Shown: piece after piece, positions 1-64,000 of the stretch | How the letters are laid out: the number at the start of each line of letters is the position of its first letter | Numbering within the stretch: position 1 is the stretch's first letter | From: an uncultured Alphaproteobacteria bacterium | GTDB lineage: Bacteria > Pseudomonadota > Alphaproteobacteria > Micavibrionales > Micavibrionaceae | Direction: 5' to 3' | NCBI GenBank assembly: GCA_963740205.1 | Contig: CAVUDD010000005.1 | Location: 368,860 to 432,859 of the forward strand | Length of the DNA stretch: 64,000 nucleotides | Translations under genes and position numbers: made by a program | The notes under the pieces: model-generated | What the model was told of the DNA's origin: nothing | The model's database searches: none | The model's input: the letters and a program-made list of their open reading frames with translations, nothing else

Positions 1-1
1 A

Positions 2-181
2 GGTTATGCTGGTTGGAGCGAGGGACAGTTGGAGGAAGAATTAAAGGAAAATGCGTGGCTGGTTGCTGATGCAGATAATACACTTATTTTTGATACCAAC
101 ACAGCTAAGCTGTGGGAAAAAGCTGTTCAGACATTAGGTGTCGAGCCTAGTTTTCTAACCACCCATGCTGGAAACGCCTAA
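2..181 (+). CDS. YqgE/AlgH family (UPF0301) protein, C-terminal fragment; 5' end lies outside the window
   Basis: Frame 2 reads GYAGWSEGQLEEELKENAWLVADAD...LTTHAGNA, then TAA at 179-181. The GY(A/S)GW..GQLE motif and the GxA C-terminus are typical of this family. Confidence 0.6.
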   Translation, partial: GYAGWSEGQLEEELKENAWLVADADNTLIFDTNTAKLWEKAVQTLGVEPSFLTTHAGNA

Positions 182-217
182 GTCTTACTTATGACACTTC
201 CTCTACGCTATCTAATT

Positions 218-847
218 TCAATTAGATTTATTCAGCCCATATAAAATATGATCTTGGCGGAGGCCTTCAATTTCGACATAAGCTTTGGCGAGGCCCTCTT
301 CTTCAAAGCCAAGACGCTCAAGTAATTTACGGCTTCTAGTGTTATTGGGTAGAGTTGCTGCGTTCATTCTTTGTAATTTTAAAACAGAAAAGCCAAAACG
401 GATTATGGCGTCCAGTCCTTCATGCATAAGAGATTGCCCTTGTCTTTCCGCATCTATCCAATAGCCAAGCCAGCCATATTGCGCAGCACCTCTGCATACA
501 CTGTTAATATTGATACCCCCAATAAGCTCACCTGAAGGGCGTTCGAAAAGAAGAAAGGCATATGCATTATCTTCTTTCCATTCATGTTCCTGACGGTTGA
601 GTTTACGAGTAAAATATTTACGTTCATCCCAGCCTGTATTCCATTTTGGCTCGAACGGTGTCAGGTGGCTTTTGTTGTTGGTGCGAACTTCAATCCACTC
701 TTTCCAGTCCGTTTTTCTGGGCGCACGTATAGTCAGTCTTGGTGTCTTAATCAGGGTGTACTTATAAGAGGGGAAACCTTCTATTGTAAATTCTGATTTA
801 GTTTTGTTCATCGCGCGCTCAATTATTTGAAAGATATCTGTTTTCAA
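218..847 (-). CDS. GNAT family N-acetyltransferase (RimJ/RimL-like)
   Basis: 209-aa ORF with a TTG start. It has the RimJ-like layout (TPRLTIRAP...; ...QGQSLMHEGLDAIIRFGF...LQRMNAAT.P.N..S..LLERLGF). Confidence 0.7.
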   Translation of the reverse strand: MKTDIFQIIERAMNKTKSEFTIEGFPSYKYTLIKTPRLTIRAPRKTDWKEWIEVRTNNKSHLTPFEPKWNTGWDERKYFTRKLNRQEHEWKEDNAYAFLLFERPSGELIGGININSVCRGAAQYGWLGYWIDAERQGQSLMHEGLDAIIRFGFSVLKLQRMNAATLPNNTRSRKLLERLGFEEEGLAKAYVEIEGLRQDHILYGLNKSN

Positions 848-2403
848 GATGGGAAATCAAAAAGTCGGGCGATAGTTTATGTCCTGTCGCTTTCTTTATG
901 AGATCAGCAGGCGTATAGAGGCTTCCCATTTTATGAATGCGTGTATGAAGCCAATGTGTAATATCCTCGAAGTGCCCATTCTCTATCGAGCCATAGATTT
1001 TGGGAATATCGTCTTTCATCTTTTCAAAGATTTGGGCGGCAATAATATGCCCCAAGGAATAGGATTGAAAATATCCAAATTTGCCAACAAACCAATGCAC
1101 ATCTTGCAAGACACCTTGGGTATGGTTTTGTGGCATAACTCCCAATTTTTCATGCATCCATTCTGTCCAGTAGGCGGGGATATCTTTGACCTCGATTTTA
1201 CCTTCTATCAAATCACACTCAATTTGAAAGCGTAGGAAAATATGGAAGAAGTAAGTGACTTCATCGGCTTGTTTACGGTTTAGGGAGGGTTTGACCTCTG
1301 TTTTAATACGGTGCAGGTTTTCCGCGGTAAGCGATGGGTCACCAATAGTATGGAATAGACCCTCAAGGCGCGGTGCAAGAAACGTAAAGAACTCCGACGT
1401 ACGTCCAATCAGCATTTCAATAAATAGCGCCTGACTTTCATGGACTGTGGTGCCCATATCGAGTGCAACAGGTTGATAGGCCCATTCACCAGTAGCGGGT
1501 AATCCTTGCAGATAAATACCGTGCCCGCCTTCATGTAGGGCGGATTTCATAGAGTTCTAAAAAGTTCTTTGTATCCACGTTCTTGATAACAAGACGAGCA
1601 TCATCAGGTGTTCCACCTTCAACAGGCGAATGTCCTGTTTCATACAGAGCGCCTCTATTAAAATCAAACCCAAACAGACCAATAAGTGCTCGGTTAAGAA
1701 GCATTTGTGCTTCTGTTCCAAATGGTCCGCTCAAGGGAATGATTTCATCGCGCTGTTTTTGCCGGTCAATAATTTTAGGCATCATTTTGGTAAGCTCAAC
1801 ATCAAGCTTGTTAAACCATTTCCAAACAGTTGGCAGATCAAAGCCAGGGGAGTGATCTTGGACTAATGCCTCAAAAAGTGTTGAGCTATTACGCATTTTT
1901 GCTTTGCGCTCGGCGACGCGCCTTGTGTGATCCACGACTTTTTGTAAATGTTTTTCGGCCGTTGCCCAGTCACCATCAATCAAGATACCACGGTGTAGAC
2001 GACGCCCCTCATTAGCGATAAGAGCTGATTTCTCCATCAACTCATGATCCATAATGGCGTGTTTTTTATAATTATTGACCATACCTTTGAGGTTGGCAGT
2101 ATTCCATTCATCCCAATATTTAGGATGAGCATCAAGATGTTCTTGTGCTTCATCCAGCTCACGCTCGGCATCGCAACAAACAATATCATCATGGATGCGG
2201 CGCTGGAGGTAAGAAATTTGATCAATGCGGTTGCTATAGGCACCCTCGGGCATAGCAGTCAGGAAATCCCGCGAGATAATTTCAGCAATGGCTGCCAAAC
2301 GCCCGACGTTTCTGTGGCGACGCATTAGACGTTCATAGGCTTCACAAGGTAGAGAAGATTTCTTTTCAGCGGTCATGTCATCTACTATGTGAGAAGCCAT
2401 CAA
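819..2403 (-). pseudogene. M32 (Taq-type) carboxypeptidase, split by one frameshift
   Basis: ORFs 1531..2403 and 819..1550 overlap and together give a full M32 protein. The HEGGHGIY (HExxH), HESQ and DVHW...GYFQSYSLG motifs sit in the second ORF. Removing one base near 1555-1560 restores ...DTKNFLNSMKSALHEGGHG. Confidence 0.8.
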
Positions 2404-2886
2404 CCTTGTCTATAGCGAAACATAGAGAAATTTAAAGGTTAACAAGGTGTAAAGCATTTCACGGATTTGAAAAGAAAACGCACGAACTCACTAACACTGT
2501 TAATATTATGTAAACTATTTGGAGCGAAGGGCTTAAATAAGCGAAACCCTCGAATGAACGGGATCCGAGGGTTTGCAATGAGGGTATTTAGGTTGAAACT
2601 TATTTTTTGCCTGGCTTTGTAGGCTTTTTCTTTGTTGGCATGGTATACCTCTTGAAAGAAGTGGTGGTCACAACCGGCCATCAGGCGCAAAGGACTTCCA
2701 TTTGCATCTATAAATTTATCACGTTTATGGGCAAAAACGAGTGTTTTAAGCGCTTCTTATGAACTTCGCAATTCTATTTCAGTATTAGGGAAAGTGGCGT
2801 TTAAAATGGCCATCAAGGCTGTTTATTAGGAAACGACAAGGCAGATAAAAACTTGAATTATTATTTCAAGAATTTGCCTTTTCAAA

Positions 2887-2958
2887 GTCATCGCGAGGAA
2901 TGAAATGACGCCGCGATCCAGTCATTTTTCTGGATTACTTCGCTTTGCTCGCAATGAC
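2887..2958. repeat. Palindromic intergenic repeat, copy 1 (family shared with 14442-14514)
   Basis: GTCATCGCGAGGAA...TTTTTCTGGATT...TCGCAATGAC. The termini are inverted repeats of each other, and there is an inner ATCCAG/CTGGAT stem. Confidence 0.75.
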
Positions 2959-3025
2959 AGAGTATCTAGTTTTTAGGAATTCTCAAAACAGGTTTTAAAC
3001 CCTCTTACCATTTTAGTTATTATAT

Positions 3026-4880
3026 TTATTGATTGCCTATATATTTAAGCGGAAACCTCTTTGCAAAATAGCTAACACCAGCAGGTGTAAGGTGAAAACC
3101 ATCAAATGTCATCATGTCTTTATTTTCATCAAATAGAGCACATGTTTTATCGTTACAAAACATTTCTAAAGGGTCAATAAAAGGCACGCTTATGCTGTTT
3201 TCGATTTTTTTATTTATTATTAGAGTTTCTGGCTTTGGTAGTATGCGCATATCGTATCTTTTTGGTGTGGGCATATTAAGAATATCCTGTTGTGAATAGA
3301 TCATACGCTTTGTGCCGAAAACGATAAACTTGTCTCCGTATTCATCTACAAGATTTTTGAGACTCTGAGGTATGAAATCAATTTCCCATTCGTGCCAACC
3401 AAATGCAATAAAAACTATATCAGCGTCCTCCATCAGGTCTTCAGTTTTATCAGTAAAGCTTGTCGGCCTCACGACAGACTTTTTGTGAAGCTGGGGGGAT
3501 ATTGTGCTCAAAAGAGAGCGTTCAATATAGAGGTTACCGCAAATATTATTGACACGGACACTGCTGAATTGGAGCGGTTCATCCGTAGGAATTTCACTAA
3601 GAATATTTATAAGATCACCAGAGTTACTATCACCCACTATTAGGATTTTTTTTCCAGAATTTTCAACAAATGGCTTTCCCTCGTGTTGGTTTTTAATAAA
3701 CCATACTAGTTCGCCATAATTTTTACGTGATTGAAAAATCCGCATATCATCGTCAGAGTAGCGCCATAAATTACCTTTTGTTAATGTGCCAACGAAGCCA
3801 AGGCCACAAGTAAATAAGACTGCAATTATACTGAGCTTAAAAATAGCGCTTCTGCTAAACTTTGATTTGTCACGAAATGGGTTTTCTACGTATTTCCAGC
3901 TAAGATAGGATATAGGGAAAACAGCTATGGATAGTGCAAACATTAAAGTAGGTGTGAGGTCTTCATCTATAGTGTGGCGGGCGAAAGCGAGAATAGGCTG
4001 ATGCCATAGGTACGCGCTGTATGAAAGTAAACCGATCATGACAATTATTCGTATACTAAGAAGATGATAAACGAATGTTCCACTGTTGGCATAAATTATA
4101 ATAAGAGCCGTACCAATTGTAGGAACAAGTGCATATAAACTTGGAAAGGGCGTTTCTTTATCAAAATTAAAAATTGCAAAAAGAATAAATGCCAATCCGA
4201 ATATACTACCAACTTGTTGGAAAGGATTATCTTTTCTTATGGGTGTTTTATATAAATAAATTGCAACAAAAGCACCAATAAGAAGTTCCCATCCTCTCGT
4301 AGGTAGAAGATAGAAGGTGGGACTTGGCGCATTATAAGCCCCCCATTGTGCAAGTGATATACTAAAGTAAAAATGTGAGAATTAAAATTCCAATAATGGT
4401 GTGTAACCCCCAGCGCCAAAAAAGCAGGAAAAGTACAGGAAAAAATATATAGTATTGTTCTTCAACTGCTAGACTCCATGTATGAAGCAGAGGCTTTAGT
4501 TCGGCTGAGTGTCAAAGTATCCTGCCTGTGTCCAAAAGAAGATATTAGACCAAAAGGTAGAGGCAGAAATTATACTTTTCGAGAAGTCTTCCGCAGCATC
4601 GGGCAAGGAGGATAAAATAGGCAAATGGAATGCAGGAAAAAATAACAAGAAAGAGAGCGGGGAATATGCGTCTGGCTCTGCGCTCGTAAAAATGGATAAT
4701 GCTAAATTTACCTAGATGCATCTCTTTGAGAATAATACTGGTAATTAAAAATCCACTGATGACGAAAAAGACGTCGACACCAACAAACCCCCCGCTAAAT
4801 AGGGAAAATCCTGCGTGGAACAGGATAACAGGAAGAACGGCAATGGCTCTTAACCCATCTATTTCAGGACGGTATTTCAA
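3026..4880 (-). pseudogene. Acyltransferase-3 (OafA/YrhL-like) O-acyltransferase with a C-terminal SGNH domain, with multiple frameshifts
   Basis: The N-terminus (4545..4880) reads MKYRPEIDGLRAIAVLPVILFHAG...VDVFFVISGFLIT. The C-terminus (3026..4195) has a GDSNSGD SGNH block. The expected middle motifs (HTWSLAVEEQYY, FYLLPTRGWELLIGA) lie in other frames between about 4200 and 4620. Confidence 0.75.
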
Positions 4881-5010
4881 GAGTTAGATTCCCCTCTCAA
4901 TATTTCAATCTGTACGTTTTTCTTTAAAGATGACATATGGATACTCTCATTATGAGAGATAGTTTAACTCAAGAACTGTAATTTACAATCTCTGCCCTAT
5001 ATATGTATCT

Positions 5011-5220
5011 ATGAAACTCCTGACCACGACATATTCAGTGTTTGAAGCCGACATTATCACCACGAAGTTAAGGGCGAGCGGTATAGAGGCTTTCCCACAT
5101 TCGCGAGAACACATGGCACAAGATGCCCTTGTCGGGATTGCCCTTGGCGGTGTCCGTATTATGGTGCATGAGGATGATTACCACTCCGCCCTCGAAATCC
5201 TCAATGATGTTGAAGAGTAG
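5011..5220 (+). CDS. DUF2007-like small protein (putative signal-transducing fold)
   Basis: 69-aa ORF reading MKLLTTTYSVFEADIITTKLRASGIEAF...ALEILNDVEE. This resemblance is recalled from family knowledge, not from a search. Confidence 0.45.
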   Translation: MKLLTTTYSVFEADIITTKLRASGIEAFPHSREHMAQDALVGIALGGVRIMVHEDDYHSALEILNDVEE

Positions 5221-5736
5221 CTATTTAAGGTTTTTTGAACTATAGCGATTAATAAAACATGGCACGTGAGTGATCAAAGGCAGTTGAAGCTTGATAAAGC
5301 CAGCATCGTAAGAGTATAGGCATGCGCGAAGTTTAAGATATTTTCGTTTGATGCAAATCGTAGCTTCCATAAATGGGCAAACAAAAGTGTAAAAGAACCG
5401 TAGGTAAGCAGTACCCAAAGTAAAAAGGGACTCTTTTCTAAGTACGCAATATTTTTCCATGATTCTATATTTGATTTGATAACAAAATACTCTTCCATTT
5501 AAGGTGCGCCACGTTTGATGTAAGTTCGTTTTTATGTCCACATGTTTTGTGAATCATACTTCGTATCCATTCCCATTGCGAACGTATGTTCCTTCACGTC
5601 CTTCAACCGTATAAACGCAAAAATCCTCTCCTGTATTTGTACCTTGTAAAAAGAGGTCGAAATAAATGAAAAAAGCACGCAGATTAGAGCTATTACCCAA
5701 TAACTAAATGCTGTCCTGAAAAACTTAATAATCACA

Positions 5737-7328
5737 TCACTCCCACTCGATGGTGCCGGGTGGTTTGGATGTGATGTCGTAAACCACTCTGTTGATACCA
5801 CGTACTTCATTGATAATGCGGGTGGACACACGGCTCAAAAATTCGTGGTCGAAATGGTAGTAATCCGCAGTCATTCCATCGGTTGAAGTGACAGCGCGTA
5901 GCGCGCAGACAAAATCATAAGTTCTGTCGTCACCCATCACACCGACGGTTTTCACAGGTAGAAGCACGGCAAAGGCCTGCCATATTGCATCATAAAGACC
6001 TGCGTTTTTAATCTCTTCAAGATAGACCGTGTCGGCCTTTCTTAAAATCTCAAGTTTTTCACCAGTGATTTCACCGGGTAGGCGAATGGCAAGTCCAGGC
6101 CCGGGGAAGGGGTGGCGTTTGATAAAGTCCTCGGGCATACCAAGTTCTTTACCCAAGATGCGTACCTCGTCTTTAAATAATTCACGCAAGGCTCAACGAG
6201 TTGTAAGTCCATGCGTTCAGGCAAGTCCACCGACATTATGATGTGATTTGATTGTGACCGATGGCCCACCTGTAAAGGACACGGATTCAATCACATCTGG
6301 ATAAAGTGTACCTTGTGCCAAGAAATCAACCTCGCCAATACGCAGGGCGATTTCCTCGAACACATCAATGAAGGTCGCGCCAATAATTTTACGTTTCATT
6401 TCGGGGTCTGATACACCCTGTAGAAGTCCAAGAAAGCGTTTTCCTGCATCCTCATGGATAAGTGGAATGTTGTAATGATTACGGAACAATGAGACGACTT
6501 GGTCACTTTCCCCTGCACGCATCATGCCGGTGTCGACATAAATACAGGTTAATTGATCGCCAATTGCCTCGTGCAATAAAACCGCAGTCACGGATGAATC
6601 TACACCGCCTGAAAGCCCGCAAATAACCTTACCCTTGCCGACCTGTTTCCGAATTTTTGCAATGGCTTCTTCCTTGAACGCCGCCATAGTCCAGTCACCA
6701 TCACATTCGCACACATTATGCGTAAAGTTTTTGAGGAGTTGAACGCCGTGCGGGGTGTGAACAACCTCGGGGTGGAATTGTACGGCATAGAATTTACGTT
6801 TTTCATCCGCGATAAATGCATAGGGCGCGCCCTCGGATGTTCCAATAATTTTGAAACCTTCGGGCAGTTCTGTAACGCGGTCGCCGTGGCTCATCCAGAC
6901 TTGTTCATGTGCGCCTTCGTCCCAAACACCATCGGTAACAGGTGTGTTGGCCTTTACATCAACATAGGCACGACCAAATTCTTTGTGTTCGGAGGATCTC
7001 ACCTTGCCACCTAATTGTTGAACCATGGTTTGTTGTCCATAACAAATTCCAAATAGGGGCAATCCCATATTGAATAAACCATCGGGCGCGCGCGGAAAAT
7101 CTTCCCATGTCACACTTTGGGGGCCACCAGAAAGAATAACACCCTTGGGATTATAGGCCTGAATACGCTCTACGCTTGCCTGATTAAATGGCCAAATCTC
7201 GCAATAGACACCAGACTCTCTGACACGGCGGGCAATAAGCTGTGTAACTTGAAGCCGAAATCCAAAATAAGAATTCTATCGTGCTTCTTTTGGATTTCAG
7301 TGAGTGATGTTTTTTGTTCTGCTTGCAT
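5737..7328 (-). pseudogene. guaA: GMP synthase (glutamine-hydrolysing), interrupted by three single-base frame changes
   Basis: The N-terminus [16 protein letters not shown] runs from ATG 7328 and then goes out of frame near 7250-7256. The middle ORF is 6217..7113 (SGGVDSS ATP-PPase motif). [12 protein letters not shown] is in a third frame (6190-6222). The C-terminus is 5737..6189 (...KPPGTIEWE). Confidence 0.9.
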
Positions 7329-7433
7329 GAAATAGTTTTAGCGAAAGGATGGGTGAAAAGAAAGCTTTGAAAATAAAAAAAAATCCTTAAACATAAATTA
7401 CAAAATTAGAGAATTTTAAATTGGAAGTTTGAA

Positions 7434-8072
7434 ATGGCGGAACGCTTTATTTGTCTTGGTGACTCTATAACAGAGGGGATTGGTGATCAAAAAAAGATAG
7501 GCTGGCCCGGAAGGCTCTCACAGCTTATAGAAAATACGTACCCTGATAGGTGGCATATTCATAATTTAGGCATTGCAGGCGATACAACTTCGGATATTTC
7601 CCATAGATTCTTCTCAGAAGTCTTGTATAGAAGGCCACAAAGACTGGTTATATGCGCTGGGGTAAATAATTCAGTGGAGATTTTAAGGCCAAACTCTAGT
7701 GGTACCAAGTTAAGTAAAGAATATACAAAAAGCCTTTGGGAAGGACTTGCGGACGAAATTACCAAATCAAAAATAAGTACGGTTCTTTTAGGTCTACCGC
7801 CTGTAAATGAAGAGCTTTTTCCACTAATATATAAGCCCTATGATAAGGAAGACAAAGGAATTCGGTTATTCAATGCAGAGATAAAAAAACGTGAAGATAT
7901 AATATTTTCAATATGCAGAGAAAAGAGTTTGGAATTTATTCCATTACACGAAAATCTTTTAAAAACGGATTATGTGGCACATCTCTCGGACGGTCTGCAC
8001 CCAGATGCTAATGGCTATGATATTCTGGCCGAATTTCTCTTTAATGAGTTCAAAAAGATACAGTTTTTGTAG
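7434..8072 (+). CDS. SGNH/GDSL hydrolase family protein
   Basis: Contains ICLGDSITEGIGD (block I), GINNS-like (block III) and DGLHPDANGY (block V). Confidence 0.65.
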   Translation: MAERFICLGDSITEGIGDQKKIGWPGRLSQLIENTYPDRWHIHNLGIAGDTTSDISHRFFSEVLYRRPQRLVICAGVNNSVEILRPNSSGTKLSKEYTKSLWEGLADEITKSKISTVLLGLPPVNEELFPLIYKPYDKEDKGIRLFNAEIKKREDIIFSICREKSLEFIPLHENLLKTDYVAHLSDGLHPDANGYDILAEFLFNEFKKIQFL

Positions 8073-8089
8073 TCCCGTTGCCTGTATTC

Positions 8090-9181
8090 TCAAAGATGAG
8101 CTTCGGCTTTTTCTTGAAGATATGATATTGATTCCTCAATGCCAATTTGTCTGTATCCATGAATAATTTGCAAAAATTCCTCTTCAATTTTTTTTAAATC
8201 ATAAAGTTGGTCCCCATAATCCTGTTTTTTTAGATTACTGAGTAGGGACATCTGGGAGAATTTATCATCTGAGAAAATTAAGCTAGCCGCTTGGCGTAAG
8301 ACAACTCCAAGATTTGAAGAGGGGTAATTGCAAAAAATAATTCCGTCATCTTTTGTTGAAGTGAGTGTATTTGTATAAATTCTGAAATCATGTGCTTCAT
8401 GGTCAAAATCGTATTTAATCTGTGGAGCGGGAAAGCCACTAGCAAATTTACCGACGCCAAATCTCATGAGCATTTCACTACCAGTTTTTTCACAAATAAA
8501 AGTTAAACAATCTGTTCCATAAACTTCGTAGGCGTTTTCACTATCTTTAGGAACAAGTCTATCCTTTATTACATCAGACATAACTTTGTCTGTGGCTTTA
8601 AAAAGAAATATCTGTTCGAACAGACCGTCGCAGCCCTCCAAATTTTTTGAATTGGCTTTATATCTCGTGCCATTTTCGTCAACAATAATTGGTGAGGCGA
8701 CAGGCCCAATGTTAATTGCTTTAACAGATTTTAGAGGTTCAAGAGATAAGTTGTGTGAGGCAAGCTTTTCAGACACATAAGTCTCTATTTGCTGAATAAG
8801 GCTTGTGCCATAAGAATAACCAATAAAATTGATATTCTTGAAAAAGTCAGTGGCCTCGGCAAGGTATCTGGATGATTCCATTGTGGACCAAACATTGCAA
8901 ACATTATCGGGTAAAAATATTTTATCGACTATGTTTATTGCTTCTTGCGTAATTTTCCCCGTTTTTTCAACATCCATCATCTGCGTAGCTGTTTTTTCAA
9001 CATTGGCCTCTTCGTTGAAGACGCAGGTCAGAAGTCTATGAGGTTTCGCCATGAAGAGACAATCACGAAGAATATTTGAAAAGTTATCTGAAAGCCCAAT
9101 ATTATTAAGATGAAGTAAGCCCCCCAAAAATATCACAGTAGGTTCCCCTTCATTGACGGAAGGGGGGAAGAGTAGCGACAA
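8090..9181 (-). CDS. Hypothetical protein with an alpha/beta-hydrolase-like GxSxG (GYSYG) motif
   Basis: 363-aa ORF containing VIFLGGL...NFIGYSYGTSL...DFDHEAHD. I do not recognise a family. The region looks AT-rich by eye. Confidence 0.35.
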   Translation of the reverse strand: MSLLFPPSVNEGEPTVIFLGGLLHLNNIGLSDNFSNILRDCLFMAKPHRLLTCVFNEEANVEKTATQMMDVEKTGKITQEAINIVDKIFLPDNVCNVWSTMESSRYLAEATDFFKNINFIGYSYGTSLIQQIETYVSEKLASHNLSLEPLKSVKAINIGPVASPIIVDENGTRYKANSKNLEGCDGLFEQIFLFKATDKVMSDVIKDRLVPKDSENAYEVYGTDCLTFICEKTGSEMLMRFGVGKFASGFPAPQIKYDFDHEAHDFRIYTNTLTSTKDDGIIFCNYPSSNLGVVLRQAASLIFSDDKFSQMSLLSNLKKQDYGDQLYDLKKIEEEFLQIIHGYRQIGIEESISYLQEKAEAHL

Positions 9182-9302
9182 TAACTATCACTTATTTCCA
9201 TAAAAAAAGACATGCCTAGTTTATAAATTTTGTATATTTATATGTCAATAAATTTTCTTGTTATAACTTGCAGAAATAAGCGGAACAAGACATTGTCAAA
9301 TA

Positions 9303-10133
9303 ATGACAAGCATATCATTTGAATTTTTTCCTCCCAAAAGTGATAAGGCACAAGAGAGTCTTCTTAAGACTGCGCAATCCCTTGATACACTTAACCCCCT
9401 TTTCTTTTCGGTGACCTATGGTGCTGGGGGATCAACACAGGATGGTACTCTGGATGTTGCCTGCGCCCTGATAGAAAGAGTGGCCGCCGATATTGCCGCC
9501 CATCTTACCTTTATTAATACTGATATTTCCAAGCTTAAGGACTATGTTGATACGCTTTGGGACGCAGGTATTAAACGTCTTGTGGCTTTGCGCGGTGATT
9601 TATCGCCTGATTTGAATTGGCCACTTGATCCCGATGGAAACTATTTCCAGTACACATCCGATTTTGTCGAGGCTTTGCTTGAATGGCATGATTTTGATAT
9701 TTCGGTTGGCGCTTATCCTGAAAAACATCCTGATGCACCAAGTATGAAATCTGACCTGATAGCGTTGAAGAAAAAATGTGATGCTGGTGCGCACAGAGCC
9801 ATTACACAATTCTTTTTTGGCAATGACATATTTTATAGTTTTTGTGAGCGTGTACATGCCATGCAAATTGACACACCTATGGTTCCAGGACTTCTTCCTA
9901 TCCATGATTTTGACAATATGGTGAAGTTTGCAAAACGCTGTGAGGCGACTGTGCCGTTATGGGTGCATGAAAAATTTGAGAATAAATCCGATGAGGACCG
10001 TAAGAAGGTTGCCCAAGAGATTTTGAATGAACAGGTTTTCGAACTTGTAAAACAAGGTGTGCCGCACATCCATTTTTATACGCTCAATAAAGATGACATG
10101 GTTATTGAGGCTTGCAAGCAAGCAGGTCTTTAG
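9303..10133 (+). CDS. metF: Methylenetetrahydrofolate reductase
   Basis: SFEFFPPKS...FFSVTYGAGGST...RGD...FDISVGAYPEKHP, a typical MetF. Confidence 0.9.
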   Translation: MTSISFEFFPPKSDKAQESLLKTAQSLDTLNPLFFSVTYGAGGSTQDGTLDVACALIERVAADIAAHLTFINTDISKLKDYVDTLWDAGIKRLVALRGDLSPDLNWPLDPDGNYFQYTSDFVEALLEWHDFDISVGAYPEKHPDAPSMKSDLIALKKKCDAGAHRAITQFFFGNDIFYSFCERVHAMQIDTPMVPGLLPIHDFDNMVKFAKRCEATVPLWVHEKFENKSDEDRKKVAQEILNEQVFELVKQGVPHIHFYTLNKDDMVIEACKQAGL

Positions 10134-10169
10134 CTTTAATAACCCAAGAAATATCTAAAGGAGTGATTT

Positions 10170-12473
10170 ATGGTTCTGGCAACAAATCTGGGGTTTCCGC
10201 GTATCGGCGCAAAACGTGAATTGAAAAAGGCTGTTGAGGCATATTGGAAGGGGTCTTTGTCCCAAGAAGAAATGCTGAAAGAAGCAAGCCAGATACGCAT
10301 GGATAACTGGCAGACTCAAAAGACTGCTGGTATAAATCATATTCCCTCAAATGATTTCTCTTTATATGACCAGATGTTGGACATGTCCTGCCTTTTGGGA
10401 TGTGTACCTGAGCGTTATGAGTGGAATGGTGGTAACGTTGATCTGGATTTATATTTCGCAATGGCTCGCGGGAGCCAAAAGAATGGTCGCGATGTAATTG
10501 CCTGTGAGATGACGAAATGGTTTGACACTAACTATCATTATCTTGTTCCTGAGTTCGAGCCACATCAGGTTTTTACTCTTTCTGCGACAAAAATATTTGA
10601 TCACTATAAACAAGCCAAAGACGCTGGCATTGAAACACGCCCTGTTTTGATAGGCCCCATCACATATCTTTCACTTGGTAAAATGCATGATGATAGTGAC
10701 CCAATGGCTTTGCTCCCTAAACTCCTTCCTGTTTATGAAGAGATTTTAAACCGTCTTGATAAAATGGGTGTTGGTTGGGTACAAATTGATGAGCCTTATT
10801 TGGCAATGGATTTAACCGAATCCCAAAAAACCGCATATGAAAACGCCTATATTGGTTTGAATAACGCGCGTGGTGACATGAAGATAATGCTCACAAGCTA
10901 CTTTGAAGGCTTGCGCGACAATTTGAAACTTGCAACATCATTGCCAGTACAAGGCCTGCATATAGATTTACGCCGTGCGCCTAGTCAGCTTCACGAAGTC
11001 TTATCAAATCTAAATGACGAAATGGTATTATCTTTGGGGCTTGTTGATGGTCGTTCAATCTGGAAAAACAACCTTCGCGACTCTTTGGATATTGTGAAGA
11101 AAGTTACAGATAAACTAGGTAATGATCGCGTGATGATTGCACCAAGCTGTTCCCTTTTGCATGTGCCGATTGATTTGGAACTTGAAGAGAAAATGGATCC
11201 TCAAATTCGCAACTGGATGGCGTTTGCGAAACAAAAGCTTGACGAAATTGCGACACTTGCAGATGCGGTTAATAAGGGTGAGCAAACAGTTGCAGAAAAA
11301 CTGGATGCCAGTGCCAAAATTGCGCAAGAGCGCAAAACATCAGAGCGTATTCACAACAGACAAGTACAAGGGCGTATTGCCTCACTTAATGATGAAATGC
11401 GCAAGCGCAAAAGTCCCTATGAGAAACGTGCTGTAATACAACAAGAGCGCCTTAAATTGCCCATGTATCCAACAACATCCATTGGTTCGTTTCCACAGAC
11501 ACAAGACATTAGAAAAGCCAGAGCTTCCTTTAAAGCTGGCACGTTAAGCGAGCCTGAATATATGACCGCGATGAAAGCCGAAATTGAAAGCTGTGTTCGT
11601 TATCAAGAAGAAATTGATATGGATGTTCTTGTCCACGGTGAGGCCGAGCGCAATGACATGGTTGAATATTTTGGTGAGCAATTGGATGGGTATATATCTT
11701 CCAAATTTGGATGGGTTCAATCCTATGGTTCGCGCTGTGTGAAACCACCAATTATTTATGGTGATGTGTCTCGCCCCAATCCTATGACTGTTGAATGGAC
11801 AAGTTATGCCCAAAGTCTTACTGATCGCCCAATGAAAGCGATGTTGACTGGCCCAATCACAATTCTTATGTGGTCATTTAAACGTGATGATATTTCATGG
11901 GAAGATTCTGCGCGTCAAATTGCATTGGCTATTCGTGATGAGGTTGCTGATCTGGAAAAGGCAGATATTGCCGTTATTCAGGTGGACGAAGCAGCTATTC
12001 GTGAGGGTGTTCCTTTACGTCATGCTGATCGCTCTAACTATTTTGATTGGACGGTGGATTGCTTTAAGTTGTCAACGGCATGTGTAGAGGATGAAACACA
12101 AATACATACACATATGTGTTATTCCGAATTCAATGACATGATTGAGAAGATTGCTGATTTGGATGCTGATGTGATTTCGATTGAAACTAGCCGTTCGCAA
12201 ATGGAGTTGCTGGATGCCTTTGTTGATTTCAAATATCCAAACGAGATTGGTCCCGGTGTCTATGACATTCACTCACCGCGTATTCCAACTAAAGACGAGA
12301 TGGTGGTATTGCTTAAAAAGGCCGCCAAGGTTATTCCCGAGGAGCGTCTTTGGGTCAATCCTGACTGTGGCTTGAAAACACGTGGCTGGCCGGAAGTGAA
12401 ACCTGCACTAGAGAATATGATTGCGGCTGCTAAAGATATGCGCAATAAAACCCAGAAAACAAAAGTTGCTTAA
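10170..12473 (+). CDS. metE: Cobalamin-independent methionine synthase (5-methyltetrahydropteroyltriglutamate-homocysteine S-methyltransferase)
   Basis: 767 aa, with NLGFPRIGAKRELKKA at the N-terminus and HTHMCYSEF...DCGLKTR at the C-terminus. It starts 36 nt after metF. Confidence 0.95.
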   Translation: MVLATNLGFPRIGAKRELKKAVEAYWKGSLSQEEMLKEASQIRMDNWQTQKTAGINHIPSNDFSLYDQMLDMSCLLGCVPERYEWNGGNVDLDLYFAMARGSQKNGRDVIACEMTKWFDTNYHYLVPEFEPHQVFTLSATKIFDHYKQAKDAGIETRPVLIGPITYLSLGKMHDDSDPMALLPKLLPVYEEILNRLDKMGVGWVQIDEPYLAMDLTESQKTAYENAYIGLNNARGDMKIMLTSYFEGLRDNLKLATSLPVQGLHIDLRRAPSQLHEVLSNLNDEMVLSLGLVDGRSIWKNNLRDSLDIVKKVTDKLGNDRVMIAPSCSLLHVPIDLELEEKMDPQIRNWMAFAKQKLDEIATLADAVNKGEQTVAEKLDASAKIAQERKTSERIHNRQVQGRIASLNDEMRKRKSPYEKRAVIQQERLKLPMYPTTSIGSFPQTQDIRKARASFKAGTLSEPEYMTAMKAEIESCVRYQEEIDMDVLVHGEAERNDMVEYFGEQLDGYISSKFGWVQSYGSRCVKPPIIYGDVSRPNPMTVEWTSYAQSLTDRPMKAMLTGPITILMWSFKRDDISWEDSARQIALAIRDEVADLEKADIAVIQVDEAAIREGVPLRHADRSNYFDWTVDCFKLSTACVEDETQIHTHMCYSEFNDMIEKIADLDADVISIETSRSQMELLDAFVDFKYPNEIGPGVYDIHSPRIPTKDEMVVLLKKAAKVIPEERLWVNPDCGLKTRGWPEVKPALENMIAAAKDMRNKTQKTKVA

Positions 12474-12907
12474 ATTTTCTTTGGCGGTTTGTACTCAAAG
12501 AATATCATTTGAGATATTCCATGCATTACTACCCATGTGAGCAAAAATGACGGTAAAGTAAATTTCCATCCTTCCAAAGTAATCTGGAGGTAGATCAGCA
12601 ATGAAAAATCAATCACAGTTCCGAAAAACAAGGCTGCATTCGGCATGGGAAGCCACGCTAAAGTTGCAGCTGGCATAATATTTGGGAAAAGTAAGAATGT
12701 AGACATTGAAGAAAAAACAAACTTTTTCTTTTTTGATGTCCATGATTTCTTTTTTATAAACCATGCAATTAGGCTTACTACAATGATGGTAATTAAGCAG
12801 GGAGCAACAACTATCAAAAAAAACATAAATCTAGCCTCTGGACTGTATTTCCAATTTCTTCTATGAGTATAGCAGTTTAAATGAACTGAAATAAGTTGAT
12901 GTTTCAA
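12470..12907 (-). CDS. Hypothetical membrane protein (the start is more likely the internal ATG at 12826)
   Basis: ORF with several hydrophobic segments. It overlaps the metE stop by 4 nt. The annotated 5' end collides with the divergent ORF at 12896. Confidence 0.35.
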   Translation of the reverse strand: MKHQLISVHLNCYTHRRNWKYSPEARFMFFLIVVAPCLITIIVVSLIAWFIKKKSWTSKKKKFVFSSMSTFLLFPNIMPAATLAWLPMPNAALFFGTVIDFSLLIYLQITLEGWKFTLPSFLLTWVVMHGISQMIFFEYKPPKKI

Positions 12908-13273
12908 ATTTCAAAAAGACAACTTGCTATATCTTTCCTCATCGTAGTTTTCACGCTGGGGATTGTGTCACCTGCCTGTGCTAAGTTATGGGACGGGGAA
13001 CAGATGTCGGTTCTGGAGATCTGTACATCTAAAGGAATTCAGAAGATTGCGGTGAATGGTGAAGAGTTGCCGAGTGGTGGGCAAAGCTCTGATAAAGATG
13101 GTTGCACGTTCTGCCAGACCTATAATGCTGCACTGACTTCTGTTGATATCAATTTTGTTTTAGAAAATGTGAAATACCAGCTTCCTGAAATCACGGCACA
13201 AGATCGTTTGATTGCAGGACTAACCACAACCAAGCCCTACACCACAGGACCACCCAGCATCCTTTTGTCTTAA
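12896..13273 (+). CDS. Hypothetical secreted Cys-containing protein
   Basis: Signal-like N-terminus (LAISFLIVVFTLGIVSPACA) and a CTFCQ motif. It lies immediately upstream of the His-rich beta-barrel gene. Confidence 0.4.
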   Translation: MMFQISKRQLAISFLIVVFTLGIVSPACAKLWDGEQMSVLEICTSKGIQKIAVNGEELPSGGQSSDKDGCTFCQTYNAALTSVDINFVLENVKYQLPEITAQDRLIAGLTTTKPYTTGPPSILLS

Positions 13274-13303
13274 AGAACTCAATTTAAACAAAAGGAATAA
13301 ACA

Positions 13304-14434
13304 ATGAATTTTTCAACTAAAGCAGGACTTGGTGCTGCCTGTATAATTTTAAGCACTTTTACATCTTCTCCCTCACAGGCTTGTGAAGTTTGTGATGAAC
13401 AAGAACCGCACAATATTCATCTACAACACAGCTCTAATGGACGTGCAGATTCCCATGCACCTATTGGTGTAATGGGAGATCACCGTCATAAGGCAGGCGA
13501 GTGGATGCTCTCATACCGTTTTATGCGTATGGAAATGGCGGGAACGCGTGACGGAACCAATTCGCTTTCTCCAGAAGAAATCGTAACTACAGTCCCAAAC
13601 CGTTTCTTTGGCGCACCGATGCAACCCCCAACCTTGCGTATTGTGCCTTTGGAAATGACAACAGACATGCATATGGCTGGTGTGATGTATGCACCTACAG
13701 ACTGGCTGACACTTATGGCGATGGGTCAGTATATTGACCGAGAGATGGAGCATGTCACATTTGCGGGCGGTATGGGTACAACGCGTCTTGGAAACTTTAC
13801 GACCGAGGCAAAAGGACTTGGTGATAGTTCTGTATCTGGTCTTATTGGTCTTTATGATGATGACGTTCATCATTTGCATGTGAATGCTGGATTTTCTTTG
13901 CCGACAGGCTCAATTGATGAGGAAGATACGATACTCACTCCCATGGGTATGACACCACGTGTTCGTTTGCCCTATTCAATGCAACTTGGCTCAGGAACCT
14001 ACGACCTTCTTCCTGGTTTAACCTATTACGGTAACGCTGATAAATTCGGTTGGGGCGCACAATATAGTGCCACTGTTCGCATTGGTGAGAACAGTCAGGA
14101 TTATGCGCTAGGCGACAAACATCAGGTAAGCGCATGGGGAAGCTATCTCTGGGATCCATCTTTTTCAACTTCACTCCGTCTGACTGGTGAAACAGAAGGC
14201 GATATTGACGGAATTGATTCTCAAATTGCTGGACCTGTGCAAACTGCCGATCCTAATAATTATGGAGGTGAGCGTTTGTCAGTTTCCGCAGGGGCTAACT
14301 ACTTGTTCCAAGAAGGCGTGCTTGCAGGTAACCGCTTGGCCTTTGAAGTTACAGCACCTGTATATCAGAATTTGAATGGCCCTCAGTTGGAACGAGATTA
14401 TGCCGTTATGATTGGCTGGCAAAAAGCGTTCTAA
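13304..14434 (+). CDS. Outer-membrane beta-barrel 'transporter' family protein (MetA-pathway/Phenol_MetA_deg-like), with a His-rich N-terminus
   Basis: Has a signal peptide, the motif HAPIGVMGDHRHKAGEWMLSYRFMRMEM typical of this family, and an aromatic C-terminal residue (..WQKAF). Confidence 0.5.
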   Translation: MNFSTKAGLGAACIILSTFTSSPSQACEVCDEQEPHNIHLQHSSNGRADSHAPIGVMGDHRHKAGEWMLSYRFMRMEMAGTRDGTNSLSPEEIVTTVPNRFFGAPMQPPTLRIVPLEMTTDMHMAGVMYAPTDWLTLMAMGQYIDREMEHVTFAGGMGTTRLGNFTTEAKGLGDSSVSGLIGLYDDDVHHLHVNAGFSLPTGSIDEEDTILTPMGMTPRVRLPYSMQLGSGTYDLLPGLTYYGNADKFGWGAQYSATVRIGENSQDYALGDKHQVSAWGSYLWDPSFSTSLRLTGETEGDIDGIDSQIAGPVQTADPNNYGGERLSVSAGANYLFQEGVLAGNRLAFEVTAPVYQNLNGPQLERDYAVMIGWQKAF

Positions 14435-14441
14435 ACTCATC

Positions 14442-14514
14442 GTCATCGCGAGGAACAAAGTGACATGGCGACCCACTTATTTTTCTGGATTGCTGCACGT
14501 TCGTTCGCAATGAC
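14442..14514. repeat. Palindromic intergenic repeat, copy 2
   Basis: GTCATCGCGAGGAA...TTTTTCTGGATT...TCGCAATGAC. The ends and central block match 2887-2958. Confidence 0.75.
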
Positions 14515-14532
14515 AATTTGGAAGGCAAAAGA

Positions 14533-14556
14533 AAACCCCGCTTTGGCGGGGTTTTT
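14533..14556. terminator. Bidirectional rho-independent terminator
   Basis: AAAACCCCGC-TTTG-GCGGGGTTTT, a GC stem flanked by A and T runs, lying between convergent genes. Confidence 0.75.
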
Positions 14557-14563
14557 AGTAAAG

Positions 14564-16162
14564 CTAGCGCGGCATTAAACCGTATGTTTGTCCACCTACA
14601 GATACTGCGCTCGAGGCAATAATAGTTGTTTCAGGTTGAACCCCGTCATTGTCATTTGCAGAGGCTATAACGGCGTTGTCACTCTCGGTTTGTTGTGCTT
14701 GAGCATAACGAACTCTAGAGTCTGAAAACATAGGTTGAGTGACTTCATCAAAATAGACAGCAAGACTTGGATAGTCCTCGGGAGTTTTAAAGCTTTCCGC
14801 ATAATTCGTGCGGGCATCCCACATAATAACTGTGTCGCCTGTTGCAATCTGGATAGCACTATCGTCACGAATAAGCTCACCACTTTCATCACGACAAGCA
14901 TAGGCTCTTGAGGTTAGGCCGCGTATATTAAAGGCATCTTGTGCCGCAGCAGTGCAGATATAGGTTACATTTGTTTCCTCAGGCAAAACCAGCGAGGGTA
15001 ATTCAATATCTATAGCTGCTATATCTACTGGATTGGCAATTTGTAGATCAGATTGTTCCATTACAGCAATGACTGGGAGTTCTTTGTTAAGGAATTGGGC
15101 AAGTTGAAGCTCGGCATCATCTGCTGTTGGATCAATTCCAGTATGTTGAATGAAAGTATCCGCATATTGTGAGTTTGCTGGATTATTATTACAATTCTCT
15201 TTGAAATAAGTCAGCCAATCGGCTGCCCATTCATCATTGTTTGCGTAAACAACCGAGGCATCACATGTTTGTGCAACAACAGGTGCGGCACCTGCCACTT
15301 GATCTGCTGGTATGTTTCCTACAAGTAGAGGAGTTGTGTCTTGCGGCGACAAGAATTGCGCAAGCTGTGCATCGGCATCTTGAGCATCTGGATTGACACC
15401 AGTAAAGGCTATAAAATCATTTTTATAGGCACAAACAGAATCTGCGTTACAGTTTTCTTTGTACCAGTTCAGCCATTCAGCCGCCCATCCTTCGTTTGTT
15501 GTATAGGAATAAGTAGTCGTGTCAGTTGATTGAGCATCCGTTGTGTCAATAACAGCCAATTCATCGCTGTTTGTATCTGTCGTATTTGCTTGTTCATTAA
15601 CAGCTAAAGAATCTAGTGCAGGTAAAGGGTAGTTAGTGTTAACAACCGCTGCGGCAACATAAGCGTCCTGCGGAGCATCTGTAGATGAAGCAAGGCGGCT
15701 ATTTTCTGTTTGTTCTTGTTGCAATTCAGCAAGCGTTCTTGGGCGGTCGTTCTCATAACTCGCTAAATAATCTTTTTCAGGGTTATATTCCCCGCGTGCC
15801 TCAAGATAGGCTAAATCTCTTTGTGCCTGAGCATTGCCTAACTCGGCTGCTCTTTCATAATAAATAATGGCTCTTGGCTTGTTTTGGTCAACACCGCGTC
15901 CATTATAATATTGGAATGCTTGGTCTTTGATTTGTTGTGCGCTTAGGCCTTCAAGGTCAAATAAATCATCAGTAGAAGGCGTTGCTACATTTCCGCTATT
16001 GCTATCAACATCGGATTGGTTGGCATAGTAATCAAAAGTTGCTGTGGCAACTGCGTCATCTTGTATGTCCAGGATAGGAACATCATTTGCCATGACGGGT
16101 GACGCCGAGGCGAGCAATGCTACTATAGGAGTTGCAGTAACTAGTTTTGTATACCAACGCAT
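14564..16162 (-). CDS. Secreted Sel1-repeat protein with an internal duplicated module
   Basis: Has a signal peptide, a Sel1-like AFQYYNGRGVDQNKPRAIIYYERAAELGNAQAQ, and two copies of a module of about 50 aa ((N/D)EWAA(E/D)WL..(Y/F)KENCN...QLAQFL). Confidence 0.65.
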   Translation of the reverse strand: MRWYTKLVTATPIVALLASASPVMANDVPILDIQDDAVATATFDYYANQSDVDSNSGNVATPSTDDLFDLEGLSAQQIKDQAFQYYNGRGVDQNKPRAIIYYERAAELGNAQAQRDLAYLEARGEYNPEKDYLASYENDRPRTLAELQQEQTENSRLASSTDAPQDAYVAAAVVNTNYPLPALDSLAVNEQANTTDTNSDELAVIDTTDAQSTDTTTYSYTTNEGWAAEWLNWYKENCNADSVCAYKNDFIAFTGVNPDAQDADAQLAQFLSPQDTTPLLVGNIPADQVAGAAPVVAQTCDASVVYANNDEWAADWLTYFKENCNNNPANSQYADTFIQHTGIDPTADDAELQLAQFLNKELPVIAVMEQSDLQIANPVDIAAIDIELPSLVLPEETNVTYICTAAAQDAFNIRGLTSRAYACRDESGELIRDDSAIQIATGDTVIMWDARTNYAESFKTPEDYPSLAVYFDEVTQPMFSDSRVRYAQAQQTESDNAVIASANDNDGVQPETTIIASSAVSVGGQTYGLMPR

Positions 16163-16452
16163 AATAAAACCTTATGTAAACAATATTGATTAAGTGCAAA
16201 TGTTATAACCTTATCGCTGAAATAATGCAAGCAAAAGTTTTCCATAATTAATTTGGCTATATTTTCACGATGCTGTTAAATTATTTTTATAACCTATATA
16301 TAGAAGTCAATGATGCGGCAGAAAAAAGAAAATAAATATTTTTCATAATAATTTTAATAATTTTCTTGACAAATGACGAGAAAAGGAGCAAAACTCCACG
16401 AAATCAATTTTACATACTATTGAATTTAAGAATTTTGAAAGGTTTTTTAGAC

Positions 16453-17295
16453 ATGACACGTTCAGTAATTTTCACAGGTCTTGCAGGCGCAGCAGCTTTC
16501 TTAAGTGTAGCTTCAGCTGACGATGCAAATGCACAAACATTTGGTGGCGGTAGTTTTGGCGTACAGGACTGTTCACAATCTACTTCTTCAGGTTGTGGGA
16601 CAAATACACCTCCAGTTTCACCTCCATGTGAAACACTATCAAATTGTGGTGGTGATACACCTCCGACTACAACACCTCCACCTCAGCCTCCTGTTGTTAA
16701 CCCTCCTGTGGTGACTTACGAAAATAATCCTGTAAATAATAACAATTCTGAAGCGAATGCAAATGCAGACGCAAATGCTCAAGCAGACGCAAATGCTCAA
16801 GCAGATGCTAATGCTAGCGTTGGTGATACAACATCAAACTCTAATTCTAGCGTCGGTGATGTTATCGCTGGTGGTGCAAGTATTGTAAATACGTACCGTA
16901 GATCAGCGTCTAGCGCACATGCTCCGAACAACGGTGTTTATTCATTATGTGGTAAATCATGGTCAGCAGCTGGAAGTATAATTGTTGGTAGTGTATCTGG
17001 CGGAAGTGCTTCAAACGACGATGAATGTGTTACTAGAGTACTGGACGGCCAAGAGCGTGCCGCAGGTATGGCAACAGGTGACCGTATGATTATGTGTTCA
17101 TCTGCATGGTCATCTTCTGCAATACGTTCTGGTGCTGAAGACCTTTACGGCAGAGAAGAGTTTGCTAGAGGCTGTGGTGAGGAAGTTCAAGTGGAAACGC
17201 AAACTTATTCTGAACCATACGTTCCCGCAGAAGTAGAGGTAAGATCAAGAGAAGTTCCTCGTCGCGTGGTACCTGCCCCTGAAGTTGTAAGGTAG
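16453..17295 (+). CDS. Secreted low-complexity protein (Pro-rich segment plus DANAQA repeats)
   Basis: ATG at 16453 gives MTRSVIFTGLAGAAAFLSVASADDANAQ (signal-like). The upstream extension to 16366 in the track is unlikely to be real. Confidence 0.55.
   Translation: MTRSVIFTGLAGAAAFLSVASADDANAQTFGGGSFGVQDCSQSTSSGCGTNTPPVSPPCETLSNCGGDTPPTTTPPPQPPVVNPPVVTYENNPVNNNNSEANANADANAQADANAQADANASVGDTTSNSNSSVGDVIAGGASIVNTYRRSASSAHAPNNGVYSLCGKSWSAAGSIIVGSVSGGSASNDDECVTRVLDGQERAAGMATGDRMIMCSSAWSSSAIRSGAEDLYGREEFARGCGEEVQVETQTYSEPYVPAEVEVRSREVPRRVVPAPEVVR
16765..16815 (+). repeat. 18-bp in-frame tandem repeat (about 2.8 units)
   Basis: GCAGACGCAAATGCTCAA occurs twice perfectly (16765-16800), followed by GCAGATGCTAATGCT. 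Confidence 0.85.
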
Positions 17296-17313
17296 AATAA
17301 TTGAATTTTTAGA

Positions 17314-17345
17314 AGCCGGGTCTTATAAAAAGACTCGGCTTTTTT
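17314..17345 (+). terminator. Rho-independent terminator
   Basis: AGCCGGGTCT-TATAAAA-AGACTCGGCT, a 10-bp stem followed by TTTTT. Confidence 0.8.
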
Positions 17346-17364
17346 ATCAAAAGAAATTAATATT

Positions 17365-18039
17365 ATGAAAAATAAAACGAATACTTTTTTAACGTCATTT
17401 GCTGCAGCAGCCCTTTTCGCAAGCGGTTCGGCGTCGGCTCAGGATGTCAATAATCCCGAGGCAGGTGTTGCAATTGCAGATGCCGAACTCTCTCCTCAAA
17501 TTCGCTATGTGTTGGAGCAACAAGAATCTCTGGGCAATCAGGATGCCTATGTCGTGGTAGATAAAACGAATAGAGAGATTTTTATTATTGAAGAGGGACG
17601 TATTACGACACGCGATCCAGTACTTGTAGGAATGGAGCCGGGCGATAACTTACCTGTAGTACGAGGAAGATTTGGTACAGCTGCTGGACGATTTTACCCT
17701 GAGGTGTGGACTGATGAAGTTGCCTATGAAGACTATTACAGAAATACCAACATTCTTTTTAATTGCAATGAGGAAGACACAAGATGTGCAGCCTTGCACG
17801 GTTTCTACACTCAAGTCGCCTCTGAAAGACGTATAGAGAGATATGAAAGTGAAACTTCTGCTGATAATGCAATTACCAATGGTTGCGTAAATGTTGAATA
17901 CGGTGTTCAAGATCGTCTGATAGCGATATTTCAGCAAAGAAATTCGGATGGATCGCAAAGGCAGCTTATTATTCCACCATCCGAAGATACAAGCACACAA
18001 AACACTAATCGATTTTTAGGCTACAGCCCCAATTTTTAA
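17365..18039 (+). CDS. Secreted protein, possibly L,D-transpeptidase-like (YkuD fold)
   Basis: Has a signal peptide. ...AALHGFY...NAITNGCVNV resembles the H...(S/T)xGC(I/V)(R/N) catalytic motif. Confidence 0.4.
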   Translation: MKNKTNTFLTSFAAAALFASGSASAQDVNNPEAGVAIADAELSPQIRYVLEQQESLGNQDAYVVVDKTNREIFIIEEGRITTRDPVLVGMEPGDNLPVVRGRFGTAAGRFYPEVWTDEVAYEDYYRNTNILFNCNEEDTRCAALHGFYTQVASERRIERYESETSADNAITNGCVNVEYGVQDRLIAIFQQRNSDGSQRQLIIPPSEDTSTQNTNRFLGYSPNF

Positions 18040-18099
18040 ATATTTGACATAATAAAATAAGTTTGCTATACTTTTCACACTTAAGAAAGAGGATAAATT

Positions 18100-18618
18100 A
18101 TGGCAATTAATCGAAAAATTTTAGCTCTTGCTACAGTAGTACCTGCATTTTCAATGTCTGCTTGTGTAACGGTTAACACGACGGAGAGCGGATGCCTTGT
18201 CTACCAAGTTCCTCAAGATTGCTATAATGCAGTAGATATTCAAAACTTTTTGTCTATGGGATATTTAACTACCTCTAATCTTGGGAATGGTTCTCTCGAC
18301 AGAATATTGATAGCAGAATATGGTTTGGTTGAAATGACAGACCAACAAGTTGTAGAAGACTTTAGATCAAGATATATTGCTGAGACACCAGATGGGGCTA
18401 GAAAATTCAATCTAGCTGGGCGTATTCTTGATGCGCGTGAAAATGGAAATGAGTTACGACTAAGAGGGGCCGATTTGGAAATTCTAGGAATTACAGGTCA
18501 AACGGTTCTAGTTATTCAGCCTGATGACTTAGACACTTTTATTCAGAACAACCAAGAGGCAATAGACAACTTGTCAGGCGCTAGGGAACCCGCCCGCGCC
18601 CCTGCTGTTTCTTTCTAG
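18100..18618 (+). CDS. Hypothetical lipoprotein
   Basis: Lipobox-like AFSMSAC after a hydrophobic N-terminus. Confidence 0.45.
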   Translation: MAINRKILALATVVPAFSMSACVTVNTTESGCLVYQVPQDCYNAVDIQNFLSMGYLTTSNLGNGSLDRILIAEYGLVEMTDQQVVEDFRSRYIAETPDGARKFNLAGRILDARENGNELRLRGADLEILGITGQTVLVIQPDDLDTFIQNNQEAIDNLSGAREPARAPAVSF

Positions 18619-18624
18619 TAAAAT

Positions 18625-19227
18625 TTAATTATTTAAATACTCCCTTATTGATCTTCCATCGCCTGTAAAGGTGGTGTCTAGCCAGTTATCCTGAAATTCT
18701 GGTCGCGACAGCCTTACTGCGCGTAGGCAGTTGTTTAAATAATAAGGCGAAGGCTCTAAATCATCTCGCCATATAGGTCCTTCATAAACCCCTCTTAATT
18801 CTTTGGCGCGTTTGGCGCGTACAGGATCGGAGGCAATGAGTTCTTCGCATTCTTGATTATCCTTAAAATCCCCCATACAGACGATGCCCTCTCCTTTTTC
18901 GTGCGAGTCTATTTCCTCATAAGGAATAGATACCAGCTTATAATCAAATTCACGCTCAACAATAGAATGCCATTCGCTTTTCGGGATATAAAAGGTTGAG
19001 ACATACATTATATCTATAGCCTTATCGGGCATAGCACTCAGGCAGGCATATTTATTATTGTTGGGGATACCTTTCTTGCGCATTAGAAAAGAGTCTGCCT
19101 TATTGAAAACGCGCTTATATCCGCTGATTTTTGCAAAGCGAAAATGTGTAAGATTAGGGCAGGAGCGTCTTGCTGATTTTTCATCAATTAAAGAGCCAAG
19201 CCCTATGATTGTAATATGGTCTTGCAT
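18625..19227 (-). CDS. Hypothetical protein, possibly with a gamma-glutamylcyclotransferase/ChaC-like fold
   Basis: IIGLGSLIDEKS...KISGYKRVFN...EREFDYK resembles the G(Y/L)GSL...G(Y/F)xRxF...RE..Y pattern. This assignment is weak. Confidence 0.3.
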   Translation of the reverse strand: MQDHITIIGLGSLIDEKSARRSCPNLTHFRFAKISGYKRVFNKADSFLMRKKGIPNNNKYACLSAMPDKAIDIMYVSTFYIPKSEWHSIVEREFDYKLVSIPYEEIDSHEKGEGIVCMGDFKDNQECEELIASDPVRAKRAKELRGVYEGPIWRDDLEPSPYYLNNCLRAVRLSRPEFQDNWLDTTFTGDGRSIREYLNN

Positions 19228-19242
19228 GTTTCCCCTTAAAAA

Positions 19243-19280
19243 TTACAAAAAATCCCGAGGAGACATTTTCCATCGGGATT
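19243..19280 (-). terminator. Rho-independent terminator, minus-strand orientation
   Basis: The minus strand reads AATCCCGA-(14 nt)-TCGGGATT followed by TTTTTTG. It lies between the 31-aa ORF and the start of 18625..19227. Confidence 0.6.
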
Positions 19281-19335
19281 TTCGTAGATATTAGATCTTA
19301 AACTGTTTTAAGGCCGGAAAGCCTGATTTACAGAC

Positions 19336-19431
19336 TTATAGCGCATCTCCCGCGTGGGAGGACCAAATGTCGATCATAACTTTGGGATTTGCGCCGCTTC
19401 CGGCCTTTAAACTCTGTTCTGGATCATTCAT
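19336..19431 (-). CDS. Small protein (31 aa), MNDPEQSLKAGSGANPKVMIDIWSSHAGDAL
   Basis: A perfect SD (AAAGGAGGTGA) lies 6 nt before the ATG. There is a sigma70-like TTGACG/CATATT pair upstream and a terminator downstream. It is below the ORF-track size cut-off. Confidence 0.5.
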   Translation of the reverse strand: MNDPEQSLKAGSGANPKVMIDIWSSHAGDAL

Positions 19432-19553
19432 CTGATCACCTCCTTTCAAGTTGTTAAAAACTAATAATAAATATGGGGCAAAAGAACGACCCGTCAATGC
19501 CGAATTAAGTTGCATTTTAAAAAATAATGATTATGTTAACTTGATTATTTAAT

Positions 19554-20843
19554 TTGGCTGAGAAAGCTTGGACTATGGGTATTTTTTCAAGAATGAATTT
19601 AGGTAGGTTATTCACGTCGGATACGAAAGAGACCTACGAACCTGAACCCTTAAATATTGATGAGTTAAGTTCTTTTGAGGTTTCTGCCGAGCCAATTAGT
19701 CAGGATGAGGCAGCGATACTTGCGGAACTCAAAGAAGAAGCGTTGGATGTGAGTCCAAATTTTCAAGAAGACAAATTAGGCAATCAATCCCCTGAAAGCT
19801 TCACTATGGCATTCACGAATATCTGCGACGCTATTAAAGAAGCTCCAAGCGTAAACTGTTTTGTAAATATATTGCACATGATACCAGCACTTTTACCTGA
19901 CATAGATTTGGGTTTTGGGAGCGTAGAAGAGAAAGCTAGAAACTTTCTGGATAAGAAAAATGGTGTGTTGAATCTAGATCAATTAGCACCTGCAACTGAA
20001 CAAGATAACACTCCAGAAGTTTACGGTGAAAACGACGTTCCTAATATGCCATCGTACAAAGACCACGCTTACCAAGAGCCATTGCCACTAGAGGCGGAGA
20101 AGAAATCTTTAGGTGAGCGCGCTGGTTTGGGTCTATCTCGTTTTTTTAATAAAGCTTCTAAAACTGCCTCTAGTATAAAAGAAAAGACACCCGGTTTTTT
20201 ATCTAGCGCGTGGAAACATGCTTGTGAAAACAAGGGTACCATCGCTGCCTCTGCGGCTATTGGGATTACGGCATCTGCTGTTTGTCCTTTTGCCTTTGCT
20301 GTTGCCCCAGCCTTAGCAGCTGGGCGTGAAATTCACAGAACAGGAATTAGAAATATAGATAAGAAACGTCTGGCCAAAGTAGTGGGAATTTCTGCGGCAA
20401 CATCTTTTGCGTTTATGGGGATGGGTGATGCGCTTGATGTTGGTGATTGGTTTAATGGTGATGGTGATGGTGTTGCAAATGATGCTATTCCTCAGTCGAC
20501 AGGAAGTGAGAACGTACTGCCTTCCAACATCGATTCACCAATAGATGTGCCTGCTGATCAGCCTTTAGCTCCCGCTCTTGATACTCCAACACAATTAGAG
20601 GCTCTTCTTGAGCGCGTTGATACTTCTGCAGCCGAGGCGCAAGGTTATGATTTTTCTTGGGCAGAGCGCGTACTAGACTCCTCTAATGTCTCGCAAGCGG
20701 AAATTGCACAAGCAGTTAAGGATATGTCTTTTGCGGCATCTTTTGATGATCCTGAGTTACAAAGACTATTGTTGCAAGTCGGTGAGCAGGTTGACCCTAC
20801 CAACGTACAGATTAGTAATGACTTGGCATTTATCAACACCTGA
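19554..20843 (+). CDS. Hypothetical acidic protein with central hydrophobic segments
   Basis: 429-aa ORF with a TTG start (alternative ATG at 19575). I do not recognise any domain. Confidence 0.45.
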   Translation: MAEKAWTMGIFSRMNLGRLFTSDTKETYEPEPLNIDELSSFEVSAEPISQDEAAILAELKEEALDVSPNFQEDKLGNQSPESFTMAFTNICDAIKEAPSVNCFVNILHMIPALLPDIDLGFGSVEEKARNFLDKKNGVLNLDQLAPATEQDNTPEVYGENDVPNMPSYKDHAYQEPLPLEAEKKSLGERAGLGLSRFFNKASKTASSIKEKTPGFLSSAWKHACENKGTIAASAAIGITASAVCPFAFAVAPALAAGREIHRTGIRNIDKKRLAKVVGISAATSFAFMGMGDALDVGDWFNGDGDGVANDAIPQSTGSENVLPSNIDSPIDVPADQPLAPALDTPTQLEALLERVDTSAAEAQGYDFSWAERVLDSSNVSQAEIAQAVKDMSFAASFDDPELQRLLLQVGEQVDPTNVQISNDLAFINT

Positions 20844-20906
20844 TATGAGAATCTCTTCACATTATCTTAAAAAGAGCTACCTTCTATAAAATCAAATTAC
20901 AGGAGA

Positions 20907-21638
20907 GTGAAGATGAGAGCAGTAGTATTAGGTGTAGCCTTATTGTCATTAGGTGCGTGCGTTCCACAAGACGGTCTAAATACACAAGCAGGTCAGAGTA
21001 TTCTAGGGGCAATTGGTGGTGTAAGCGCATCCGCTCTAACAAATTCTGAAATTACTGCAGGATTGCGTGAGGCTCTTAATATTGGAACGGGAAATGTTGT
21101 GAGACAAGTTGGTGTTTTGAACGGCTTTAATCTCGATCCAAAAATTCATATCCCATTACCACCGACTCTGGCGCGTGTAGATAATGCATTATCACTTATT
21201 GGCATGAGTTCCCTTACAGATGATTTGGAATTGCGCCTCAACAGAGCGGCCGAACTTGCGGCGCCAAAAGCAAAAGATTTGTTTATCTCCGCCATAAGTC
21301 AAATGACAATCAATGACGCGAGACAGATATTATCTGGTCCTAATGATGCTGCGACACAATTCTTCAGAAGGACGATGGGTGCGCAGTTAGGTCAGGAAAT
21401 TAGCCCAATTGTGGCAAACACACTCGCTAGTTCTGGTGCGATACAGGCTTATGACCGTGCACTGGGGCAGTATTCACAAATCCCTTTGGTGGCGAATGTC
21501 AAAGCAGACCTAAACCAGTATGTGGTTGATAGGGCACTTGATGGTATATTCTATTATGTTGCACAGGAAGAGGCTCAAATCAGAGAAAACCCAGCCGCAC
21601 GCACAACAGAACTTTTGCGTAGGGTCTTTGGCAAATAG
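20907..21638 (+). CDS. DUF4197-like lipoprotein
   Basis: Has the lipobox LLSLGAC. ...EITAGLREALNIGTGNVVRQVGVLNGF...KIHIPLP resembles DUF4197. Confidence 0.5.
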   Translation: MKMRAVVLGVALLSLGACVPQDGLNTQAGQSILGAIGGVSASALTNSEITAGLREALNIGTGNVVRQVGVLNGFNLDPKIHIPLPPTLARVDNALSLIGMSSLTDDLELRLNRAAELAAPKAKDLFISAISQMTINDARQILSGPNDAATQFFRRTMGAQLGQEISPIVANTLASSGAIQAYDRALGQYSQIPLVANVKADLNQYVVDRALDGIFYYVAQEEAQIRENPAARTTELLRRVFGK

Positions 21639-21684
21639 GAAATTGCCCATGACATTTCCGAAAACATGGGATAGATAATATTCC

Positions 21685-22935
21685 ATGAAATATGCAATTA
21701 TCGGTTCTGGTATCTCTGGTCTCTCGGCGGCCTACGCCCTTCATAATGCGGGACATGATATTACTCTTTACGAAAAGAATGATTATCTTGGCGGTCACAG
21801 CCGTACTATTGATTTGAAAATTGATAATAAATCCATTCCTGTTGATACAGGTTTTATCGTTTTCAATTATAGAAATTATCCGCATCTAACGGCTCTTTTC
21901 GATCATCTCAAGGTACCTGTTGAGAAAAGTGATATGTCTTTTGGCGCAGACATTGCAAATGGCTGGTTACAATATTCGAGCAAGAATATATTTAAGCGTT
22001 TTCAGAATTTGTTGAGACCCGCGTACTGGAAAATGCTTTTTGACGTCATTAAATTTAATCGTAGGGCCGAGGACTATTTAGAAAAAAGTGCTGACATCAC
22101 AATCCGGCAATGTTTGGATGAGTTGGGTTTAGGCGTCTGGTTTAGAAATTATTATCTGCAGGCTATGGGAGCAGCAATATGGAGTTGCCCAATTAGCAAA
22201 ATTGAAGAATTTCCTGCAAAAACGTTTGTACGCTTTTTTAAAAATCACGGACTTCTAACGATTAATGATCATCCACAATGGTACACGGTCACAGGCGGGT
22301 CGCGTGAGTACGTAAAAATTTTGAGCGAGAGTTTCGCGGATAAAATAAAATTATCTTGTGGTGTAGGGAAAGTCGTACGTAATGATAAAGGTGTGATTGT
22401 TCACGCAGAAGATGGCTCTCAAGATATTTTTGATGAAGTCGTTTTTGGGTGTCACGCAGACCAAGCCTTGAAAATGATAGAAAAACCAACGGCACAGGAA
22501 AAAGAAATTCTTAGCGCGTTTACTTATCAGGATAACAAAGTTGTAGTTCATTCCGATCTGAATTTCATGCCAAGTGATAAGTCCTGTTGGGCAAGTTGGG
22601 TCTATCTATCCGATAATCGGCACGATGAATCTGGTAATGTTTCACTAAGTTACTGGATGAATAATCTACAAAATCTAGATACGGATACATCCATTATTAT
22701 TACGCTTAACCCGTCACAAAATCCGCAATCATCACTGACATATAATACTCATCATTTTGACCACCCTGTATTTGACAGGGGTGCAATAGATGCACAAGAG
22801 AAAATAGGTGACATCCAAGGAAGTGATAAATTTTGGTTTGTAGGTGCCTATCAACGCTATGGCTTTCACGAAGATGGTATTCTAAGTACAGCGCGCGTTC
22901 TTGAGAAAATGGATATAAAAATTCCATGGAACTAA
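21685..22935 (+). CDS. NAD(P)/FAD-dependent oxidoreductase (amine-oxidase-like)
   Basis: The N-terminal IIGSGISGLSAAYAL...YEKNDYLGGH is a dinucleotide-binding motif. It is the first gene of the DUF1365-CFA cluster. Confidence 0.75.
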   Translation: MKYAIIGSGISGLSAAYALHNAGHDITLYEKNDYLGGHSRTIDLKIDNKSIPVDTGFIVFNYRNYPHLTALFDHLKVPVEKSDMSFGADIANGWLQYSSKNIFKRFQNLLRPAYWKMLFDVIKFNRRAEDYLEKSADITIRQCLDELGLGVWFRNYYLQAMGAAIWSCPISKIEEFPAKTFVRFFKNHGLLTINDHPQWYTVTGGSREYVKILSESFADKIKLSCGVGKVVRNDKGVIVHAEDGSQDIFDEVVFGCHADQALKMIEKPTAQEKEILSAFTYQDNKVVVHSDLNFMPSDKSCWASWVYLSDNRHDESGNVSLSYWMNNLQNLDTDTSIIITLNPSQNPQSSLTYNTHHFDHPVFDRGAIDAQEKIGDIQGSDKFWFVGAYQRYGFHEDGILSTARVLEKMDIKIPWN

Positions 22936-23723
22936 CACCCAAAATTCTTTTCGGGCGTGTCATGCATAAACGCTTTTCCCCAAAAGCGAACGCATTCAAT
23001 TATGGTATTTATTATCTGGGTTTGCCACTTTCACAAATTAACAGCTCACTCGAAAATAAATATTTTAAAACTAATCGCTGGGGAGTTTTAAGTTTTTACA
23101 CTAAGGATCACGGGCATAGGGATGATAAAGATTTAAGGGATTGGGCAAGAAAAATATTAGACGATCACGGTATCGATAAAACAGATGGTGAAATTTTTCT
23201 TGTTACCATGCCAAGGGTATTTGGCTATGTTTTTAACCCTGTAAGTTTTTGGTATTGCTATGACCGCTCGGAAAAGTTACGTGCGGTTATATGCGAGGTA
23301 AATAATACGTTTGGAGAAACACATAGTTATATATGCGCGCATGATGACCAAGCTGAAATTAGGAAAGATGATATTTTAGAGGGACGAAAAGTTTTTCATG
23401 TGTCGCCTTTTTTAGAGCGTGAAGGGCACTATAAATTTAGGTTCAGCTTACTGGATTCTAAGATGGGAGCATGGATAGATTTCTATGATGGTGAGGGACA
23501 TAAAAAACTAGTAACGGCATTAAGTGGAAGTTTTGAGAATTTATCCTTACAGTCCTGTAGGCGTGCTTTTTGGAAATATCCTCTTGTGACATTGAAATCA
23601 ATTTCACTTATTCATTGGCAAGCCTTGAAATTACTCTTTAAACGCGCCAAATATGTACCTAAGCCTTTGCAGGAAGACATTAAGGTTACAATTGCAGGCA
23701 CACAGAACAGGAAGGAACATTAA
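22926..23723 (+). CDS. DUF1365 family protein
   Basis: GRVMHKRFSPKANAFNYGIYYL...FGYVFNPVSFWYCYD is typical of DUF1365. It overlaps the upstream gene by 10 nt. Confidence 0.75.
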   Translation: MELTPKILFGRVMHKRFSPKANAFNYGIYYLGLPLSQINSSLENKYFKTNRWGVLSFYTKDHGHRDDKDLRDWARKILDDHGIDKTDGEIFLVTMPRVFGYVFNPVSFWYCYDRSEKLRAVICEVNNTFGETHSYICAHDDQAEIRKDDILEGRKVFHVSPFLEREGHYKFRFSLLDSKMGAWIDFYDGEGHKKLVTALSGSFENLSLQSCRRAFWKYPLVTLKSISLIHWQALKLLFKRAKYVPKPLQEDIKVTIAGTQNRKEH

Positions 23724-23725
23724 GA

Positions 23726-24901
23726 ATGTTCGACCAATTTATTTTTAAAAAAATATTGAAGCGACTGGATAAGCTTAAATTTGGTTCCTTAAGAGTTCAA
23801 ACACCAGACAATAAAATCTATGAATTCCAAGGTGAAATTCCCGGGCATGCTGCTGACATCGTCATAAAAGATTGGCGTGTTCTTGGAAATTTAATGGCCA
23901 AGGGAGACATTGGCTTTGCAGAAGATTACAGTGCAGGCTATTGGGAAACGAGTGACTTGATTAGTTTGCTTACGGTGAGCATCCAGAACAGACCCATTCT
24001 TGACCCATTTTTTAATGCCGATTACATGCACCGTTTCTTTTATCACTTATCTTACTTTTTTAAGAGAAATTCGGTTCAGGGGAGCCGGAAAAATATCATG
24101 GCGCATTATGATTTAGGTAATGATTTTTACAAACTCTGGCTGGATGAAACCATGACATACTCCTCAGCATTGTTTCAGGATATGACTAGTAACCCCGATG
24201 AGCCGTTGGCGATTGCACAAAACAGAAAATATGATCGTATCATTGATAAGCTGGATAGCAATTCAGGAAGCATTCTTGAAATCGGATGTGGTTGGGGTGG
24301 ATTTGCTGACCAAGCAATAACACGCAGTAAGGACTACCAGATAAAAGGAATTACTTTATCAGATGAACAGCATTCCTTCGCAACGGAACGTTTAAAAAAT
24401 AATGCCTCTATAGTATTGGAAGATTACCGCCACCAAGAAGGCCAGTACGACCATATTGTTTCCATCGAAATGTTCGAGGCAGTGGGTGAGCAATACTGGC
24501 CGACATATTTTAGTAAGATGAAGAATCTTTTACGCGAGGGTGGAAAGGCTGTTGTCCAGACAATCACAATTGAAGATCAAAGTTTTGACCGCTACAGAAA
24601 AGATACGGATTTTTTAAGGACTTATATTTTCCCTGGTGGACTATTGCCAAGCCCGTCACGATTTAACAAAGAGGTAAAAAAGGCAGGATTACAAACGGTG
24701 AAGTCATTTGAATTTGGACAAGATTATGCACACACGCTAGCGATATGGCTCAAGAATTTTGATGGAGTATATGACAGGGTCAAGGGCATGGGTTTTGAAG
24801 ATGACTTTATAAGATTATGGCGGTTTTATTTGGCGGGTTGCTCTGCCGCGTTTAAAACAGGTTATACAAATGTTCGCCAAGTAGAGATATGTCACGCATG
24901 A
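23726..24901 (+). CDS. cfa: Cyclopropane-fatty-acyl-phospholipid synthase family SAM-dependent methyltransferase
   Basis: AHYDLGNDFYKLWLD.TMTYSSA...ILEIGCGWGG...SIEMFEAVG...YIFPGG. Confidence 0.85.
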   Translation: MFDQFIFKKILKRLDKLKFGSLRVQTPDNKIYEFQGEIPGHAADIVIKDWRVLGNLMAKGDIGFAEDYSAGYWETSDLISLLTVSIQNRPILDPFFNADYMHRFFYHLSYFFKRNSVQGSRKNIMAHYDLGNDFYKLWLDETMTYSSALFQDMTSNPDEPLAIAQNRKYDRIIDKLDSNSGSILEIGCGWGGFADQAITRSKDYQIKGITLSDEQHSFATERLKNNASIVLEDYRHQEGQYDHIVSIEMFEAVGEQYWPTYFSKMKNLLREGGKAVVQTITIEDQSFDRYRKDTDFLRTYIFPGGLLPSPSRFNKEVKKAGLQTVKSFEFGQDYAHTLAIWLKNFDGVYDRVKGMGFEDDFIRLWRFYLAGCSAAFKTGYTNVRQVEICHA

Positions 24902-25743
24902 AACAATTACTCTCAGGATTTATAGCTCTTATTTTATCTGGATGCACTCAGGTTGGTGTTGGCGTTGCAAATTTGCCAGCAAAGTTTGGCGATACGGAAA
25001 TTGTGAAAGATATTTCCTATGGTGACGAGCCTTGGCAAAAACTGGATATCTATATTCCAGAAAAGGCAAAAACAGAAAAATTACCAGTCGTTGTTTTCTT
25101 TTATGGTGGACGTTGGACTGATGGCTCAAAGGATATGTATGCATTTGTTGGCGATGCTTTTGCAAAAAGTGAATATGTGACCGTCATTGCGGATTACAGC
25201 AAATACCCAAATGTAAAATTTCCAACTTTTGTTGAGGATGGCGCAAAGGCTATTGCTTGGACGTACGAAAATATTGAAACTTACGGTGGTAACAAAAATG
25301 CGCTTCATGTATCTGGTCACTCCTCTGGCGCGCATATTGGAGCATTAGTTACTGCGGATGAGCGTTATTTAAAAGCCGAAGGTCAAAATATCTCGATTAT
25401 AAAGGCTTTCGCAGGACTTGCGGGACCCTATGATTTTGTACCTGACGAGCCCGATTTGGAAGATATGTTTGGACCACCATCAAACTACCCACAGATGGTC
25501 GTGACCACTTTTATTGATGGGGGAGAGCCTCCAATGCTTCTTTTGTGGGGTGCAAAAGATACGGCAGTCTGGAGACGCAATATCGATTTGCTTGAGGCTG
25601 AAATTAAGAAAAAGAACGGCAGTGTGGAAACCATTATATATCCCGAAGTTGACCACGTTGGTATTGTTGCCAGCCTTACTTGGTTTTTACGAGGGAAGGC
25701 TCCTGTGCTAAAAGATGTAACCAACTTTTTTGAAAAATATTAG
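24889..25743 (+). CDS. Alpha/beta hydrolase (esterase/lipase-like) lipoprotein
   Basis: Has the lipobox LILSGC, FFYGGRW, the nucleophile elbow GHSSGAH, and a C-terminal DH. Confidence 0.7.
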   Translation: MSRMKQLLSGFIALILSGCTQVGVGVANLPAKFGDTEIVKDISYGDEPWQKLDIYIPEKAKTEKLPVVVFFYGGRWTDGSKDMYAFVGDAFAKSEYVTVIADYSKYPNVKFPTFVEDGAKAIAWTYENIETYGGNKNALHVSGHSSGAHIGALVTADERYLKAEGQNISIIKAFAGLAGPYDFVPDEPDLEDMFGPPSNYPQMVVTTFIDGGEPPMLLLWGAKDTAVWRRNIDLLEAEIKKKNGSVETIIYPEVDHVGIVASLTWFLRGKAPVLKDVTNFFEKY

Positions 25744-25755
25744 AAGGAAAAAATC

Positions 25756-26160
25756 ATGCAATTTCTAATCGCTTATCTCGCTACTGCTTTCGTATTTCTT
25801 GTAATTGACTATGTCTGGCTAGCTCATGTTATGAAAGATTACTTTAATACAAAGCTTTCTCACCTTATGGCAGACGAAGTTAATTTCGGGATCGCGGCAT
25901 TGTTCTATCTAGTGTTTGCAGCAGGGATTGTACTGTTTTGTGTGATGCCAGCACTTAAATCCAAAAGCTGGGTGAAGGCAGCTCTTTTAGGTGCAGCACT
26001 CGGGTTTCTGTCTTATGGAACATATGATGTGACAAATGCGGCAACTCTTAAGGATTGGCCATTGATGTTAAGTGTTATCGATACTGCTTGGGGCACTGGA
26101 CTAACTGCGCTATCAGCAACTGCTGGCTATTTCATTACGAACGCAATTTATAATTCTTAA
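25756..26160 (+). CDS. DUF2177 family membrane protein
   Basis: 134 aa with 4 hydrophobic segments, in the usual position downstream of the CFA-synthase cluster. Confidence 0.55.
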   Translation: MQFLIAYLATAFVFLVIDYVWLAHVMKDYFNTKLSHLMADEVNFGIAALFYLVFAAGIVLFCVMPALKSKSWVKAALLGAALGFLSYGTYDVTNAATLKDWPLMLSVIDTAWGTGLTALSATAGYFITNAIYNS

Positions 26161-26167
26161 GATAAAA

Positions 26168-27052
26168 TTATAAGCCAGAGATAATCAATCCGATTGAAAC
26201 ATAGACTGCGGCGTGAATGGCGCCGACAGTTATGTTCCTTTTGTCAAGGATCTCACTCATTGTTGCAACGTTAAAAAGAACGACGCGCGATGCAAGGTAG
26301 GCAATACTGTGCAGTACAAGAACGGCTATAATACAAATAATTATCCAAGGCATGAAGATAATTGTGAAGTCATAAACTTCGAAGAAATCAAAATTTGAGG
26401 CGATGGTAATGGCAAAGGCGGTCGCAATCTTGCGCCCACTGAACGAAAGAGCCAGTGCAATATTGCCGTCTTTTAGCTCTTGTTGAATTCTATAGCCAGC
26501 ATGCTTCCGTCTAAAGGCAAATCTTTTGATGTATAAAGCCGACGTAAGGATAACTTGTGAAATTGCAAAACCGATTAATACGGCGATTAGATCCTGAAGA
26601 TTGCTATGCGTTACCCACATCATTAAAGATTTAATAATAATTGCAGCGGCAATTACATTGGCTGCGTCAACTAAACCAACTGCAATGTTACCCTTTGATA
26701 TTTCCTCGCGTATAGAGATATTAGGAAGTGTAAATTTATCGAAGATAATACGTGTGACGCCCATAAGGATAATGCCAATGATGCCATAGGTCAGCACATA
26801 AAGAGCCGAGGTGAAAAGCCCACTATTGGGATACCCGTATATTGTCCCGCTCAGCATAATCGCAACACCAAATGTTACACCTGCCAGAGAAATCCCCAAT
26901 GCGGCATTATCTATTTTCAAAATATTGCTGATAGTGCTGATATGTGCAACTTTTGCCGAGAAAAGCCTAAGGCTTGTAAATAGAATTATGACGATAGCTA
27001 AATTAAGCAGAATACTTGCATTCAAGCTATGATCCCAATAAATGAATTCCAT
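26168..27052 (-). CDS. Multi-pass membrane protein with DUF350-like repeats
   Basis: Repeated ..GN(I/N)A(V/L)(G/A)L... segments within hydrophobic helices. Confidence 0.45.
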   Translation of the reverse strand: MEFIYWDHSLNASILLNLAIVIILFTSLRLFSAKVAHISTISNILKIDNAALGISLAGVTFGVAIMLSGTIYGYPNSGLFTSALYVLTYGIIGIILMGVTRIIFDKFTLPNISIREEISKGNIAVGLVDAANVIAAAIIIKSLMMWVTHSNLQDLIAVLIGFAISQVILTSALYIKRFAFRRKHAGYRIQQELKDGNIALALSFSGRKIATAFAITIASNFDFFEVYDFTIIFMPWIIICIIAVLVLHSIAYLASRVVLFNVATMSEILDKRNITVGAIHAAVYVSIGLIISGL

Positions 27053-27259
27053 TATTAATAACTCCCCGCTCTGTTGACTGCTATAATGCTAGCATAAGTT
27101 TTATAGCGAAATGCAAAGAAATTTTATCTGCAATATTGTTATACTTACAAAAACGAAGCCAATATTTTAATTGGCAATTCCTAATGTAATGGTTATGTAT
27201 ACAACCTCGTATATTTTACCCATTAAACTCACCTTGTTTCCCATAGAAAGAACAAGTCT

Positions 27260-28880
27260 ATGTTACGCCTTGTTAGACGTTTCCACCTTACGCAAAACCC
27301 ACGCGCAGATATTTTATCGGGATTAACCGTTGCGTTGGCATTGGTTCCCGAGGCTATTGCCTTTGCCTTTGTCGCAAAGGTAGACCCACTGGTTGGACTT
27401 TACGCTGCGTTTTTCGTAGGATTTATTACCTCCATTTTGGGTGGCAGAAGTGGAATGATATCTGGTGCGACTGGTGCGATGGCTGTTGCTATGGTGGGGC
27501 TTGTAACCGTGTACGGTGTTGAATATTTATTTGCAGCGGTTCTTTTAACTGGCCTCATTCAGATTGGTGCAGGTATTTTCCATCTGGGTAAATTTATCAG
27601 GCTGGTTCCTTATCCCGTTATGCTGGGGTTCGTAAATGGACTAGCGATTGTTATTTTCTTGGCGCAACTTGCTCAATTCAAAAAACCTATCCTCGAGGCT
27701 GTTGACGAGGTTCATACCAGTGAAACAGGACACAGTGCCATCGACGTTCTTTTTAATGGGGGTTGGTTGCAAGGCTCGGACATGAATTTGATGTTGGGGC
27801 TTACTGCTTTAACCATGTTTGTAATTTGGGCCTTTCCCAAAGTTCCTAAAATCGGGAAATGGTTACCTGCCTCATTGGTGTCGATACTAGGTGTATCTGC
27901 TCTTGTGATTGGCATGGATTTGGACACAAAAACTGTCGGTGACCTTGCCAGTGTTGCGGGGGGATTGCCTAAATTCCACATACCGATGGTACCGTTCACT
28001 CTGGAAACACTTTTTATTATTCTTCCTGTTGCGGTTACATTGGCCGCCATTGGACTCATAGAAAGCTTGTTAACCCTAACATTGATTGACGAGATGACGG
28101 ACACAAGAGGTCGTACGTCTCAAGAATGTATCGGGCAGGGTTTGGCCAATACGACTTGTGGAATGTTTGGCGCGATGGGTGGATGTGCAATGATTGGTCA
28201 ATCCATCATTAATATAAATTCAGGAGGGCGCGGCCGTTTGTCGGGAATTACCGCAGCACTCGCTTTGTTAGGCTTCATCCTTTTTGCCTCGCAATGGATT
28301 GAGATGATTCCGCTGGCTGCACTCACAGGCCTTATGATGATGGTGGTTATCTCGACCTTTGCATGGACATCCATTCGTATCATGAACAAAATCCCTAAAG
28401 AGGATGCCTTTGTTATTTTCTTGGTAACAGGCCTAACGGTTGCTTATGACTTGGCGCTTGCCGTGATAATTGGCGTGATTGTATCCGCACTAGTTTATGC
28501 GTGGAAATCAGCAAATAAATTCTGGGTGACGGTCTGGCACAATGAGGCGGATGGAAACAAAGTCTACAAACTTCATGGTCCTTTATTTTTCGGCTCTATT
28601 TCCAAATTCCGTGACGAGGTTGACCCCAAAAATGATATCGAGAATGATATCGTTATAGACTTTAGCCGAGCGCGTGTCTCGGGATCATTCTGCGTTGGAG
28701 GCAATTGATGCCATGGCATTGAAATACACAGAAGCTGGCAAAACACTTCATCTGGTTCACCTTAGTCCTGACTGTAAAATGTTGCTTAAAAACGCCAAGG
28801 ATCTGGTCGAGGTTAATCATATTGAAGACCCGCATTACGGCGTGCTTGTTGATTATGAAACACAGATGAATATGAAATAA
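27260..28880 (+). pseudogene. SulP family anion permease with a STAS domain, one frameshift near 28675-28682
   Basis: 27260..28708 holds the transmembrane core (GLTVALALVPEAIAFA). The STAS end continues in ORF 28674..28880 (DHSALEAIDAMALKY...). Removing one base restores ...SRARVWDHSALEAID. Confidence 0.8.
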
Positions 28881-29333
28881 TCAGGCGGTATAATTCTGCG
28901 CTAGAAACCTATCCAGCTCATTGGCGAATTTTTGGCGGTCTTTGGCACTAAAGCTATTTGGCCCAACTGTCTCAACACCAGATCCACGCAACTCGTCCAT
29001 AAAATTACGCATCCCCAATATCTCGCCAATATTGTTTCTTGTATATAATGTTCCACGCGGATCAAGTGCCGTTGCACCTTTCTCAACCACGCGCGCAGCC
29101 AATGGAATATCTGCCGTAATAATTAAATCACCTGATTTACTTAAGGTAACAATTTCATCATCGGCAACGTCCAATCCATCACCCACTTGTATCATCTTCA
29201 GGTTTTCGGAATGGGGTAGGCGTAAATACGCATTGGCAACAAATGTGATTGTAATATTTGTGCGCTCGGCAAGGCGGAATAAAATCTCCTTTATTCCCTT
29301 GGGACAGGCATCACCATCAACCCAGATTTTCAT
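28881..29333 (-). CDS. YaiI/YqxD family protein (UPF0178/DUF188)
   Basis: MKIWVDGDACP at the N-terminus, 150 aa. Confidence 0.8.
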   Translation of the reverse strand: MKIWVDGDACPKGIKEILFRLAERTNITITFVANAYLRLPHSENLKMIQVGDGLDVADDEIVTLSKSGDLIITADIPLAARVVEKGATALDPRGTLYTRNNIGEILGMRNFMDELRGSGVETVGPNSFSAKDRQKFANELDRFLAQNYTA

Positions 29334-29570
29334 TTACTCTGCCTGTTTGACGCGTATTTGGTTCTTACCAATTTTCTTGCCGTGTAATTCCTGAATGGCA
29401 ATTTTGCCTTCGTGCTCAAGTGCCATTTCCACAAAACCAAAACCCTTTGATTTGCGACCATCATCATTCATCACAAGGGTACATCCCTTGATATTGCCAT
29501 AGACCTTAAACATCTCGGCCATTTCCTGCTCTTTAAAATCACGCGGTAAATTAAGGACAATAAGTTTCAT
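29334..29570 (-). CDS. RNA-binding protein (RRM domain)
   Basis: MKLIVLNLP (RNP2-like) and KGFGFVEM (RNP1). Its stop abuts the yaiI-like start (TAAATG). Confidence 0.75.
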   Translation of the reverse strand: MKLIVLNLPRDFKEQEMAEMFKVYGNIKGCTLVMNDDGRKSKGFGFVEMALEHEGKIAIQELHGKKIGKNQIRVKQAE

Positions 29571-29650
29571 GTGTGTTGCTCCGATGGACAAAGATTAAGT
29601 CTGTGATTAACATGTGAGTGCAATTTTGCATAGTTTAAAGAAATTAGAAT

Positions 29651-30118
29651 ATGAGAAAAATATTTACACAAGTAATAGTCTTTTCAATTCTATTAGGATT
29701 AATCAGCTCTTTTATTTTTGCAAAAACCTTAGATTACGAAGAAGACGTTGGATATTGCACAAAATATGCCTCTAAAACTTTAGAACAACCCGACTCCATA
29801 AACTTGAAAGAGATACTCATAAAAAACAAAATCGATGAGTACATTAGATACGATGAGCCTAAGCATAAAAATTACAACGAATACTATAGGCTCTTAAGAC
29901 CCTCAGAAATAAAGGAAGGCTTAAATTACGTACAATTATCATCTTATTTTTGTGTTTCTGAATACCCTGATTTTAAAAATACTTTTGTTACAGGTTTTCT
30001 AACTTCTACATTGATCTTTCTTGTGATCTTAATGCCCCTGTCAATTTTGTTTAAAGCATTTACTGAAAACTTAATGGAGTTTTTTAGATTTCTAAAAAAT
30101 AAAATAAATAAAAACTAA
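29651..30118 (+). CDS. Hypothetical membrane protein
   Basis: 155-aa AT-rich ORF with N- and C-terminal hydrophobic segments. Confidence 0.35.
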   Translation: MRKIFTQVIVFSILLGLISSFIFAKTLDYEEDVGYCTKYASKTLEQPDSINLKEILIKNKIDEYIRYDEPKHKNYNEYYRLLRPSEIKEGLNYVQLSSYFCVSEYPDFKNTFVTGFLTSTLIFLVILMPLSILFKAFTENLMEFFRFLKNKINKN

Positions 30119-31980
30119 CCCGCCTGAACCTCTAACCATTCGGCCTCGGTGGCTTCTAAATCCGCACTGACTTTAACGTGTTTTTCTTGTACCTCTGCGG
30201 TTTCGGTGTGCGGTTTAGTATAAAAACCTTCGCTAGCCATTACTTTTTCAAGTTCGGTTTTTTGCGCCGATAACGTCTCTATTTTCTTTTCCAGTTTTGC
30301 GACAAGTTGCGGGTTTACGGACGGTTTGTCTTCGGCTGGTTCTGAATCATTTGCCGCCTCTTTGGCTTTGTCCTTTTTCTTCTTTTCTGCTTTGCGTTCG
30401 TCGCGGCGTGCCTGAATTGTATAGTCACGGTAATCTTCCAAATCACCCTCGAAATGCTCGCATCCGCCATCGCGCACAACCCAAAGACGATCGGCTACTC
30501 GCTCGACCATATTGGGATCATGGCTGACGATAACAATCGCGCCCTCGTAATTGTTAAGGGCTTGGACAAGAGCCTCACGCGCATCAATATCCAAGTGGTT
30601 TGTTGGCTCATCAAGTAGGAGCAAATGCGGGGCATCAAAACTCATAAACGCAAACAACAATCTTGCCTTCTCACCACCACTAAGCGATTGAATGGTGTTA
30701 TCCGCAAGATCACGCGAGAACCCGAACGCGCCCAGTTTGGCACGCACTTGTGGCTCTCTCACCTCGGGATTGCTGGCATGCATAAGCTTGAACATTTCTT
30801 GATAGGGCGTGGAATTGACATCCAGTTCTTCTGTTTGATGTTGAGAGAAATATCCAATGCGTAATTTGGCGGCGCGTTTAACCTCGCCTTTCATGGGGGA
30901 CAGTTTATCAGCAATCAATTTAATCAGTGTTGATTTTCCGTTTCCGTTCGCCCCCAGCAAGGCAATGCGATCATCATTATCGATACTTTCATAGACATTT
31001 TTGAGGACGGGTTGCCCCTCGGTATAGCCGATATCCGCGCGGTTGATGGATATCATGGGTGAAGGCATTTCCTTTGGATTTGGAAAGGTGAAACGCACTG
31101 CACGCTCGGCAATAACCGCGTCTACAATATCCATTTTTTCAAGCGCCTTCATACGGCTTTGCGCTTGTCTGGCTTTGGACGCTTTTGCCTTGAAACGGTC
31201 AACGAATTTTTGCATGTGGTCGCGCTCGGCCTTTTGCTTTTCATGCATTTTTTGTTGCAGACCTAATGCCTCTGCACGCTCACGCTCAAAAGTATCGTAG
31301 TTGCCTGTATACATTTTGAGTTTCTGATTATCGACATGAATGACATGGTCGATACATTTATTAAGGACTTGGCGGTCATGCGAAATAATCAATAATGTGT
31401 GCGGATAATTGGCAAGGTATCCCTCAAGCCACATAATGGCCTCAAGGTCCAAGTGGTTTGTCGGTTCATCCAAAAGCAGAATTTCAGGCTCGACGAAAAG
31501 TGCTGCCGCCAGCGCAACGCGCATACGCCACCCTCCACTAAAAGAGGAAAACGGCTCGCTCAGTTGTTCATCGGTAAAGCCCAAGCCAGTCAAAAGACGC
31601 GCGGCCTTTCCGGGTGCGGAATAGGCATCTATGTCGGCGAGTTGCTGGTAAATATCAGCCAGTTTATTGGGGTCTTCTTCGGTTTGTGTACGTTTCCAAA
31701 GCTCGGCCATTTCTTCATTGGCCTCAAGCACGAGATCAAGCAAGGGAGTGTCAACCTCGGGAATATCTTGGCGCACCATACCCATGCGTTGCTTTGAGCT
31801 TATATCAACCGTTCCACCATCGGGCATAAGGTCACCTGAGATCAGCTTGAACAATGTTGATTTCCCAGCACCGTTTAAGCCGACCACACCGACCTTCCAG
31901 TTATCGGTGATTGTGGCACTACACTCATCCAATATAGTGCGTCCACCAATTCTATATGACAGGTTTGATATCGTAAGCAT
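30115..31980 (-). CDS. ABC-F family ATPase (two ABC domains, C-terminal coiled-coil tail)
   Basis: Two Walker A motifs (GLNGAGKST, GANGNGKST), two LSGG signatures and no transmembrane domain. Confidence 0.85.
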   Translation of the reverse strand: MLTISNLSYRIGGRTILDECSATITDNWKVGVVGLNGAGKSTLFKLISGDLMPDGGTVDISSKQRMGMVRQDIPEVDTPLLDLVLEANEEMAELWKRTQTEEDPNKLADIYQQLADIDAYSAPGKAARLLTGLGFTDEQLSEPFSSFSGGWRMRVALAAALFVEPEILLLDEPTNHLDLEAIMWLEGYLANYPHTLLIISHDRQVLNKCIDHVIHVDNQKLKMYTGNYDTFERERAEALGLQQKMHEKQKAERDHMQKFVDRFKAKASKARQAQSRMKALEKMDIVDAVIAERAVRFTFPNPKEMPSPMISINRADIGYTEGQPVLKNVYESIDNDDRIALLGANGNGKSTLIKLIADKLSPMKGEVKRAAKLRIGYFSQHQTEELDVNSTPYQEMFKLMHASNPEVREPQVRAKLGAFGFSRDLADNTIQSLSGGEKARLLFAFMSFDAPHLLLLDEPTNHLDIDAREALVQALNNYEGAIVIVSHDPNMVERVADRLWVVRDGGCEHFEGDLEDYRDYTIQARRDERKAEKKKKDKAKEAANDSEPAEDKPSVNPQLVAKLEKKIETLSAQKTELEKVMASEGFYTKPHTETAEVQEKHVKVSADLEATEAEWLEVQAG

Positions 31981-32083
31981 TAGCCCTTGTTCCTTTTCGA
32001 AGGGCGTTTATGGCACATAAAGCTTGTAACTGGAAGTATTCTTATACTTGTATCTTATGCATTTGCGGTGATAGAAAACTCTC

Positions 32084-32587
32084 ATGAGTGATGACATTAC
32101 CCATTATATGACGCCGCATGGTCATGCTGTTTTGGCAAAGGAGCTTTATTGGCTTCAACATGATGAGCGGCCAAAGATTGTTGAGATTGTCTCTTGGGCG
32201 GCGGGCAATGGTGACCGTTCCGAAAATGGTGATTACATTTATAATAAAAAACGCCTACGTGAAATCGACAGGCGCATGCGTTATCTAACCAAAAAACTTG
32301 AGAACACGAAAATTGTTGACCCTAAACAACAGCAAAATCTTGACCGTGTGTTCTTTGGCGCAAAGGTACTTTATGAGCGCGAGGATGGCACACAAGTTAC
32401 AGTCAAACTTGTCGGAGTGGATGAAGCAGATTTCACAGTCGGTAAAATTAATTGGGAGTCACCAGTTGCAAAAGCACTTCTTAAATCCCAAGAGGGCGAT
32501 ATCGTTAAAGTCAAAACGGACAATGGACTTGAGAGAATAGAAATTATTGAGATTTCTTATCCAATTTTACCTGAAAAAATTTCCTGA
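32084..32587 (+). CDS. greB: Transcription elongation factor GreB
   Basis: WAAGNGDRSENGDYIYNKKRLREIDRRMRYLTKKLEN, a GreB-type sequence. Confidence 0.85.
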   Translation: MSDDITHYMTPHGHAVLAKELYWLQHDERPKIVEIVSWAAGNGDRSENGDYIYNKKRLREIDRRMRYLTKKLENTKIVDPKQQQNLDRVFFGAKVLYEREDGTQVTVKLVGVDEADFTVGKINWESPVAKALLKSQEGDIVKVKTDNGLERIEIIEISYPILPEKIS

Positions 32588-32913
32588 TAAATTTCCTCTT
32601 TAAAGCCTAAATAAGTTTTGTGGTTATGAACCAATAGGGGGCGTTTAATAATGGATGCATTCTCAAGCGCTATTTTAATGGCATCACCATCACCCATCCC
32701 CTCCTTAACGCCATCGGGAAGTTTTCTCCAAGTTGTTCCGCGTTTATTAATCACAGTTTCCCAGCCATGTTCCTTTATGGCCTGTTCAAGAACATCAAGA
32801 GGCACACCCTCTTTCTTATAATCATGAAATGAGAAATCAATCTCATGTTTTTCCAGCCACTGAAAAGCCCTCTTCATGGTGTCACAGTTTTTTATTCCAT
32901 AGACAACAGTCAT
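32557..32913 (-). CDS. ArsC/Spx family protein (YffB-like)
   Basis: MTVVYGIKNCDTMKRAFQWLEKHEI.F.FHDYKK. Its 3' end overlaps greB convergently by 31 nt. Confidence 0.8.
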   Translation of the reverse strand: MTVVYGIKNCDTMKRAFQWLEKHEIDFSFHDYKKEGVPLDVLEQAIKEHGWETVINKRGTTWRKLPDGVKEGMGDGDAIKIALENASIIKRPLLVHNHKTYLGFKEEIYQEIFSGKIG

Positions 32914-32950
32914 TATAGATACCTTGCAAAAGATTTTTGATTAAAAGAAA

Positions 32951-33041
32951 TGGCGGTGACGGTGGGATTCGAACCCACGTTACGCTATTAACGTAAACAC
33001 GCTTTCCAAGCGTGCGCCTTCAGCCACTCGGCCACGTCACC
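32951..33041 (-). tRNA. tRNA-Ser (GGA)
   Basis: 91 nt. The acceptor GGTGACG pairs with CGTCACC, followed by G-CCA. The anticodon loop is TTGGAAA, there is a long variable arm, and the T-loop is GGTTCGAATCC. Confidence 0.9.
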
Positions 33042-33100
33042 ATGCGTTATTAAGGCAACGCTATTCCTAGCCATTTTGTGTGTAAATTACAAGACAGATA

Positions 33101-33130
33101 AACAAAACCCCCTCAATGTCTTGAAGGGGC
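33101..33130 (-). terminator. Rho-independent terminator after the BTLCP gene
   Basis: The minus strand reads CCCCTTCAA-GACA-TTGAGGGGG followed by TTTTGTTT. Confidence 0.65.
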
Positions 33131-33160
33131 TTTGTTTTGCGTAGAAAAAACTTGTTATTA

Positions 33161-34105
33161 TTAGCGTGAAGCCAGAATTGTTTCGCCAGAAGTTGGGGCT
33201 TTGTGTAACCACCAGCCAGTTCTATTGATTGAGAAAATTGGCTTATATGTTTTGATGTTGTCTGCGTATTTCATGGCCTGTGACTGGTTGTCCAGAATGT
33301 AAGCACCATCGTCACCATAAACAACCAGAATAGCGTGTGGGATGTTTTTGACCATGTCCTGAACAATTGCAATTCTCATGCGGCTTTCTGGTACACCCAG
33401 AGCGCGCAGTGATGCATATTTAGCAATGGCAAAGTCTTCGCAGTCGCCGCCCTTTGTAAAGAACTCTACAGGTGTTGCCCAATAGTCAGATTTTCCCCAG
33501 TTTCTATTGTCTGTAATGTAGCGTGTTTTGTTAATTAGTGTGTTTACCGATGCAGCCATTTGTTTCAAAGGCTGGCCTTTAATTGAATCCAGATCATTTT
33601 TCCATTTGGAGAGAACATTTTGACCGTTTGCGCTGTTCACATCACGTTCAAATTTTGAAAACATATCGCTCCACTTTGTGAAAGCTGAAATATCAGATGA
33701 TGCCTTTTCAGTTGCTCCGAATAAGCGAGGCTTCGACTGTAGACGACCAATTGTACCAGATGCTCCACCAGTAGAGGCTAGAATGATGTTACCTGGAACG
33801 TCCTTGATTGATCCAGCTTTTGCGCTTTTGGGTCCAAATACAGATAAGGAGGCAAAAAGAGCAATACCAGCAGCTGTTGAACGAATACCAGTTTGAGCGG
33901 CAAGTGAGAAAGCTAACTGACGTCTATTTATAATTTGATTTTCGACAAGATATTGGCCAAAACGCTGTCTTTGACCTTTATGGGCTTTCAAATGTTTGTG
34001 AAGTTCTGCTGTTGAAAGTACGCCACGTAAAACAAGAATGTCTCCAAGTTTATTTTGACGCATATAGGCTCTCATACGGCCTAAAAATCCTGCTTTTTCA
34101 CTCAT
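33161..34105 (-). CDS. Transglutaminase-like cysteine peptidase (BTLCP family) with an N-terminal T2SSE_N/MshEN-like segment
   Basis: The C-terminus has GGDCEDFAIAKYASLRALG...HAILVVY...ILDN (Cys-His-Asp). The N-terminus has KLGDILVLRGVLSTAELHKHLKAH. Confidence 0.65.
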   Translation of the reverse strand: MSEKAGFLGRMRAYMRQNKLGDILVLRGVLSTAELHKHLKAHKGQRQRFGQYLVENQIINRRQLAFSLAAQTGIRSTAAGIALFASLSVFGPKSAKAGSIKDVPGNIILASTGGASGTIGRLQSKPRLFGATEKASSDISAFTKWSDMFSKFERDVNSANGQNVLSKWKNDLDSIKGQPLKQMAASVNTLINKTRYITDNRNWGKSDYWATPVEFFTKGGDCEDFAIAKYASLRALGVPESRMRIAIVQDMVKNIPHAILVVYGDDGAYILDNQSQAMKYADNIKTYKPIFSINRTGWWLHKAPTSGETILASR

Positions 34106-34226
34106 AATCAGCTACCTTCTCTCATACCCATAATATTTGTCGTACCCCCATTAAAGCCTAGAAAAGTTGACGATTTACTAAGATTGTGTAAAAAGTCATC
34201 TAATTCCCTAAAAATATGAGAATTTT

Positions 34227-35210
34227 ATGCTAAATAGCGCCGAAACAGCCGAAACCCTTGAAAAAGTTGGTCATGCACGACTGGTTGTGGTGGGTGATGT
34301 GATGCTTGATACATATATAGTAGGTAATTCTTCTCGGCTTTCACCAGAAGCCCCTGTGCCTGTTCTGCTTGTTGAGAGTGAAACCAGCACTTTGGGCGGT
34401 GCTGGAAATGCTTTTGCCAATATCATTTCTTTTGGAGCAAAGGCAGCGCTTATCGGTTGTGTGGGTGACGATGCACAAGGTGATTCAGTAAAGCAAATGG
34501 TAAAAGATGCAGGAGGGAATTCAGATCTGCTTTTGACAGATATATCTCGCCCAACAATATCAAAAACACGCTATCTGCAAGGTCATCAGCACCTTTTGAG
34601 ATGTGATAGAGAGATTACAGACGCTATATCAGAAGACATTAGGGATGAAGTTTTTACCGTTATTAAAAGCCAATTAAATGGCGTAGATGTCCTTGTTCTC
34701 TCTGATTACGATAAAGGTCTGTTTAGAGATGCAGATTTCCTAAGAACATTAATCAAACTTGCTAAAGACAAGAATATACTCGTGATTGCTGATCCTAAAG
34801 GTAAGGATTTCTCCAAATATCAGGGGGCAGATTTCATTACGCCAAACGCTAAAGAACTTGCGGAGGCGACGGGGCAGGATATTGCAAAAACGGATGGTGA
34901 TGTTGAAAAACAGGCTAATTTATTAATTGAAAAATATGGTTTGGCACATGTTCTTGTTACGCGTTCTGAGGACGGTTTGTCTCTCATTTCTTCAAATGGA
35001 AAACATACGCACATACCAACACATGTCGAGAAGATTTTCGATGTTTCTGGTGCGGGCGATACGGTTCTGGCTGTATTTGCTTGTCTACTTGCAACAGGAC
35101 TTGCCCCTGAGAAATGCGCATGGCTTGCCAATAAGGCAGGAAGCATTGTTGTCAAGAAATCAGGAACATCACTTATTACACAGAGCGAATTAGTCGAAAA
35201 GGTGGCCTAA
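34227..35210 (+). CDS. hldA: D-glycero-beta-D-manno-heptose-7-phosphate kinase (RfaE domain I, PfkB family)
   Basis: VVGDVMLD.Y..G...R.SPEAPVPV...GGAGN and a C-terminal DVSGAGDTV. Confidence 0.8.
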   Translation: MLNSAETAETLEKVGHARLVVVGDVMLDTYIVGNSSRLSPEAPVPVLLVESETSTLGGAGNAFANIISFGAKAALIGCVGDDAQGDSVKQMVKDAGGNSDLLLTDISRPTISKTRYLQGHQHLLRCDREITDAISEDIRDEVFTVIKSQLNGVDVLVLSDYDKGLFRDADFLRTLIKLAKDKNILVIADPKGKDFSKYQGADFITPNAKELAEATGQDIAKTDGDVEKQANLLIEKYGLAHVLVTRSEDGLSLISSNGKHTHIPTHVEKIFDVSGAGDTVLAVFACLLATGLAPEKCAWLANKAGSIVVKKSGTSLITQSELVEKVA

Positions 35211-35726
35211 ATGAGTGATAAGACCCAAATTTCTCTTATGGCGCCAACTCTCGGCTGGGAAGAGGCCACGAGACAAATTCAGCAATGGCAAAATGACGGT
35301 TTAAAGGTCGGGTTTACCAACGGTTGTTTCGATATTGTCCATTATGGACATGTGAATTACCTCAACGAGGCTGCACAAAAGTGCGACAAGTTAGTTCTTG
35401 GCTTGAACCATGATAAGTCAGTGAAAATTCTCAAAGGCCCCGAGCGTCCTATCAATGATGAAATGGCGCGTGCCAATGTTATGGGCGCGTTGGCTTCTAT
35501 TGATATGGTTGTTCTGTTTGGTGCAGATAAAGAAAGCCAAGATAATACTCCTTGTGAAGTTTTGAGTGTTCTTAAGCCTGATGTGATTTTTAAAGGTGGC
35601 GATTATACAATCGATCAGCTTCCTGAGGCCAAAGTTGTTCTAAAGTATGGCGGTCAAGTCGATATCATGCCGCTTTATGAAGGTTACAGCACCAGCAATA
35701 TCATCAAAAAAAGTCGTTCGACCTAA
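35211..35726 (+). CDS. hldC: D-glycero-beta-D-manno-heptose-1-phosphate adenylyltransferase (RfaE domain II)
   Basis: GFTNGCFDIVHYGHVNYLNEA, a cytidylyltransferase motif. Its start abuts the hldA stop (TAAATG). Confidence 0.8.
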   Translation: MSDKTQISLMAPTLGWEEATRQIQQWQNDGLKVGFTNGCFDIVHYGHVNYLNEAAQKCDKLVLGLNHDKSVKILKGPERPINDEMARANVMGALASIDMVVLFGADKESQDNTPCEVLSVLKPDVIFKGGDYTIDQLPEAKVVLKYGGQVDIMPLYEGYSTSNIIKKSRST

Positions 35727-35807
35727 CTCCAAGAAAACCATATGGATTGTTTTGAAAAAGGCTGGTAGGCTTTTACAGTCTTGAACAACCAATTGTGTGC
35801 TTGCCCC

Positions 35808-36461
35808 ATGAAATTTAAAATTACACTTCTTACACTCTCATCTTGCTTGGCTTTTACAGCTTGTGAACTGCCATCAGCTAACTATTTGCCCGACGGATAT
35901 TATTGGCATGATGATACGCCAATATCTTCTGCCCCTTGGACAGCCACATGGTATGAGCGTGCCTATGAAGAGGCTCCAGAGTCTGTTCGCTATGCTCTGA
36001 CGGCCACTTTACGAGGTATGGCAAAGGATATGGTCGCAACATTTGCGGAACAAAATAATATTTATGGGGCGCCAATTTATTTAACCCCGCGCTATGAGTT
36101 AAATGTGGTGAACGGTGCTTATGATGAGGCGCTGAGAAGTGCCTTTAGGGATTTTGGTTATATATTGTCAAATACATCTGAGGGTGCAATTCAGATGGTT
36201 TATCACGCTTCAGCTGCGCAGAAAATTAATGAGCATCGTTTTGGAAAGCCACGTACCTTGGCAACATCACTTGGGATTACAAACAACACAAAAGATTATC
36301 TTTTCTCTCTCATGCATGTTGGGCCTAATGGCAAAGTTTTGCTCGAGGAGGCAAGGCTACAACCTCTTCCTCAAGAAGACATTGCGGGTTGGTCGGGTAA
36401 TTATCACGATTACGAACGCCCTGGCATGATCGATAACCCACCATCATACGAACGCGACTAG
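35808..36461 (+). CDS. Hypothetical lipoprotein
   Basis: ATG 35808 gives MKFKITLLTLSSCLAFTAC (lipobox). Confidence 0.45.
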   Translation: MKFKITLLTLSSCLAFTACELPSANYLPDGYYWHDDTPISSAPWTATWYERAYEEAPESVRYALTATLRGMAKDMVATFAEQNNIYGAPIYLTPRYELNVVNGAYDEALRSAFRDFGYILSNTSEGAIQMVYHASAAQKINEHRFGKPRTLATSLGITNNTKDYLFSLMHVGPNGKVLLEEARLQPLPQEDIAGWSGNYHDYERPGMIDNPPSYERD

Positions 36462-36474
36462 TAATTTTTCTTAA

Positions 36475-37851
36475 TTATTGGGCATTAGGCGATATCGTCA
36501 TGCAATCTTTGAAATGTGTGCATGCTTGCTCGGCATCTGTACGCGAATATCCTGAAAGCCTAGCACGGTATACCCATTTCGAATTAGCAGTTCTTAAAGG
36601 AACAACGTTCTCATCACCATACCGCAAAGCTTGAGGCAGTAAAGATTTGGCTGTTTTGAGTGCGGCCTCCGTTGCCACACGGCTCTGGAAAGCACCTATT
36701 TGCACCGACCAGCCTTCTTTGCGCGGGGTGACGGCATTTCGAGGTTGTGTGCTTGCAATTTGAATATTTCTAGACCTGTTGTTATGTGCGCCCATCGCAA
36801 TATTACCTGTTTCAATTCTAGGGTCACTTTCTAAGTCGGTATCTCCTTGAGAAAGAACAGCGGCAATGGGATCGTCTTGGCGTGTATTATAAGAAACTAC
36901 CTGTGGTTTGAGTGAAGCTATGTCGGTTCCAGAGTAAGGTTTTCTCAGGGGTTTTGGCGGGTTGTATATCGCAACTTGTACCCTAGGTAGTTTGCCCCAT
37001 GCTCTATCGAGAATTTCGGTCATGTGTGCGTTCCGACTTGCGGCGGAACGACCACCAAATACAATCCCAATAATACGCCTGTCTCCGCGCTTTACAGAAG
37101 CGACAAGATTAAAGCCAGAAGCATTTATAAATCCTGTTTTTAAACCGTCCATACCTGGGTAAACACCAAGAAGGCGGTTGTGGTTATTGTACGTTTTACC
37201 TTTGTAAGTGAAAGACTTAGTGGAAAAGTACTTATAATGTTTTGGATGATTGTAAATAACATAGCGTGCCAATGTTGCCATATCACGGGCAGTAGTAACT
37301 TGTCTTGGATTGTGTAGACCATGAGCGTTTACGAATGTCGTATTATACATACCGATTTGTCGGGCACGGTTTGTAGACATTTGCGCGAATTTTGTTTCAG
37401 ACCCACCAATATGCTCAGCAACCGCCACCGCAATATCGTTTGCAGACTTCGTTACAAGAGCAAGGATGGCATCTTTCAACTTTATGGAGGAGCCAGCAGG
37501 CAAGCCAAGCTTGCTTGGCGCAGCGCCTGTTGCCCTATTTGAAATTCTTACATTATCGTTCAACGAAGCGCGCCCTGATTCGAGGGCATCAAAAACCATC
37601 ACCAAGGTCATTATTTTTGTTAAAGATGCAGGATGAAGCACCTTCTTAGAATTGCTTTCGCTAATAATAACTCCAGTGTCAGCATCCATGACAAGTGATG
37701 CGTATTTCTTGTTTTCCGCCGCCTGCGCGCTCAAGCTGGCAGTAAGAAATATTAGTGCCAGACACATGGATAAGGCAATTTTTGTAAAAGACATGGGCAA
37801 GGCCAAGGATACTTTCGAATTTGAGAATTTATGAATAGAAATATTCATCAT
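36475..37851 (-). CDS. D-alanyl-D-alanine carboxypeptidase (peptidase S11) with a C-terminal SPOR domain
   Basis: Has SLTKIMT (SxxK), SAND (SxN) and KTGF (KTG). The C-terminal GWSVQIGAFQSR...YRARLSGY is SPOR-like. Confidence 0.8.
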   Translation of the reverse strand: MMNISIHKFSNSKVSLALPMSFTKIALSMCLALIFLTASLSAQAAENKKYASLVMDADTGVIISESNSKKVLHPASLTKIMTLVMVFDALESGRASLNDNVRISNRATGAAPSKLGLPAGSSIKLKDAILALVTKSANDIAVAVAEHIGGSETKFAQMSTNRARQIGMYNTTFVNAHGLHNPRQVTTARDMATLARYVIYNHPKHYKYFSTKSFTYKGKTYNNHNRLLGVYPGMDGLKTGFINASGFNLVASVKRGDRRIIGIVFGGRSAASRNAHMTEILDRAWGKLPRVQVAIYNPPKPLRKPYSGTDIASLKPQVVSYNTRQDDPIAAVLSQGDTDLESDPRIETGNIAMGAHNNRSRNIQIASTQPRNAVTPRKEGWSVQIGAFQSRVATEAALKTAKSLLPQALRYGDENVVPLRTANSKWVYRARLSGYSRTDAEQACTHFKDCMTISPNAQ

Positions 37852-38005
37852 TCCTTTAAGTGTAAGGCGAAGATTATTAAAAGTCTATAAAATGCATAAA
37901 GATTTATTTTATTTCTAAGGGCTTCTATACTTACAATTTGAAACAGAATTATGTTACCATATATTAATGTCAGAGCAATTTTGACGAATTCTATATTATA
38001 TTATC

Positions 38006-38386
38006 ATGAGCAAGCACGATTTTGATTTTAGGCCACCTTTTGTACTCTCTGACGAAGATGTTGGAGGAAACAAACCTGAAGATGGTAGCGAGGAGGAGGC
38101 TGGGCTTCTTCTTAAAACCCGCCCGAAAACAAAAAAGCCAGATATGTTTAAAGTGGTTCTCTTAAATGATGATTACACTCCTATGGAGTTTGTTATTCAT
38201 ATTTTAGAAAGGTTTTTCCAAAAGAACCGTCAAGAAGCAACGGATGTAATGATGCATGTTCACCGCAGAGGCGTAGGAGTTTGCGGTATATACACATACG
38301 AAATTGCTGAAACCAAGGTGAATCAGGTTATGGAGTTTGCGAAAGCGAACGAACAACCGCTACAATGTATTTCTGAGAAAGAATAG
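38006..38386 (+). CDS. clpS: ATP-dependent Clp protease adaptor ClpS
   Basis: [25 protein letters not shown]. Confidence 0.9.
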
Positions 38387-38398
38387 GACACATTATAT

Positions 38399-40762
38399 AT
38401 GCTCTCACGTAACCTCGAACAATCTTTACATCGCGCACTATCTACTGCAAATGCCCGCGGACATGAGTATGCAACTTTAGAACATCTATTATTGTCTTTG
38501 ACAGAAGATCAGGATGCAATGGCGGTTTTACGCTCATGTGGAATTATTCTCATCGACCTGCGAGAGCAACTAGAACATTATCTTGATAACGAGTTGGGAT
38601 ATCTTGTTAATAAGGGCGCTGATGAGGCAAAGCCAACAACGGCATTTCAACGTGTTTTACAACGAGCAGCCATTCATGTGCAGTCTTCTGGCCGCGAAGA
38701 AGTAACAGGTGCAAATGTTTTAGTGGCTTTATTCTCGGAGCGTGAAAGTCATGCGGTCTATTTCCTCCAAGAACAGGAAATGACGCGCTTTGATGCCGTA
38801 AATTACATCTCACATGGTATAGCAAAGGTTCCTGGTGCTGCGCCTGTCGCGCGTCCGCCAGAGGGTGTAGATGAGGGCCATGATTTGGGCGGCAAACCTG
38901 ATGGTGCAGGCGATGCTCTCAATTCATATTGTGTGAATTTGAATGATAAAGCTAAATCGGGAAAAATCGATCCTCTGATTGGACGTGAGGAAGAGGTAAA
39001 TAGAACGATTCAGGTTCTGTGCCGTCGTTCAAAAAACAATCCGCTTTATGTAGGTGATCCTGGTGTTGGAAAAACAGCTATAGCAGAGGGGCTTGCCAAA
39101 AAGATTGTTGATCGCGAAGTTCCTGATGTTCTTCTTGAATCCACTATTTACTCTCTGGATATGGGCGTATTATTGGCCGGAACGCGCTATAGAGGTGATT
39201 TTGAAGAGCGCCTTAAATCAGTTATTCAGGAAATACAAGATATTGAACATGCCATCCTGTTTATAGATGAAATCCATACGATTATTGGGGCTGGTGCAAC
39301 GAGTAGTGGGGCAATGGATGCCTCCAATCTTCTTAAGCCTGCACTTGCAAATGGAACAATTAGATGTATTGGGTCAACCACTTATAAAGAGTATCGCAAC
39401 TACTTTGAAAAAGATCGTGCACTTGTGAGGCGTTTCCAGAAAATTGATGTTAAAGAGCCAAGTGTAGATGACACAATTAAAATTTTAGAAGGTTTGCAGA
39501 TATATTTTGAGAGGCATCATAAGGTCGAATACACATCCGAAGCCATTCATGCGGCTGTTGAATTATCCGACCGTTATATTGGCGACCGCAAGCTTCCTGA
39601 TAAGGCAATTGACATTATTGACGAGGTAGGTGCAGCTCAGATGCTTGTACCTGCCGACCAGCGTAAAAAAATTATAACTCTTGAGGATATCGAGGGTGTT
39701 GTTGCAGCCATAGCGCGCATGCCCACAAAAACAGTTACCAAGGATGATAAGGAGCTTCTTGCCAACCTTGAGCGTGATTTGAAAACACTTGTCTTTGATC
39801 AAGATAATGCAATTGATATGTTATCTGACTCTATTAAAATGGCACGCGCAGGACTGCGTGATGTCGAAAAACCTATTGGATCTTATTTGTTCTCTGGCCC
39901 AACTGGAGTAGGTAAAACAGAGGTCGCAAAGCAGCTTTCCAAAACTTTAGGTGTTGAACTTATCCGTTTTGACATGTCCGAATATATGGAACGCCATTCA
40001 ATTGCGCGCTTGATTGGTACACCGCCTGGCTATGTTGGGTTCGATCAAGGTGGATTACTCACTGATCAGGTTGATCAGAATCCACATAGCGTTCTTCTTC
40101 TTGATGAAATCGAAAAGGCTCATCCTGATATTTACAATATACTTCTGCAAGTCATGGATTACGGTAAATTGACTGATAATAATGGGAAAACCATCGATTT
40201 CCGCAATATCATTCTTATCATGACAACCAACGCTGGCGCAGCACAGCTTGCCAAAGCCCCTGTTGGGTTTGAGCGTGAGGTACGTGTCGATGATGACTAC
40301 GAAGAAATTAACCGCGTCTTTTCACCAGAATTCCGTAACAGGTTAGACTCCATAGTTCCGTTTAAAGCTTTGAGTCCCAAAACGGTCGTTAAGGTCGTCG
40401 ATAAATTCATCATGCAACTTGAGGCTCAATTGTCCGAAAAGAATGTTACAATTACATTGCATGACAAGGCGCGCGAATACCTTGCCAAGAAAGGCTATGA
40501 CCCTGCAATGGGTGCGCGTCCTCTTTCTCGTGTCATTCAGGAAAAGATTAAGCGTCGCCTAGCCGAAGAAATCCTATTTGGTGAGCTTTCAGGAAAAGGT
40601 GGAGCTGTGACTATTGATGTCAAAGATAATGAACTGACATTTGAAATAGAGGCAGATGAAGTTAAGCCAGCAAAGAAAACCCCAACTAAGAAAGCTGCAT
40701 CTGCAAAGGCGAGTAAGCCCAAAAAGGGTAAGCCTAAAACGAAAAAAGAAAACGCAAAATAG
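38399..40762 (+). CDS. clpA: ATP-dependent Clp protease ATP-binding subunit ClpA
   Basis: Has a Clp_N domain and two AAA+ modules (GDPGVGKT, GPTGVGKT). It follows clpS. Confidence 0.95.
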   Translation: MLSRNLEQSLHRALSTANARGHEYATLEHLLLSLTEDQDAMAVLRSCGIILIDLREQLEHYLDNELGYLVNKGADEAKPTTAFQRVLQRAAIHVQSSGREEVTGANVLVALFSERESHAVYFLQEQEMTRFDAVNYISHGIAKVPGAAPVARPPEGVDEGHDLGGKPDGAGDALNSYCVNLNDKAKSGKIDPLIGREEEVNRTIQVLCRRSKNNPLYVGDPGVGKTAIAEGLAKKIVDREVPDVLLESTIYSLDMGVLLAGTRYRGDFEERLKSVIQEIQDIEHAILFIDEIHTIIGAGATSSGAMDASNLLKPALANGTIRCIGSTTYKEYRNYFEKDRALVRRFQKIDVKEPSVDDTIKILEGLQIYFERHHKVEYTSEAIHAAVELSDRYIGDRKLPDKAIDIIDEVGAAQMLVPADQRKKIITLEDIEGVVAAIARMPTKTVTKDDKELLANLERDLKTLVFDQDNAIDMLSDSIKMARAGLRDVEKPIGSYLFSGPTGVGKTEVAKQLSKTLGVELIRFDMSEYMERHSIARLIGTPPGYVGFDQGGLLTDQVDQNPHSVLLLDEIEKAHPDIYNILLQVMDYGKLTDNNGKTIDFRNIILIMTTNAGAAQLAKAPVGFEREVRVDDDYEEINRVFSPEFRNRLDSIVPFKALSPKTVVKVVDKFIMQLEAQLSEKNVTITLHDKAREYLAKKGYDPAMGARPLSRVIQEKIKRRLAEEILFGELSGKGGAVTIDVKDNELTFEIEADEVKPAKKTPTKKAASAKASKPKKGKPKTKKENAK

Positions 40763-40866
40763 TTTTAGCACGTATGAGTTAGTCGAGTTCACTATTGCCT
40801 TTTCAGGTGTTTTACGCCATGAGTTATAAGGTTAAAAACTAGAGAGCCTTAAGGCAGAGCATTTTC

Positions 40867-41265
40867 ATGGGTTTATTTTCGGCATTCAGTAATTTGTCGC
40901 CTGTACATATTAACTTCAAAACATTCTTCTCAAGTGCAAAGAAGATTGGGACGGACTCTTTTGGAAACCGTTACTATGAAGGTAAGCCTATAAAGGGATA
41001 TTCGCGTCCGAGACGCTGGGTTATATATAAGGGGAAACCAGAAGCAACCGCCATTCCGCCTGAATGGCATGGCTGGATTCACCACCAAACTAACGTTATT
41101 CCAGAAGAGGGTGAAAAAAGCTTCCGTAGAAAATGGCAGAAGCCCTATACGCCCAATATGACAGGTACGGAAAAAGCCTATCGCCCTAAAGGACATATTC
41201 TTGAAGGTAGGAAAAGGGCAAAGGCAACGGGCGATTACGAAGCTTGGGATCCAAATAGTAAATAA
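40867..41265 (+). CDS. NDUFA12 family (NADH:ubiquinone oxidoreductase 17.2-kDa subunit-like) protein
   Basis: GTDSFGNRYYEGK...RRWVIYKG..EATAIPPEWHGWIHH. Confidence 0.8.
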   Translation: MGLFSAFSNLSPVHINFKTFFSSAKKIGTDSFGNRYYEGKPIKGYSRPRRWVIYKGKPEATAIPPEWHGWIHHQTNVIPEEGEKSFRRKWQKPYTPNMTGTEKAYRPKGHILEGRKRAKATGDYEAWDPNSK

Positions 41266-41284
41266 GATTTAAGAGGGTTATTTT

Positions 41285-41767
41285 ATGAAACAGAATCTAT
41301 TTGAAACAGTTTTGGGAGGCTTTGTTCTTCTTATTGCAATTGTATTTTTGTTCTTCAGTTTACGCGTAGCTGATGTTTCCTCATCATCAAGTGGGTATAC
41401 TATTACTGCTGATTTTTCTGGTATAGGAGGGCTTCAAAAAGGTGACGATGTTCTCATTAGCGGCGTTAAGGTCGGTGCAGTTGAAGGTATAGAACTTCAG
41501 GAAGATAGTTACTTGGCTCGCGTCAGTATGATGGTTAATGATGAAGTAAAAATTCCTGATGACACAGCGGCTTTGATCTCTTCTGAATCACTATTAGGTG
41601 GAAAATATATGCTTCTTGAACCAGGCGCTTCCGATACTTTATTAGAAGAAGGCGGTGCAATTCTCTATACACAAGCTCCACAAAATCTTGAACAATTGCT
41701 TGGTCAGTTTATCTTTAGTGTTCAGAGCGACAAAGGCGATAAAGAAGACACATCTTCTCCAGAATAA
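41285..41767 (+). CDS. mlaD: MlaD-like MCE-domain protein
   Basis: Has an N-terminal transmembrane segment. Y.I.A.F....GL..G..V.ISGVKVG.V matches the MCE pattern. Confidence 0.7.
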   Translation: MKQNLFETVLGGFVLLIAIVFLFFSLRVADVSSSSSGYTITADFSGIGGLQKGDDVLISGVKVGAVEGIELQEDSYLARVSMMVNDEVKIPDDTAALISSESLLGGKYMLLEPGASDTLLEEGGAILYTQAPQNLEQLLGQFIFSVQSDKGDKEDTSSPE

Positions 41768-41776
41768 TAAGTGAAC

Positions 41777-42346
41777 ATGAAATTTTTCCTTACAAGTGTA
41801 TCCAGTTTTTGTATTTTAGGAATAGCTGGAATTCTGTCCCCAGCAAATGCAAAGCCTATATCAACTTGGTATGATTATGAAGGTGTTGAATTGCGCGCCT
41901 TGGATAAAACAACAGCCAGATCAACTACATTCAAGGCTAAAGTAGGACAAACACTTAGATTTGGTGAGATATTTGTAAAAGTTAGGGCGTGCCGTAAACC
42001 CCCTGCCGTAGAAAAAGAAGAATCAGCAACTTTCATTCAGGTATGGGAAAAAGATAAAGAACAAGACGAGTCTCAATGGGTATTTTCAGGATGGATGTTT
42101 GCATCATCTCCTGCACTTTCTGCAATGGATCATCCGATTTATGACGTTTGGGTTTTGTCATGTACTGGCGCAAATCCTGAGCCAGAACCTGAAATAGAAG
42201 AAGAAATTCAGGAAGAATTAAAAGAAGTAAATGGTGAGACTGCTGACGAAGAAAATGTAACGCCGGCGGTAACCGAAGATACAACTTCAGAAACAGATAA
42301 ACTTATTGAAGGGCTTGTCGGGGATGAACCCGAGAGTTTACGCTAA
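41777..42346 (+). CDS. DUF2155 family protein with an acidic C-terminal tail
   Basis: Has a signal peptide. LRALDKTTARSTTFKAKVGQTLRFGEIFVKVRAC is the DUF2155 pattern, in its conserved position after mlaD. Confidence 0.65.
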   Translation: MKFFLTSVSSFCILGIAGILSPANAKPISTWYDYEGVELRALDKTTARSTTFKAKVGQTLRFGEIFVKVRACRKPPAVEKEESATFIQVWEKDKEQDESQWVFSGWMFASSPALSAMDHPIYDVWVLSCTGANPEPEPEIEEEIQEELKEVNGETADEENVTPAVTEDTTSETDKLIEGLVGDEPESLR

Positions 42347-42423
42347 CGACACTTGATTAGAATCAAAAACAATTCATATTATTGGGGTAGATCAATATTT
42401 AAAAACATAGGGAATTTACTGAA

Positions 42424-42744
42424 ATGGCTATAAACGTATCCGACTCCGAATTTGAAAAAGAAGTTTTGAAATCCGACACACCTGTTGTTGTTGATTTTTG
42501 GGCGGAATGGTGTGGGCCATGCAAGGCTATGACACCATTGGTTGATGAGTTATCTCAGGAAATGGGTGACAAAATCAAAGTTGTTAAAGTCAATATAGAT
42601 GAAAATCCTGACGCGCCTACAAAATACGGCGTGAGGGGCATTCCTACGTTTATGGTTTTCAAGGGTGGCGAGGTGGCCGATACACACGTAGGTGGTATGA
42701 GCAAAACTCAGCTTTCCGAGTGGGTAGAAAAGGTTTCAGCGTAA
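42424..42744 (+). CDS. trxA: Thioredoxin
   Basis: VDFWAEWCGPCK active site, 106 aa. Confidence 0.95.
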   Translation: MAINVSDSEFEKEVLKSDTPVVVDFWAEWCGPCKAMTPLVDELSQEMGDKIKVVKVNIDENPDAPTKYGVRGIPTFMVFKGGEVADTHVGGMSKTQLSEWVEKVSA

Positions 42745-42745
42745 A

Positions 42746-43618
42746 GTGTCTCAAATTTTAAAAAATACATCTAAAGCCATGCAATTTTTTTGTATGGCTT
42801 TTCTCTTAGGCTTCTCAACACACGCTATGGCACAAGAGGAAACAGGGGCAGTTGAAACTGTTGCAGAGTCACCGGCGCCAAGCCCTAAATATGCACTCAT
42901 CGAGCTATTTACTGCACAATCATGCGTCTTTTGTCAGGATGCAGATGAGATTCTTGAGTCGCTTTCAAATATTCAGGGTGTGACAACTATTGCTTGCCAC
43001 GTTGATTATTACCCTGCCGATACAGACCCGTTGGCAAATGAGTATTGTACGGAGCGGCAGAAAGATTATTTGAAATCCAAGGGTGTGAAACATATTTATA
43101 CCCCGCACTTCGTGGTGGATGGACAATATTTTGTTGAGGCTAAACGTATAGAAATAGAGAAAATTATTCAGAAGACTGATAGAGAGCCAATCACAAATCT
43201 CACTATTGAGGCAAAAGATTCACCTACTTATTTCGTCGCATTGCCAGATATGACAGATATGTTGAGTGCTGGTAAACCAGCTCGCGTTCTTCTATTTGGC
43301 GTTAATGAGCCTGTAAAATCTTCGCGAGGTAATTTTGAAATGAAAAATGCGGCCTCTCAATATGGATTGCTTACCGAATGGGATGGCGCACCAAAGGATA
43401 TCCAGTTTGATTTGGCAAACGACAAGGATATGGAGCGTCTTGTTGTTATGGTGCAGGCCGAGGATTTAAGGATTCTCGCAACAGGCGAAAAAATGTTGAA
43501 CGAGGCTCAAACGACGCTTGAAAATCCTTATGAGGACATTGTAAACCCACCTGTTTCAGACGAAGTGAAGCGCTCTGAAGGTTTGCCAGTTCCTGAGGGG
43601 GCAGAACCTACGGAATAG
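42746..43618 (+). CDS. DUF1223 family protein (thioredoxin-like fold)
   Basis: LIELFTAQSCVFCQDAD...CHVDYY...YTPHFVVDG. Confidence 0.7.
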   Translation: MSQILKNTSKAMQFFCMAFLLGFSTHAMAQEETGAVETVAESPAPSPKYALIELFTAQSCVFCQDADEILESLSNIQGVTTIACHVDYYPADTDPLANEYCTERQKDYLKSKGVKHIYTPHFVVDGQYFVEAKRIEIEKIIQKTDREPITNLTIEAKDSPTYFVALPDMTDMLSAGKPARVLLFGVNEPVKSSRGNFEMKNAASQYGLLTEWDGAPKDIQFDLANDKDMERLVVMVQAEDLRILATGEKMLNEAQTTLENPYEDIVNPPVSDEVKRSEGLPVPEGAEPTE

Positions 43619-43620
43619 TC

Positions 43621-46407
43621 TTAGTGTGCTTCAGCCCAGCTTTTGGCTGTGCCGCTCTCGGCAATTAAGGGAATATCAAAATCCACAACACTTTCCATGA
43701 TTTCCTTGATAAGCGCATCTGTTTTTTCTAACTCGCCATTGGGCACTTCCAATATCAATTCATCATGCACTTGAAGCAAGAGTTTGGCGCCTAAATTTGC
43801 CTCCTCCAATGCCTTTGGAATTTTATTCATCGCCAGTTTCATAATATCTGCGGCTGTGCCTTGCAATGGAGCATTGATCGCTGCACGTTCACTGAAGTTT
43901 CTGCGTGCAGGATTTTTGTCATGAATACTACCTGTGTAACATTTACGTCCAAACCACGTTTTCACAAATCCATTATCACGAGCCTCTGCTTTTTTCTGCT
44001 CCATATAATCTGCAAGCTCTGGAAAGCGTGCAAAGTAAGCCTTGATATAAGAAGCGGCCTCGCCGTTATCAATCCCCAGTTGCTTTGCCAATCCCCACGC
44101 CGAGATACCATAAATAATACCGAAGTTGATTGCTTTAGCTTTGCGACGGACATCGGATGTCATCTCTGCCATAGGCACATCAAAAACTTCCGAGGCTGTA
44201 GCTGCATGAATATCCAGCCCATCTTTGAATGCCTTTTTAAGCTTAGAAATATTTGCAATAACAGCAGCCAATCTCAATTCAATTTGGGAATAGTCAATGG
44301 ATAGTAATGTGTGTTCATCATCTGCAATGAAGGCAGTACGAATCTCGCGCCCCTCTTGTGTTCGTATGGGAATATTCTGAAGGTTGGGGTCGCTTGAGGA
44401 TAGGCGCCCTGTACTTGTGCCAGCCATGTGGAATGATGTATGTACGCGCCCTGTATGCGGATTAATTTCATTTTGCAGAGAGTCCGTATATGTACTTTTT
44501 AATTTGGAAAGTGATCTAAATTCCAGAATTTTTTGAACAAGTTCATTCCCGTTATCGGCTAGTTGTTCAAGAACATCTACAGAAGTTGACCAGTCACCTG
44601 TTTTGGTTTTCTTGCCACCCTCAAGGCCCATTTCATCAAACAAAACCTGACCCAACTGTTTGGGTGAGGCGACATTAAATTCATGTCCTGATAGTTTATA
44701 AATTTCCTGTTCGACCTCAATGATACGTTTGCCGAAACGCGTACTCATTTCCTTGAGAATTTGTGGGTCAACCTTGATTCCATTTAATTCCATTTGCGCG
44801 ATAACAGGAATAAGTGGGCGTTCAATGTTTTCGTATACGCTCATCATTTTTTCTGCAGCTAAACGAAGCTTTAAAGTATGCCAGAGACGTAATGTGATAT
44901 CTGCATCTTCAGCTGCATACTCGGTGGCTTTATCAAGTGGGACTTGTGCAAACGTGATTTGAGATTTACCTGTACCAGCAACTTCCTTGTACGGGATGGG
45001 CGCATGATCAAGGTACATTTTTGAAAGCTCATCCATACCATTGGAGTGCGAACTCCCATCCAGCACATAGGAAATCAGCATAGTGTCATCAAGCGCTTGC
45101 GGATATATGCCATGTTTCATAAACATCTGAAGGTCGTATTTAATATTTTGACCGATTTTAAGAACCGATGGATCTTCCAGTAGAGGTTTCAAAAGAGCAA
45201 GAGCGCGATCAAATGGAATTTGCTTGATATCACCATCATTCATACTACCGAAAAGATCACCTGATCCCGAACCATGTGCCAGAGGAATATAGGCGGCCTC
45301 ACCAGGTTTAATGCAAAGTGAAATTCCGATTAAATCTGCCTTGGCTGGTGTAAGAGAACTGGTTTCCGTATCAATGGCAAAATGAGGGGCTTTACTGGCA
45401 CGTTCAATCCACACCTTTAATGTCTCTTCATCATCAATGCAAATATATGTGTTGTCTTTGATGGGTGGAAACTTTGGTGAAATTGAGCTTGGCGTATCTG
45501 CATTTTTATTCTTTGCGTCTTCATCATTATCATTATTAAGCGTTATGCCTATGCGCGTTGCGACTGATTTAAAGCCTTGCTCCAAAAGGAATTTATTTAA
45601 TTTATCTGTAAAAGGGTTTTCAAGTTTCAATCCATCAATTGAAATGGGAACGTCGACATTATCATCTAGCCGTACAAGCTGTTTCGAAATACGCGCCATA
45701 TCTGCATTGTCTTGCAGTGTCTCACGTCTTTTATTTTGTTTAATCTCACCAGCACGCTCAAGCAATTCTTCGAGATTACCGTACTCATTAATCAAAAGGG
45801 CCGCCGTTTTCACGCCAATGCCTGGAACGCCTGGAACGTTATCAACTGAGTCACCGGCAAGGGATTGGACATCAACAACCTTATCGGGGGTTACACCAAA
45901 TTTCTTCATCACGTCGCTTTCATCCATGAAGGTTGCTTTCATGGGGTCAAGCATGCGTACGCCTGGACGAATGAGTTGCATAAGGTCTTTGTCCGAAGAC
46001 ACAATGACAACTTCACGCCCCTCGGCCTCAGCAAGTTTAGCATAGGTGGCAATCAGATCATCTGCTTCATAGCCTTCCAATTCCAATGAAGGTAAACCAA
46101 ACGCCTCTGTGGCTTCACGGATAAGAGGAAATTGCGGAATAAGATCTTCGGGTGTCTCGTCACGGTTGGCTTTATACTCGGCATATATATCATTTCTGAA
46201 GTTTTTGCGCTGGGCATCAAAAATAACAGCGACTGCCCCTGCCTCGAAATCCTTAAGGAGTTTCACAAACATATTGGTGAACCCAAGGACTGCACCGACA
46301 GGTGTCCCGTCTTTGCGAGTTAGAGGTGGAAGTGCGTGATAGGCACGGAATATAAATCCCGAACCATCAACCAGATAGAGTGCGTCTGAGGTGTCCTTTT
46401 TTGTCAT
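43621..46407 (-). CDS. polA: DNA polymerase I
   Basis: Has the 5'-nuclease N-terminus (LYLVDGSGFIFRAYHA), a 3'-5' exonuclease domain and the polymerase motifs (DYSQIELR, QVHDELILE). The likely start is ATG 46407. Confidence 0.95.
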   Translation of the reverse strand: MTKKDTSDALYLVDGSGFIFRAYHALPPLTRKDGTPVGAVLGFTNMFVKLLKDFEAGAVAVIFDAQRKNFRNDIYAEYKANRDETPEDLIPQFPLIREATEAFGLPSLELEGYEADDLIATYAKLAEAEGREVVIVSSDKDLMQLIRPGVRMLDPMKATFMDESDVMKKFGVTPDKVVDVQSLAGDSVDNVPGVPGIGVKTAALLINEYGNLEELLERAGEIKQNKRRETLQDNADMARISKQLVRLDDNVDVPISIDGLKLENPFTDKLNKFLLEQGFKSVATRIGITLNNDNDEDAKNKNADTPSSISPKFPPIKDNTYICIDDEETLKVWIERASKAPHFAIDTETSSLTPAKADLIGISLCIKPGEAAYIPLAHGSGSGDLFGSMNDGDIKQIPFDRALALLKPLLEDPSVLKIGQNIKYDLQMFMKHGIYPQALDDTMLISYVLDGSSHSNGMDELSKMYLDHAPIPYKEVAGTGKSQITFAQVPLDKATEYAAEDADITLRLWHTLKLRLAAEKMMSVYENIERPLIPVIAQMELNGIKVDPQILKEMSTRFGKRIIEVEQEIYKLSGHEFNVASPKQLGQVLFDEMGLEGGKKTKTGDWSTSVDVLEQLADNGNELVQKILEFRSLSKLKSTYTDSLQNEINPHTGRVHTSFHMAGTSTGRLSSSDPNLQNIPIRTQEGREIRTAFIADDEHTLLSIDYSQIELRLAAVIANISKLKKAFKDGLDIHAATASEVFDVPMAEMTSDVRRKAKAINFGIIYGISAWGLAKQLGIDNGEAASYIKAYFARFPELADYMEQKKAEARDNGFVKTWFGRKCYTGSIHDKNPARRNFSERAAINAPLQGTAADIMKLAMNKIPKALEEANLGAKLLLQVHDELILEVPNGELEKTDALIKEIMESVVDFDIPLIAESGTAKSWAEAH

Positions 46408-46446
46408 GATGACCCACACTATAGAGACGTGCGCGCCAACACAATA

Positions 46447-47247
46447 TCAGGATGAGGTTACAGCGTAAAAACTCACAGCTGCGGCATTGGAGACATTAAT
46501 TGAGGGGAGTTCCCCAAGCATTTCCAATCTGGCCACTTTGTTGCACGCATCTTTCACGGATGGACGAAGTCCAGGACCTTCTGCGCCCATAACAAGCAAG
46601 CATTTCTTTAAACCTTTGGCGGCCTCACCAATAGTTTCCTCTCCACGCTCATCAAGTGCAATACAAGTGTAACCGTGATCCCTGAATGTCTCTATGGCAC
46701 GAGAGAGGTTGATTTCCGTGGCAACGGGTAAATATTCCACTGCCCCGCACGCGACCTTGGCAAGTGCTCCGTCAATGGTGGGTGCAAAGCGTGTCTGCAT
46801 GACAAGTCCAGCCAAACCAAATGCGGCACCTGATCTCATAATTGCACCAACATTATGTGGGTCGGTCACATGATCAAGCATAACAAAGACTGATTTTTCG
46901 TTTTTTCTCTCGCGGATAATCAAATCCATGGCGCTAATTTCGGGTAAATCATTGGTAAGGGCAGCAATACCCTGATGAACGGTATCGGCTCCCAGAGATT
47001 TATCAAGCTCTGCACGCGTTACCATATCGGGGTTCGGACGCTCTAGCCCTGCCTCATAGGCCTCTTTCATCACATCGGCAAAGCCTTCAAGTGCCTTTTC
47101 GGTGATATAGAACTTTTTAAATTTGCGCTTTGGATTCAAAAAAGCTGTGCGCACGGCATGTTGACCAAATAAATTGATTTTATGCTTGGCCGTTTTGGGT
47201 TGTTTCGGCTTTTTTGGGTATTTTGTAAAATTTTTATCGTTTTTCAT
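46447..47247 (-). CDS. rlmB: TrmH-family 23S rRNA 2'-O-methyltransferase (RlmB-like)
   Basis: DHVTDPHNVGAIMRSGAAFG...GAEGPGLR...SINVSNAAAV. The alternative GTG start is at 47268. Confidence 0.7.
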   Translation of the reverse strand: MKNDKNFTKYPKKPKQPKTAKHKINLFGQHAVRTAFLNPKRKFKKFYITEKALEGFADVMKEAYEAGLERPNPDMVTRAELDKSLGADTVHQGIAALTNDLPEISAMDLIIRERKNEKSVFVMLDHVTDPHNVGAIMRSGAAFGLAGLVMQTRFAPTIDGALAKVACGAVEYLPVATEINLSRAIETFRDHGYTCIALDERGEETIGEAAKGLKKCLLVMGAEGPGLRPSVKDACNKVARLEMLGELPSINVSNAAAVSFYAVTSS

Positions 47248-47324
47248 GGGTGATAGTGTTACTCGCACTTGACAGGAAAAGCAAAAACCTTTTTATCTAC
47301 AAGTCGCTATTATTGATTCAGTGT

Positions 47325-47409
47325 GGAGGAGTGGCCGAGTGGTTAAAGGCAGCAGACTGTAAATCTGCCCTCTTAGAGTACGTTGGTTCGAATCCAGCCT
47401 CCTCCACCA
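47325..47409 (+). tRNA. tRNA-Tyr (GTA)
   Basis: 85 nt. The acceptor GGAGGAG pairs with CTCCTCC, followed by A-CCA. The anticodon loop is CTGTAAA, and there is a long variable arm. Confidence 0.9.
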
Positions 47410-47615
47410 TTTTTCTAAATTCCCTATATAATATATGTCGCGCTACAAGGGGTCTTAAAAGGCTAAGTGATATTAAGCGATTTAATGCTCAAATTATTTA
47501 AGACCAAGGTTTAATGGGAATCAGGAAGATTTTTTAATCTTTCTTGTAAAGAAACGCTTGATTTTTAGTGTGGTTACCTATTATAAAGCACTGTCTTTAA
47601 GGCAACATCTCTTGC

Positions 47616-47691
47616 GTCCCGTTCGTCTAGAGGCCTAGGACACCGCCCTTTCACGGCGGCAACACGGGTTCGAATCCCGTACGGGACGCCA
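47616..47691 (+). tRNA. tRNA-Glu (TTC)
   Basis: 76 nt. The acceptor GTCCCGT pairs with ACGGGAC, followed by G-CCA. The anticodon loop is CTTTCAC and the T-loop is GGTTCGAATCC. Confidence 0.9.
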
Positions 47692-47695
47692 ATTA
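47674..47695 (+). repeat. attL core (tRNA-Glu 3' end)
   Basis: ATCCCGTACGGGACGCCAATTA. It is repeated at 59339-59356 minus the 4 nt GACG. Confidence 0.7.
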
Positions 47696-47805
47696 CTTAA
47701 ATTTTACCATCCAATACAATCCAAAAAACACTAGGTAAATCAACGGTTTTAGACTATAATTTGTCTAAAGGCGTCCGATGCCCTCCACCTAAATCCTAGA
47801 AAAAT

Positions 47806-47853
47806 GGTGGCTTTATTGGTGGCCTTCCAAAATGCAGAAATGTAAAGGCCACC
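47806..47853. repeat. GGTGGC(C/T)TT motif cluster upstream of the integrase: two direct copies plus one inverted copy (putative arm-type/operator sites)
   Basis: GGTGGCTTTATTGGTGGCCTT is at 47806-47826 and AAGGCCACC is at 47845-47853. The latter can pair with 47818-47826, forming a hairpin 4 nt before the int ATG. Confidence 0.5.
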
Positions 47854-47857
47854 AGAA

Positions 47858-49088
47858 ATGAAATTAACAGACCAAAGTTGTAAGTCCGCTAAACCTAAAG
47901 AAAAAACTTATAAAATGGCTGATGGTGGCGGCCTTTATTTCAGAAATTACGCCCAAAGGAAGTAAGTTGTGGCGCCTTAAATACAGGTTTTTGAAAAAGC
48001 AGAAGAAATTATCAATCGGCATATATCCAACTATTACACTTGCAGAGGCTCGTAACCAGCGCGATGAATCCAAGAGACTATTAGCCAATAATCTTGACCC
48101 TGCCGCCATTAAGCAAGAAATTAAGCATAAAATGCATAGTGAGGCCGCCAATACCTTCTCAGTGATTGCCCGTGAATGGTTTGATATAAAAAAGGTTGAA
48201 TGGTCTAAGGCTAATACCGTTCAGATATTAAATCGTTTAGAAAAAGATGTTTTTCCAATTATTGGCAAATATCCTATAAATATGATTACTCATAAAATGC
48301 TTTTAGACCTAGCACATAACGTTAAGGAACGAGGCGCTCATGAATTAGCTAAGCGTATCATTCAAATGTCTGTTCATATTTTTCGCTATGCAATTGTAAC
48401 AGGCAGAGCAGACAAAAATATTGCCGAAGATCTAAAGGGAATGGTCAAATCTGAACCCAAAAGCCATTTTGCGGCCATTGAAGCAAAGGAATTACCTGAG
48501 TTTATATCAGACTTGCGCAATCATAAAGCACGCCTCAACCATCAAACTTACTTAGCCGTAAACTTTATGATGCTTACTTTCGTTCGCACGAGCGAAATGA
48601 TCAAAGCTGAATGGAATGAATTTGATTTTGCAAATAGAGTATGGCTTATTCCTGCTCGCCGCATGAAAATGAATAAAGACCATATCGTGCCTTTATCACG
48701 CCAAGTAATAGCCATGTTAGAGGAATTAAGAGAGATTCATCATCACCCTAAATACGTTTTTCCTAGTCGCATAAACAGGGATAACCACATGAGTAATAAC
48801 ACTGTTCTTATGGCCATAAAGCGAATGGGGTATGCAGGACGCATGACTGGACACGGCTTTCGTGCGCTGGCTATGAGTACCATCATGGAGAAATTAGGGT
48901 ACAGACATGAGGTGCCTGATGCACAGCTTGCACATGCGAAAAAGGGGGATGTGGCAAGAGCCTATGATAGAGCCAAATTTTTAGAAGAGCGCACTTTAAT
49001 GATGCAGGAATGGGCTGATTATCTCGATAACATTGCACAAGGTGGAACAGTAATTAGTGGTAATTTTACAAGAAAAAAGAAGGCTTAA
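47858..49088 (+). pseudogene. int: P4-type tyrosine integrase (DUF4102 N-terminus), one frameshift near 47930-47945
   Basis: ATG 47858 gives MKLTDQSCKSAKPKEKTYKMADGGGL and then stops. The protein continues in ORF 47922..49088 (...SEITPKGSKLWRLKYRF...HGFRA...LAHAKKGDVARAYDR). Confidence 0.85.
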
Positions 49089-49661
49089 ATGTCTTGGTTA
49101 ATAAGATTACAAGCAGATGATTTTTTTAATGCTTATAGGGTATTGAAAGAAAGCGATGACTTAATGATAAGTAAGTTAGAAAATTTGTCTGGCAAACCAT
49201 TGGTGAGTAAAACAGCTTTTGGAGCGTTTCCTGTATCAACGCCAAGTATTGTATGTTTAGCGTTTGCGCTTGAGCTGTATATTAAAAATTTGTATGTAAT
49301 TTTGAAAACCTTAGATAGCGGTAACGAAAAAATTAAACCGCCGCGAGTGCATAATATTCTACAGCTTTTCATGAAGTTACCAGAAGAGGTGCAACAAGAA
49401 ATTAGAGATTTTTCTTCTATACAGGAAATAGTTGCTTTTTATTCAATGGAAATGTTTCCACTATACATAACTAAAGATCAAAACAAAAAACCTATTACCG
49501 ACACACTTGAACAGCAAATTTATAAAATTAGCGATGCATTTGAAAAGTGGCGGTATTCATACGAAAATGGGACACTTCAATTTGAAGAGTCTACAGCATT
49601 AGCTTTGATAGAGGCAGTTAAGTCAATTACTAGCAATGCTCAAAAACGCGCTGTAGCATAA
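49089..49661 (+). CDS. Hypothetical helical protein, possibly with a HEPN-like domain
   Basis: Its start abuts the int stop (TAAATG). ALELYIKNL...G...PRVHNILQLFMKL....ISDAFEKWRYSYE resembles the classic HEPN helix pattern. No search was run. Confidence 0.4.
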   Translation: MSWLIRLQADDFFNAYRVLKESDDLMISKLENLSGKPLVSKTAFGAFPVSTPSIVCLAFALELYIKNLYVILKTLDSGNEKIKPPRVHNILQLFMKLPEEVQQEIRDFSSIQEIVAFYSMEMFPLYITKDQNKKPITDTLEQQIYKISDAFEKWRYSYENGTLQFEESTALALIEAVKSITSNAQKRAVA

Positions 49662-49751
49662 AATATAATCTTTATGGATGATATGGTATTTATTGGTAAT
49701 TGGTAAGATATACGCCTATACTTTTCACATTATTATAATTTGGGGGTTAGA

Positions 49752-50470
49752 ATGGAAAGTGCTGATTACTGGCGTTTGTGCGACCATGTATCTCTATTTC
49801 AAGCAATCATGCTGATTTTAGGTTTTGACCCTTCTGACCAGCTTAGCTGGGATATGGAAGGGAGAAAAAACATTACCCTTCCACGTGGGTATGCTGCTTT
49901 AAAGACGGCAATATCAAACGCTGTTTTGAGTGGTCAAATTGAAGCAAAAAGTCAATCTTTGCTTGATGAGTATAATGGCGATGATTTACCCAATACAGTT
50001 GATATTGATAAGACTATTATTTCTGTAAATCATTAAAAAAATATCTTCAAGATAAAGGATTAAACGATGGCTTTTTCTTTCCAGAAGGGACTATTTTTGA
50101 AGAATATATGGATAAAGATAATCCAAACTATGCGCCTAAACTAGCCGCCGCTGTTATTGCTTGGAAAACAATTGCTAACAATCCAGAATTACAAAAAGGA
50201 AAAACGCCTAAGCAGGCACTCGAAAAGTGGTTGAGAGAAAATGCCAGTAAGTACAATCTTACGAAAGAAGATGGGACGCCAAATGAAACGGGCATACAAG
50301 AGATTAGTAAAATTGCAAACTGGAAACCAGAAGGAGGTGCGGCTAAAACTCCTACCCTTAGTACAGTTCAAAACAACTCACCTACCCCTACTAAAAAACC
50401 ATACAAACTAAGGGTTTTTGGTCAACATACAGTTACATATGATGAGTTAGAAGATGATATTCCCTTCTAA
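49752..50470 (+). pseudogene. Island-associated hypothetical protein ending in an SSB-like ..EDDIPF tail, one frameshift at the A7 run near 50034-50041
   Basis: ORF 49740..50036 and ORF 50108..50470 join in sense (...TIISVN / LKKYLQDKGLNDGFFFPEG...). The upstream extension of the second frame is open back to 50030. Confidence 0.55.
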
Positions 50471-50609
50471 AATTACGGAAGGTTTTTAGTTTTCGTAGGT
50501 CAGGTTATATATTTTATAGGGGTTAGTTTTCTTAACTCTACCATCTATTTTACACGACATGATTTAGCATAGCCTCTCCTTATAGCAAATAGCATTAAGG
50601 AGAACTAAA

Positions 50610-50803
50610 ATGCACAATCAAATCTTACCTGAAACTGGCTTCGTCCGTTTACCTCAAGTTCTGAAAGTCTTTCCTGTTAGTAAATCAACTTGGTGGCGGG
50701 CGTAAAATCTGGCATATATCCGCAACCTGTAAAACTTGGTCTTAAAATGACCGCGTGGCGTGTTGAAGATATTCGCGCTCTTATTAATGCAATGAGCGCC
50801 TAG
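50610..50803 (+). pseudogene. alpA: AlpA-family (MerR-like HTH) phage/island transcriptional regulator, one frameshift near 50697-50702
   Basis: An AAGGAGA SD precedes MHNQILPETGFVRLPQVLKVFPVSKSTWWR and a stop. The +1 frame continues GVKSGIYPQPVKLGLKMTAWRVEDIRALINAMSA*. Confidence 0.7.
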
Positions 50804-50807
50804 ATTA

Positions 50808-51338
50808 ATGGCAAAGCGTCTTTACCCTCATAGACGCGTTAAATATTGGTATGCCTATGACATAGATGATATTTGCGCTTTATTTACTGAATTTGGGCTT
50901 CAGTGCTCAAACAGTACGTAAGTGGGTCAAACTTGGTCTTAAAACGATTGACGCGGGTAAGCCAACCTTAATATATGGCCTTGATCTTATTAAATATCTG
51001 AAACTCCAAAATTCTAAGCATAAGTGTCGCACTCAATTTGACGAATGTTTTGTATGAAATGTCAGGATGCTCGACCCATATTTCAACGCAAAATAGTCGT
51101 GAAACAAAAGGAGAGCTTTTTGAACCTCTCAGGCCATTGTCGTGAATGTAAAACAGTGATGTTTAAATCTTATAAGATCGATGATTTACCTCAAATTAAA
51201 CGAACCTTTCATTTGCTTGATGTTTTGGAATTATATGATTATGAGGCCTCCCCCTTTAAGACTCACTTACAAGGTCAAGACGCCATCCCGTCAAATGAGT
51301 CATTATACGGCGCGCATTATGGGGATTTATTTGAATGA
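50808..51338 (+). pseudogene. HTH + zinc-ribbon protein, two compensating frameshifts (about 50901 and 51045-51052)
   Basis: It has three segments: MAKRLYPHRRVKYWYAYDIDDICALFTEFGL, then SAQTVRKWVKLGLKTIDAGKPTLIYGLDLIKYL...FDE in an alternative frame, then FCMKCQ...GHCRECK... back in the original frame. Its stop overlaps the next start (ATGA). Confidence 0.55.
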
Positions 51339-52360
51339 AAAAAGAAGACAATAAACACTGTCACAATGCCGTAAACGAGAGAGTTAAATATAAATATCGT
51401 AAGCATTTACAACGTATAGCGCAGAGAGATGACAAGACTATTATAGCGGTTCTTAAACACATTCGTGATTATGAGCTATTCACGAACTTTGAAGGGTTTG
51501 AAAAATATAATGGTGATGTTGCTGATAAATATATTCAAGACATGTTTAAGCGTAAATTGGGTATGTCATATATCTCAGAAAATATCCGTATAGTTAAAGA
51601 GTTTTTAAAATGGCTAGAACGTCAACGCGGGTATAGAAGCAAAATTGACTACAATCAGATCGATTACTTGAATATATCGCGTAATCAACAAAAGGCCGCT
51701 AAGGCAGTTAAATATTCAAAGTCATACAGCTTTGAACAGATCATTAATACCGTACGCTCCATGCCTGATAAGACAGATAAGGAAAGGCGTGATAAGGCAA
51801 TTATATCGTTACAGGCTCTTTGCGGTTTACGTATTTCTGAATTACGCACGGTCAAGATGGAAAGCCTTATTGATGAAAGTGGGCAATATTTTATTTATGT
51901 TAGTCCTAAGAATATGAGTGTTAAATTTGCGAAAACTCGCCATGCTAATTTTATGCCCTTACCTGAGGACATAAAACAAAATGTGATTAAATGGCATGAA
52001 TATTTGAAGTTATTAGGCTTTAAGGGTGATGACCCTTTATTCCCTGTTGTGGATAATCGCTTTACAGAAACAAATTTACTACGCCAAACAATACGAAAAG
52101 ATGAGATTAAATCGGACACAACCATCCGCAATATATTTAAAAAAGCGTTTGGGCACGCTGGATACGAATATATTAAGCCTCATTCATTCCGAAAAACTAT
52201 TGCCAGATATGCTGAATTTCAAAAACCCGCTTTTTTAAACGCCGTAAGACAAAGCCTAGGCCACAGTTCAATTGATACAACCTTGAGCAGTTACGGTCAG
52301 TTATCGGATGCGGAGGCGAGGAGAACAATTTCCAGCGGAGAATTTAAGGATACAACCTAA
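51335..52360 (+). CDS. Tyrosine site-specific recombinase (second one in the island)
   Basis: GLRISELR...HSFRKT...LGHSSIDTTLSSYG carries the R..H.R..H..Y catalytic signature. The ORF is intact. Confidence 0.8.
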   Translation: MKKEDNKHCHNAVNERVKYKYRKHLQRIAQRDDKTIIAVLKHIRDYELFTNFEGFEKYNGDVADKYIQDMFKRKLGMSYISENIRIVKEFLKWLERQRGYRSKIDYNQIDYLNISRNQQKAAKAVKYSKSYSFEQIINTVRSMPDKTDKERRDKAIISLQALCGLRISELRTVKMESLIDESGQYFIYVSPKNMSVKFAKTRHANFMPLPEDIKQNVIKWHEYLKLLGFKGDDPLFPVVDNRFTETNLLRQTIRKDEIKSDTTIRNIFKKAFGHAGYEYIKPHSFRKTIARYAEFQKPAFLNAVRQSLGHSSIDTTLSSYGQLSDAEARRTISSGEFKDTT

Positions 52361-52384
52361 AAGCCCCTTGCAGTTGCTGTTTTC

Positions 52385-54067
52385 ATGTTTCATCATGATG
52401 GCTTAATTTATAAAGGATATATCACTGTGCCAACGTTAGATTTTAAGGGAAAAAATTATGTTTATTCCCATCATTTGTCTGTCCCCTTTCGTAGCTTAGA
52501 AGTTGATGCTAAAAAGTCCAAGCCTATAAAGGGTTCAAAGCCTAATATGGATGATAACCTAATTATCCAAGGCGATAATTTGCATGCATTGAAAGCTCTA
52601 TTGCCTAAATATGCAGGTAAAATCAAATGTATCTATATTGATCCGCCTTATAACACGGGGAATGAAGGATGGTGTTATAATGATAAGGTCAACAGTCCCA
52701 CTATGCGCGAATGGCTCAAGGATAATGCCAATCCTGTAGATAAAGATGATTTAGAGCGCCACGATAAATGGCTTTGCATGATGTGGCCACGGCTGCAATT
52801 ACTGCGTGAACTTTTGAGCGATGAGGGAGTTATCTTTATCAGCATAGATGATATTGAAGTTAATAACTTAAGGCTGATGATGGATGAATTATTTGGAGAT
52901 GATAACTTTGTTGCTTCGTTTATCTGGAAGTCTAGGCAAAATAAAGACAATAGGAATAAAAGTGGTGTTTCCGTTGATCATGAATATGTTGTTTGCTTCG
53001 CAAAAAATTTGAACACAAGAAGTTTTCGGGGAGATGAAAGAAAAGAAGGTCAGTACACAAATCCCGACCACGACCCAAGGGGTAACTGGTCAAGCGCTAA
53101 TATGGTAGGACTATTACCAGAAGATCAAAGACCTAATTGCCATTATGACTTAGTAAATCCTGAAACAGGTATAAATTATGGCAAACCAAATATGGGTTGG
53201 AGATACGATCAGAATACAATGGGTAGGCTTATTCAGGAAGATAGAATTTTATGGCCCGCGAGCGAAGATGGAAGACCCAGAAGAAAACTATTTGTTACAG
53301 AATTAGAAAATGAATATACAGGTTATTCTTCTTTAATTGGGAATGATATATATACGAGAACGGGCACTAAAGAATTAAGAGAATATATAAAAATTGATGG
53401 TTTTGAATTCCCTAAGCCCCATGCGCTAATCAAAGATTTCATCGTGCAAACAACAGGGCCAGACGACCTTGTTTTAGACTCTTTCGCGGGGTCAGGAACA
53501 ACTGCCCATGCGGTGCTCGCTATAAATAAAGAAGACGGCGGGAACCGTAAATTTATTTTGGTGGAGATGGAAGATTATGCTAACGATATTACGGCTGAGC
53601 GTGTACGTCGCGTTATTGACGGAGTGCCAAATGTAAAAGATGAAGCATTAAAAAATGGCCTAGGTGGATCTTTTACCTATTGCAAATTAGGAGATGAATT
53701 TGATGTTGAAAAAATATTAAGTGGAGAAAGTCTCCCAAGTTATACCGCATTGGCAAGTTATGTTTTCTATACGGTTACAGGGCAATCGCTGAATAGCGAG
53801 GTTAAAGAAAGCAGCAATTTCTTTATTGGTGAAACCGATTTGTTTGAAGTATATCTAATTTATAAAGATGATATTTCTTATCTACGCTCGAACGGGTCTG
53901 CACTTAACCAAGAAAAACTGGATGTTATTGCTGCGCACAAGCCAAATAACAAAAAACAAAAAGTTGTTTTTGCTAGCGCCAAATATATGAGTCAGGACGC
54001 ATTAAAACCGCATAATATTGTCTTTTGCCAAATCCCCTATGCGATACATAAAATAGCAGGAAATTAG
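52385..54067 (+). CDS. mod: Type III R-M DNA methyltransferase (Mod; N6-adenine/N4-cytosine class, DPPY)
   Basis: Motif IV (IDPPYNTGNEGW) comes before motif I (DSFAGSGTTAHA). The ORF is intact. The real start may be GTG 52427 (VPTLDFKGK). Confidence 0.85.
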   Translation: MFHHDGLIYKGYITVPTLDFKGKNYVYSHHLSVPFRSLEVDAKKSKPIKGSKPNMDDNLIIQGDNLHALKALLPKYAGKIKCIYIDPPYNTGNEGWCYNDKVNSPTMREWLKDNANPVDKDDLERHDKWLCMMWPRLQLLRELLSDEGVIFISIDDIEVNNLRLMMDELFGDDNFVASFIWKSRQNKDNRNKSGVSVDHEYVVCFAKNLNTRSFRGDERKEGQYTNPDHDPRGNWSSANMVGLLPEDQRPNCHYDLVNPETGINYGKPNMGWRYDQNTMGRLIQEDRILWPASEDGRPRRKLFVTELENEYTGYSSLIGNDIYTRTGTKELREYIKIDGFEFPKPHALIKDFIVQTTGPDDLVLDSFAGSGTTAHAVLAINKEDGGNRKFILVEMEDYANDITAERVRRVIDGVPNVKDEALKNGLGGSFTYCKLGDEFDVEKILSGESLPSYTALASYVFYTVTGQSLNSEVKESSNFFIGETDLFEVYLIYKDDISYLRSNGSALNQEKLDVIAAHKPNNKKQKVVFASAKYMSQDALKPHNIVFCQIPYAIHKIAGN

Positions 54068-54069
54068 GC

Positions 54070-56657
54070 ATGTCGGTCACACAACTTAACTCGCTTGCTT
54101 TAAAAGATTATCAGCAAAAAGTTTTGGATACGCTGAGCATTTATCTTGATACACTTGAAGGAACCTATAAGCGTGAAAAAAGAAACTACGCGTTTGATTT
54201 AGAAGAAGGAATTGAAGACGCCTTGCCACCACATAAATCCCCCTATTGCGCCAATGCATGGGAGAAGGTGAAAAGTAAGGTTGCCGTTCCGATCTATAAA
54301 AATGCGAATGGCCAGAATCTACCTAATAGCTGGACGGACAGGATTGATGGCACAGGGCGTAAAATCCCTAACATCTCATTTAAAGTCCCCACAGGGGGCG
54401 GTAAGACCCTTATGGCGGCGTGTTCGTTAGGGCGTATTGCAGGAGACTATTTCAAAACGGCAAAGGGACTCGTTTTATGGGTTGTCCCTTCATCTACTAT
54501 CTATGATCAAACAATGGATGCATTGGGAAATAAAGAACACCCTTACAGAATGCAGCTGGATATTGAATTGGGCGGACGCACCAAGAATATTAGAACGAGG
54601 CGACGCATTTGAATTGGCAGATGTAGAAAGCCAGCTTTGTGTGATGGTGATCATGCTACAATCTTTCAATGTCTCCGCCCGTAGTAAGGATGCTCGTAAG
54701 GTTTTCAGTGATACTGGAAAATACAGCTCATTCTTTCCCGCAGTTGATGATTATAGCGCAAATAATGAATTGCTTTCGCGTGTTCCTAATTTAATGGAAG
54801 CAGACATGCTGGAACGTGATGTTATTCAAGGCATTACTATCAAACATTCCTTAGGTAATGTTTTTCGCTTATGTCGTCCGATCGTTATTATTGATGAAGA
54901 ACATAAAGCGCGGTCACAATCAGCCATTCAAAATATCAATGAATTTAATCCAAAATTTATTTTGGAATTTTCAGCAACGCCACGCGATAAAAGTAACACA
55001 TTGGTGGATGTTGGCGGATATGCTTTAAAACAGGAACAAATGATTAAATTGCCTATACGCGTTGATTCAAGTGATCAGCGCGATTGGAAGACAACTTTAA
55101 ACGCCGCCCATTCAAAGTTACTGTCCCTTTCTAATGATGCCGCAAAGCTAGCAGGGAATAAATGGAACATATATTCGTCCAATAATGGTGATTATTGCAC
55201 AGCCTAGGCGACAAAATGATGATTATGATCACGTTGAAGATATTAAAAAATATCTTATGGACATATGCCAAGTGCAAGAACGCCAAATTAGGATAAAGTT
55301 ATCAGAAAAGAATGAGATTAAAGATGATGATTTAATGAGTAAGGCTTGTCCTGTTCAATATATTATCACCAAAGATGCCCTGCGCGAGGGATGGGATTGT
55401 CCTTTTGCGAGCGTTTTGACCGTTTTAATTCAAGCAAGAAGTGTGGAAGCCCTAACACAGTATATTGGCCGTGTATTACGCCAACCTTACGCAACAGAAA
55501 CCCCTATTGCCTCATTGAATGAAGCATATGTGTTTTGTAGCCGTCAAAATGTTGGGGATGCGGCAAAGGCGATTAAAGATGGATTAGAGGCTGAGGGAAT
55601 GGGCGACATAACGCAAAGCGTTATTAACGAGGGCGAAGGCGGTGGCGATATACAACGTCAAAAGCAGGTTGTTAAAAGAAACAAAAAATACGAAAACAAA
55701 ATTTTCTTACCTTCTTTATCTGCTGTTAATTCAAATAAAACAATATCGCCATTTGACTATTATCGCGACATTTTGGGCGAAATAGATTGGTCACATTACA
55801 AATGCTCAAAACTTCCTATCTTAGCGGATCAAAATCGTATCGACGTTGATACACGTACAGTTGATTATAAAGATAATATTTTAGGTGAATTTGAATTCAA
55901 AGATTACGAGATTGATCTTGATGATGACTTTTTCGCCCTAGAAGTTGAGTATTCTTTGTTAACATCGCAATTAACGGAAAAGATACCAAATCCATTGTAG
56001 GCAAAACGGATTTTGGATGATGTTGTGAAGGTACTGAAAGAAAAAGGGATAAGCGAAAAAATTATTGCTCTGTCAGGGCATGACATAGTCAAACAGATTA
56101 AAGATGATGCTTGGAAGTGGTTATTAATTAAATCTGAAAAGCTCTTTATTGAAAAACCGGATCATAATCAGATTTTATTGAAATTGTTGGCCGCCCCGCA
56201 TACAGAGTTAAATTGGGAAATGGGTGATCAACGCACAATTTATAAAAATCCTGATGAAGCTGAAGCTAGTGATTGGGATAAAAATCTATTCCAACCTCAA
56301 TTTAAAAGTAACTATAACGGCTTAGAAAAGCAGGTTGCAGCTTATATTAATCAAAGTAAGGCGGTTAAATGGTGGCATAGACTTGGCGTTAAGGGGACAG
56401 AATACGCCTTACAAGGTTGGAAGCGTGATAAGATTTATCCTGATTTCCTCATATACGGAGAAAATGACAAATATTATTTTTGTGAAACCAAAGGCAATCA
56501 CCTTGAAAACCCCGATAGTGAGTATAAGCAGAAAGTCTTTGAGTGTTTAACAACCCATTCAAATAAGCAAATCGGCGAATTTAAATTACTAGCAGGCGAA
56601 AAAGAAATCTCTTTTGATCTTATTTATGAGAATGAATGGGAAAGAAAAGTTGATTGA
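54070..56657 (+). pseudogene. res: Type III restriction enzyme Res subunit (SF2 helicase + PD-(D/E)xK nuclease), with two frameshifts and one in-frame TAG
   Basis: Has Walker A (PTGGGKT), a DEEH box (IIDEEHKA), REGWDCP and C-terminal IYPDF...CETKG. Frame changes lie near 54575-54600 and 55160-55190. The TAG at 55998-56000 is in the same frame as ORF 56013..56657. Confidence 0.8.
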
Positions 56658-56695
56658 GAAAAAATTGTAATTAAGTACTTAGGCAAATATTTATT

Positions 56696-58365
56696 ATGGC
56701 TAAATTATATGAAGGAAGTACAAGAGTTTATCTAGCAAAAGATAATCCGCATAAATTTATTAAAGAATTGAAAAAATTTCCAGAGAGCATTTTATTCGTA
56801 ATATATTACGGGGGAAGCAAATGGAATGACTTTGGTTTTAATACAAATTTCAAATTTAAAATATTTTATAATTTAGAAGAAATCTATGATGATAGTATTA
56901 AGTTCTCCTTCTTAGAGGAACCTTATCGTTTATTTAGAAAATTTGATGAAATTTTTATAAATAAGCAGGCAAATATAATTGATAGTAAAGACAGTCCTAA
57001 ATTTTTCACTATGCTCAATGATATGAGAGCATATAGAAACTTTGTTGATTTTTTCACTCCCAGCGAATCTACAGCAATATTATCTGCCGCGAATGATATT
57101 ATATGTCAAAAAATTCTTTCCTTCTCAGAGAGTTGGTATGAAGAAGCCTTAAATACCAAGGTATTTAATCGGTCTTTCATCAGGTCAGGTCAGGCATATT
57201 TTACGTTTCACAATGCGCAGCATGTATTAAATGGCTCTGAGTATAAAAGTATAGAAAAGATTCAAGGCGATTTTACGGCAAATTTTAAAATAGAAGGCAC
57301 TGAAAATGACTATAGTATAGATTTTAAATTTCACGATAGTGCACTTTTGCCCAATAGAATGTCGGTTATGATTGGTAATAATGGAGCAGGAAAAAGCCGA
57401 TCTTTTCATAATATTGCTTCTTCTTTGTTAGATGATGACGAAAGATTTCGTGATAAAGATGGTGGTCGACCAAAGTTAAGTAGACTGATTTGTATTTCAT
57501 CACCATCAGAATTATCAAAAACTTTTCCTAGATACCGTTCTAGGCCCCGTCTACCTTATCTGAAAATAGCCAATGGAAGAGGCGGGAGGTTCAATCTATG
57601 GCCGTGTGAGCAAATAATTAGACTTTTACGCCTAGAAGATAAATTTATAAGAGGGGATAGGTGGAATTTATTTACAAACGCTATTTATAAAGAATTTAAT
57701 CTCAGCGAGTTAGCTCTCCCATTCAAAAAAAACGTTGAAAATGAAGAATATGATATAGGACAAAAGTATATCCTTTTTAAGGATTTAGAAAATTTTAGAG
57801 AAGAACGCGGTCTAGAAACTTACGAAAAGATAGATAAAAAATCTGACCCAGTAAGAGTTGTGAATGATAAAATATTCCCTATGAGTAGCGGAGAGGTCTC
57901 ATTTATAAACTTAATCAGCACGCTGTGTCTCCATATTGAGAATGGAAGTCTAATTTTACTTGATGAACCTGAGAACTTCACCTTCATCCTAATTTAATTA
58001 CTGCGTTGGTTTCAGTGTTAAACAATTTACTCCAAGAAACAGGATCAATATCTATAATAGCGACGCACTCTGTATATTTTGTAAGAGAAGTTACGCGTAA
58101 GCAGGTTCACATTTTTAAAAATAGTAATAATAAAATTACATTGCTAAAGCCGCGTCTGAAAACTTTAGGTGCGGGGATAGATTCAATTTCACAGTTTATT
58201 TTTGAAGATGAGATAACTAGTCGAGTAATAGAAAATATAAAAGAAAAATTGAAGAAAAATCCTAGTGAAGCAAAAGAATTATATGAAAGTATAGAGGACG
58301 AACTGCCCTCGGAAGCCAAAATCGATCTTATTTCTATTATTGATAATAAGGTGGATGAGGCTTGA
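56696..58365 (+). pseudogene. ABC-type (AAA_15/AAA_21-like) ATPase, PtuA-like, with an N-terminal extension of about 220 aa; one frameshift near 57975
   Basis: Has Walker A GNNGAGKS (57374), signature SSGE, Walker B LILLDEPE, then a frame change, then LHLHPNLI...IATHS (H-loop) in ORF 58006..58365. Confidence 0.65.
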
Positions 58366-59249
58366 AAAAATTGAATCCTACAAATTTTGATGATGCTGCT
58401 GCATTAGAAAGTATGGCTTCTAATAAAGCTCTAAAAAGTTATGGTGAGCTTAACAAAGAGAAGCAGTTAATTTTAGATGCATATCAAATTTACTTGGATA
58501 ACGAAGGAAGTGGTTTAGGTTACAATAAGCCTAATGTATCTGATAAATTAAATCAGCATATGTTAGACCATTACAACTCTTCACCGAGCATAGTGAGGAA
58601 TACTATTGATTTCATTAGAAACTCATTATCACCAGATGTGTGTCCTATGTGTGGAAATTTAGGGTCAGGAGGGCAAATTGACCATATTTTCCCTAAATCT
58701 AATTTTCAAGAATTTGCGATTTTTACTAAGAATTTGGTTCCTGCGTGTAAGTGTAATAATTTGAGGGGATCTGCTTTTATAGGTAATGGAAGAGAAAGAG
58801 TATTACACCCATATTTTGACGATATTTTACAAGAAAGGCTATTGATAGCAAAATTTCTTAACGGGCAAGGTATGTTGGCAGCAGATACCCAAGTGGCTGG
58901 TTTAAATATTATAGATCAAAATGATGAAATTATGGAGGCTGTTAACTTTCATGTAGAAAAAATTGTAAAGAAAACAGCTATATTAGATTCTATTAGAAAA
59001 ACGTATGCACAATTCTTACGTAAACCAGATGTCTTTATAATAGGTATTCTTGACAGACCAATAGACATTGATGCATTCGTCGTTCATATTGAGCAACTTA
59101 TTAATAACTCTGATGAAGAGCATGGTAGCCTTAATAATTGGAAGTCTATACTATTTGCGGGCATATTAGATGATAGGGAATTGATGATAAAACTCGTTGA
59201 ACATATTAACGGATTAATAAGTAATTCTATTGATCCAAAATCAGTATAA
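58362..59249 (+). CDS. HNH endonuclease, PtuB-like
   Basis: CPMCG..(9)..IDHIFPKS...NLVPACKCNNLRG is an HNH/zinc-finger core at residues 94-135. Its TTG start overlaps the ATPase TGA (TTGA). Confidence 0.6.
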   Translation: MKKLNPTNFDDAAALESMASNKALKSYGELNKEKQLILDAYQIYLDNEGSGLGYNKPNVSDKLNQHMLDHYNSSPSIVRNTIDFIRNSLSPDVCPMCGNLGSGGQIDHIFPKSNFQEFAIFTKNLVPACKCNNLRGSAFIGNGRERVLHPYFDDILQERLLIAKFLNGQGMLAADTQVAGLNIIDQNDEIMEAVNFHVEKIVKKTAILDSIRKTYAQFLRKPDVFIIGILDRPIDIDAFVVHIEQLINNSDEEHGSLNNWKSILFAGILDDRELMIKLVEHINGLISNSIDPKSV

Positions 59250-59260
59250 TAAATACTAGA

Positions 59261-59282
59261 GGTGGCCTTTTTGGTGGCCTTT
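59261..59282 (+). repeat. GGTGGCCTT motif pair at the right end of the island
   Basis: GGTGGCCTTTTTGGTGGCCTTT has the same doublet architecture as 47806-47826. Confidence 0.5.
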
Positions 59283-59338
59283 AAATTTTTATTAAATAAA
59301 TTATTAATTTAAATCAGTTACTTAATGTCTTTGTTTGT

Positions 59339-59356
59339 ATCCCGTACGGCCAATTA
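59339..59356 (+). repeat. attR core (partial copy of the tRNA-Glu 3' end)
   Basis: ATCCCGTACGGCCAATTA. Confidence 0.7.
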
Positions 59357-59593
59357 TATCAACCATACAATCTGCACAATCTAAAAAAACAAAGGGCTTT
59401 GGGCCAATGTTTGTCTAAAGCCGTCTAGTGTTACCTATAAAATCAGATACGACTATTAGCTCTAAATCGATCATTTTTATTTTTTATATAAAAATACTGA
59501 TTTCCGCAGCTTTTCTTCTCATAACAGCCTTCTATATCATTGCTCAGGGAAAAATTCTGTTGCCTAGATATTCATTTGATAAGGACATTTTTG

Positions 59594-60082
59594 ATGAAAA
59601 AACTTCTCTCTTTTTTGGCTGTGATAATTGTGTTGTCTGGCACAAGCTATGCAAACACCAATCCGCAAGATGTTGTCCAAAGATTGCTTTCTTATTCCGA
59701 CGCCAAGAAACCAGAGCAAGCCAAAGAATATATGACAGAGCGGTCGCATTCATTGTTTGATAGGTTGTATGCGCATGATTTAACACACCTCATTCCCTCG
59801 GATACACAGCTAGTTGATGTAAAGGAAAAAGACGGTTTTCAATATGCCCGCTTTGCCGATCCTCAAAAACCAAAGCAGGGCACAGCAATTCTGGTCTTTC
59901 AGCAAGAGAACTCTATTTTGAAACTGGACTTACCTGAGACATTTCGCACAGGATTTGGCGAAGACTGGCCAAAGAAAATTGATATGATCGAGGCCAGCTA
60001 TTTGTTCACCAAACAATATTACGGTGAAGCTCAAAGCAAAAAAATACTTGAGGCATTTCTTGGTAAAAAAAGTAGTAACTAG
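59594..60082 (+). CDS. Hypothetical secreted protein
   Basis: ATG 59594 gives MKKLLSFLAVIIVLSGTSYA (signal peptide). The track ORF begins further upstream at 59540. Confidence 0.5.
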   Translation: MKKLLSFLAVIIVLSGTSYANTNPQDVVQRLLSYSDAKKPEQAKEYMTERSHSLFDRLYAHDLTHLIPSDTQLVDVKEKDGFQYARFADPQKPKQGTAILVFQQENSILKLDLPETFRTGFGEDWPKKIDMIEASYLFTKQYYGEAQSKKILEAFLGKKSSN

Positions 60083-60268
60083 TCATTACCTTGAGTGCTT
60101 AAATCATTATTCGCTATATTAGCTTTTTGCATAACTTCGTGAGATGTGCTAAGGTATCTCACATATTCACATGGATATCTCATAAAGAATTGATATTAGA
60201 AAATCTCAATGCAGATTTCGATTGTGTACTCATTTTAAAAAATAAGGAGAAACGTCATTACTTGTACA

Positions 60269-60454
60269 ATGAAAGACCTAACAAACAGAACTTGCAAATG
60301 GCCTATTGGCGACCCACAGGAAAACGATTTTAAATTTTGTGGTGCGTACTCAGGCAACGAGGAAAACCCCTATTGCCAGAGCCATACAGAAGAGGCCTAT
60401 AGAACGGCCTACAAATCAAAAAGCCAGCAAGCCCCGCTTAAAAGAGCTGCCTAG
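60269..60454 (+). CDS. GcrA-C-terminal-like mini-protein (61 aa)
   Basis: [21 protein letters not shown]...[11 protein letters not shown] matches the conserved C-terminal motif of alphaproteobacterial GcrA. The N-terminal DNA-binding part is absent. Confidence 0.55.
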
Positions 60455-60784
60455 ACCTTTTTCACAAATTCGGATTTAAGTCCCATGGCGCCTATGCCGG
60501 GGATTTTACAATCAATGTCATGATCTCCGTCCACAAGGCGGATGTTCTTGACCTTTGGTCCCGACCTTTACGACAGAGGATGACCCTTTGACCTTAAGGT
60601 CCTTAATGACGGTGACCGTGTCGCCATCGGTTAATTCAACGCCATTTGAATCACAAATAACTTTCTTATCGTTTTGAGCACCATCACTTGACCACTCATG
60701 CCCGCACTCTGGGCAATTCAAAAGGTTGCGATCTTCGTATACGTATGCAGATTGGCATTTCGGGCAGGGTGGTAATTCACTCAT
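60451..60784 (-). pseudogene. phnA: PhnA-type zinc-ribbon protein, one frameshift near 60553-60556
   Basis: MSELPPCPKCQSAYVYEDRNLLNCPECGHEW...[18 protein letters not shown] is followed, in another frame, by [33 protein letters not shown]. Confidence 0.8.
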
Positions 60785-60914
60785 TTAAACTTTCCTCTAT
60801 TTCGATTTATCAGGCTAACATGTTTTTTGAAACAAAGTTTAATTTTCAACTGTCATTGAACTCTTTTTGCTCTAGGTTGTTGTTGAATAAATATATTATT
60901 AGGAGAAGTTAAAC

Positions 60915-61970
60915 ATGTCCGTTGCCGCATACGCCGCCCAATCCCCAGAAGATGATTTGAAACCATTTGATATCTCACGCCGTGAGGTGACTGAGAATGA
61001 TGTCAAAATTGATATCCTGTATTGTGGTGTGTGTCACAGTGATATTCACACGGCGCGCAATGAATGGGGCAGAACACAATACCCATCCGTTCCGGGACAT
61101 GAAATTATCGGACGTATCACAGAGGTCGGCGATAAGGTAAGCGATTTCGAAGTTGATCAAATTGTCGGTGTTGGCTGTCTGGTTGATTCCTGCCGTGAAT
61201 GCTCGGCCTGTGATGAGGATCTTGAACAATATTGTGAGAATGGCTTTGTTGGAACATATAACGGTAATGACAAAAGACACGGAAGCGGTCTGACCTTTGG
61301 TGGATATTCTGAGTCAATCGTTGTCGATCAGCATTTCGTGTTACATATCCCCGAAAATCTGGATGTTGAGAAGGTCGCTCCGCTTTTATGCGCGGGTATC
61401 ACAACATTCTCACCGCTTCACCACTGGAAGGTGAAAAAGGGCGATAAGGTTGGCGTTATTGGACTTGGTGGTCTGGGGCACATGGGTATTAAATTGGCAC
61501 ATGCCATGGGCGCGCATGTTGTGATGGTGACAACATCTCCTGATAAGGCAGGGGACGCGAGATCACTGGGTGCGGACGAGGTTCTGATCTCCAAAAACGA
61601 AGATGACATGAAAAAACATGCCAACAGCTTTGATTTTCTTTTGAATACTATTCCTGTTGGACATGACATTAATCCCTATCTCGAGCTGTTGAAACGTGAC
61701 GCCACAATGGTAATCGTTGGCGCGATTGAGCCAATTGATAAGGTCAATGGCGGTAACCTCGTGTTGAAACGTAAAACAGTTGCAGGCTCGCTTATCGGTG
61801 GATTGAAAGAAACACAGGAAATGCTCGATTTTTGTGGAAAGCATAATATTACATCCGATGTCGAAATGATTGATATTCAAGATATCAACGATGCGTACGA
61901 GCGTATGATTAAGGGCGATGTCAAATACCGCTTTGTCATTGATATGCAGTCTTTGAAAAAGGCTGATTAA
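60915..61970 (+). CDS. Zn-dependent NAD(P) alcohol dehydrogenase (CAD/YahK-like)
   Basis: CGVCHSDIH...GHEIIG...C..C..C....C plus GLGGLGHMG. Confidence 0.85.
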   Translation: MSVAAYAAQSPEDDLKPFDISRREVTENDVKIDILYCGVCHSDIHTARNEWGRTQYPSVPGHEIIGRITEVGDKVSDFEVDQIVGVGCLVDSCRECSACDEDLEQYCENGFVGTYNGNDKRHGSGLTFGGYSESIVVDQHFVLHIPENLDVEKVAPLLCAGITTFSPLHHWKVKKGDKVGVIGLGGLGHMGIKLAHAMGAHVVMVTTSPDKAGDARSLGADEVLISKNEDDMKKHANSFDFLLNTIPVGHDINPYLELLKRDATMVIVGAIEPIDKVNGGNLVLKRKTVAGSLIGGLKETQEMLDFCGKHNITSDVEMIDIQDINDAYERMIKGDVKYRFVIDMQSLKKAD

Positions 61971-61971
61971 T

Positions 61972-61999
61972 AAAAAAACCCGCAAATTGCGGGCTTTTT
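61972..61999. terminator. Bidirectional rho-independent terminator
   Basis: AAAAAAACCCGC-AAATT-GCGGGCTTTTT lies between convergent adh and mdh. Confidence 0.75.
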
Positions 62000-62017
62000 A
62001 ATGTGTTCTTTTTAAGA

Positions 62018-63013
62018 TTAAGCTGCCTGTTTCTTGGGAAATAACCCCTCAACTGCGGCGCGTTCTTCGCGGAGTTCTGTGTTTGTGGCATCCATTCTCT
62101 CACGTGAGAAATCATTGATGTTTAAGCCTTGAACGATTTGGTATTTGCCGTCCTTACATGTCACGGGATAACCGTAAATGACGCCTTCCTCAATACCGTA
62201 TGACCCATCGGACGGGATAGCCATTGAAACCCAGTCGCCGTCCTCTGTGCCCAAAGCCCATGAGCGCATGTGGTCAATCGCCGCGCCAGCTGCGCTTGCA
62301 GCAGAAGAAGCCCCGCGCGCTTTAATGATGGCGGCACCACGTTGTTGTACCTCGGGAATGAATGTCCCCTCGTACCAGTCTGTATCAACGCATGACATGG
62401 CCTCTGCGCCGTCGACTGTTGCGTGGTGAATGTCAGGATATTGTGTTGAGGAGTGGTTGCCCCAGATAATCATTTTTTTGACATCTGTTGAATGCTTGCC
62501 TGTTTTGTCGGCCAGTTGGCTAATCGCGCGGTTATGATCCAATCTTACCATTGCCGTAAAACATTTTGGATCAAGGTCGGGTGCATTTTGTTGGGCAATC
62601 AACGCATTTGTGTTTGCTGGGTTACCAACGACAAGAACCTTGACGTCACGAGACGCATAGTCATTTAAGGCCTTTCCTTGTGGCCCAAAAATTGCGCCGT
62701 TGGCCTCAAGCAAGTCTTTACGCTCCATACCTGGACCACGAGGGCGCGCACCAACAAGAAGGGCATAATCGCAATCTTTAAAAGCCACAGCCGCGTCATC
62801 TGTTGCAATTACATCATGCAAAAGTGGGAAGGCACAATCATTGAGTTCCATAACGACGCCCTGCAACGCGCCAAGGGCAAGTGTAATTTCAAGCAAGTGC
62901 AAACACACAGGTTGGTCTTTACCAAGCATATCCCCTGAGGCTATGCGGAATAAAAGTGCGTAACCGATTTGGCCTGCTGCGCCTGTGACTGTGACGTGGA
63001 CTGGAGTTTTCAT
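62018..63013 (-). CDS. mdh: Malate dehydrogenase (NAD-dependent)
   Basis: [31 protein letters not shown]...GNPANTN...WGNHS. The start was taken at ATG 63013. Confidence 0.9.
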
Positions 63014-63144
63014 GGGAGTAATGCCTTTCTTGATGGTCAAAAGTAAATTCTGAAATTCAACATGGAATTATCTGTGGCGAGTTTCAAGGGAAAAATTTGA
63101 GGTGAGTGCTTTTAAACGAAGGCTTTATCCTTTAAAACAAATGC

Positions 63145-64000
63145 ATGGGTCACGGACATCATCATCATGGAGCATTAGCAGAGGGGCAGGAACATAGTCC
63201 CTCGCACGCGGTATTTGCAGGATGGGCGGCAATCACCATTGTTTCAATTATGATTTTTGCCAAGCTTGTTGCCTTTCTAATGAGTGGCTCCGTCAGTGTT
63301 TTATCATCTCTTATAGATTCATTTGCCGATATTATGATGTCCATCATGGCTTTGATTTCTGTCAAAATGTCCCTTAAGCCCGCCGATGATTGCCACAGAT
63401 ACGGTCATGGGAAAATCGAGGGGTTGTTTGCAGTTGTACAGTCTATGTTTATTTTTGTAGCTGGTGGCGCGGTTATCTACAGTGCTATTCACAATATTAT
63501 TCACCGCGAGGTTTTAACCGACCAGTATTTAGCCTCTGCAATCATAGTCCTTTCAATTGTTCTAACATTGCTTTTGACAACCATTCAAAAACGAGCTGTA
63601 AAAAAATCAGCCTCTATGGCGATTGAGGCAGACCATGCACATTACCATAGTGATATTTTCATGAACGCGGGTGTTCTTGTTGTTCTGATTTTGACGGCTA
63701 TAGGTTTTCCAAACTGGATTGATGCATTATTTGGCTTGGCGATTGCTGGCTATGTATGGTGGGTTGCCTATGGTGTCGGTAAGAACGCGGTCGATATGTT
63801 GCTTGATCGCGAGGTTGATCAGGAAATCAGACAAAAAATCATGGATATAGTCCTCAGTCATACAGAGGTCAAAGACATGCATGATCTACGAGCTATTCGC
63901 TCGGGCATGAAAATATTAGTGTCTTTTGACATCGAGGTTGATCCTAATATTCTGCTTTGGACAGCACACGAGATAGCGCTATCTGTTGAGCGCGATGTCG
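63145..64000 (+). CDS. Cation diffusion facilitator (CDF) family transporter; 3' end lies outside the window
   Basis: My own translation gives MGHGHHHHGALAEG...SLIDSFADIMMS...HRYGHGKIE...DHAHYHSDIFMN..., a His-rich N-terminus with typical CDF motifs. It is absent from the track because no stop occurs in the window. Confidence 0.8.
   Translation, partial: MGHGHHHHGALAEGQEHSPSHAVFAGWAAITIVSIMIFAKLVAFLMSGSVSVLSSLIDSFADIMMSIMALISVKMSLKPADDCHRYGHGKIEGLFAVVQSMFIFVAGGAVIYSAIHNIIHREVLTDQYLASAIIVLSIVLTLLLTTIQKRAVKKSASMAIEADHAHYHSDIFMNAGVLVVLILTAIGFPNWIDALFGLAIAGYVWWVAYGVGKNAVDMLLDREVDQEIRQKIMDIVLSHTEVKDMHDLRAIRSGMKILVSFDIEVDPNILLWTAHEIALSVERDV

Follow-up and report, generated by a model that had tools for sequence, protein, structure and literature searches.

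The 64,000-nucleotide stretch of DNA analysed here (the window) carries 20 reading-frame lesions, and we infer, rather than observe in reads, that they are consensus errors of the deposited, indel-prone assembly and not biological gene loss, a reading to which we assign a probability of roughly 0.93. The same single-base breaks occur across the assembly in indispensable single-copy genes, so that consensus errors, not gene loss, almost certainly explain them. The first-pass annotation had asked whether the lesions reflect genome decay or an indel-prone assembly; the essential genes and the controls on sister genomes argue strongly for the latter, and the arguments offered for real decay fail. 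A few lesions of a mobile island in the window, notably a nonsense codon in the restriction gene res, could be real.

Reading-frame lesions in the window

Lesions were located by frameshift-aware protein-to-DNA alignment against intact homologues together with three-frame reading. All 18 lesions that had been listed earlier, in 11 genes, are present where they had been placed, and two more were found in the acyltransferase gene as a compensated pair (−1 at 3513 and +1 at 3461). The total comprises 11 +1 changes, 8 −1 changes and one TAG, distributed over the following genes.

822..2409, reverse strand, M32 carboxypeptidase gene: +1 at about 1554 (frameshift-aware alignment to the orthologues of the relatives G004, 88% identity, and G002; tblastn splits the gene into two frames).
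3038..4880, reverse strand, acyltransferase-3 plus SGNH gene: five frame changes, +1 at 4607, −1 at 4503, +1 at 4364, −1 at 3513 and +1 at 3461 (alignment to the G004 orthologue).
5740..7325, reverse strand, guaA: −1 at 7252, +1 at 6225 and −1 at 6187–6192 (nucleotide alignment with the copies of contig C3, G004 and G002; translations; frameshift-aware alignment).
27260..28868, forward strand, SulP transporter gene: +1 at 28679 (alignment to the G002 orthologue, 85% identity).
47849..49088, forward strand, island integrase: +1 at about 47942 (four homologous integrases, from L039, L048, L074 and L082).
49743..50470, forward strand, island ORF: −1 at about 50030, beside an A7 run at 50036–50042 (homologues L039_1539_2258 and L048_5160_5957; sequence).
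50583..50785, forward strand, alpA-like small gene: −1 at about 50698 (homologue L039_2249_2593, 69% identity).
50805..51338, forward strand, HTH/zinc-ribbon gene: +1 at about 50904 and −1 at about 51044, a compensating pair (homologues from L039 and L082).
54070..56657, forward strand, type III restriction subunit gene res: +1 at about 54586, +1 at about 55151 and an in-frame TAG at 55998–56000 (eight intact Res homologues).
56696..58365, forward strand, ATPase gene: −1 at about 57975 (three-frame reading, with ..LILLDEPEN in one frame and LHLHPNL..ATHS in another).
60451..60784, reverse strand, phnA/yjdM: +1 at about 60555, an extra G after AAA (Pfam and three-frame reading).

The acyltransferase-3 gene shows a conserved peptide that alternates between two frames, and Pfam Acyl_transf_3 and SGNH match fragments of it. 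Similarly, the 88 aa ORF of phnA/yjdM is matched by Pfam Zn_Ribbon_YjdM and YjdM over profile positions 2–35 of 69 only, and the remainder of the YjdM domain runs on in another frame. The lesions are concentrated in two poor stretches, at 1.5–7.3 kb and in the island at 47.9–60.6 kb, with about 40 kb between them that bears a single error. Two further candidates were rejected: a lesion in the overlapping ORFs at 59428–60082, where G004 has a collinear open frame of 170 aa, and apparent events upstream of polA (46435 and 46460), which stem only from the extension of the G002 query from stop to stop.

Frame changes across the assembly

The assembly (G000) is MAG-like, with five contigs and 1.7 Mb. 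For a census, G002 served as the closest complete relative: 927 of its orthologues, covering 968 kb, were compared with the entire assembly by means of our own frameshift-aware dynamic-programming aligner; counting frameshifts from tblastn HSPs was dropped, as compensated pairs escaped it and shadow ORFs were counted in. Some 88 genes proved to contain about 153 frame changes between them (104 +1, 41 −1 and 8 +2), a density of 0.158 per kb, so that about 10% of the conserved genes are affected and single-base insertions outnumber single-base deletions about 2.5-fold. The identical pipeline returned no event in 166 orthologues (165 kb) of G004, and the reverse test on G002 DNA returned at most 5 events in 256 kb. 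The lesions are thus specific to this assembly: the comparison with orthologues of relatives, which had been proposed earlier, finds breaks genome-wide here and nearly none in G002 and G004. The window, with about 20 events in 64 kb, stands at roughly twice the genome mean and far over the false-positive rate of the aligner (0 in 165 kb); its density is not unusual for the assembly, in which 6–15 events fall in each of several further core-gene stretches of 12.7 kb. Marker completeness is 92% in this five-contig assembly versus 99% in G002, a reduction that would fit broken marker genes.

Frame breaks reach single-copy genes that are indispensable, named here from NCBIfam equivalog models: atpA carries 8, gyrA, ftsY, murC and rpoB 3 each, and rpoC, rpsJ and nrdB 1 each, with lepA (4) and guaB (1) also broken. 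No second copies of the broken essential genes are present in the assembly, and the indispensable single-copy genes are hit at a rate similar to that of other genes. The broken genes are also no more diverged than the unbroken ones, with identities to G002 of 0.734 and 0.718, respectively (p = 0.13). Accordingly, the essential-gene and identity tests on the 927 orthologues detect no bias of the lesions towards dispensable or fast-evolving genes.

The events are strongly clustered: 38% of neighbouring events lie less than 500 nt apart, versus 4% expected, and 88 genes are broken where a Poisson model predicts 137. The first-pass annotation had taken the clustering of lesions within genes as a sign of real pseudogenisation, and had contrasted the lesions with the long housekeeping ORFs that are uninterrupted. 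The first argument fails because clustering is genome-wide, with up to 8–14 frame changes in one gene, and includes atpA, rpoB, gyrA, ftsY and murC. As for the second, polA, clpA, metE, the ABC-F gene and mod are indeed unbroken, and this is uninformative: among orthologues as long as these, no more than 19% are broken, so that five intact ones are expected with a probability of about 0.34.

A locus assembled twice

The end of contig C2 (C2:708011–711108) and the start of contig C5 (C5:1–3087) represent the same 3.1 kb locus. Between the two versions there are 80 mismatches and 14 indels (12 of them of 1 bp), and the ORFs of 203, 228 and 409 aa that are intact in the C5 version are shattered in the C2 version. 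The poor stretches of this duplicate also bear about 2.5% substitutions; therefore, an occasional nonsense substitution is expected in such stretches. A search for an independent assembly of the same strain found no identical MetE protein on record.

Metagenome assemblers are known for degradation of the consensus at contig ends or low coverage and for consensus errors from strain mixtures. The overlap resembles these, with one clean and one degraded version, and a contig of a second, 94% identical strain (C3) is binned with the genome; unlike contig-end degradation, most bursts here lie in contig interiors. The errors fall in local bursts of roughly 0.3–10 kb over all contigs, regardless of gene function. 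Such bursts probably mark a consensus built from a very small number of long reads or from poorly polished ones, or else from mixed reads of a co-occurring 94% identical strain. The real genes of the organism are most likely intact, the frame-corrected translations being as conserved as unbroken genes.

Sequence context of the lesions

A homopolymer of at least 4 within ±6 nt accompanies 15% of the events, compared with 18% of random coding positions, and local GC is 0.441 at events and 0.428 at random positions, with no GC dependence. The hypothesis of homopolymer-driven events (nanopore-type errors or transcriptional slippage) was rejected, since the events are not enriched in homopolymers. 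The earlier remark that single-base indels sit in short homopolymers applies to the A7 run at 50036–50042 and to at most one other site, and does not hold overall. Homopolymer context is the classic signature of errors from nanopore (R9), 454 and Ion Torrent sequencing, whereas artefacts in general need not show it. With this expected signature absent, the errors do not point to a platform, and the conclusion of an artefact is independent of the platform.

Selection on guaA

Two of the three frame changes in guaA, the +1 at 6225 and the −1 at 6187–6192, compensate each other at a distance of 34–38 nt. In an exact-pattern scan of metagenome contigs, with both indel sites left variable, this pair had no match. 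The dN/dS of the window copy against the 94% identical C3 copy is 0.044 at a dS of 0.27, next to 0.055 for the intact metE, in a test that covers guaA, the other broken genes having no sufficiently close relative. guaA is under selection. The dN/dS that had been suggested for the interrupted genes is thus not elevated in guaA, which argues against decay. We also considered the C3 copy as a functional back-up that lets the window copy decay; this was rejected on the same dN/dS, and the C3 copy has a different +1 of its own.

The mobile island and res

The island integrase adjoins a tRNA-Glu (47616–47691), and all four of its homologues put the shift at 47942–47945. Eight intact Res homologues of 859–904 aa likewise concur on all three lesion positions of res, and mod (52385–54067), upstream of res, is intact. 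The TAG at 55998 is a change from CAG that replaces the conserved Q of the PNPWQA motif, in which the neighbouring W has also become L.

These features bear on a mixed origin, in which assembly noise accounts for most lesions and a minority are real inactivating mutations in the island, with res as the prime candidate, leaving an orphan Type III Mod methyltransferase. Mobile-island genes are the likeliest to be truly decaying, and an inactive res next to an intact mod is common in bacteria. Lesions are five times as dense in the island (0.79 per kb) as in the genome on average, and the nonsense codon is the only lesion type without a counterpart in the 927 core orthologues, in which no clean internal stop was seen (the 14 flagged stops fall within shadow ORFs, within N-terminal extensions or within genes whose frame is badly shifted). 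However, comparable densities occur in stretches of core genes only, the substitutions in the poor stretches of the C2/C5 duplicate provide a source for such a codon, and the frame-corrected island proteins are still 40–70% identical to intact homologues over their full length. We consider real inactivation within the island unlikely, although the TAG of res in particular could be real.

Reductive evolution and recoding

Consensus errors also account better for the data than reductive evolution, in which a host-restricted organism would be losing genes and the lesions would be fixed pseudogenising mutations. Mycobacterium leprae and Sodalis are recently host-restricted examples with abundant pseudogenes, and the present assembly resembles them in its many frameshifted genes, some with several lesions, and its small genome. 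The nonsense codon in res points the same way, as do the breaks in guaA, guaB and purD, three genes of the purine pathway. However, genomes are just as small (1.3–2.6 Mb) among relatives in its genus and family, and the sister species lack such lesions. In further contrast to M. leprae and Sodalis, essential genes are broken as often as others, selection on guaA is not relaxed, ORF coverage is high (92–94% versus 95% in G002), and a self-BLAST of the assembly reveals no IS expansion or dispersed repeat families. The intact version of the twice-assembled locus also speaks against it. The idea of a host-associated organism undergoing gene loss, which the first-pass annotation had raised, thus gains no support here, and we regard it as very improbable.

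It is scarcely credible that the lesions are real and tolerated, the organism restoring the frames by transcriptional slippage or ribosomal frameshifting when the genes are expressed, along the lines suggested for the poly-A tracts of certain insect endosymbionts: nothing specific favours it, slippery or homopolymer contexts are absent, +1 and −1 changes both occur at arbitrary sequences, one gene can carry as many as 8–14 changes, and the duplicated locus has an intact version. Real frame changes with rpoB, atpA, gyrA and others expressed by pervasive recoding independent of slippery or homopolymer sequence would be just as far-fetched.

Comparison with long-read assemblies

The available text of three sources (10.1101/2021.08.23.457338, PMC12007338 and PMC8103633) describes how indels fragment genes in long-read (meta)genome assemblies, and the first two present frameshift-correction tools for the fragmented genes (proovframe and Kastor, respectively). 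The available text of PMC8103633 and PMC9262707 discusses the indel problem in nanopore MAGs, and that of PMC9262707 attributes nanopore indels to homopolymer regions; unlike those, the indels here show no homopolymer enrichment. The present assembly resembles such assemblies in that single-base indels split conserved genes, essential ones included, marker completeness is depressed despite high contiguity, and frame-corrected proteins are normal. It differs in the excess of insertions over deletions (2.5 to 1) and in the local bursts of errors.

Implications

In general, clustering of lesions within genes and intact long housekeeping ORFs nearby are unreliable as arguments that pseudogenisation is real, and a check of essential genes over the whole assembly settles the choice between decay and artefact quickly. 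Pseudogene counts, completeness estimates and metabolic reconstructions of this assembly are biased, for example by the apparent loss of guaA, guaB and purD. Until the reads have been checked, features such as the triple disruption of res next to an undamaged mod, guaA with its three frame changes, and the island's unusual N-terminal modules or gene boundaries should not be taken as biology. The biological interest of the lesions is low and their value is practical: any downstream reading of this genome must reckon with spurious frame changes that come in bursts and number about 0.16 per kb.

Reading-frame lesions in the window

The studied assembly (1,706,637 bp in five contigs, GC 42%) has a marker completeness of 92% and a contamination of 0.65%; the window is C5:368860–432859. 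Lesions, meaning frame changes or in-frame stops relative to an intact homologue, were located with a custom protein-to-DNA aligner that permits +1, −1 and +2 frame changes and in-frame stops. Intact queries were taken from two relatives of the same genus (G004 and G002, the latter the closest complete one) and from C3, a contig of the same assembly that is 94% identical in the guaA region. For the tRNA-Glu island (47.9–60.6 kb), queries came from 80 loci retrieved through the intact Mod protein. Frameshift-aware alignment and frame reading recovered all 18 lesions listed in the first-pass annotation.

Lesions in the window, by gene
M32 peptidase: +1 at 1554
Acyltransferase: +1 at 4607, −1 at 4503, +1 at 4364
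guaA: −1 at 7252, +1 at 6225, −1 at about 6190
SulP: +1 at 28679
Integrase: +1 at 47942
Island ORF: −1 at about 50030, adjoining an A7 run
alpA: −1 at 50698
HTH/Zn gene: +1 at about 50904, −1 at about 51044
res: +1 at about 54586, +1 at about 55151, TAG at 55998
ATPase: lesion at about 57975
phnA: +1 at about 60555

The acyltransferase also carries a compensated pair (−1 at 3513, +1 at 3461) within a seemingly intact ORF of 389 aa; added to the listed lesions, it brings the window total to 11 insertions, 8 deletions and 1 nonsense codon. Judged from sequence, these lesions very probably come from indel-prone assembly and are not biological (probability about 0.93).

Frame changes in essential genes

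The deciding question is whether the same type of lesion appears where it would be intolerable. The comparison covered the whole G002 genome (1.77 Mb), in which 927 of 1,605 long ORFs had a clear orthologue (968 kb aligned). The studied assembly shows about 153 frame changes (104 of +1, 41 of −1 and 8 of +2) in 88 of these genes (9.5%), or 0.158 per kb. The same procedure applied to 283 kb of G004 gave no events in 166 orthologues (165 kb); therefore, the aligner invents none and the lesions are specific to the studied assembly. A cruder reverse test of G002 gave at most 5 frame changes in 256 kb. Among the few candidate lesions in G002 is an apparently split gene at about 898745–899751 of its C1, where overlapping ORFs of 138 and 225 aa correspond to one intact ORF of 369 aa in the studied assembly (C1:52460–53566), with the frame change at the ORF junction; the split here seems to be in G002.

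The broken genes, named via NCBIfam equivalog models, include katG (14 changes), atpA (8), czcA (5), lepA and flgE (4 each), gyrA, ftsY, murC and rpoB (3 each), purD (2), and rpoC, rpsJ, nrdB, guaB, clpB and uvrB (1 each). Of these, rpoB is at C1:82.6–83.1 kb, atpA at C4:97.6–98.8 kb, gyrA at C2:431.9–432.2 kb and katG at C5:485.6–487.1 kb. No second copy is present in the assembly for rpoB, rpoC, rpsJ, nrdB, guaB, atpA, gyrA, ftsY, murC, lepA or katG. A cell cannot survive joint frameshifts in RNA polymerase, gyrase, FtsY, MurC, ribosomal protein S10 and ribonucleotide reductase. Three purine-pathway genes are frameshifted, namely purD (C5:350641–351906), guaB (C5:449435–450920) and the window guaA; the trio resembles pathway loss but is most likely a coincidence, since 9.5% of core genes carry frame changes.

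A locus assembled twice and other contig features

One locus of 3.1 kb was assembled twice, at the end of C2 (C2:708011–711108) and at the start of C5 (C5:1–3087). The two versions are 97% identical and are separated by 14 indels, of which 12 are single-base, and by 80 mismatches. The C5 version holds ORFs of 203, 228 and 409 aa, and in the C2 version 1 bp indels break the same three genes into pieces of 72–127 aa. Thus, the consensus of this assembly is demonstrably degraded in places, at about 4 indels per kb and a substitution level of about 2.5%. Because these ends overlap, C2 and C5 are probably adjacent in the genome.

C3 (28.7 kb) is syntenic with window 4750–18667, the guaA–metE region, at 89–95% identity over most of its length, falling to about 76% over a single 0.8 kb segment. 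The dS values of 0.07–0.35 with low dN/dS indicate that this divergence is real. The C3 flanks (1–1946 and 16497–28753) have no match elsewhere in the assembly. C3 is most likely a fragment from another, related strain or species that was binned with the genome; a segmental duplication is less likely. C2 also carries a perfect tandem array (564934–572119; 675 bp period, about 10.6 copies at 100% identity, units of 225 aa) with 98% identical flanking copies at 562990–565041. Either a giant surface protein built of repeats or an expansion by the assembler could account for it; such perfect identity is odd for an otherwise noisy assembly.

Probable error type

Genome-wide, 38% of neighbouring events lie less than 500 nt apart (4% expected), and the events fall in 88 genes as opposed to 137 expected under a Poisson model. 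These bursts strike essential genes as readily as others, so clustering within genes, earlier read as a sign of pseudogenization, reflects how the errors arise. The sign is often uniform within a burst: atpA has seven single-base insertions and one two-base insertion, and 12 of the 14 katG events are single-base deletions. Overall, insertions outnumber deletions by 2.5 to 1.

The homopolymer context noted for some window indels does not hold as a general pattern, for runs of at least four within ±6 nt accompany 15% of events and 18% of random positions; nor is there a local GC bias at the events. Fragmentation of genes by indels in long-read assemblies is well described in earlier reports (10.1101/2021.08.23.457338, PMC12007338, PMC8103633). 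The events do not match the classic homopolymer-deletion signature that PMC9262707 describes for nanopore data. The burst structure, the degraded end of C2 and the presence of a co-binned strain at 94% identity point to two possible causes: a local consensus that is low-coverage or unpolished, or one that mixes strains.

The res gene and the island

Over its 12.7 kb the island carries 10 lesions, and stretches of equal length composed of core genes only have 6–15. Single lesions in the window may yet be genuine, chiefly those in the island, but it is unlikely, although less so than general decay, that at least one island lesion is truly inactivating. The res TAG stands in place of CAG, the codon for the conserved Q in a PNPWQA motif, beside a W-to-L change, and no clean internal stops were observed in the core genes; but poor stretches of consensus carry substitutions as well, as at the degraded C2 end. 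At window 55992–56000, TGG CAG has become TTG TAG, so that the motif reads PNPL*, with two adjacent changes to T.

The gene order from integrase to res is common to 3 of the 80 Mod loci: L039, from a Pseudobdellovibrionaceae MAG, and L048 and L082, from Alphaproteobacteria MAGs. Window 47808–56657 is collinear with L039 (proteins 41–70% identical) and, more partially, with L048 and L082. Homologues of Mod at 45–60% identity turn up remarkably often among MAGs of Poribacteria, Dehalococcoidia, Nitrospirales, Binatia and comparable groups. These MAGs seem to stem from projects on sponge or marine symbionts, which suggests horizontal spread inside such a community.

Selection, coding density and implications

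The long housekeeping ORFs that the first-pass annotation contrasted with the broken genes are indeed uninterrupted. This contrast is uninformative, since only 19% of orthologues of 1.7–2.9 kb carry events and finding five intact has a probability of about 0.34. Affected genes are no less similar to G002 than unaffected ones, with identities of 0.734 and 0.718 (p = 0.13). Contrary to the expectation under decay, the window and C3 copies of guaA give a dN/dS of 0.044 (dS 0.27), similar to the intact metE (0.055). The C3 guaA bears a +1 of its own, differing from those in the window copy; four independent indels with no surplus of amino-acid change is the pattern of errors, not of drift.

Decay as the main cause of the lesions is thus barely credible: indispensable genes without a second copy (rpoB, gyrA, ftsY, murC, rpsJ, nrdB) are frameshifted, guaA remains constrained, ORF coverage is 92–94% (95% in G002) and the assembly contains no dispersed repeat families. 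The lesion pattern, best read as assembly error, is a warning for every other finding from this genome.

Follow-up and report, generated by a model that had tools for sequence, protein, structure and literature searches.

The question raised by this locus is what lies between the tRNA-Glu gene and a shortened second copy of its 3' end, and why that copy is shortened. The window, i.e. the whole stretch of 64,000 nt that was analysed, comes from a 1.71-Mb, 5-contig assembly of an uncultured alphaproteobacterium, in which the tRNA at 47616-47691 is the sole tRNA-Glu gene and the target of the insertion; the assembly is 92% complete, and a second tRNA-Glu gene could sit in the missing part. A first-pass annotation had taken the segment for an old, immobilised P4-family island acting as a small defence island. 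The reading favoured in the present study, and held with good though not full confidence, is that of a decayed P4-type island in the sole tRNA-Glu gene, which had two defence systems in the past and is now immobile, anchored by a gap that begins at nt 70 of the tRNA copy. The ends of the element and its integrase gene are as follows.

47616..47691, + strand: tRNA-Glu(UUC) gene (ttc), found with ARAGORN
47674..47695, + strand: attL identity block, i.e. tRNA nt 59-69 (47674-47684), then GACG, then CCAATTA
47692..47857, + strand: P' arm, with the proximal motif CCATCCAATACAATCCAAAAAA and arm-type repeats, laid out as in the P4 attP
47858..49088, + strand: int, a P4-type tyrosine integrase pseudogene with a 1-nt frameshift near 47940 (codons ~28 to 30)
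59250..59338, + strand: P arm, with the arm-type doublet GGTGGCCTT twice at 59261-59281
59339..59356, + strand: attR, in which the copy of tRNA nt 59-69 (59339-59349) runs straight into CCA and ATTA, nt 70-73 being absent

The claimed recurrence of the tRNA-Glu 3' end at 59339-59356 with a 4-nt gap was borne out. The pattern ATCCCGTACGG, 0-6 nt of any kind and CCAATTA had exactly two matches in the window, both on the + strand (47674-47695 and 59339-59356), and none in 100 dinucleotide-preserving shuffles. The nucleotides absent from the attR copy are GACG, tRNA nt 70-73. The locus has the arrangement of tRNA 3' end integration, with a direct repeat at the far boundary 11.65 kb downstream. An Rfam scan of the island returned two tRNAs and nothing else.

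The integrase gene does lie immediately inside attL, as had been stated, and starts at 47858, 167 nt past the tRNA. Beyond the frameshift it forms an open frame of 388 codons. Arm-binding, central and catalytic domains were all detected (Arm-DNA-bind_3 PF13356, 5e-16; Phage_int_M PF22022, 1.3e-26; Phage_integrase PF00589, 5.8e-21), though the gene is frameshifted near codon 29, and the catalytic R, HxxR and H..Y residues are visible in the sequence. Against the enterobacterial model NF007246 the score was 273 bits, under the 434-bit cut-off. GGTGGC(C/T)TT doublets occur on both arms, at 47806-47826 (direct doublet GGTGGCTTT / GGTGGCCTT) and at 59261-59281, and an inverted copy (AAGGCCACC) lies at 47845-47853, just ahead of the int ATG, so that comparison with the annotated P4 attP places the site among P4-type attP sites with arm-type repeats on both arms. 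The integrase domains, the attP layout and the repeat all support a P4-family integrase island at the tRNA-Glu 3' end, and the region is a small phage-P4-integrase-type integrative island. It is not a member of the capsid-hijacking P4-like phage satellites; the primase/helicase (alpha), sid, psu and delta were absent from all island ORFs in searches of Pfam, NCBIfam and PHROGs.

Downstream of int follow five further genes.

49089..49661, + strand: intact gene for a 190-aa all-helical protein with a weakly HEPN-like fold, abutting int
49752..50470, + strand: 239-aa gene with one frameshift near 50030; its C-terminal ...ELEDDIPF is an SSB C-terminal tip motif
50610..50803, + strand: alpA pseudogene, frameshifted by 1 nt at a G run near 50696
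50808..51338, + strand: gene for an HTH plus CxxC...CxxC zinc-ribbon (HTH/Zn) protein, with two frameshifts
51335..52360, + strand: second tyrosine recombinase, intact, 341 aa, with R, HxxR and H..Y catalytic residues visible

The backbone, defined as int, an accessory gene, the 239-aa SSB-tip gene, alpA, the HTH/Zn gene and the second tyrosine recombinase, is common to an island family that is undescribed but widespread in Micavibrio-like alphaproteobacterial MAGs. Read through its frameshift, alpA matches Phage_AlpA (PF05930) with 23 bits against a cut-off of 21, placing it among the AlpA/Vis-family small HTH regulators, and intact homologues occur in G008, G009, G007 and G029. The HTH/Zn gene is a single intact ORF of 171-176 aa in G008 and L023, and the second recombinase has more than 300 database homologues at 62-85% identity. 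The SSB tip noted earlier is present, but it does not belong to a separate protein: it is the C-terminal piece of the frameshifted 239-aa gene, the two pieces of which had been listed as ORFs of 98 aa and 120 aa. The G008 homologue of this gene is intact, has 237 aa and ends in DDLADDIPF.

Homologues of the 190-aa protein lie at the equivalent position in four other islands, with E62, K66, H88 and R155-Y156 invariant. It had been called HEPN-like, and the fold matches behind this are weak: the best PDB matches of its AF2 model (pLDDT 80.6) in Foldseek were HEPN proteins (E 0.17-2.6, target-normalised TM 0.35-0.49), and the Rx4-6H catalytic motif of HEPN proteins, which was looked for, was absent. 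Searches of Pfam, PADLOC and PHROG gave no matches for this protein.

In sibling islands the slot past the second recombinase holds varying R-M and other defence genes; an R-M system was found there in all five sibling islands examined, and the systems differ. In the window this slot contains four genes.

52385..54067, + strand: Type III R-M methyltransferase (Mod), intact, 560 aa, with a full-length MTase_III match
54070..56657, + strand: Type III restriction subunit (Res) pseudogene, with frameshifts near 54585 and 55150 and an in-frame TAG at 55998-56000
56696..58365, + strand: PtuA-like ATPase (PADLOC PDC-M01A) pseudogene, with a 1-nt frameshift near 57975, just past the Walker B LLDEPE
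58362..59249, + strand: HNH nuclease partner (PADLOC PDC-M01B, phrog_18937), intact, 295 aa

All of the cargo genes that had been claimed (HEPN-like, SSB-tail, AlpA, recombinase, Type III R-M and ATPase/HNH) are present. By PADLOC and profile evidence, Mod (MTase_III, 2.8e-191) followed by a Res helicase-nuclease (REase_III, 2.3e-55, with a ResIII match too) forms a Type III R-M system; compared with the intact 870-aa Res of G008, Res is collinear but spread over three frames, with one TAG. The second pair, a Walker A/B ATPase with an HNH nuclease, is of the Septu/PDC-M01 kind: the ATPase matched PDC-M01A with its N-terminal piece (1.8e-25) and its C-terminal piece (1.5e-23) as well as PtuA (8.1e-15), and the partner matched PDC-M01B (9.9e-29), phrog_10378 HNH (5.9e-18) and, weakly, PF01844 (0.01). 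PDC-M01 is a candidate system, for which we know of no published experimental validation.

Judged by its gene content, the island is a former carrier of two predicted anti-phage systems. That it is still acting as a defence island is doubtful, given two frameshifts and an in-frame TAG in Res and a frameshift in the ATPase, with Mod and HNH alone left intact; we infer that defence function has been lost and that both systems are probably dead. As an element the island is of an ordinary type, a further defence island at a tRNA gene and a dead one, and the cargo slot of its family is a ready-made place to search for new defence genes.

Nine lesions were counted on the island by comparison with intact single-frame homologues in G008: one each in int, the 239-aa gene, alpA and the ATPase, two in the HTH/Zn gene and three in res. 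Those noted before, in int, alpA, HTH/Zn, res and the ATPase, were all found again, and the one in the SSB-tip gene is additional. Mod, HNH, the second recombinase and the 190-aa protein are the only intact genes. Normal-length ORFs (including 932, 787, 767 and 621 aa), with no split genes, fill the 52 kb of core sequence in the window, and therefore the description of the island as old and immobilised holds. No paralogues of island proteins were found elsewhere in the genome.

Sequencing or assembly errors could give a similar picture, in which case the island would be intact, possibly mobile and a working defence island. Most of the frameshifts are indeed single-base changes beside short homopolymers (several at short A or G runs), in an assembly that is incomplete and in five contigs. 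These runs are merely 3-4 nt long, however, one lesion is a base substitution that creates the in-frame TAG, and the ten longest core ORFs (~16 kb) should have about 13 lesions at the island rate, whereas none splits a gene in the flanking core. Errors on this scale are very improbable, and genuine decay remains the preferred reading of the lesions.

The island is compositionally foreign, and the GC profile across its junctions, a check suggested by the first-pass annotation, drops relative to both the flanks and the genome. GC is 0.372 in the backbone, 0.383 in mod-res and 0.323 in the ATPase-HNH pair, against 0.426 and 0.441 in the flanks and 0.419 in the genome; 5-kb windows over the island have GC z-scores of -2.0 to -3.6 and tetranucleotide distances at the 93rd-98th percentile. 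Further sequence related to the element lies just beyond attR.

59357..59445, + strand: decayed P'-arm-like stretch, about 70% identical to 47696-47790

This stretch probably goes back to an earlier element of the same family whose integrase is gone. Together with the step in GC from 0.38 to 0.32 at about 56.7 kb, it raises the alternative that the 11.7 kb arose by accretion, a backbone island having later gained the low-GC ATPase/HNH pair, with the repeat at 59339 belonging in part to an older tandem element. Parallels exist in L022, where an integrase N-terminal fragment lies just past attR, and in G009, with a P'-like stretch beyond its attR, and cargo varies among sibling islands. Both ends nevertheless appear to belong to one element, since the arm-type repeats of the P arm (59261-59281) match those of the P' arm next to int and the P arm is homologous (74% identical) to that of sibling island L022; turnover of cargo inside one element also fits the main explanation without conflict. 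Accretion is thus a possible but not a favoured account of the whole, and in the single-element reading the cargo may still have come together stepwise, given the GC of the ATPase/HNH pair. An inverted repeat flanking rec2-mod (I2, 51312-51333 / 54230-54251) is at the level expected in 12 kb and was taken as chance; no counterpart was detected in four sibling islands with a 16-mer, one-mismatch criterion, which failed to recover I2 itself in the window.

The imperfect att repeat had been read as a sign of slow decay, and here the results point elsewhere. Among 28 related islands, which span seven tRNA identities plus tmRNA and include E. coli CP4-57, nt 63-69 are exact in all, and in 23 attR is missing 1-4 nt from exactly nt 70. 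In these 23, an exact copy of nt 63-69 is directly followed by an exact suffix of nt 70-76 minus its first 1-4 nt, and the int ORFs are open. Where placement is unambiguous (L104, L060, L093, L102, L072 and L036), it is always nt 70 that is absent; the E. coli K-12 CP4-57 attR lacks T70, and the identical 4-nt gap is present in L022, an independent and apparently intact sibling island. The gaps are always anchored at the 69|70 bond, beside the invariant 7-bp block.

If the gap were an ordinary product of random decay in a scar free of selection, meaningless for both mechanism and selection, scattered substitutions and indels would be expected and not this regularity, nor would the gap be shared with islands that keep an open int or with one as well preserved as L022. 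The displaced tRNA fragment has no known function, and the P'-like remnant flanking it is clearly decayed, which would suit such an origin, but on balance random decay is improbable. Two further K-12 elements were uninformative here: the integrase of CP4-6 sits at the far end, which makes for a different architecture, and the attR of KpLE2 at leuX is no longer recognisable.

Excision of CP4-57 and CP4So moves the gap into ssrA, so that a U is deleted from the tmRNA and the tmRNA is inactivated, and the gapped attR of these prophages has been interpreted as a regulatory switch (PMC10107115; PMC5148205). A gap in the element's own attP, with crossover 3' of it, was rejected, since the free P4 attP has a perfect 20-nt core, and it also runs against the published excisions, which leave the gap in the chromosome (PMC10107115; PMC5148205). 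Together these two points argue for a crossover 5' of nt 70. Both that position and the transfer of the gap on excision come from the literature on relatives; for the present island the position is drawn from sequence identity and from these two ssrA prophages of other bacteria, and would most likely be tRNA nt 63-69, with a proposed 7-bp overlap CGTACGG at 47678-47684 within attL.

The gapped attR is the rule among the 28 related islands and, being anchored at nt 70, points to the crossover position of the integrase family. To our knowledge, it had been described earlier for two ssrA prophages only. Selection for broken excision cannot explain the anchoring at 69|70, since loss of nt 71 or 72 would be just as damaging to the tRNA. 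One possibility is abortive integrase cleavage at attR, with repair losing 1-4 nt, by which a freshly integrated island would come to hold the tRNA 3' end hostage. That the gap is a general signature of P4-type islands, made at the integrase's own cleavage site, is a tentative idea and somewhat unlikely as it stands; if true, an island in a single-copy essential tRNA, as here, would no longer be lost by excision. The regularity at nt 70 suggests a general route to fixation, by which the host is made dependent on island DNA that encodes the end of an essential tRNA.

In the order of events that we infer, the island would have entered at the tRNA-Glu 3' end by site-specific recombination within the 7-bp block. 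By analogy with CP4-57 and CP4So, it would now supply the last seven nucleotides of the tRNA (nt 70-76, 47685-47691), the displaced host copy sitting at the far end as attR. With int and alpA frameshifted and Res and the ATPase broken, the island would be immobile and mostly dead. Since attR lacks nt 70-73, precise excision, even by a functional integrase, would truncate the sole tRNA-Glu gene of the genome, presumably with lethal effect, and loss would therefore be expected only by illegitimate deletion sparing attL.

Such a loss appears to have happened in a sister species. The comparison with an empty tRNA-Glu site, proposed by the first-pass annotation, gave in G004, the nearest relative with comparable flanks, just 40 nt of P'-like sequence after tRNA-Glu, then a scar with the same gap and the first part of a gene homologous to that at 59594; G004 is fragmented, and this nearly empty site was pieced together from two contigs, with tRNA-Glu on one and the downstream gene on the other. 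In G001 and G002, also considered as empty sites, tRNA-Glu lies in unrelated contexts that are uninformative either way, and the tRNA-Tyr flank of G002 is without tRNA-Glu. Overall, the earlier interpretation stands for the P4-type island, its defence cargo, the lesions and the foreign composition, and required revision for the decay of the repeat, the present activity as a defence island, the SSB-tail protein and the HEPN assignment.

Compared with known systems, the first cargo pair resembles EcoP15I-like Type III R-M in gene order (Mod first, Res second), full-length MTase_III/REase_III profiles and ResIII helicase motifs, but the three interruptions in Res leave an orphan Mod. The second shares with Septu (PtuA ATPase plus PtuB HNH) and PDC-M01 a two-gene ATPase and HNH operon with overlapping stop and start; PtuA models match far more weakly than those of PDC-M01, and the ATPase of the island is frameshifted.

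With P4 the island has in common an integrase of identical domain set (arm-binding, central, catalytic), a tRNA gene 3' end as target with an identity block from about nt 57-59, and paired arm-type repeats on each arm together with an inverted one where int begins. The P'-proximal motifs of the two (TCCAA..CATCCGA..GTCCAAA) are similar, and both have a gene for a small HTH protein of the AlpA/Vis type. The island differs in its target (tRNA-Glu, whereas P4 uses leuX), in its gapped attR as against the perfect 20-nt core of the free P4 attP, in the second tyrosine recombinase and HTH/Zn gene, which P4 does not have, and in being without alpha, the sid/psu/delta capsid-hijacking genes and the cI RNA (Rfam negative).

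CP4-57 (E. coli K-12, ssrA) and CP4So (Shewanella oneidensis, ssrA) share with the island an int beside the target gene, an alpA gene, defence and TA cargo, and an attR without the nt-70 equivalent, which was seen directly for CP4-57. These two prophages use the dispensable ssrA as site, have lost a single U and still excise, whereas the island sits in the sole tRNA-Glu gene, misses four nucleotides including the discriminator and has a broken int and alpA. By this comparison, the same kind of gap that has been interpreted as a switch in CP4-57 and CP4So has its outcome here as anchoring.

The island (47674-59356, 11.7 kb) is inserted at the 3' end of a tRNA-Glu gene, which ARAGORN placed 206 nt after a tRNA-Tyr gene. 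The assembly (1.71 Mb in five contigs, 92% complete) contains 32 tRNA genes and no other for tRNA-Glu. The pattern ATCCCGTACGG, followed by up to six bases and CCAATTA, is present at two places in the window, 47674-47695 (attL, the tRNA side) and 59339-59356 (attR, the far end), both on the + strand, and none of 100 dinucleotide-preserving shuffles matched it, in agreement with the repeat described in the first-pass annotation. Counted from the tRNA 3' end, the left block common to both copies is tRNA nt 59-69. In the second copy CCA follows directly on nt 69, and nt 70-73 (GACG) are absent.

The island DNA is foreign. Its GC content is 0.372 in the backbone from the integrase to the second recombinase, 0.383 in mod-res and 0.323 in the ATPase-HNH pair, against 0.426 and 0.441 in the flanks and 0.419 in the whole genome. 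The 5-kb windows of the island lie 2.0-3.6 SD below the genome in GC and at the 93rd-98th percentile of tetranucleotide distance, so that the composition profile proposed earlier as a check supports a foreign origin. All island genes lie on the + strand, and the features are as follows.

47616-47691, + strand, tRNA-Glu(ttc), ARAGORN and Rfam in agreement
47806-47826, arm-type doublet GGTGGCTTT/GGTGGCCTT in the int-proximal (P') arm
47845-47853, inverted copy of the arm-type repeat, immediately 5' of the int ATG
47858-49088, + strand, integrase (int) with the three domains typical of P4-type integrases
49089-49661, + strand, intact gene for a 190-aa helical protein, with homologues at the equivalent position in four other islands
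49752-50470, + strand, frameshifted 239-aa gene, comprising a 98-aa ORF and the 'SSB-tail' ORF
50610-50803, + strand, alpA, the read-through scoring above the Pfam AlpA cut-off
50808-51338, + strand, HTH/zinc-ribbon gene
51335-52360, + strand, second tyrosine recombinase, intact
52385-54067, + strand, Type III Mod
54070-56657, + strand, Type III Res
56696-58365, + strand, ATPase, best PADLOC match to PDC-M01 (a candidate, Septu-like ATPase/HNH system), weaker match to Septu PtuA
58362-59249, + strand, HNH protein, best PADLOC match to the same candidate system
59261-59281, second arm-type doublet, in the far (P) arm

Phage P4 has an annotated attP with arm repeats arranged identically to the island ends, and its int-proximal motifs (TCCAA..CATCCGA..GTCCAAA) are similar to CCATCCAATACAATCCAAAAAA in the island. 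The far arm shares 74% identity with its counterpart in L022, a sibling island. The arm repeats common to both ends, the P4-like layout and the L022-like far arm argue that both ends belong to a single P4-type element. Together with the integrase domains and the tRNA 3'-end repeat, this layout shows that the kind of element had been recognized largely correctly; the island is one more case of an already known type.

To the right of attR, 59357-59445 is about 70% identical to 47696-47790 of the int-proximal arm, with no integrase alongside. L022 carries an N-terminal integrase fragment at the equivalent place, and the island of genome G009 has a P'-like stretch after attR. The simplest reading suggests serial integration at one tRNA, with older elements displaced downstream and eroded. 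The gene at 59594-60082 is chromosomal, since it has a homologue (78% identity) in the same-genus genome G004.

Among the same-genus genomes only G004 (~80% nucleotide identity in the flanks) was informative for an empty site; G001 and G002 carry tRNA-Glu in unrelated contexts, and the cargo genes are absent from all the same-genus genomes. At the tRNA-Glu of G004, a fragmented assembly in which the start of the downstream gene is duplicated on another contig, 11.6 kb are missing. The tRNA is followed by 40 nt resembling the int-proximal arm, including CATCCAATACAAT, and then by another partial copy, CCCCGTACGGCCA, which lacks the identical four nucleotides; about 190 nt past this copy the homologue of the 59594 gene begins. 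The expected empty site was thus only partly recovered: the island is absent, but the P'-like 40 nt and the gapped scar do not make a clean site, and the remnant looks like an internal deletion that spared attL rather than a clean excision. That the window and G004 have this gap in common fits an integration that predates the species split. An independent origin of the two gaps is possible, because an unrelated island, in Janthinobacterium, acquired the 4-nt form as well. Downstream of the scar (G004 contig C62, locus L011, ~250-290, reverse strand) lies a further T-arm-like fragment, GTGGGTTCGAATCCCATGCACC, followed by a shortened duplicate of the start of the 59594-60082 homologue, which points to further insertions and deletions here in the past.

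The closest homologues of the integrase and recombinase come from records named Micavibrio-like or from unclassified alphaproteobacterial MAGs. The backbone order (int, accessory gene, alpA, HTH/Zn gene, second recombinase) recurs beside tRNA-Gly in G008 and G009, tRNA-Thr in L023, tRNA-Gln in L041 and tRNA-Glu in L022. Within it the second recombinase and the HTH/zinc-ribbon gene upstream form a conserved module (50808-52360 in the window; also in L016, L017, L022, L023 and L041). With more than 300 database proteins at 62-85% identity, the second recombinase is unusually highly conserved, more so than the tRNA-side integrase. No conserved repeats usable as its sites were found. A 22-nt inverted repeat (51312-51333 and 54230-54251, 86% complementary) brackets this gene and mod; it was rejected as a functional element, being at about chance level and having no equivalent in the four sibling islands tested.

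Two accessory genes required reinterpretation. The AlphaFold model of the 190-aa protein (pLDDT 80.6) has HEPN proteins as its top PDB matches, which are weak (E 0.17 and above, TM 0.35-0.49), but the Rx4-6H motif is absent, so that the earlier 'HEPN-like' label describes a possible fold relationship. The 'SSB-tail protein' does have an SSB-like tip (DDIPF), but is no separate gene, being the C-terminal piece of the frameshifted 239-aa gene. Its homologue in G008 (L017, 1548-2261) is a single intact 237-aa ORF that keeps the tip (DDLADDIPF). This backbone gene, 237-239 aa long, had no family match in Pfam, PHROG, NCBIfam or PADLOC.

A restriction-modification (R-M) system of type I, III or ISP/IIG lies downstream of the second recombinase in all five sibling islands examined. 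The cargo past this gene is AbiD and Type III R-M in G008, Type III R-M and an 863-aa protein in L023, Type I R-M in L041, a Type ISP/IIG enzyme with SLATT-like and GTP-cyclohydrolase-like genes in L022, and Type III R-M and PDC-M01 in the window. At the level of the family, these cargoes bear out the description as a tRNA-borne integrative defence island.

Present function is another matter. By comparison with intact single-frame G008 homologues and by three-frame translation, nine lesions were called in the 11.7 kb: frameshifts in int (near 47940), the 239-aa gene (near 50030), alpA (near 50696), the HTH/Zn gene (two), res (near 54585 and 55150) and the ATPase gene (near 57975, directly after LLDEPE), and an in-frame TAG in res (55998-56000). 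This leaves four intact genes, those for the 190-aa protein, the second recombinase, Mod and the HNH protein. Across the core DNA of the window (52 kb), ORFs of normal size (including 932, 787, 767 and 621 aa) follow one another almost without gaps, and since about 13 lesions would be expected in the ten longest core ORFs at the island rate, the nine are probably real, much as the decay reading had proposed. With three lesions in Res and one in the ATPase, neither defence system is expected to work, and the phrase 'acting as' a defence island was too generous. Loss of Res commonly precedes loss of Mod, since losing Mod first is lethal. The island's Type III system probably followed this order, and its intact Mod may persist as an orphan methyltransferase. 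In L023 (11097-12801) a Type III mod is broken in two, the called genes having 139 and 424 aa, so decay of R-M cargo is not unique to this island.

The imperfect att repeat had also been taken as a sign of old age. L022 also occupies a tRNA-Glu gene but is an independent island: its flanks are unrelated, its cargo differs and its int frame (407 aa) is open. Its attR, ATCCCGTACGGCCAA, has the identical 4-nt gap. Loci with integrase relatives (80 loci, 44-89% identity) were surveyed by scanning downstream for copies of the adjacent tRNA 3' end. Under a strict criterion (nt 58-69, at most one mismatch) a far-end copy was found at 16 of 51 scannable loci, where about one is expected by chance, and in 15 of these 16 the copy departs from the tRNA precisely at the nt 69/70 boundary. 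The int frames in this set are open except for the window's, which is frameshifted upstream of the matched segment.

A pooled set of 28 islands (from L016, L017, L022, L025-L104, the E. coli K-12 ssrA prophage CP4-57 as L106, and the window) targets tRNA-Glu, Gly, Met, Ser, Tyr, Cys and His genes and ssrA. Nucleotides 63-69 are exact in 28/28, and identity falls to chance on the left from about nt 57. Beyond nt 69, attR continues with a suffix of nt 70-76 that is exact and lacks the first nucleotide in 12 islands, two in 5, three in 3 and four in 3 (the window, L022 and the Janthinobacterium island); two copies are perfect and three have no further identity. Thus 23 of 28 lack between one and four nucleotides from nt 70 onwards, and wherever only one placement fits, the missing base is nt 70 (L104, L060, L093, L102, L072, L036). 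As a lesion typical of the family, the gap does not serve as a clock of slow decay. The invariant 7-bp block is a natural candidate for the overlap region.

The CP4-57 attR in K-12 reads GCCAGC-CCACCA against GCCAGCTCCACCA in ssrA, T70 being absent. As summarized in PMC10107115 (citing Wang 2009), excision of CP4-57 inactivates tmRNA by deleting U357, the uridine in its G3:U70 pair. In Shewanella the P4-like CP4So has the same effect when it excises, and the excised chromosome was sequenced (PMC5148205). From these results it follows that the crossover would lie 5' of nt 70, that nt 70-76 of the target would come from the island, and that excision would leave the host with the gapped attR copy. 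The perfect core of the free P4 attP fits such a crossover.

In the window, nt 1-69 of tRNA-Glu would run straight into CCAATTA after a precise excision, and three acceptor-stem bases and the discriminator would be lost from the assembly's only tRNA-Glu gene. Such an event would presumably be lethal or nearly so, which would anchor the island independently of its broken int and alpA. No paralogues of island genes were found elsewhere in the genome assembly, so no integrase is available in trans. The view of the element as immobilised fits on both counts, the broken genes and the truncation that excision would cause. As far as the literature found shows, the nt-70 gap was previously described only for ssrA prophages; its generality and strict anchoring at nt 70 across tRNA-targeting P4-type islands go beyond those cases.

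Follow-up and report, generated by a model that had tools for sequence, protein, structure and literature searches.

The last two genes of a genomic island in an uncultured alphaproteobacterium encode an ABC-type ATPase (A) and an HNH nuclease (B), and the ATPase starts with a long N-terminal region that could not be recognized when the sequence was first read. We asked whether this pair is an anti-phage module of the Septu type and what its N-terminal region may contribute. Here, the window is the whole stretch of DNA that was analysed (64,000 nucleotides); all coordinates refer to it, and all features are on its forward strand. We conclude that the A-B pair is probably a PtuAB-like (Septu-family) candidate anti-phage module of the PDC-M01 subfamily, in which an ABC ATPase is coupled to an HNH nuclease, with a mechanism proposed by homology with PtuAB.

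The A-B pair is the last cargo of a tRNA-Glu island

The island spans approximately 11.6 kb and is located at a tRNA-Glu gene (47616..47691), which forms its left border. At the right border (59333..59425; repeat families D14 and D1), the 3' end of the tRNA-Glu gene and the flank downstream of it are repeated in degenerate form; the copy of the 3' end GTTCGAATCCCGTACGG reads GTTTGTATCCCGTACGG there (59333-59349). The island ORFs of at least 300 aa comprised two recombinases, the methyltransferase gene of a type III restriction-modification (R-M) system (mod), the 5' part of the ATPase and, when its fragments were joined, res; there were no others. The A-B pair closes a mod-res-A-B cassette, in which mod (52385..54067) is intact and res (54070..56657) is disrupted by two 1-nt insertions (approximately 54586 and 55150-55165) and a TAG at 55998-56000. 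The intact ResIII (862 aa) of the closest relative, locus L081, aligned to res in three frames.

The mod-res-A-B order was also found in L081, where the genes are intact and the N6_N4_Mtase gene preceding res-A-B is 55% identical to mod of the window; locus L082 was likewise ordered. The gap between res and A was 38 nt in the window and 30 nt in L081 and L082. The GC content of the A-B pair was 0.33-0.35 versus 0.41-0.47 in the flanking chromosome, which agrees with the earlier impression, formed by eye, that the module was AT-rich. A promoter and terminator scan returned fewer promoter-like sites than shuffled sequences and nothing informative. By its PolA, which is 64-66% identical to that of Micavibrio and other alphaproteobacterial MAGs, the host can be placed roughly among the alphaproteobacteria.

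The ATPase carries a conserved N-terminal domain

The ATPase is encoded by two ORFs, 56696..57997 (433 aa) and 58006..58365 (119 aa, in a different frame), and the repaired protein would be about 556 aa long. Every motif named in the original prediction was found: Walker A, GNNGAGKS, at residues 227-234 (nt 57374-57397), the signature SSGE at residues 397-400 (nt 57884-57895), Walker B, LILLDEPE, at residues 419-426 (nt 57950-57973) and, both in the second frame, HLHP (within the predicted LHLHP) and the H-loop ATHS (nt 58060-58071). Most of the motifs were invariant in a family alignment (n = 35). The first part of the ABC head (57236..57975) contains the strands preceding the P-loop, Walker A, an insert, SSGE and Walker B, and ends at a frame break. 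The 3' part (57973..58365), in the -1 frame, encodes HLHP, the H-loop, C-terminal helices and the TGA stop. The protein matched Pfam AAA_21 (6.5e-10) above the gathering score.

An additional N-terminal module of approximately 220 aa had been predicted. The module exists but is smaller, approximately 180 aa, since the strands preceding the P-loop occupy residues 191-227 and the ABC fold begins upstream of Walker A. The accompanying statement that the P-loop of such ATPases normally lies within the first 40 residues holds for stand-alone Septu PtuA but not for retron PtuA, in which the P-loop is located near residues 90-110. Compared with stand-alone Septu, the window ATPase has approximately 180 more N-terminal residues (Walker A lysine K233 versus K43; PMC13096335).

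The N-terminal domain (N-domain; residues 1 to approximately 180, 56696..57235) consists of an alpha/beta part (1-107) and a helical part (110-178). It was conserved in 35 of 35 aligned homologues, with the motifs W43-N-D-F, FFTM (approximately 103), Y113-R114, ND (approximately 134), F157/F161/R163, HNA (approximately 173) and G180. The AF2 model of the domain had a pLDDT of 90.9 and a pTM of 0.88. No Pfam family matched the N-domain in the 29 members searched, the best fold relatives had E-values of 0.28 in the PDB and 0.12 in BFVD with nothing below 0.1, and the N-domain alone matched no PtuA chain by fold. As modelled, it is a confidently predicted fold without a relative in Pfam, the PDB or BFVD. 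The region, in which nothing had been recognized at first, did have matches in PADLOC, where the N-terminal 185 aa alone matched PDC-M01A (2e-7) and the PtuA1 profile PDLC00282 (9.5e-5). The domain is not peculiar to this locus, as its description as novel had implied; it is common to the whole PDC-M01 family. A profile search with the N-domain recovered 416 cluster representatives (50% identity clusters), and in full-length proteins, of approximately 530-585 aa, it was almost always located at residues 1 to approximately 190. The N-domain is essentially restricted to the PDC-M01-type ATPase. Rare family members carry an extra N-terminal DUF4062 or AbiJ_NTD3, domains that are familiar from conflict systems.

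The HNH nuclease and its coupling to the ATPase

The HNH nuclease gene (58362..59249) is intact, starts with TTG and encodes a protein of 295 aa with 67% full-length identity to the L081 partner. The protein comprises an N-terminal helical region (1 to approximately 85), a zinc-finger HNH core (94 to approximately 155) and a conserved C-terminal region (approximately 170-295). The predicted core was located as CPMCG..DHIFPKS..NLVPACKCNN at nt 58641-58757, and its catalytic and zinc residues (C94, C97, D107, H108, N124, C129, C131 and N132) were invariant in 48 HNH homologues. The C-terminal tail, which had not been recognized, is real but not locus-specific: it is conserved family-wide and covered by PDC-M01B profiles. 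The Pfam HNH score of the protein was 16.4, below the gathering score of 21.4. A PDB profile search with the HNH family returned a generic HNH endonuclease, 4h9d (E 0.04), and spurious S100 matches; no PtuB chain was among the matches.

The translational coupling of the two genes, proposed earlier from a TTG start inside the TGA stop, was borne out at 58362-58365, where the TTG of B (58362-58364) lies over the TGA of A (58363-58365) in a 4-nt overlap. The closest relative has ATGA at this position. Start/stop overlap was found across the family: among 61 related loci, the overlap was 4 nt in 27 and 8-14 nt in 16, and the start and stop lay within 3 nt in the rest. TTG served as the start of B at 6 of the 61 loci.

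Frame breaks in the window

ORF frames and the alignment to the closest relative both placed a single break in the ATPase near 57975, as predicted. The break is located at 57973-57975, between Walker B and the H-loop, and the alignment to the ATPase of the closest relative changes frame there, covering 56696-57973 before the switch and 57973-58362 after it. Where the relative reads GAAACGCACC, the window reads GAGAACTTCACC, which amounts to a net +2 nt with respect both to this homologue and to the invariant family spacing DEPE-T-HLHP. A one-base repair would insert an extra residue within this motif. Programmed frameshifting was considered and rejected, as the break has no X_XXY_YYZ slippery site and readthrough, too, would put an additional residue into the invariant spacing.

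With the reading frame of its ATPase interrupted between Walker B and the H-loop, this copy should be non-functional as sequenced, provided that the break is not an artefact of assembly. Further, the window holds frame breaks in res, an integrase, guaA (6157-6252), an M32 peptidase and an acyltransferase, and the ATPase break is therefore not callable as real; poor consensus or real decay could each explain the frame breaks. The idea that the lesions were confined to the island, and hence real decay, was dropped, because the split M32 peptidase, acyltransferase and guaA lie elsewhere in the window.

Relationship to PDC-M01, Septu and other systems

PDC-M01 is a phage-defence candidate of Payne et al., with the cassettes FAM_00215>>FAM_01890 and FAM_00215>>FAM_02157; the definition of the PDC systems started from cassettes lying within BREX, DISARM and type I R-M systems, and the PDCs are candidates by the source's own account (10.1101/2024.01.29.577857). 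The ATPase matched the PADLOC PDC-M01A profile PDLC04242 (2.1e-58, 196 bits) at collinear profile positions and seven more PDC-M01A profiles below 1e-28. The HNH protein matched the PDC-M01B profile PDLC04271 (9.9e-29; residues 1-278 versus profile positions 1-270 of 291), and the best 25 PADLOC matches listed for it were all PDC-M01B. These near full-length matches cover the N-domain and the HNH tail. Further, the window pair has the PDC-M01 arrangement (A then B, adjacent, on the same strand) and shares the family habit of sitting inside R-M operons. It differs in lying behind a type III, not a type I, R-M system, and in its frame-broken ATPase, whereas PDC-M01 calls for two intact genes. 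Overall, the pair is an ordinary further member of the catalogued candidate family PDC-M01.

Stand-alone Septu (PtuA/PtuB; Doron 2018) is represented by the structures 8ee4, 8eea and 8sux and by the E. coli B88 system (PMC13096335). The window pair has the Septu architecture, with an AAA_15/AAA_21 ATPase gene followed by an HNH nuclease gene in a single operon. Profile searches, as had been proposed, gave significant matches for the ATPase to PADLOC PtuA1 PDLC00282 (1.9e-32, weaker than the PDC-M01A scores) and, as noted above, to AAA_21; further PADLOC PtuA profiles matched more weakly. When the ATPase was searched with Foldseek, every chain in ranks 1-38 was a PtuA, from either retron I-A or Septu (E 3e-9 to 4e-6), with a TM of approximately 0.3 and 11-14% identity. 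In contrast, the ATPase scored 38 bits against NCBIfam PtuA NF041760, for which the cut-off is 500, and the TIGR02646 and PtuB NCBIfam profiles gave no match to the HNH protein at E <= 1. TIGR02646 matched weakly in 14 of 48 members of the HNH family (best 4.2e-4). The original view of a Septu-related module was thus upheld as to relatedness, but not as to strict PtuA/PtuB membership.

The H-to-N spacing of the HNH core is 16 residues in both systems (H108/N124 in the window and H75/N91 in Septu; PMC13096335). In contrast to stand-alone Septu, the HNH protein of the window is longer at its N-terminus by approximately 30-50 residues and ends in a conserved region of approximately 125 aa, and neither PtuB nor TIGR02646 matches its sequence significantly. 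Walker A and Walker B are separated by 190 aa in the window versus 273 aa in PtuA of E. coli B88 (PMC13096335), and the oligomer may therefore differ. Septu of E. coli B88 loses defence in Walker A/B and HNH mutants and cleaves tRNA-Tyr on infection (PMC13096335).

The PtuAB proteins of type I-A retrons (Ec78/Eco7 and Ec83; 9n6b, 9nnb, 9e90 and 9kjx) were the top Foldseek matches (E 3e-9). The retron ATPase also has an N-terminal extension, which docks a regulatory partner, binding the reverse transcriptase and ncRNA (PMC12819146). Because of this docking, the N-domain of approximately 180 aa is, by analogy, most likely an adaptor or sensor surface. Unlike in the retrons, no reverse transcriptase gene was evident among the island ORFs of at least 300 aa, and mod and res lie upstream.

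TIGR04435, named 'restriction system-associated AAA family ATPase', was the best NCBIfam match for each of the 35 family members; the matched positions were collinear (394-535 versus 396-548 of 568), and R-M association is common to both. The window ATPase scored 65.3 bits versus a cut-off of 300 and all 35 members fell below this cut-off (best E 1.2e-24); TIGR04435 is therefore a sister family, not an identical one. PrrC-EcoprrI and PARIS likewise couple an ABC-type ATPase to a nuclease in or beside R-M operons. However, they use an anticodon nuclease or TOPRIM instead of HNH, and homology was detectable only in the ABC core.

Distribution of the family

More than 230 ATPase homologues of 540-565 aa carry the N-terminal module, with 90-100% of the query covered. 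A search for homologous pairs, which the original prediction had called for, found the HNH partner directly downstream of the ATPase at 76 of 80 loci; the remaining four are contig ends, and the partner was thus present in all 76 testable genomes. PDC-M01 is widespread: when grouped at 50% identity it comprises 416 clusters, and its members come from Proteobacteria, Verrucomicrobia, Bacteroidota, Campylobacterota and Bdellovibrionota. The genes around the family loci included type I R-M, AbiEii, BrxL/PglZ, GmrSD, McrBC, ABC-3C, DarT and Mrr defence genes, and also integrases. The window copy and its nearest relative (65% identity) form a long separate branch that is approximately 35% identical to the remaining family.

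Proposed defence function and alternative explanations

The Septu-family defence reading is favoured because of the PDC-M01A/B and PtuA1 profile matches and the PtuA fold matches. It is also favoured because the pairing and the start/stop overlap are family-wide, the neighbourhoods are rich in defence genes and the closest relative has the mod-res-A-B order, and because Septu motif mutants lose defence (PMC13096335) and rare members are fused to DUF4062 or AbiJ_NTD3. By homology with the solved PtuAB complexes, A would oligomerise via its ABC heads, bind the HNH nuclease B and keep it in check. Release or activation of the nuclease would then follow a phage cue linked to A's nucleotide state, and the nuclease would cut nucleic acid, either by nicking DNA or by cleaving tRNA in the way described for PtuAB of Septu and retrons. 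Such cutting would stop phage growth, with host growth paid as the cost. We counted against the defence reading that PDC-M01 members are still candidates, that scores were far below the NCBIfam cut-offs for PtuA and TIGR04435, that the HNH protein had no PtuB match in the PDB and a sub-threshold Pfam HNH score, that the fold TM was approximately 0.3 and that the ATPase is frame-broken.

PrrC is an anticodon nuclease tied to EcoprrI, and PARIS reacts to anti-restriction proteins. Similarly, the A-B pair could be tied to the adjacent R-M enzyme, with the N-domain contacting the R-M complex or an anti-restriction protein and the HNH nuclease firing when restriction is blocked. The pair follows R-M genes of two types in an operon-like manner, mod-res in the window, L081 and L082 and hsdR-hsdM-hsdS at about nine loci; hsdM was present in the flank at 15 of 80 loci, and the type I-linked loci all belong to one major clade, which also includes the window copy. 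The name of the best NCBIfam relative, TIGR04435, and the broken state of both res and the ATPase beside intact mod and HNH genes point the same way. However, about four-fifths of the loci have no R-M gene within 8 kb, and independent defence systems are reported to embed quite generally in R-M, BREX or Hma operons (10.1101/2024.01.29.577857). Further, frame breaks occur in unrelated genes of the window as well; that both res and A were lost may therefore be without meaning. We therefore regard a tie to restriction as unlikely. Decidedly unlikely is the more specific proposal that the N-domain, as a previously undescribed fold, couples a Septu-type ATPase-HNH effector to R-M enzymes or phage anti-restriction proteins, as a second-line guard that fires upon disabled restriction.

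It is highly improbable that the pair senses no phage and acts as a toxin-antitoxin-like stabiliser of the island or of the mobile R-M cassette. Carriage on islands, on plasmids in a few cases (14 of 72,556 records) and on approximately nine prophage-like contigs would fit such a role, as would the AAA_21 annotation as an AbiEii/type IV toxin-antitoxin domain. Retron-type PtuAB is indeed toxic when unrestrained, but this toxicity requires both proteins and hence leaves no separate antitoxin (PMC12819146). Moreover, the family resides mostly in defence-rich neighbourhoods, and the putative toxin, HNH, survives here with a broken partner and no sign of consequence. Finally, the frame errors in the window are the sole support for the idea that an assembly error joined a separate gene for the N-terminal 220 aa to the ATPase, which had been named as grounds for abandoning the prediction, or that the whole feature is a chance ORF. 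Such a fusion was excluded by the continuous architecture and invariant N-terminal residues shared by the more than 230 homologues from many phyla and by the N-domain's position in the cluster representatives, and this explanation has virtually no probability.

For the locus itself little follows: the window copy is probably an inactive or mis-assembled member of a module already flagged by a public defence-finder, and the intact P0002 pair (locus L081) is the better experimental object. If the pair does guard restriction, this dependency would account for the joint frame breaks of res and the ATPase in the window. R-M operons of type I or type III repeatedly end with the pair in one major clade, which raises the possibility that a Septu-type effector has been wired to restriction.

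Structure of the ATPase-HNH pair

The pair is encoded by three ORFs on the forward strand: the 5' part of the ATPase (56696..57997, 433 aa), its 3' part in a different frame (58006..58365, 119 aa), and the HNH nuclease (58362..59249, 295 aa), whose TTG start overlaps the TGA of the second ORF. When joined, the first two ORFs encode an ABC-type ATPase of approximately 556 aa with Walker A (GNNGAGKS, residues 227-234), the signature SSGE, Walker B (LILLDEPE), HLHP and the H-loop ATHS. Across 35 aligned homologues, most of these motif residues did not vary. The nuclease possesses a zinc-finger HNH core (CPMCG..DHIFPKS..NLVPACKCNN), of which the core cysteines, D107-H108, N124 and N132 were invariant in 48 homologues, and it aligned with the solved HNH endonuclease 4h9d. 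The GC content of the pair was 0.33-0.35 compared with 0.41-0.47 in the surrounding chromosome. Thus, the translationally coupled, AT-rich ATPase-HNH pair of the original prediction was confirmed, because the ORFs, motifs, HNH core and low GC content were all present.

Frame lesions in the ATPase and elsewhere in the window

The closest relative of the ATPase (P0002, 65% identical) is an intact protein of 555 aa. It aligned with 56696-57973 in one frame and with 57973-58362 in another, and the frame is therefore broken between Walker B and the H-loop, as had been noticed. At this site the window reads GAGAACTTCACC and P0002 reads GAAACGCACC, a net gain of 2 nt in the window against the invariant DEPE-T-HLHP spacing of the family; a one-base repair leaves an extra residue within this motif. 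No slippery heptamer was present at the break, which makes programmed frameshifting unlikely as judged from the sequence.

The type III restriction gene res (54070..56657) is also disrupted, by two 1-nt insertions (~54586 and ~55150-55165) and by a stop codon at 55998-56000 (GAG to TAG). Decay restricted to the island was considered and dropped, because three genes elsewhere in the window, all on the reverse strand, are broken as well. The M32 carboxypeptidase gene (819..2403) is split at ~1540 (Pfam positions 3-250 and 256-489), the acyltransferase-3/SGNH gene (3026..4880) lacks its central portion (positions 98-221), and guaA (5737..7400) has at least three frame breaks. In guaA, a +1/-1 pair of shifts lies 40 nt apart at 6157-6252, where the translation reads GGL, 11 residues not shown here, and LRELF; a further shift is located close to the GATase N-terminus. 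Such a pattern is suggestive of errors in the consensus or of an old housekeeping pseudogene. The frame breaks of the window fall into two clusters, at 0.8-7.4 kb and 47.9-58 kb, and no split genes were evident between 7.4 and 47.9 kb. Since the sequence comes from a metagenome assembly of an uncultured alphaproteobacterium and breaks also occur off the island, locally poor consensus and real pseudogenisation are both plausible.

Assignment to PDC-M01

Against PADLOC-DB, the ATPase matched PDC-M01A (2.1e-58, collinear profile positions) and the nuclease matched PDC-M01B over its whole length (1e-28). The Septu PtuA profiles matched the ATPase less strongly (best 1.9e-32). In the pair, Pfam recognised AAA_21 (6.5e-10) and, below threshold, HNH, and nothing else. 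For the ATPase, the NCBIfam scores were 65 bits with TIGR04435 ('restriction system-associated AAA family ATPase'; cut-off 300) and 38 bits with retron PtuA (cut-off 500), a pattern shared by 35/35 aligned homologues; the nuclease had no match. Only 14 of 48 members of the nuclease family matched PtuB/TIGR02646 (best 4e-4), a faint relation by sequence. The whole ATPase was modelled with AlphaFold (pLDDT 83.5), and the 38 best PDB matches of this model were PtuA chains from Septu and from retron type I-A (E 3e-9 to 4e-6), but with a TM of only ~0.3 and 11-14% identity. The proposed Septu-type identity thus holds as a weaker resemblance in profile and a low-TM resemblance in fold; PDC-M01 is the best match, and the NCBIfam PtuA score lies below its cut-off.

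PDC systems are 145 'phage defence candidates' that Payne and co-workers derived from cassettes lying within BREX, DISARM and type I R-M systems, and that were later put into PADLOC; PDC-M01 rests on two two-gene cassettes (10.1101/2024.01.29.577857). In a Bacillus cereus survey, proteins called Septu by PADLOC were sometimes also called PDC-M01 (PMC11811056).

Conservation of the pair and of the N-terminal domain

We fetched 80 loci from species-representative genomes of Proteobacteria, Verrucomicrobia, Pedobacter, Sulfurovum and Bacteriovoracaceae. A full-length nuclease homologue lay directly downstream of the ATPase in 76, and the other four loci stop at a contig edge; the homologues thus co-occur as a pair, and start-stop overlap of the two genes is the rule across the family. 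The partner nucleases were 283-297 aa long. The C-terminal tail of the nuclease is therefore family-wide rather than peculiar to this copy, and its conserved residues include H197 and N258-x-W260-x-S262.

A search of 5.8 billion proteins detected more than 230 ATPase homologues, nearly all 540-565 aa long (32-40% identity). They are continuous over 90-100% of the query and carry N-terminal invariant residues, which refutes the explanation that the N-terminal region is a separate gene fused to the ATPase by an assembly error. In the 35-homologue alignment, the invariant or near-invariant residues of this region were W43-N-D-F, FF at ~103, Y113-R114, D134, F157, F161, R163, N173-A174 and G180. 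The module had been put at about 220 aa; it is closer to 180 aa, because the ABC fold begins before the P-loop: the profile alignment to elongation factor 3 starts at position 174, and the model has strands preceding the P-loop at 191-227.

The model of the N-domain alone is confident (pLDDT 90.9, pTM 0.88) and shows an alpha/beta portion with a helical one after it. No Pfam family was found for it in 29/29 members, and fold searches of the PDB (best E 0.28) and BFVD (best E 0.12) gave no relative. The N-terminal 185 aa alone were recognised by PDC-M01A profiles (2e-7) and by one PADLOC profile for PtuA (9.5e-5), and the domain is therefore already within existing defence-finder models. Accordingly, "uncharacterised" stands in respect of Pfam and fold, whereas "novel" does not, the domain being family-wide and covered by PADLOC profiles. 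Its profile retrieved 416 cluster representatives from 1.84 billion proteins; in full-length proteins the domain is N-terminal in ATPases of ~530-585 aa. A few rare longer members (P0009, P0046, P0166 and P0169; 705-812 aa) carry an extra DUF4062 or AbiJ_NTD3 before it.

Genomic context

The island (~11.6 kb) adjoins a tRNA-Glu gene (47616..47691), and the pair is its last cargo. A GGTGGCC(T)nGGTGGCC motif is repeated at 47806 and 59261, and at the right border the tRNA 3'-end (59333-59349) and the downstream flank (59387-59425) recur in degenerate form. A P4-type integrase, whose first ~25 codons (MKLTDQSCKSAKPKEKTYKMADGGGLY) lie in another frame than the rest (47922..49088), is followed by small ORFs of 190, 98, 120 and 97 aa (49089..50470 and 51045..51338); Pfam gave no match for the 190-aa ORF. 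A second tyrosine recombinase (51335..52360) lies directly upstream of an intact type III mod (52385..54067), which is followed by res and the pair. The P0002 locus (L081) has the same integrase-...-mod-res-ATPase-nuclease order with all genes intact, and there a recombinase (L081:349-1440) 30% identical to the second one of the window precedes mod. The R-M genes and the pair may therefore move as a cassette together with a recombinase of their own.

Type I R-M genes recur beside the pair: hsdR-hsdM-hsdS-ATPase-HNH lay on one strand in ~9 of the 80 loci, and hsdM was within the flank in 15. These type I-linked loci all belong to the major clade, which also includes the window copy. The five-gene cassette was seen in different marine gammaproteobacterial genera (L010, L013, L016, L020, L025, L031, L047, L057 and L060). 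HsdR/HsdM identity between most of these cassettes was 54-84%, with L060 far more distant (34-37%). Their similarity across genera suggests, at the sequence level, that the cassette is a mobile unit. Other neighbours were AbiEii, BrxL/PglZ, GmrSD, McrBC, ABC-3C, DarT, Mrr and integrases. Plasmid members of the family were found in 14 of 72,556 records, and a few members lay in prophage-like contigs.

Possible mechanism and relation to R-M systems

The PtuAB complex is a hexameric assembly whose DNA nicking is lowered by ATP. Defence by stand-alone Septu requires the PtuA Walker A/B and PtuB H-N-H motifs and has abortive-infection features, infection leading to tRNA-Tyr cleavage (PMC13096335). 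Retron PtuAB is a tetramer restrained by the RT-msDNA complex, which PtuA contacts via its own N-terminal extension (PMC12819146). By homology with these solved systems, the ATPase of the pair would oligomerise, hold the HNH protein and release or activate it upon a phage cue, and the N-domain would serve as a sensor or adaptor surface. Stoichiometry and trigger may differ from those of Septu, because the ATPase has ~180 extra N-terminal residues and a shorter Walker A to Walker B stretch (190 aa vs 273 aa), and the nuclease is longer.

Among the rivals under ALTERNATIVES, one links the pair functionally to the R-M enzyme beside it, as a guard of the PrrC or PARIS kind; its attraction is that the pair is placed in operons after two R-M types. 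However, most loci lack nearby R-M genes, and such embedding is a known general habit of defence cassettes. That the pair is an addiction module is possible but less well supported. We concluded that the pair is an ordinary, already catalogued candidate defence pair, of which this copy has a broken ATPase frame. The residual interest lies in the unassigned N-terminal fold of the family and in how repeatedly the family is placed in R-M operons, rather than in the window locus.
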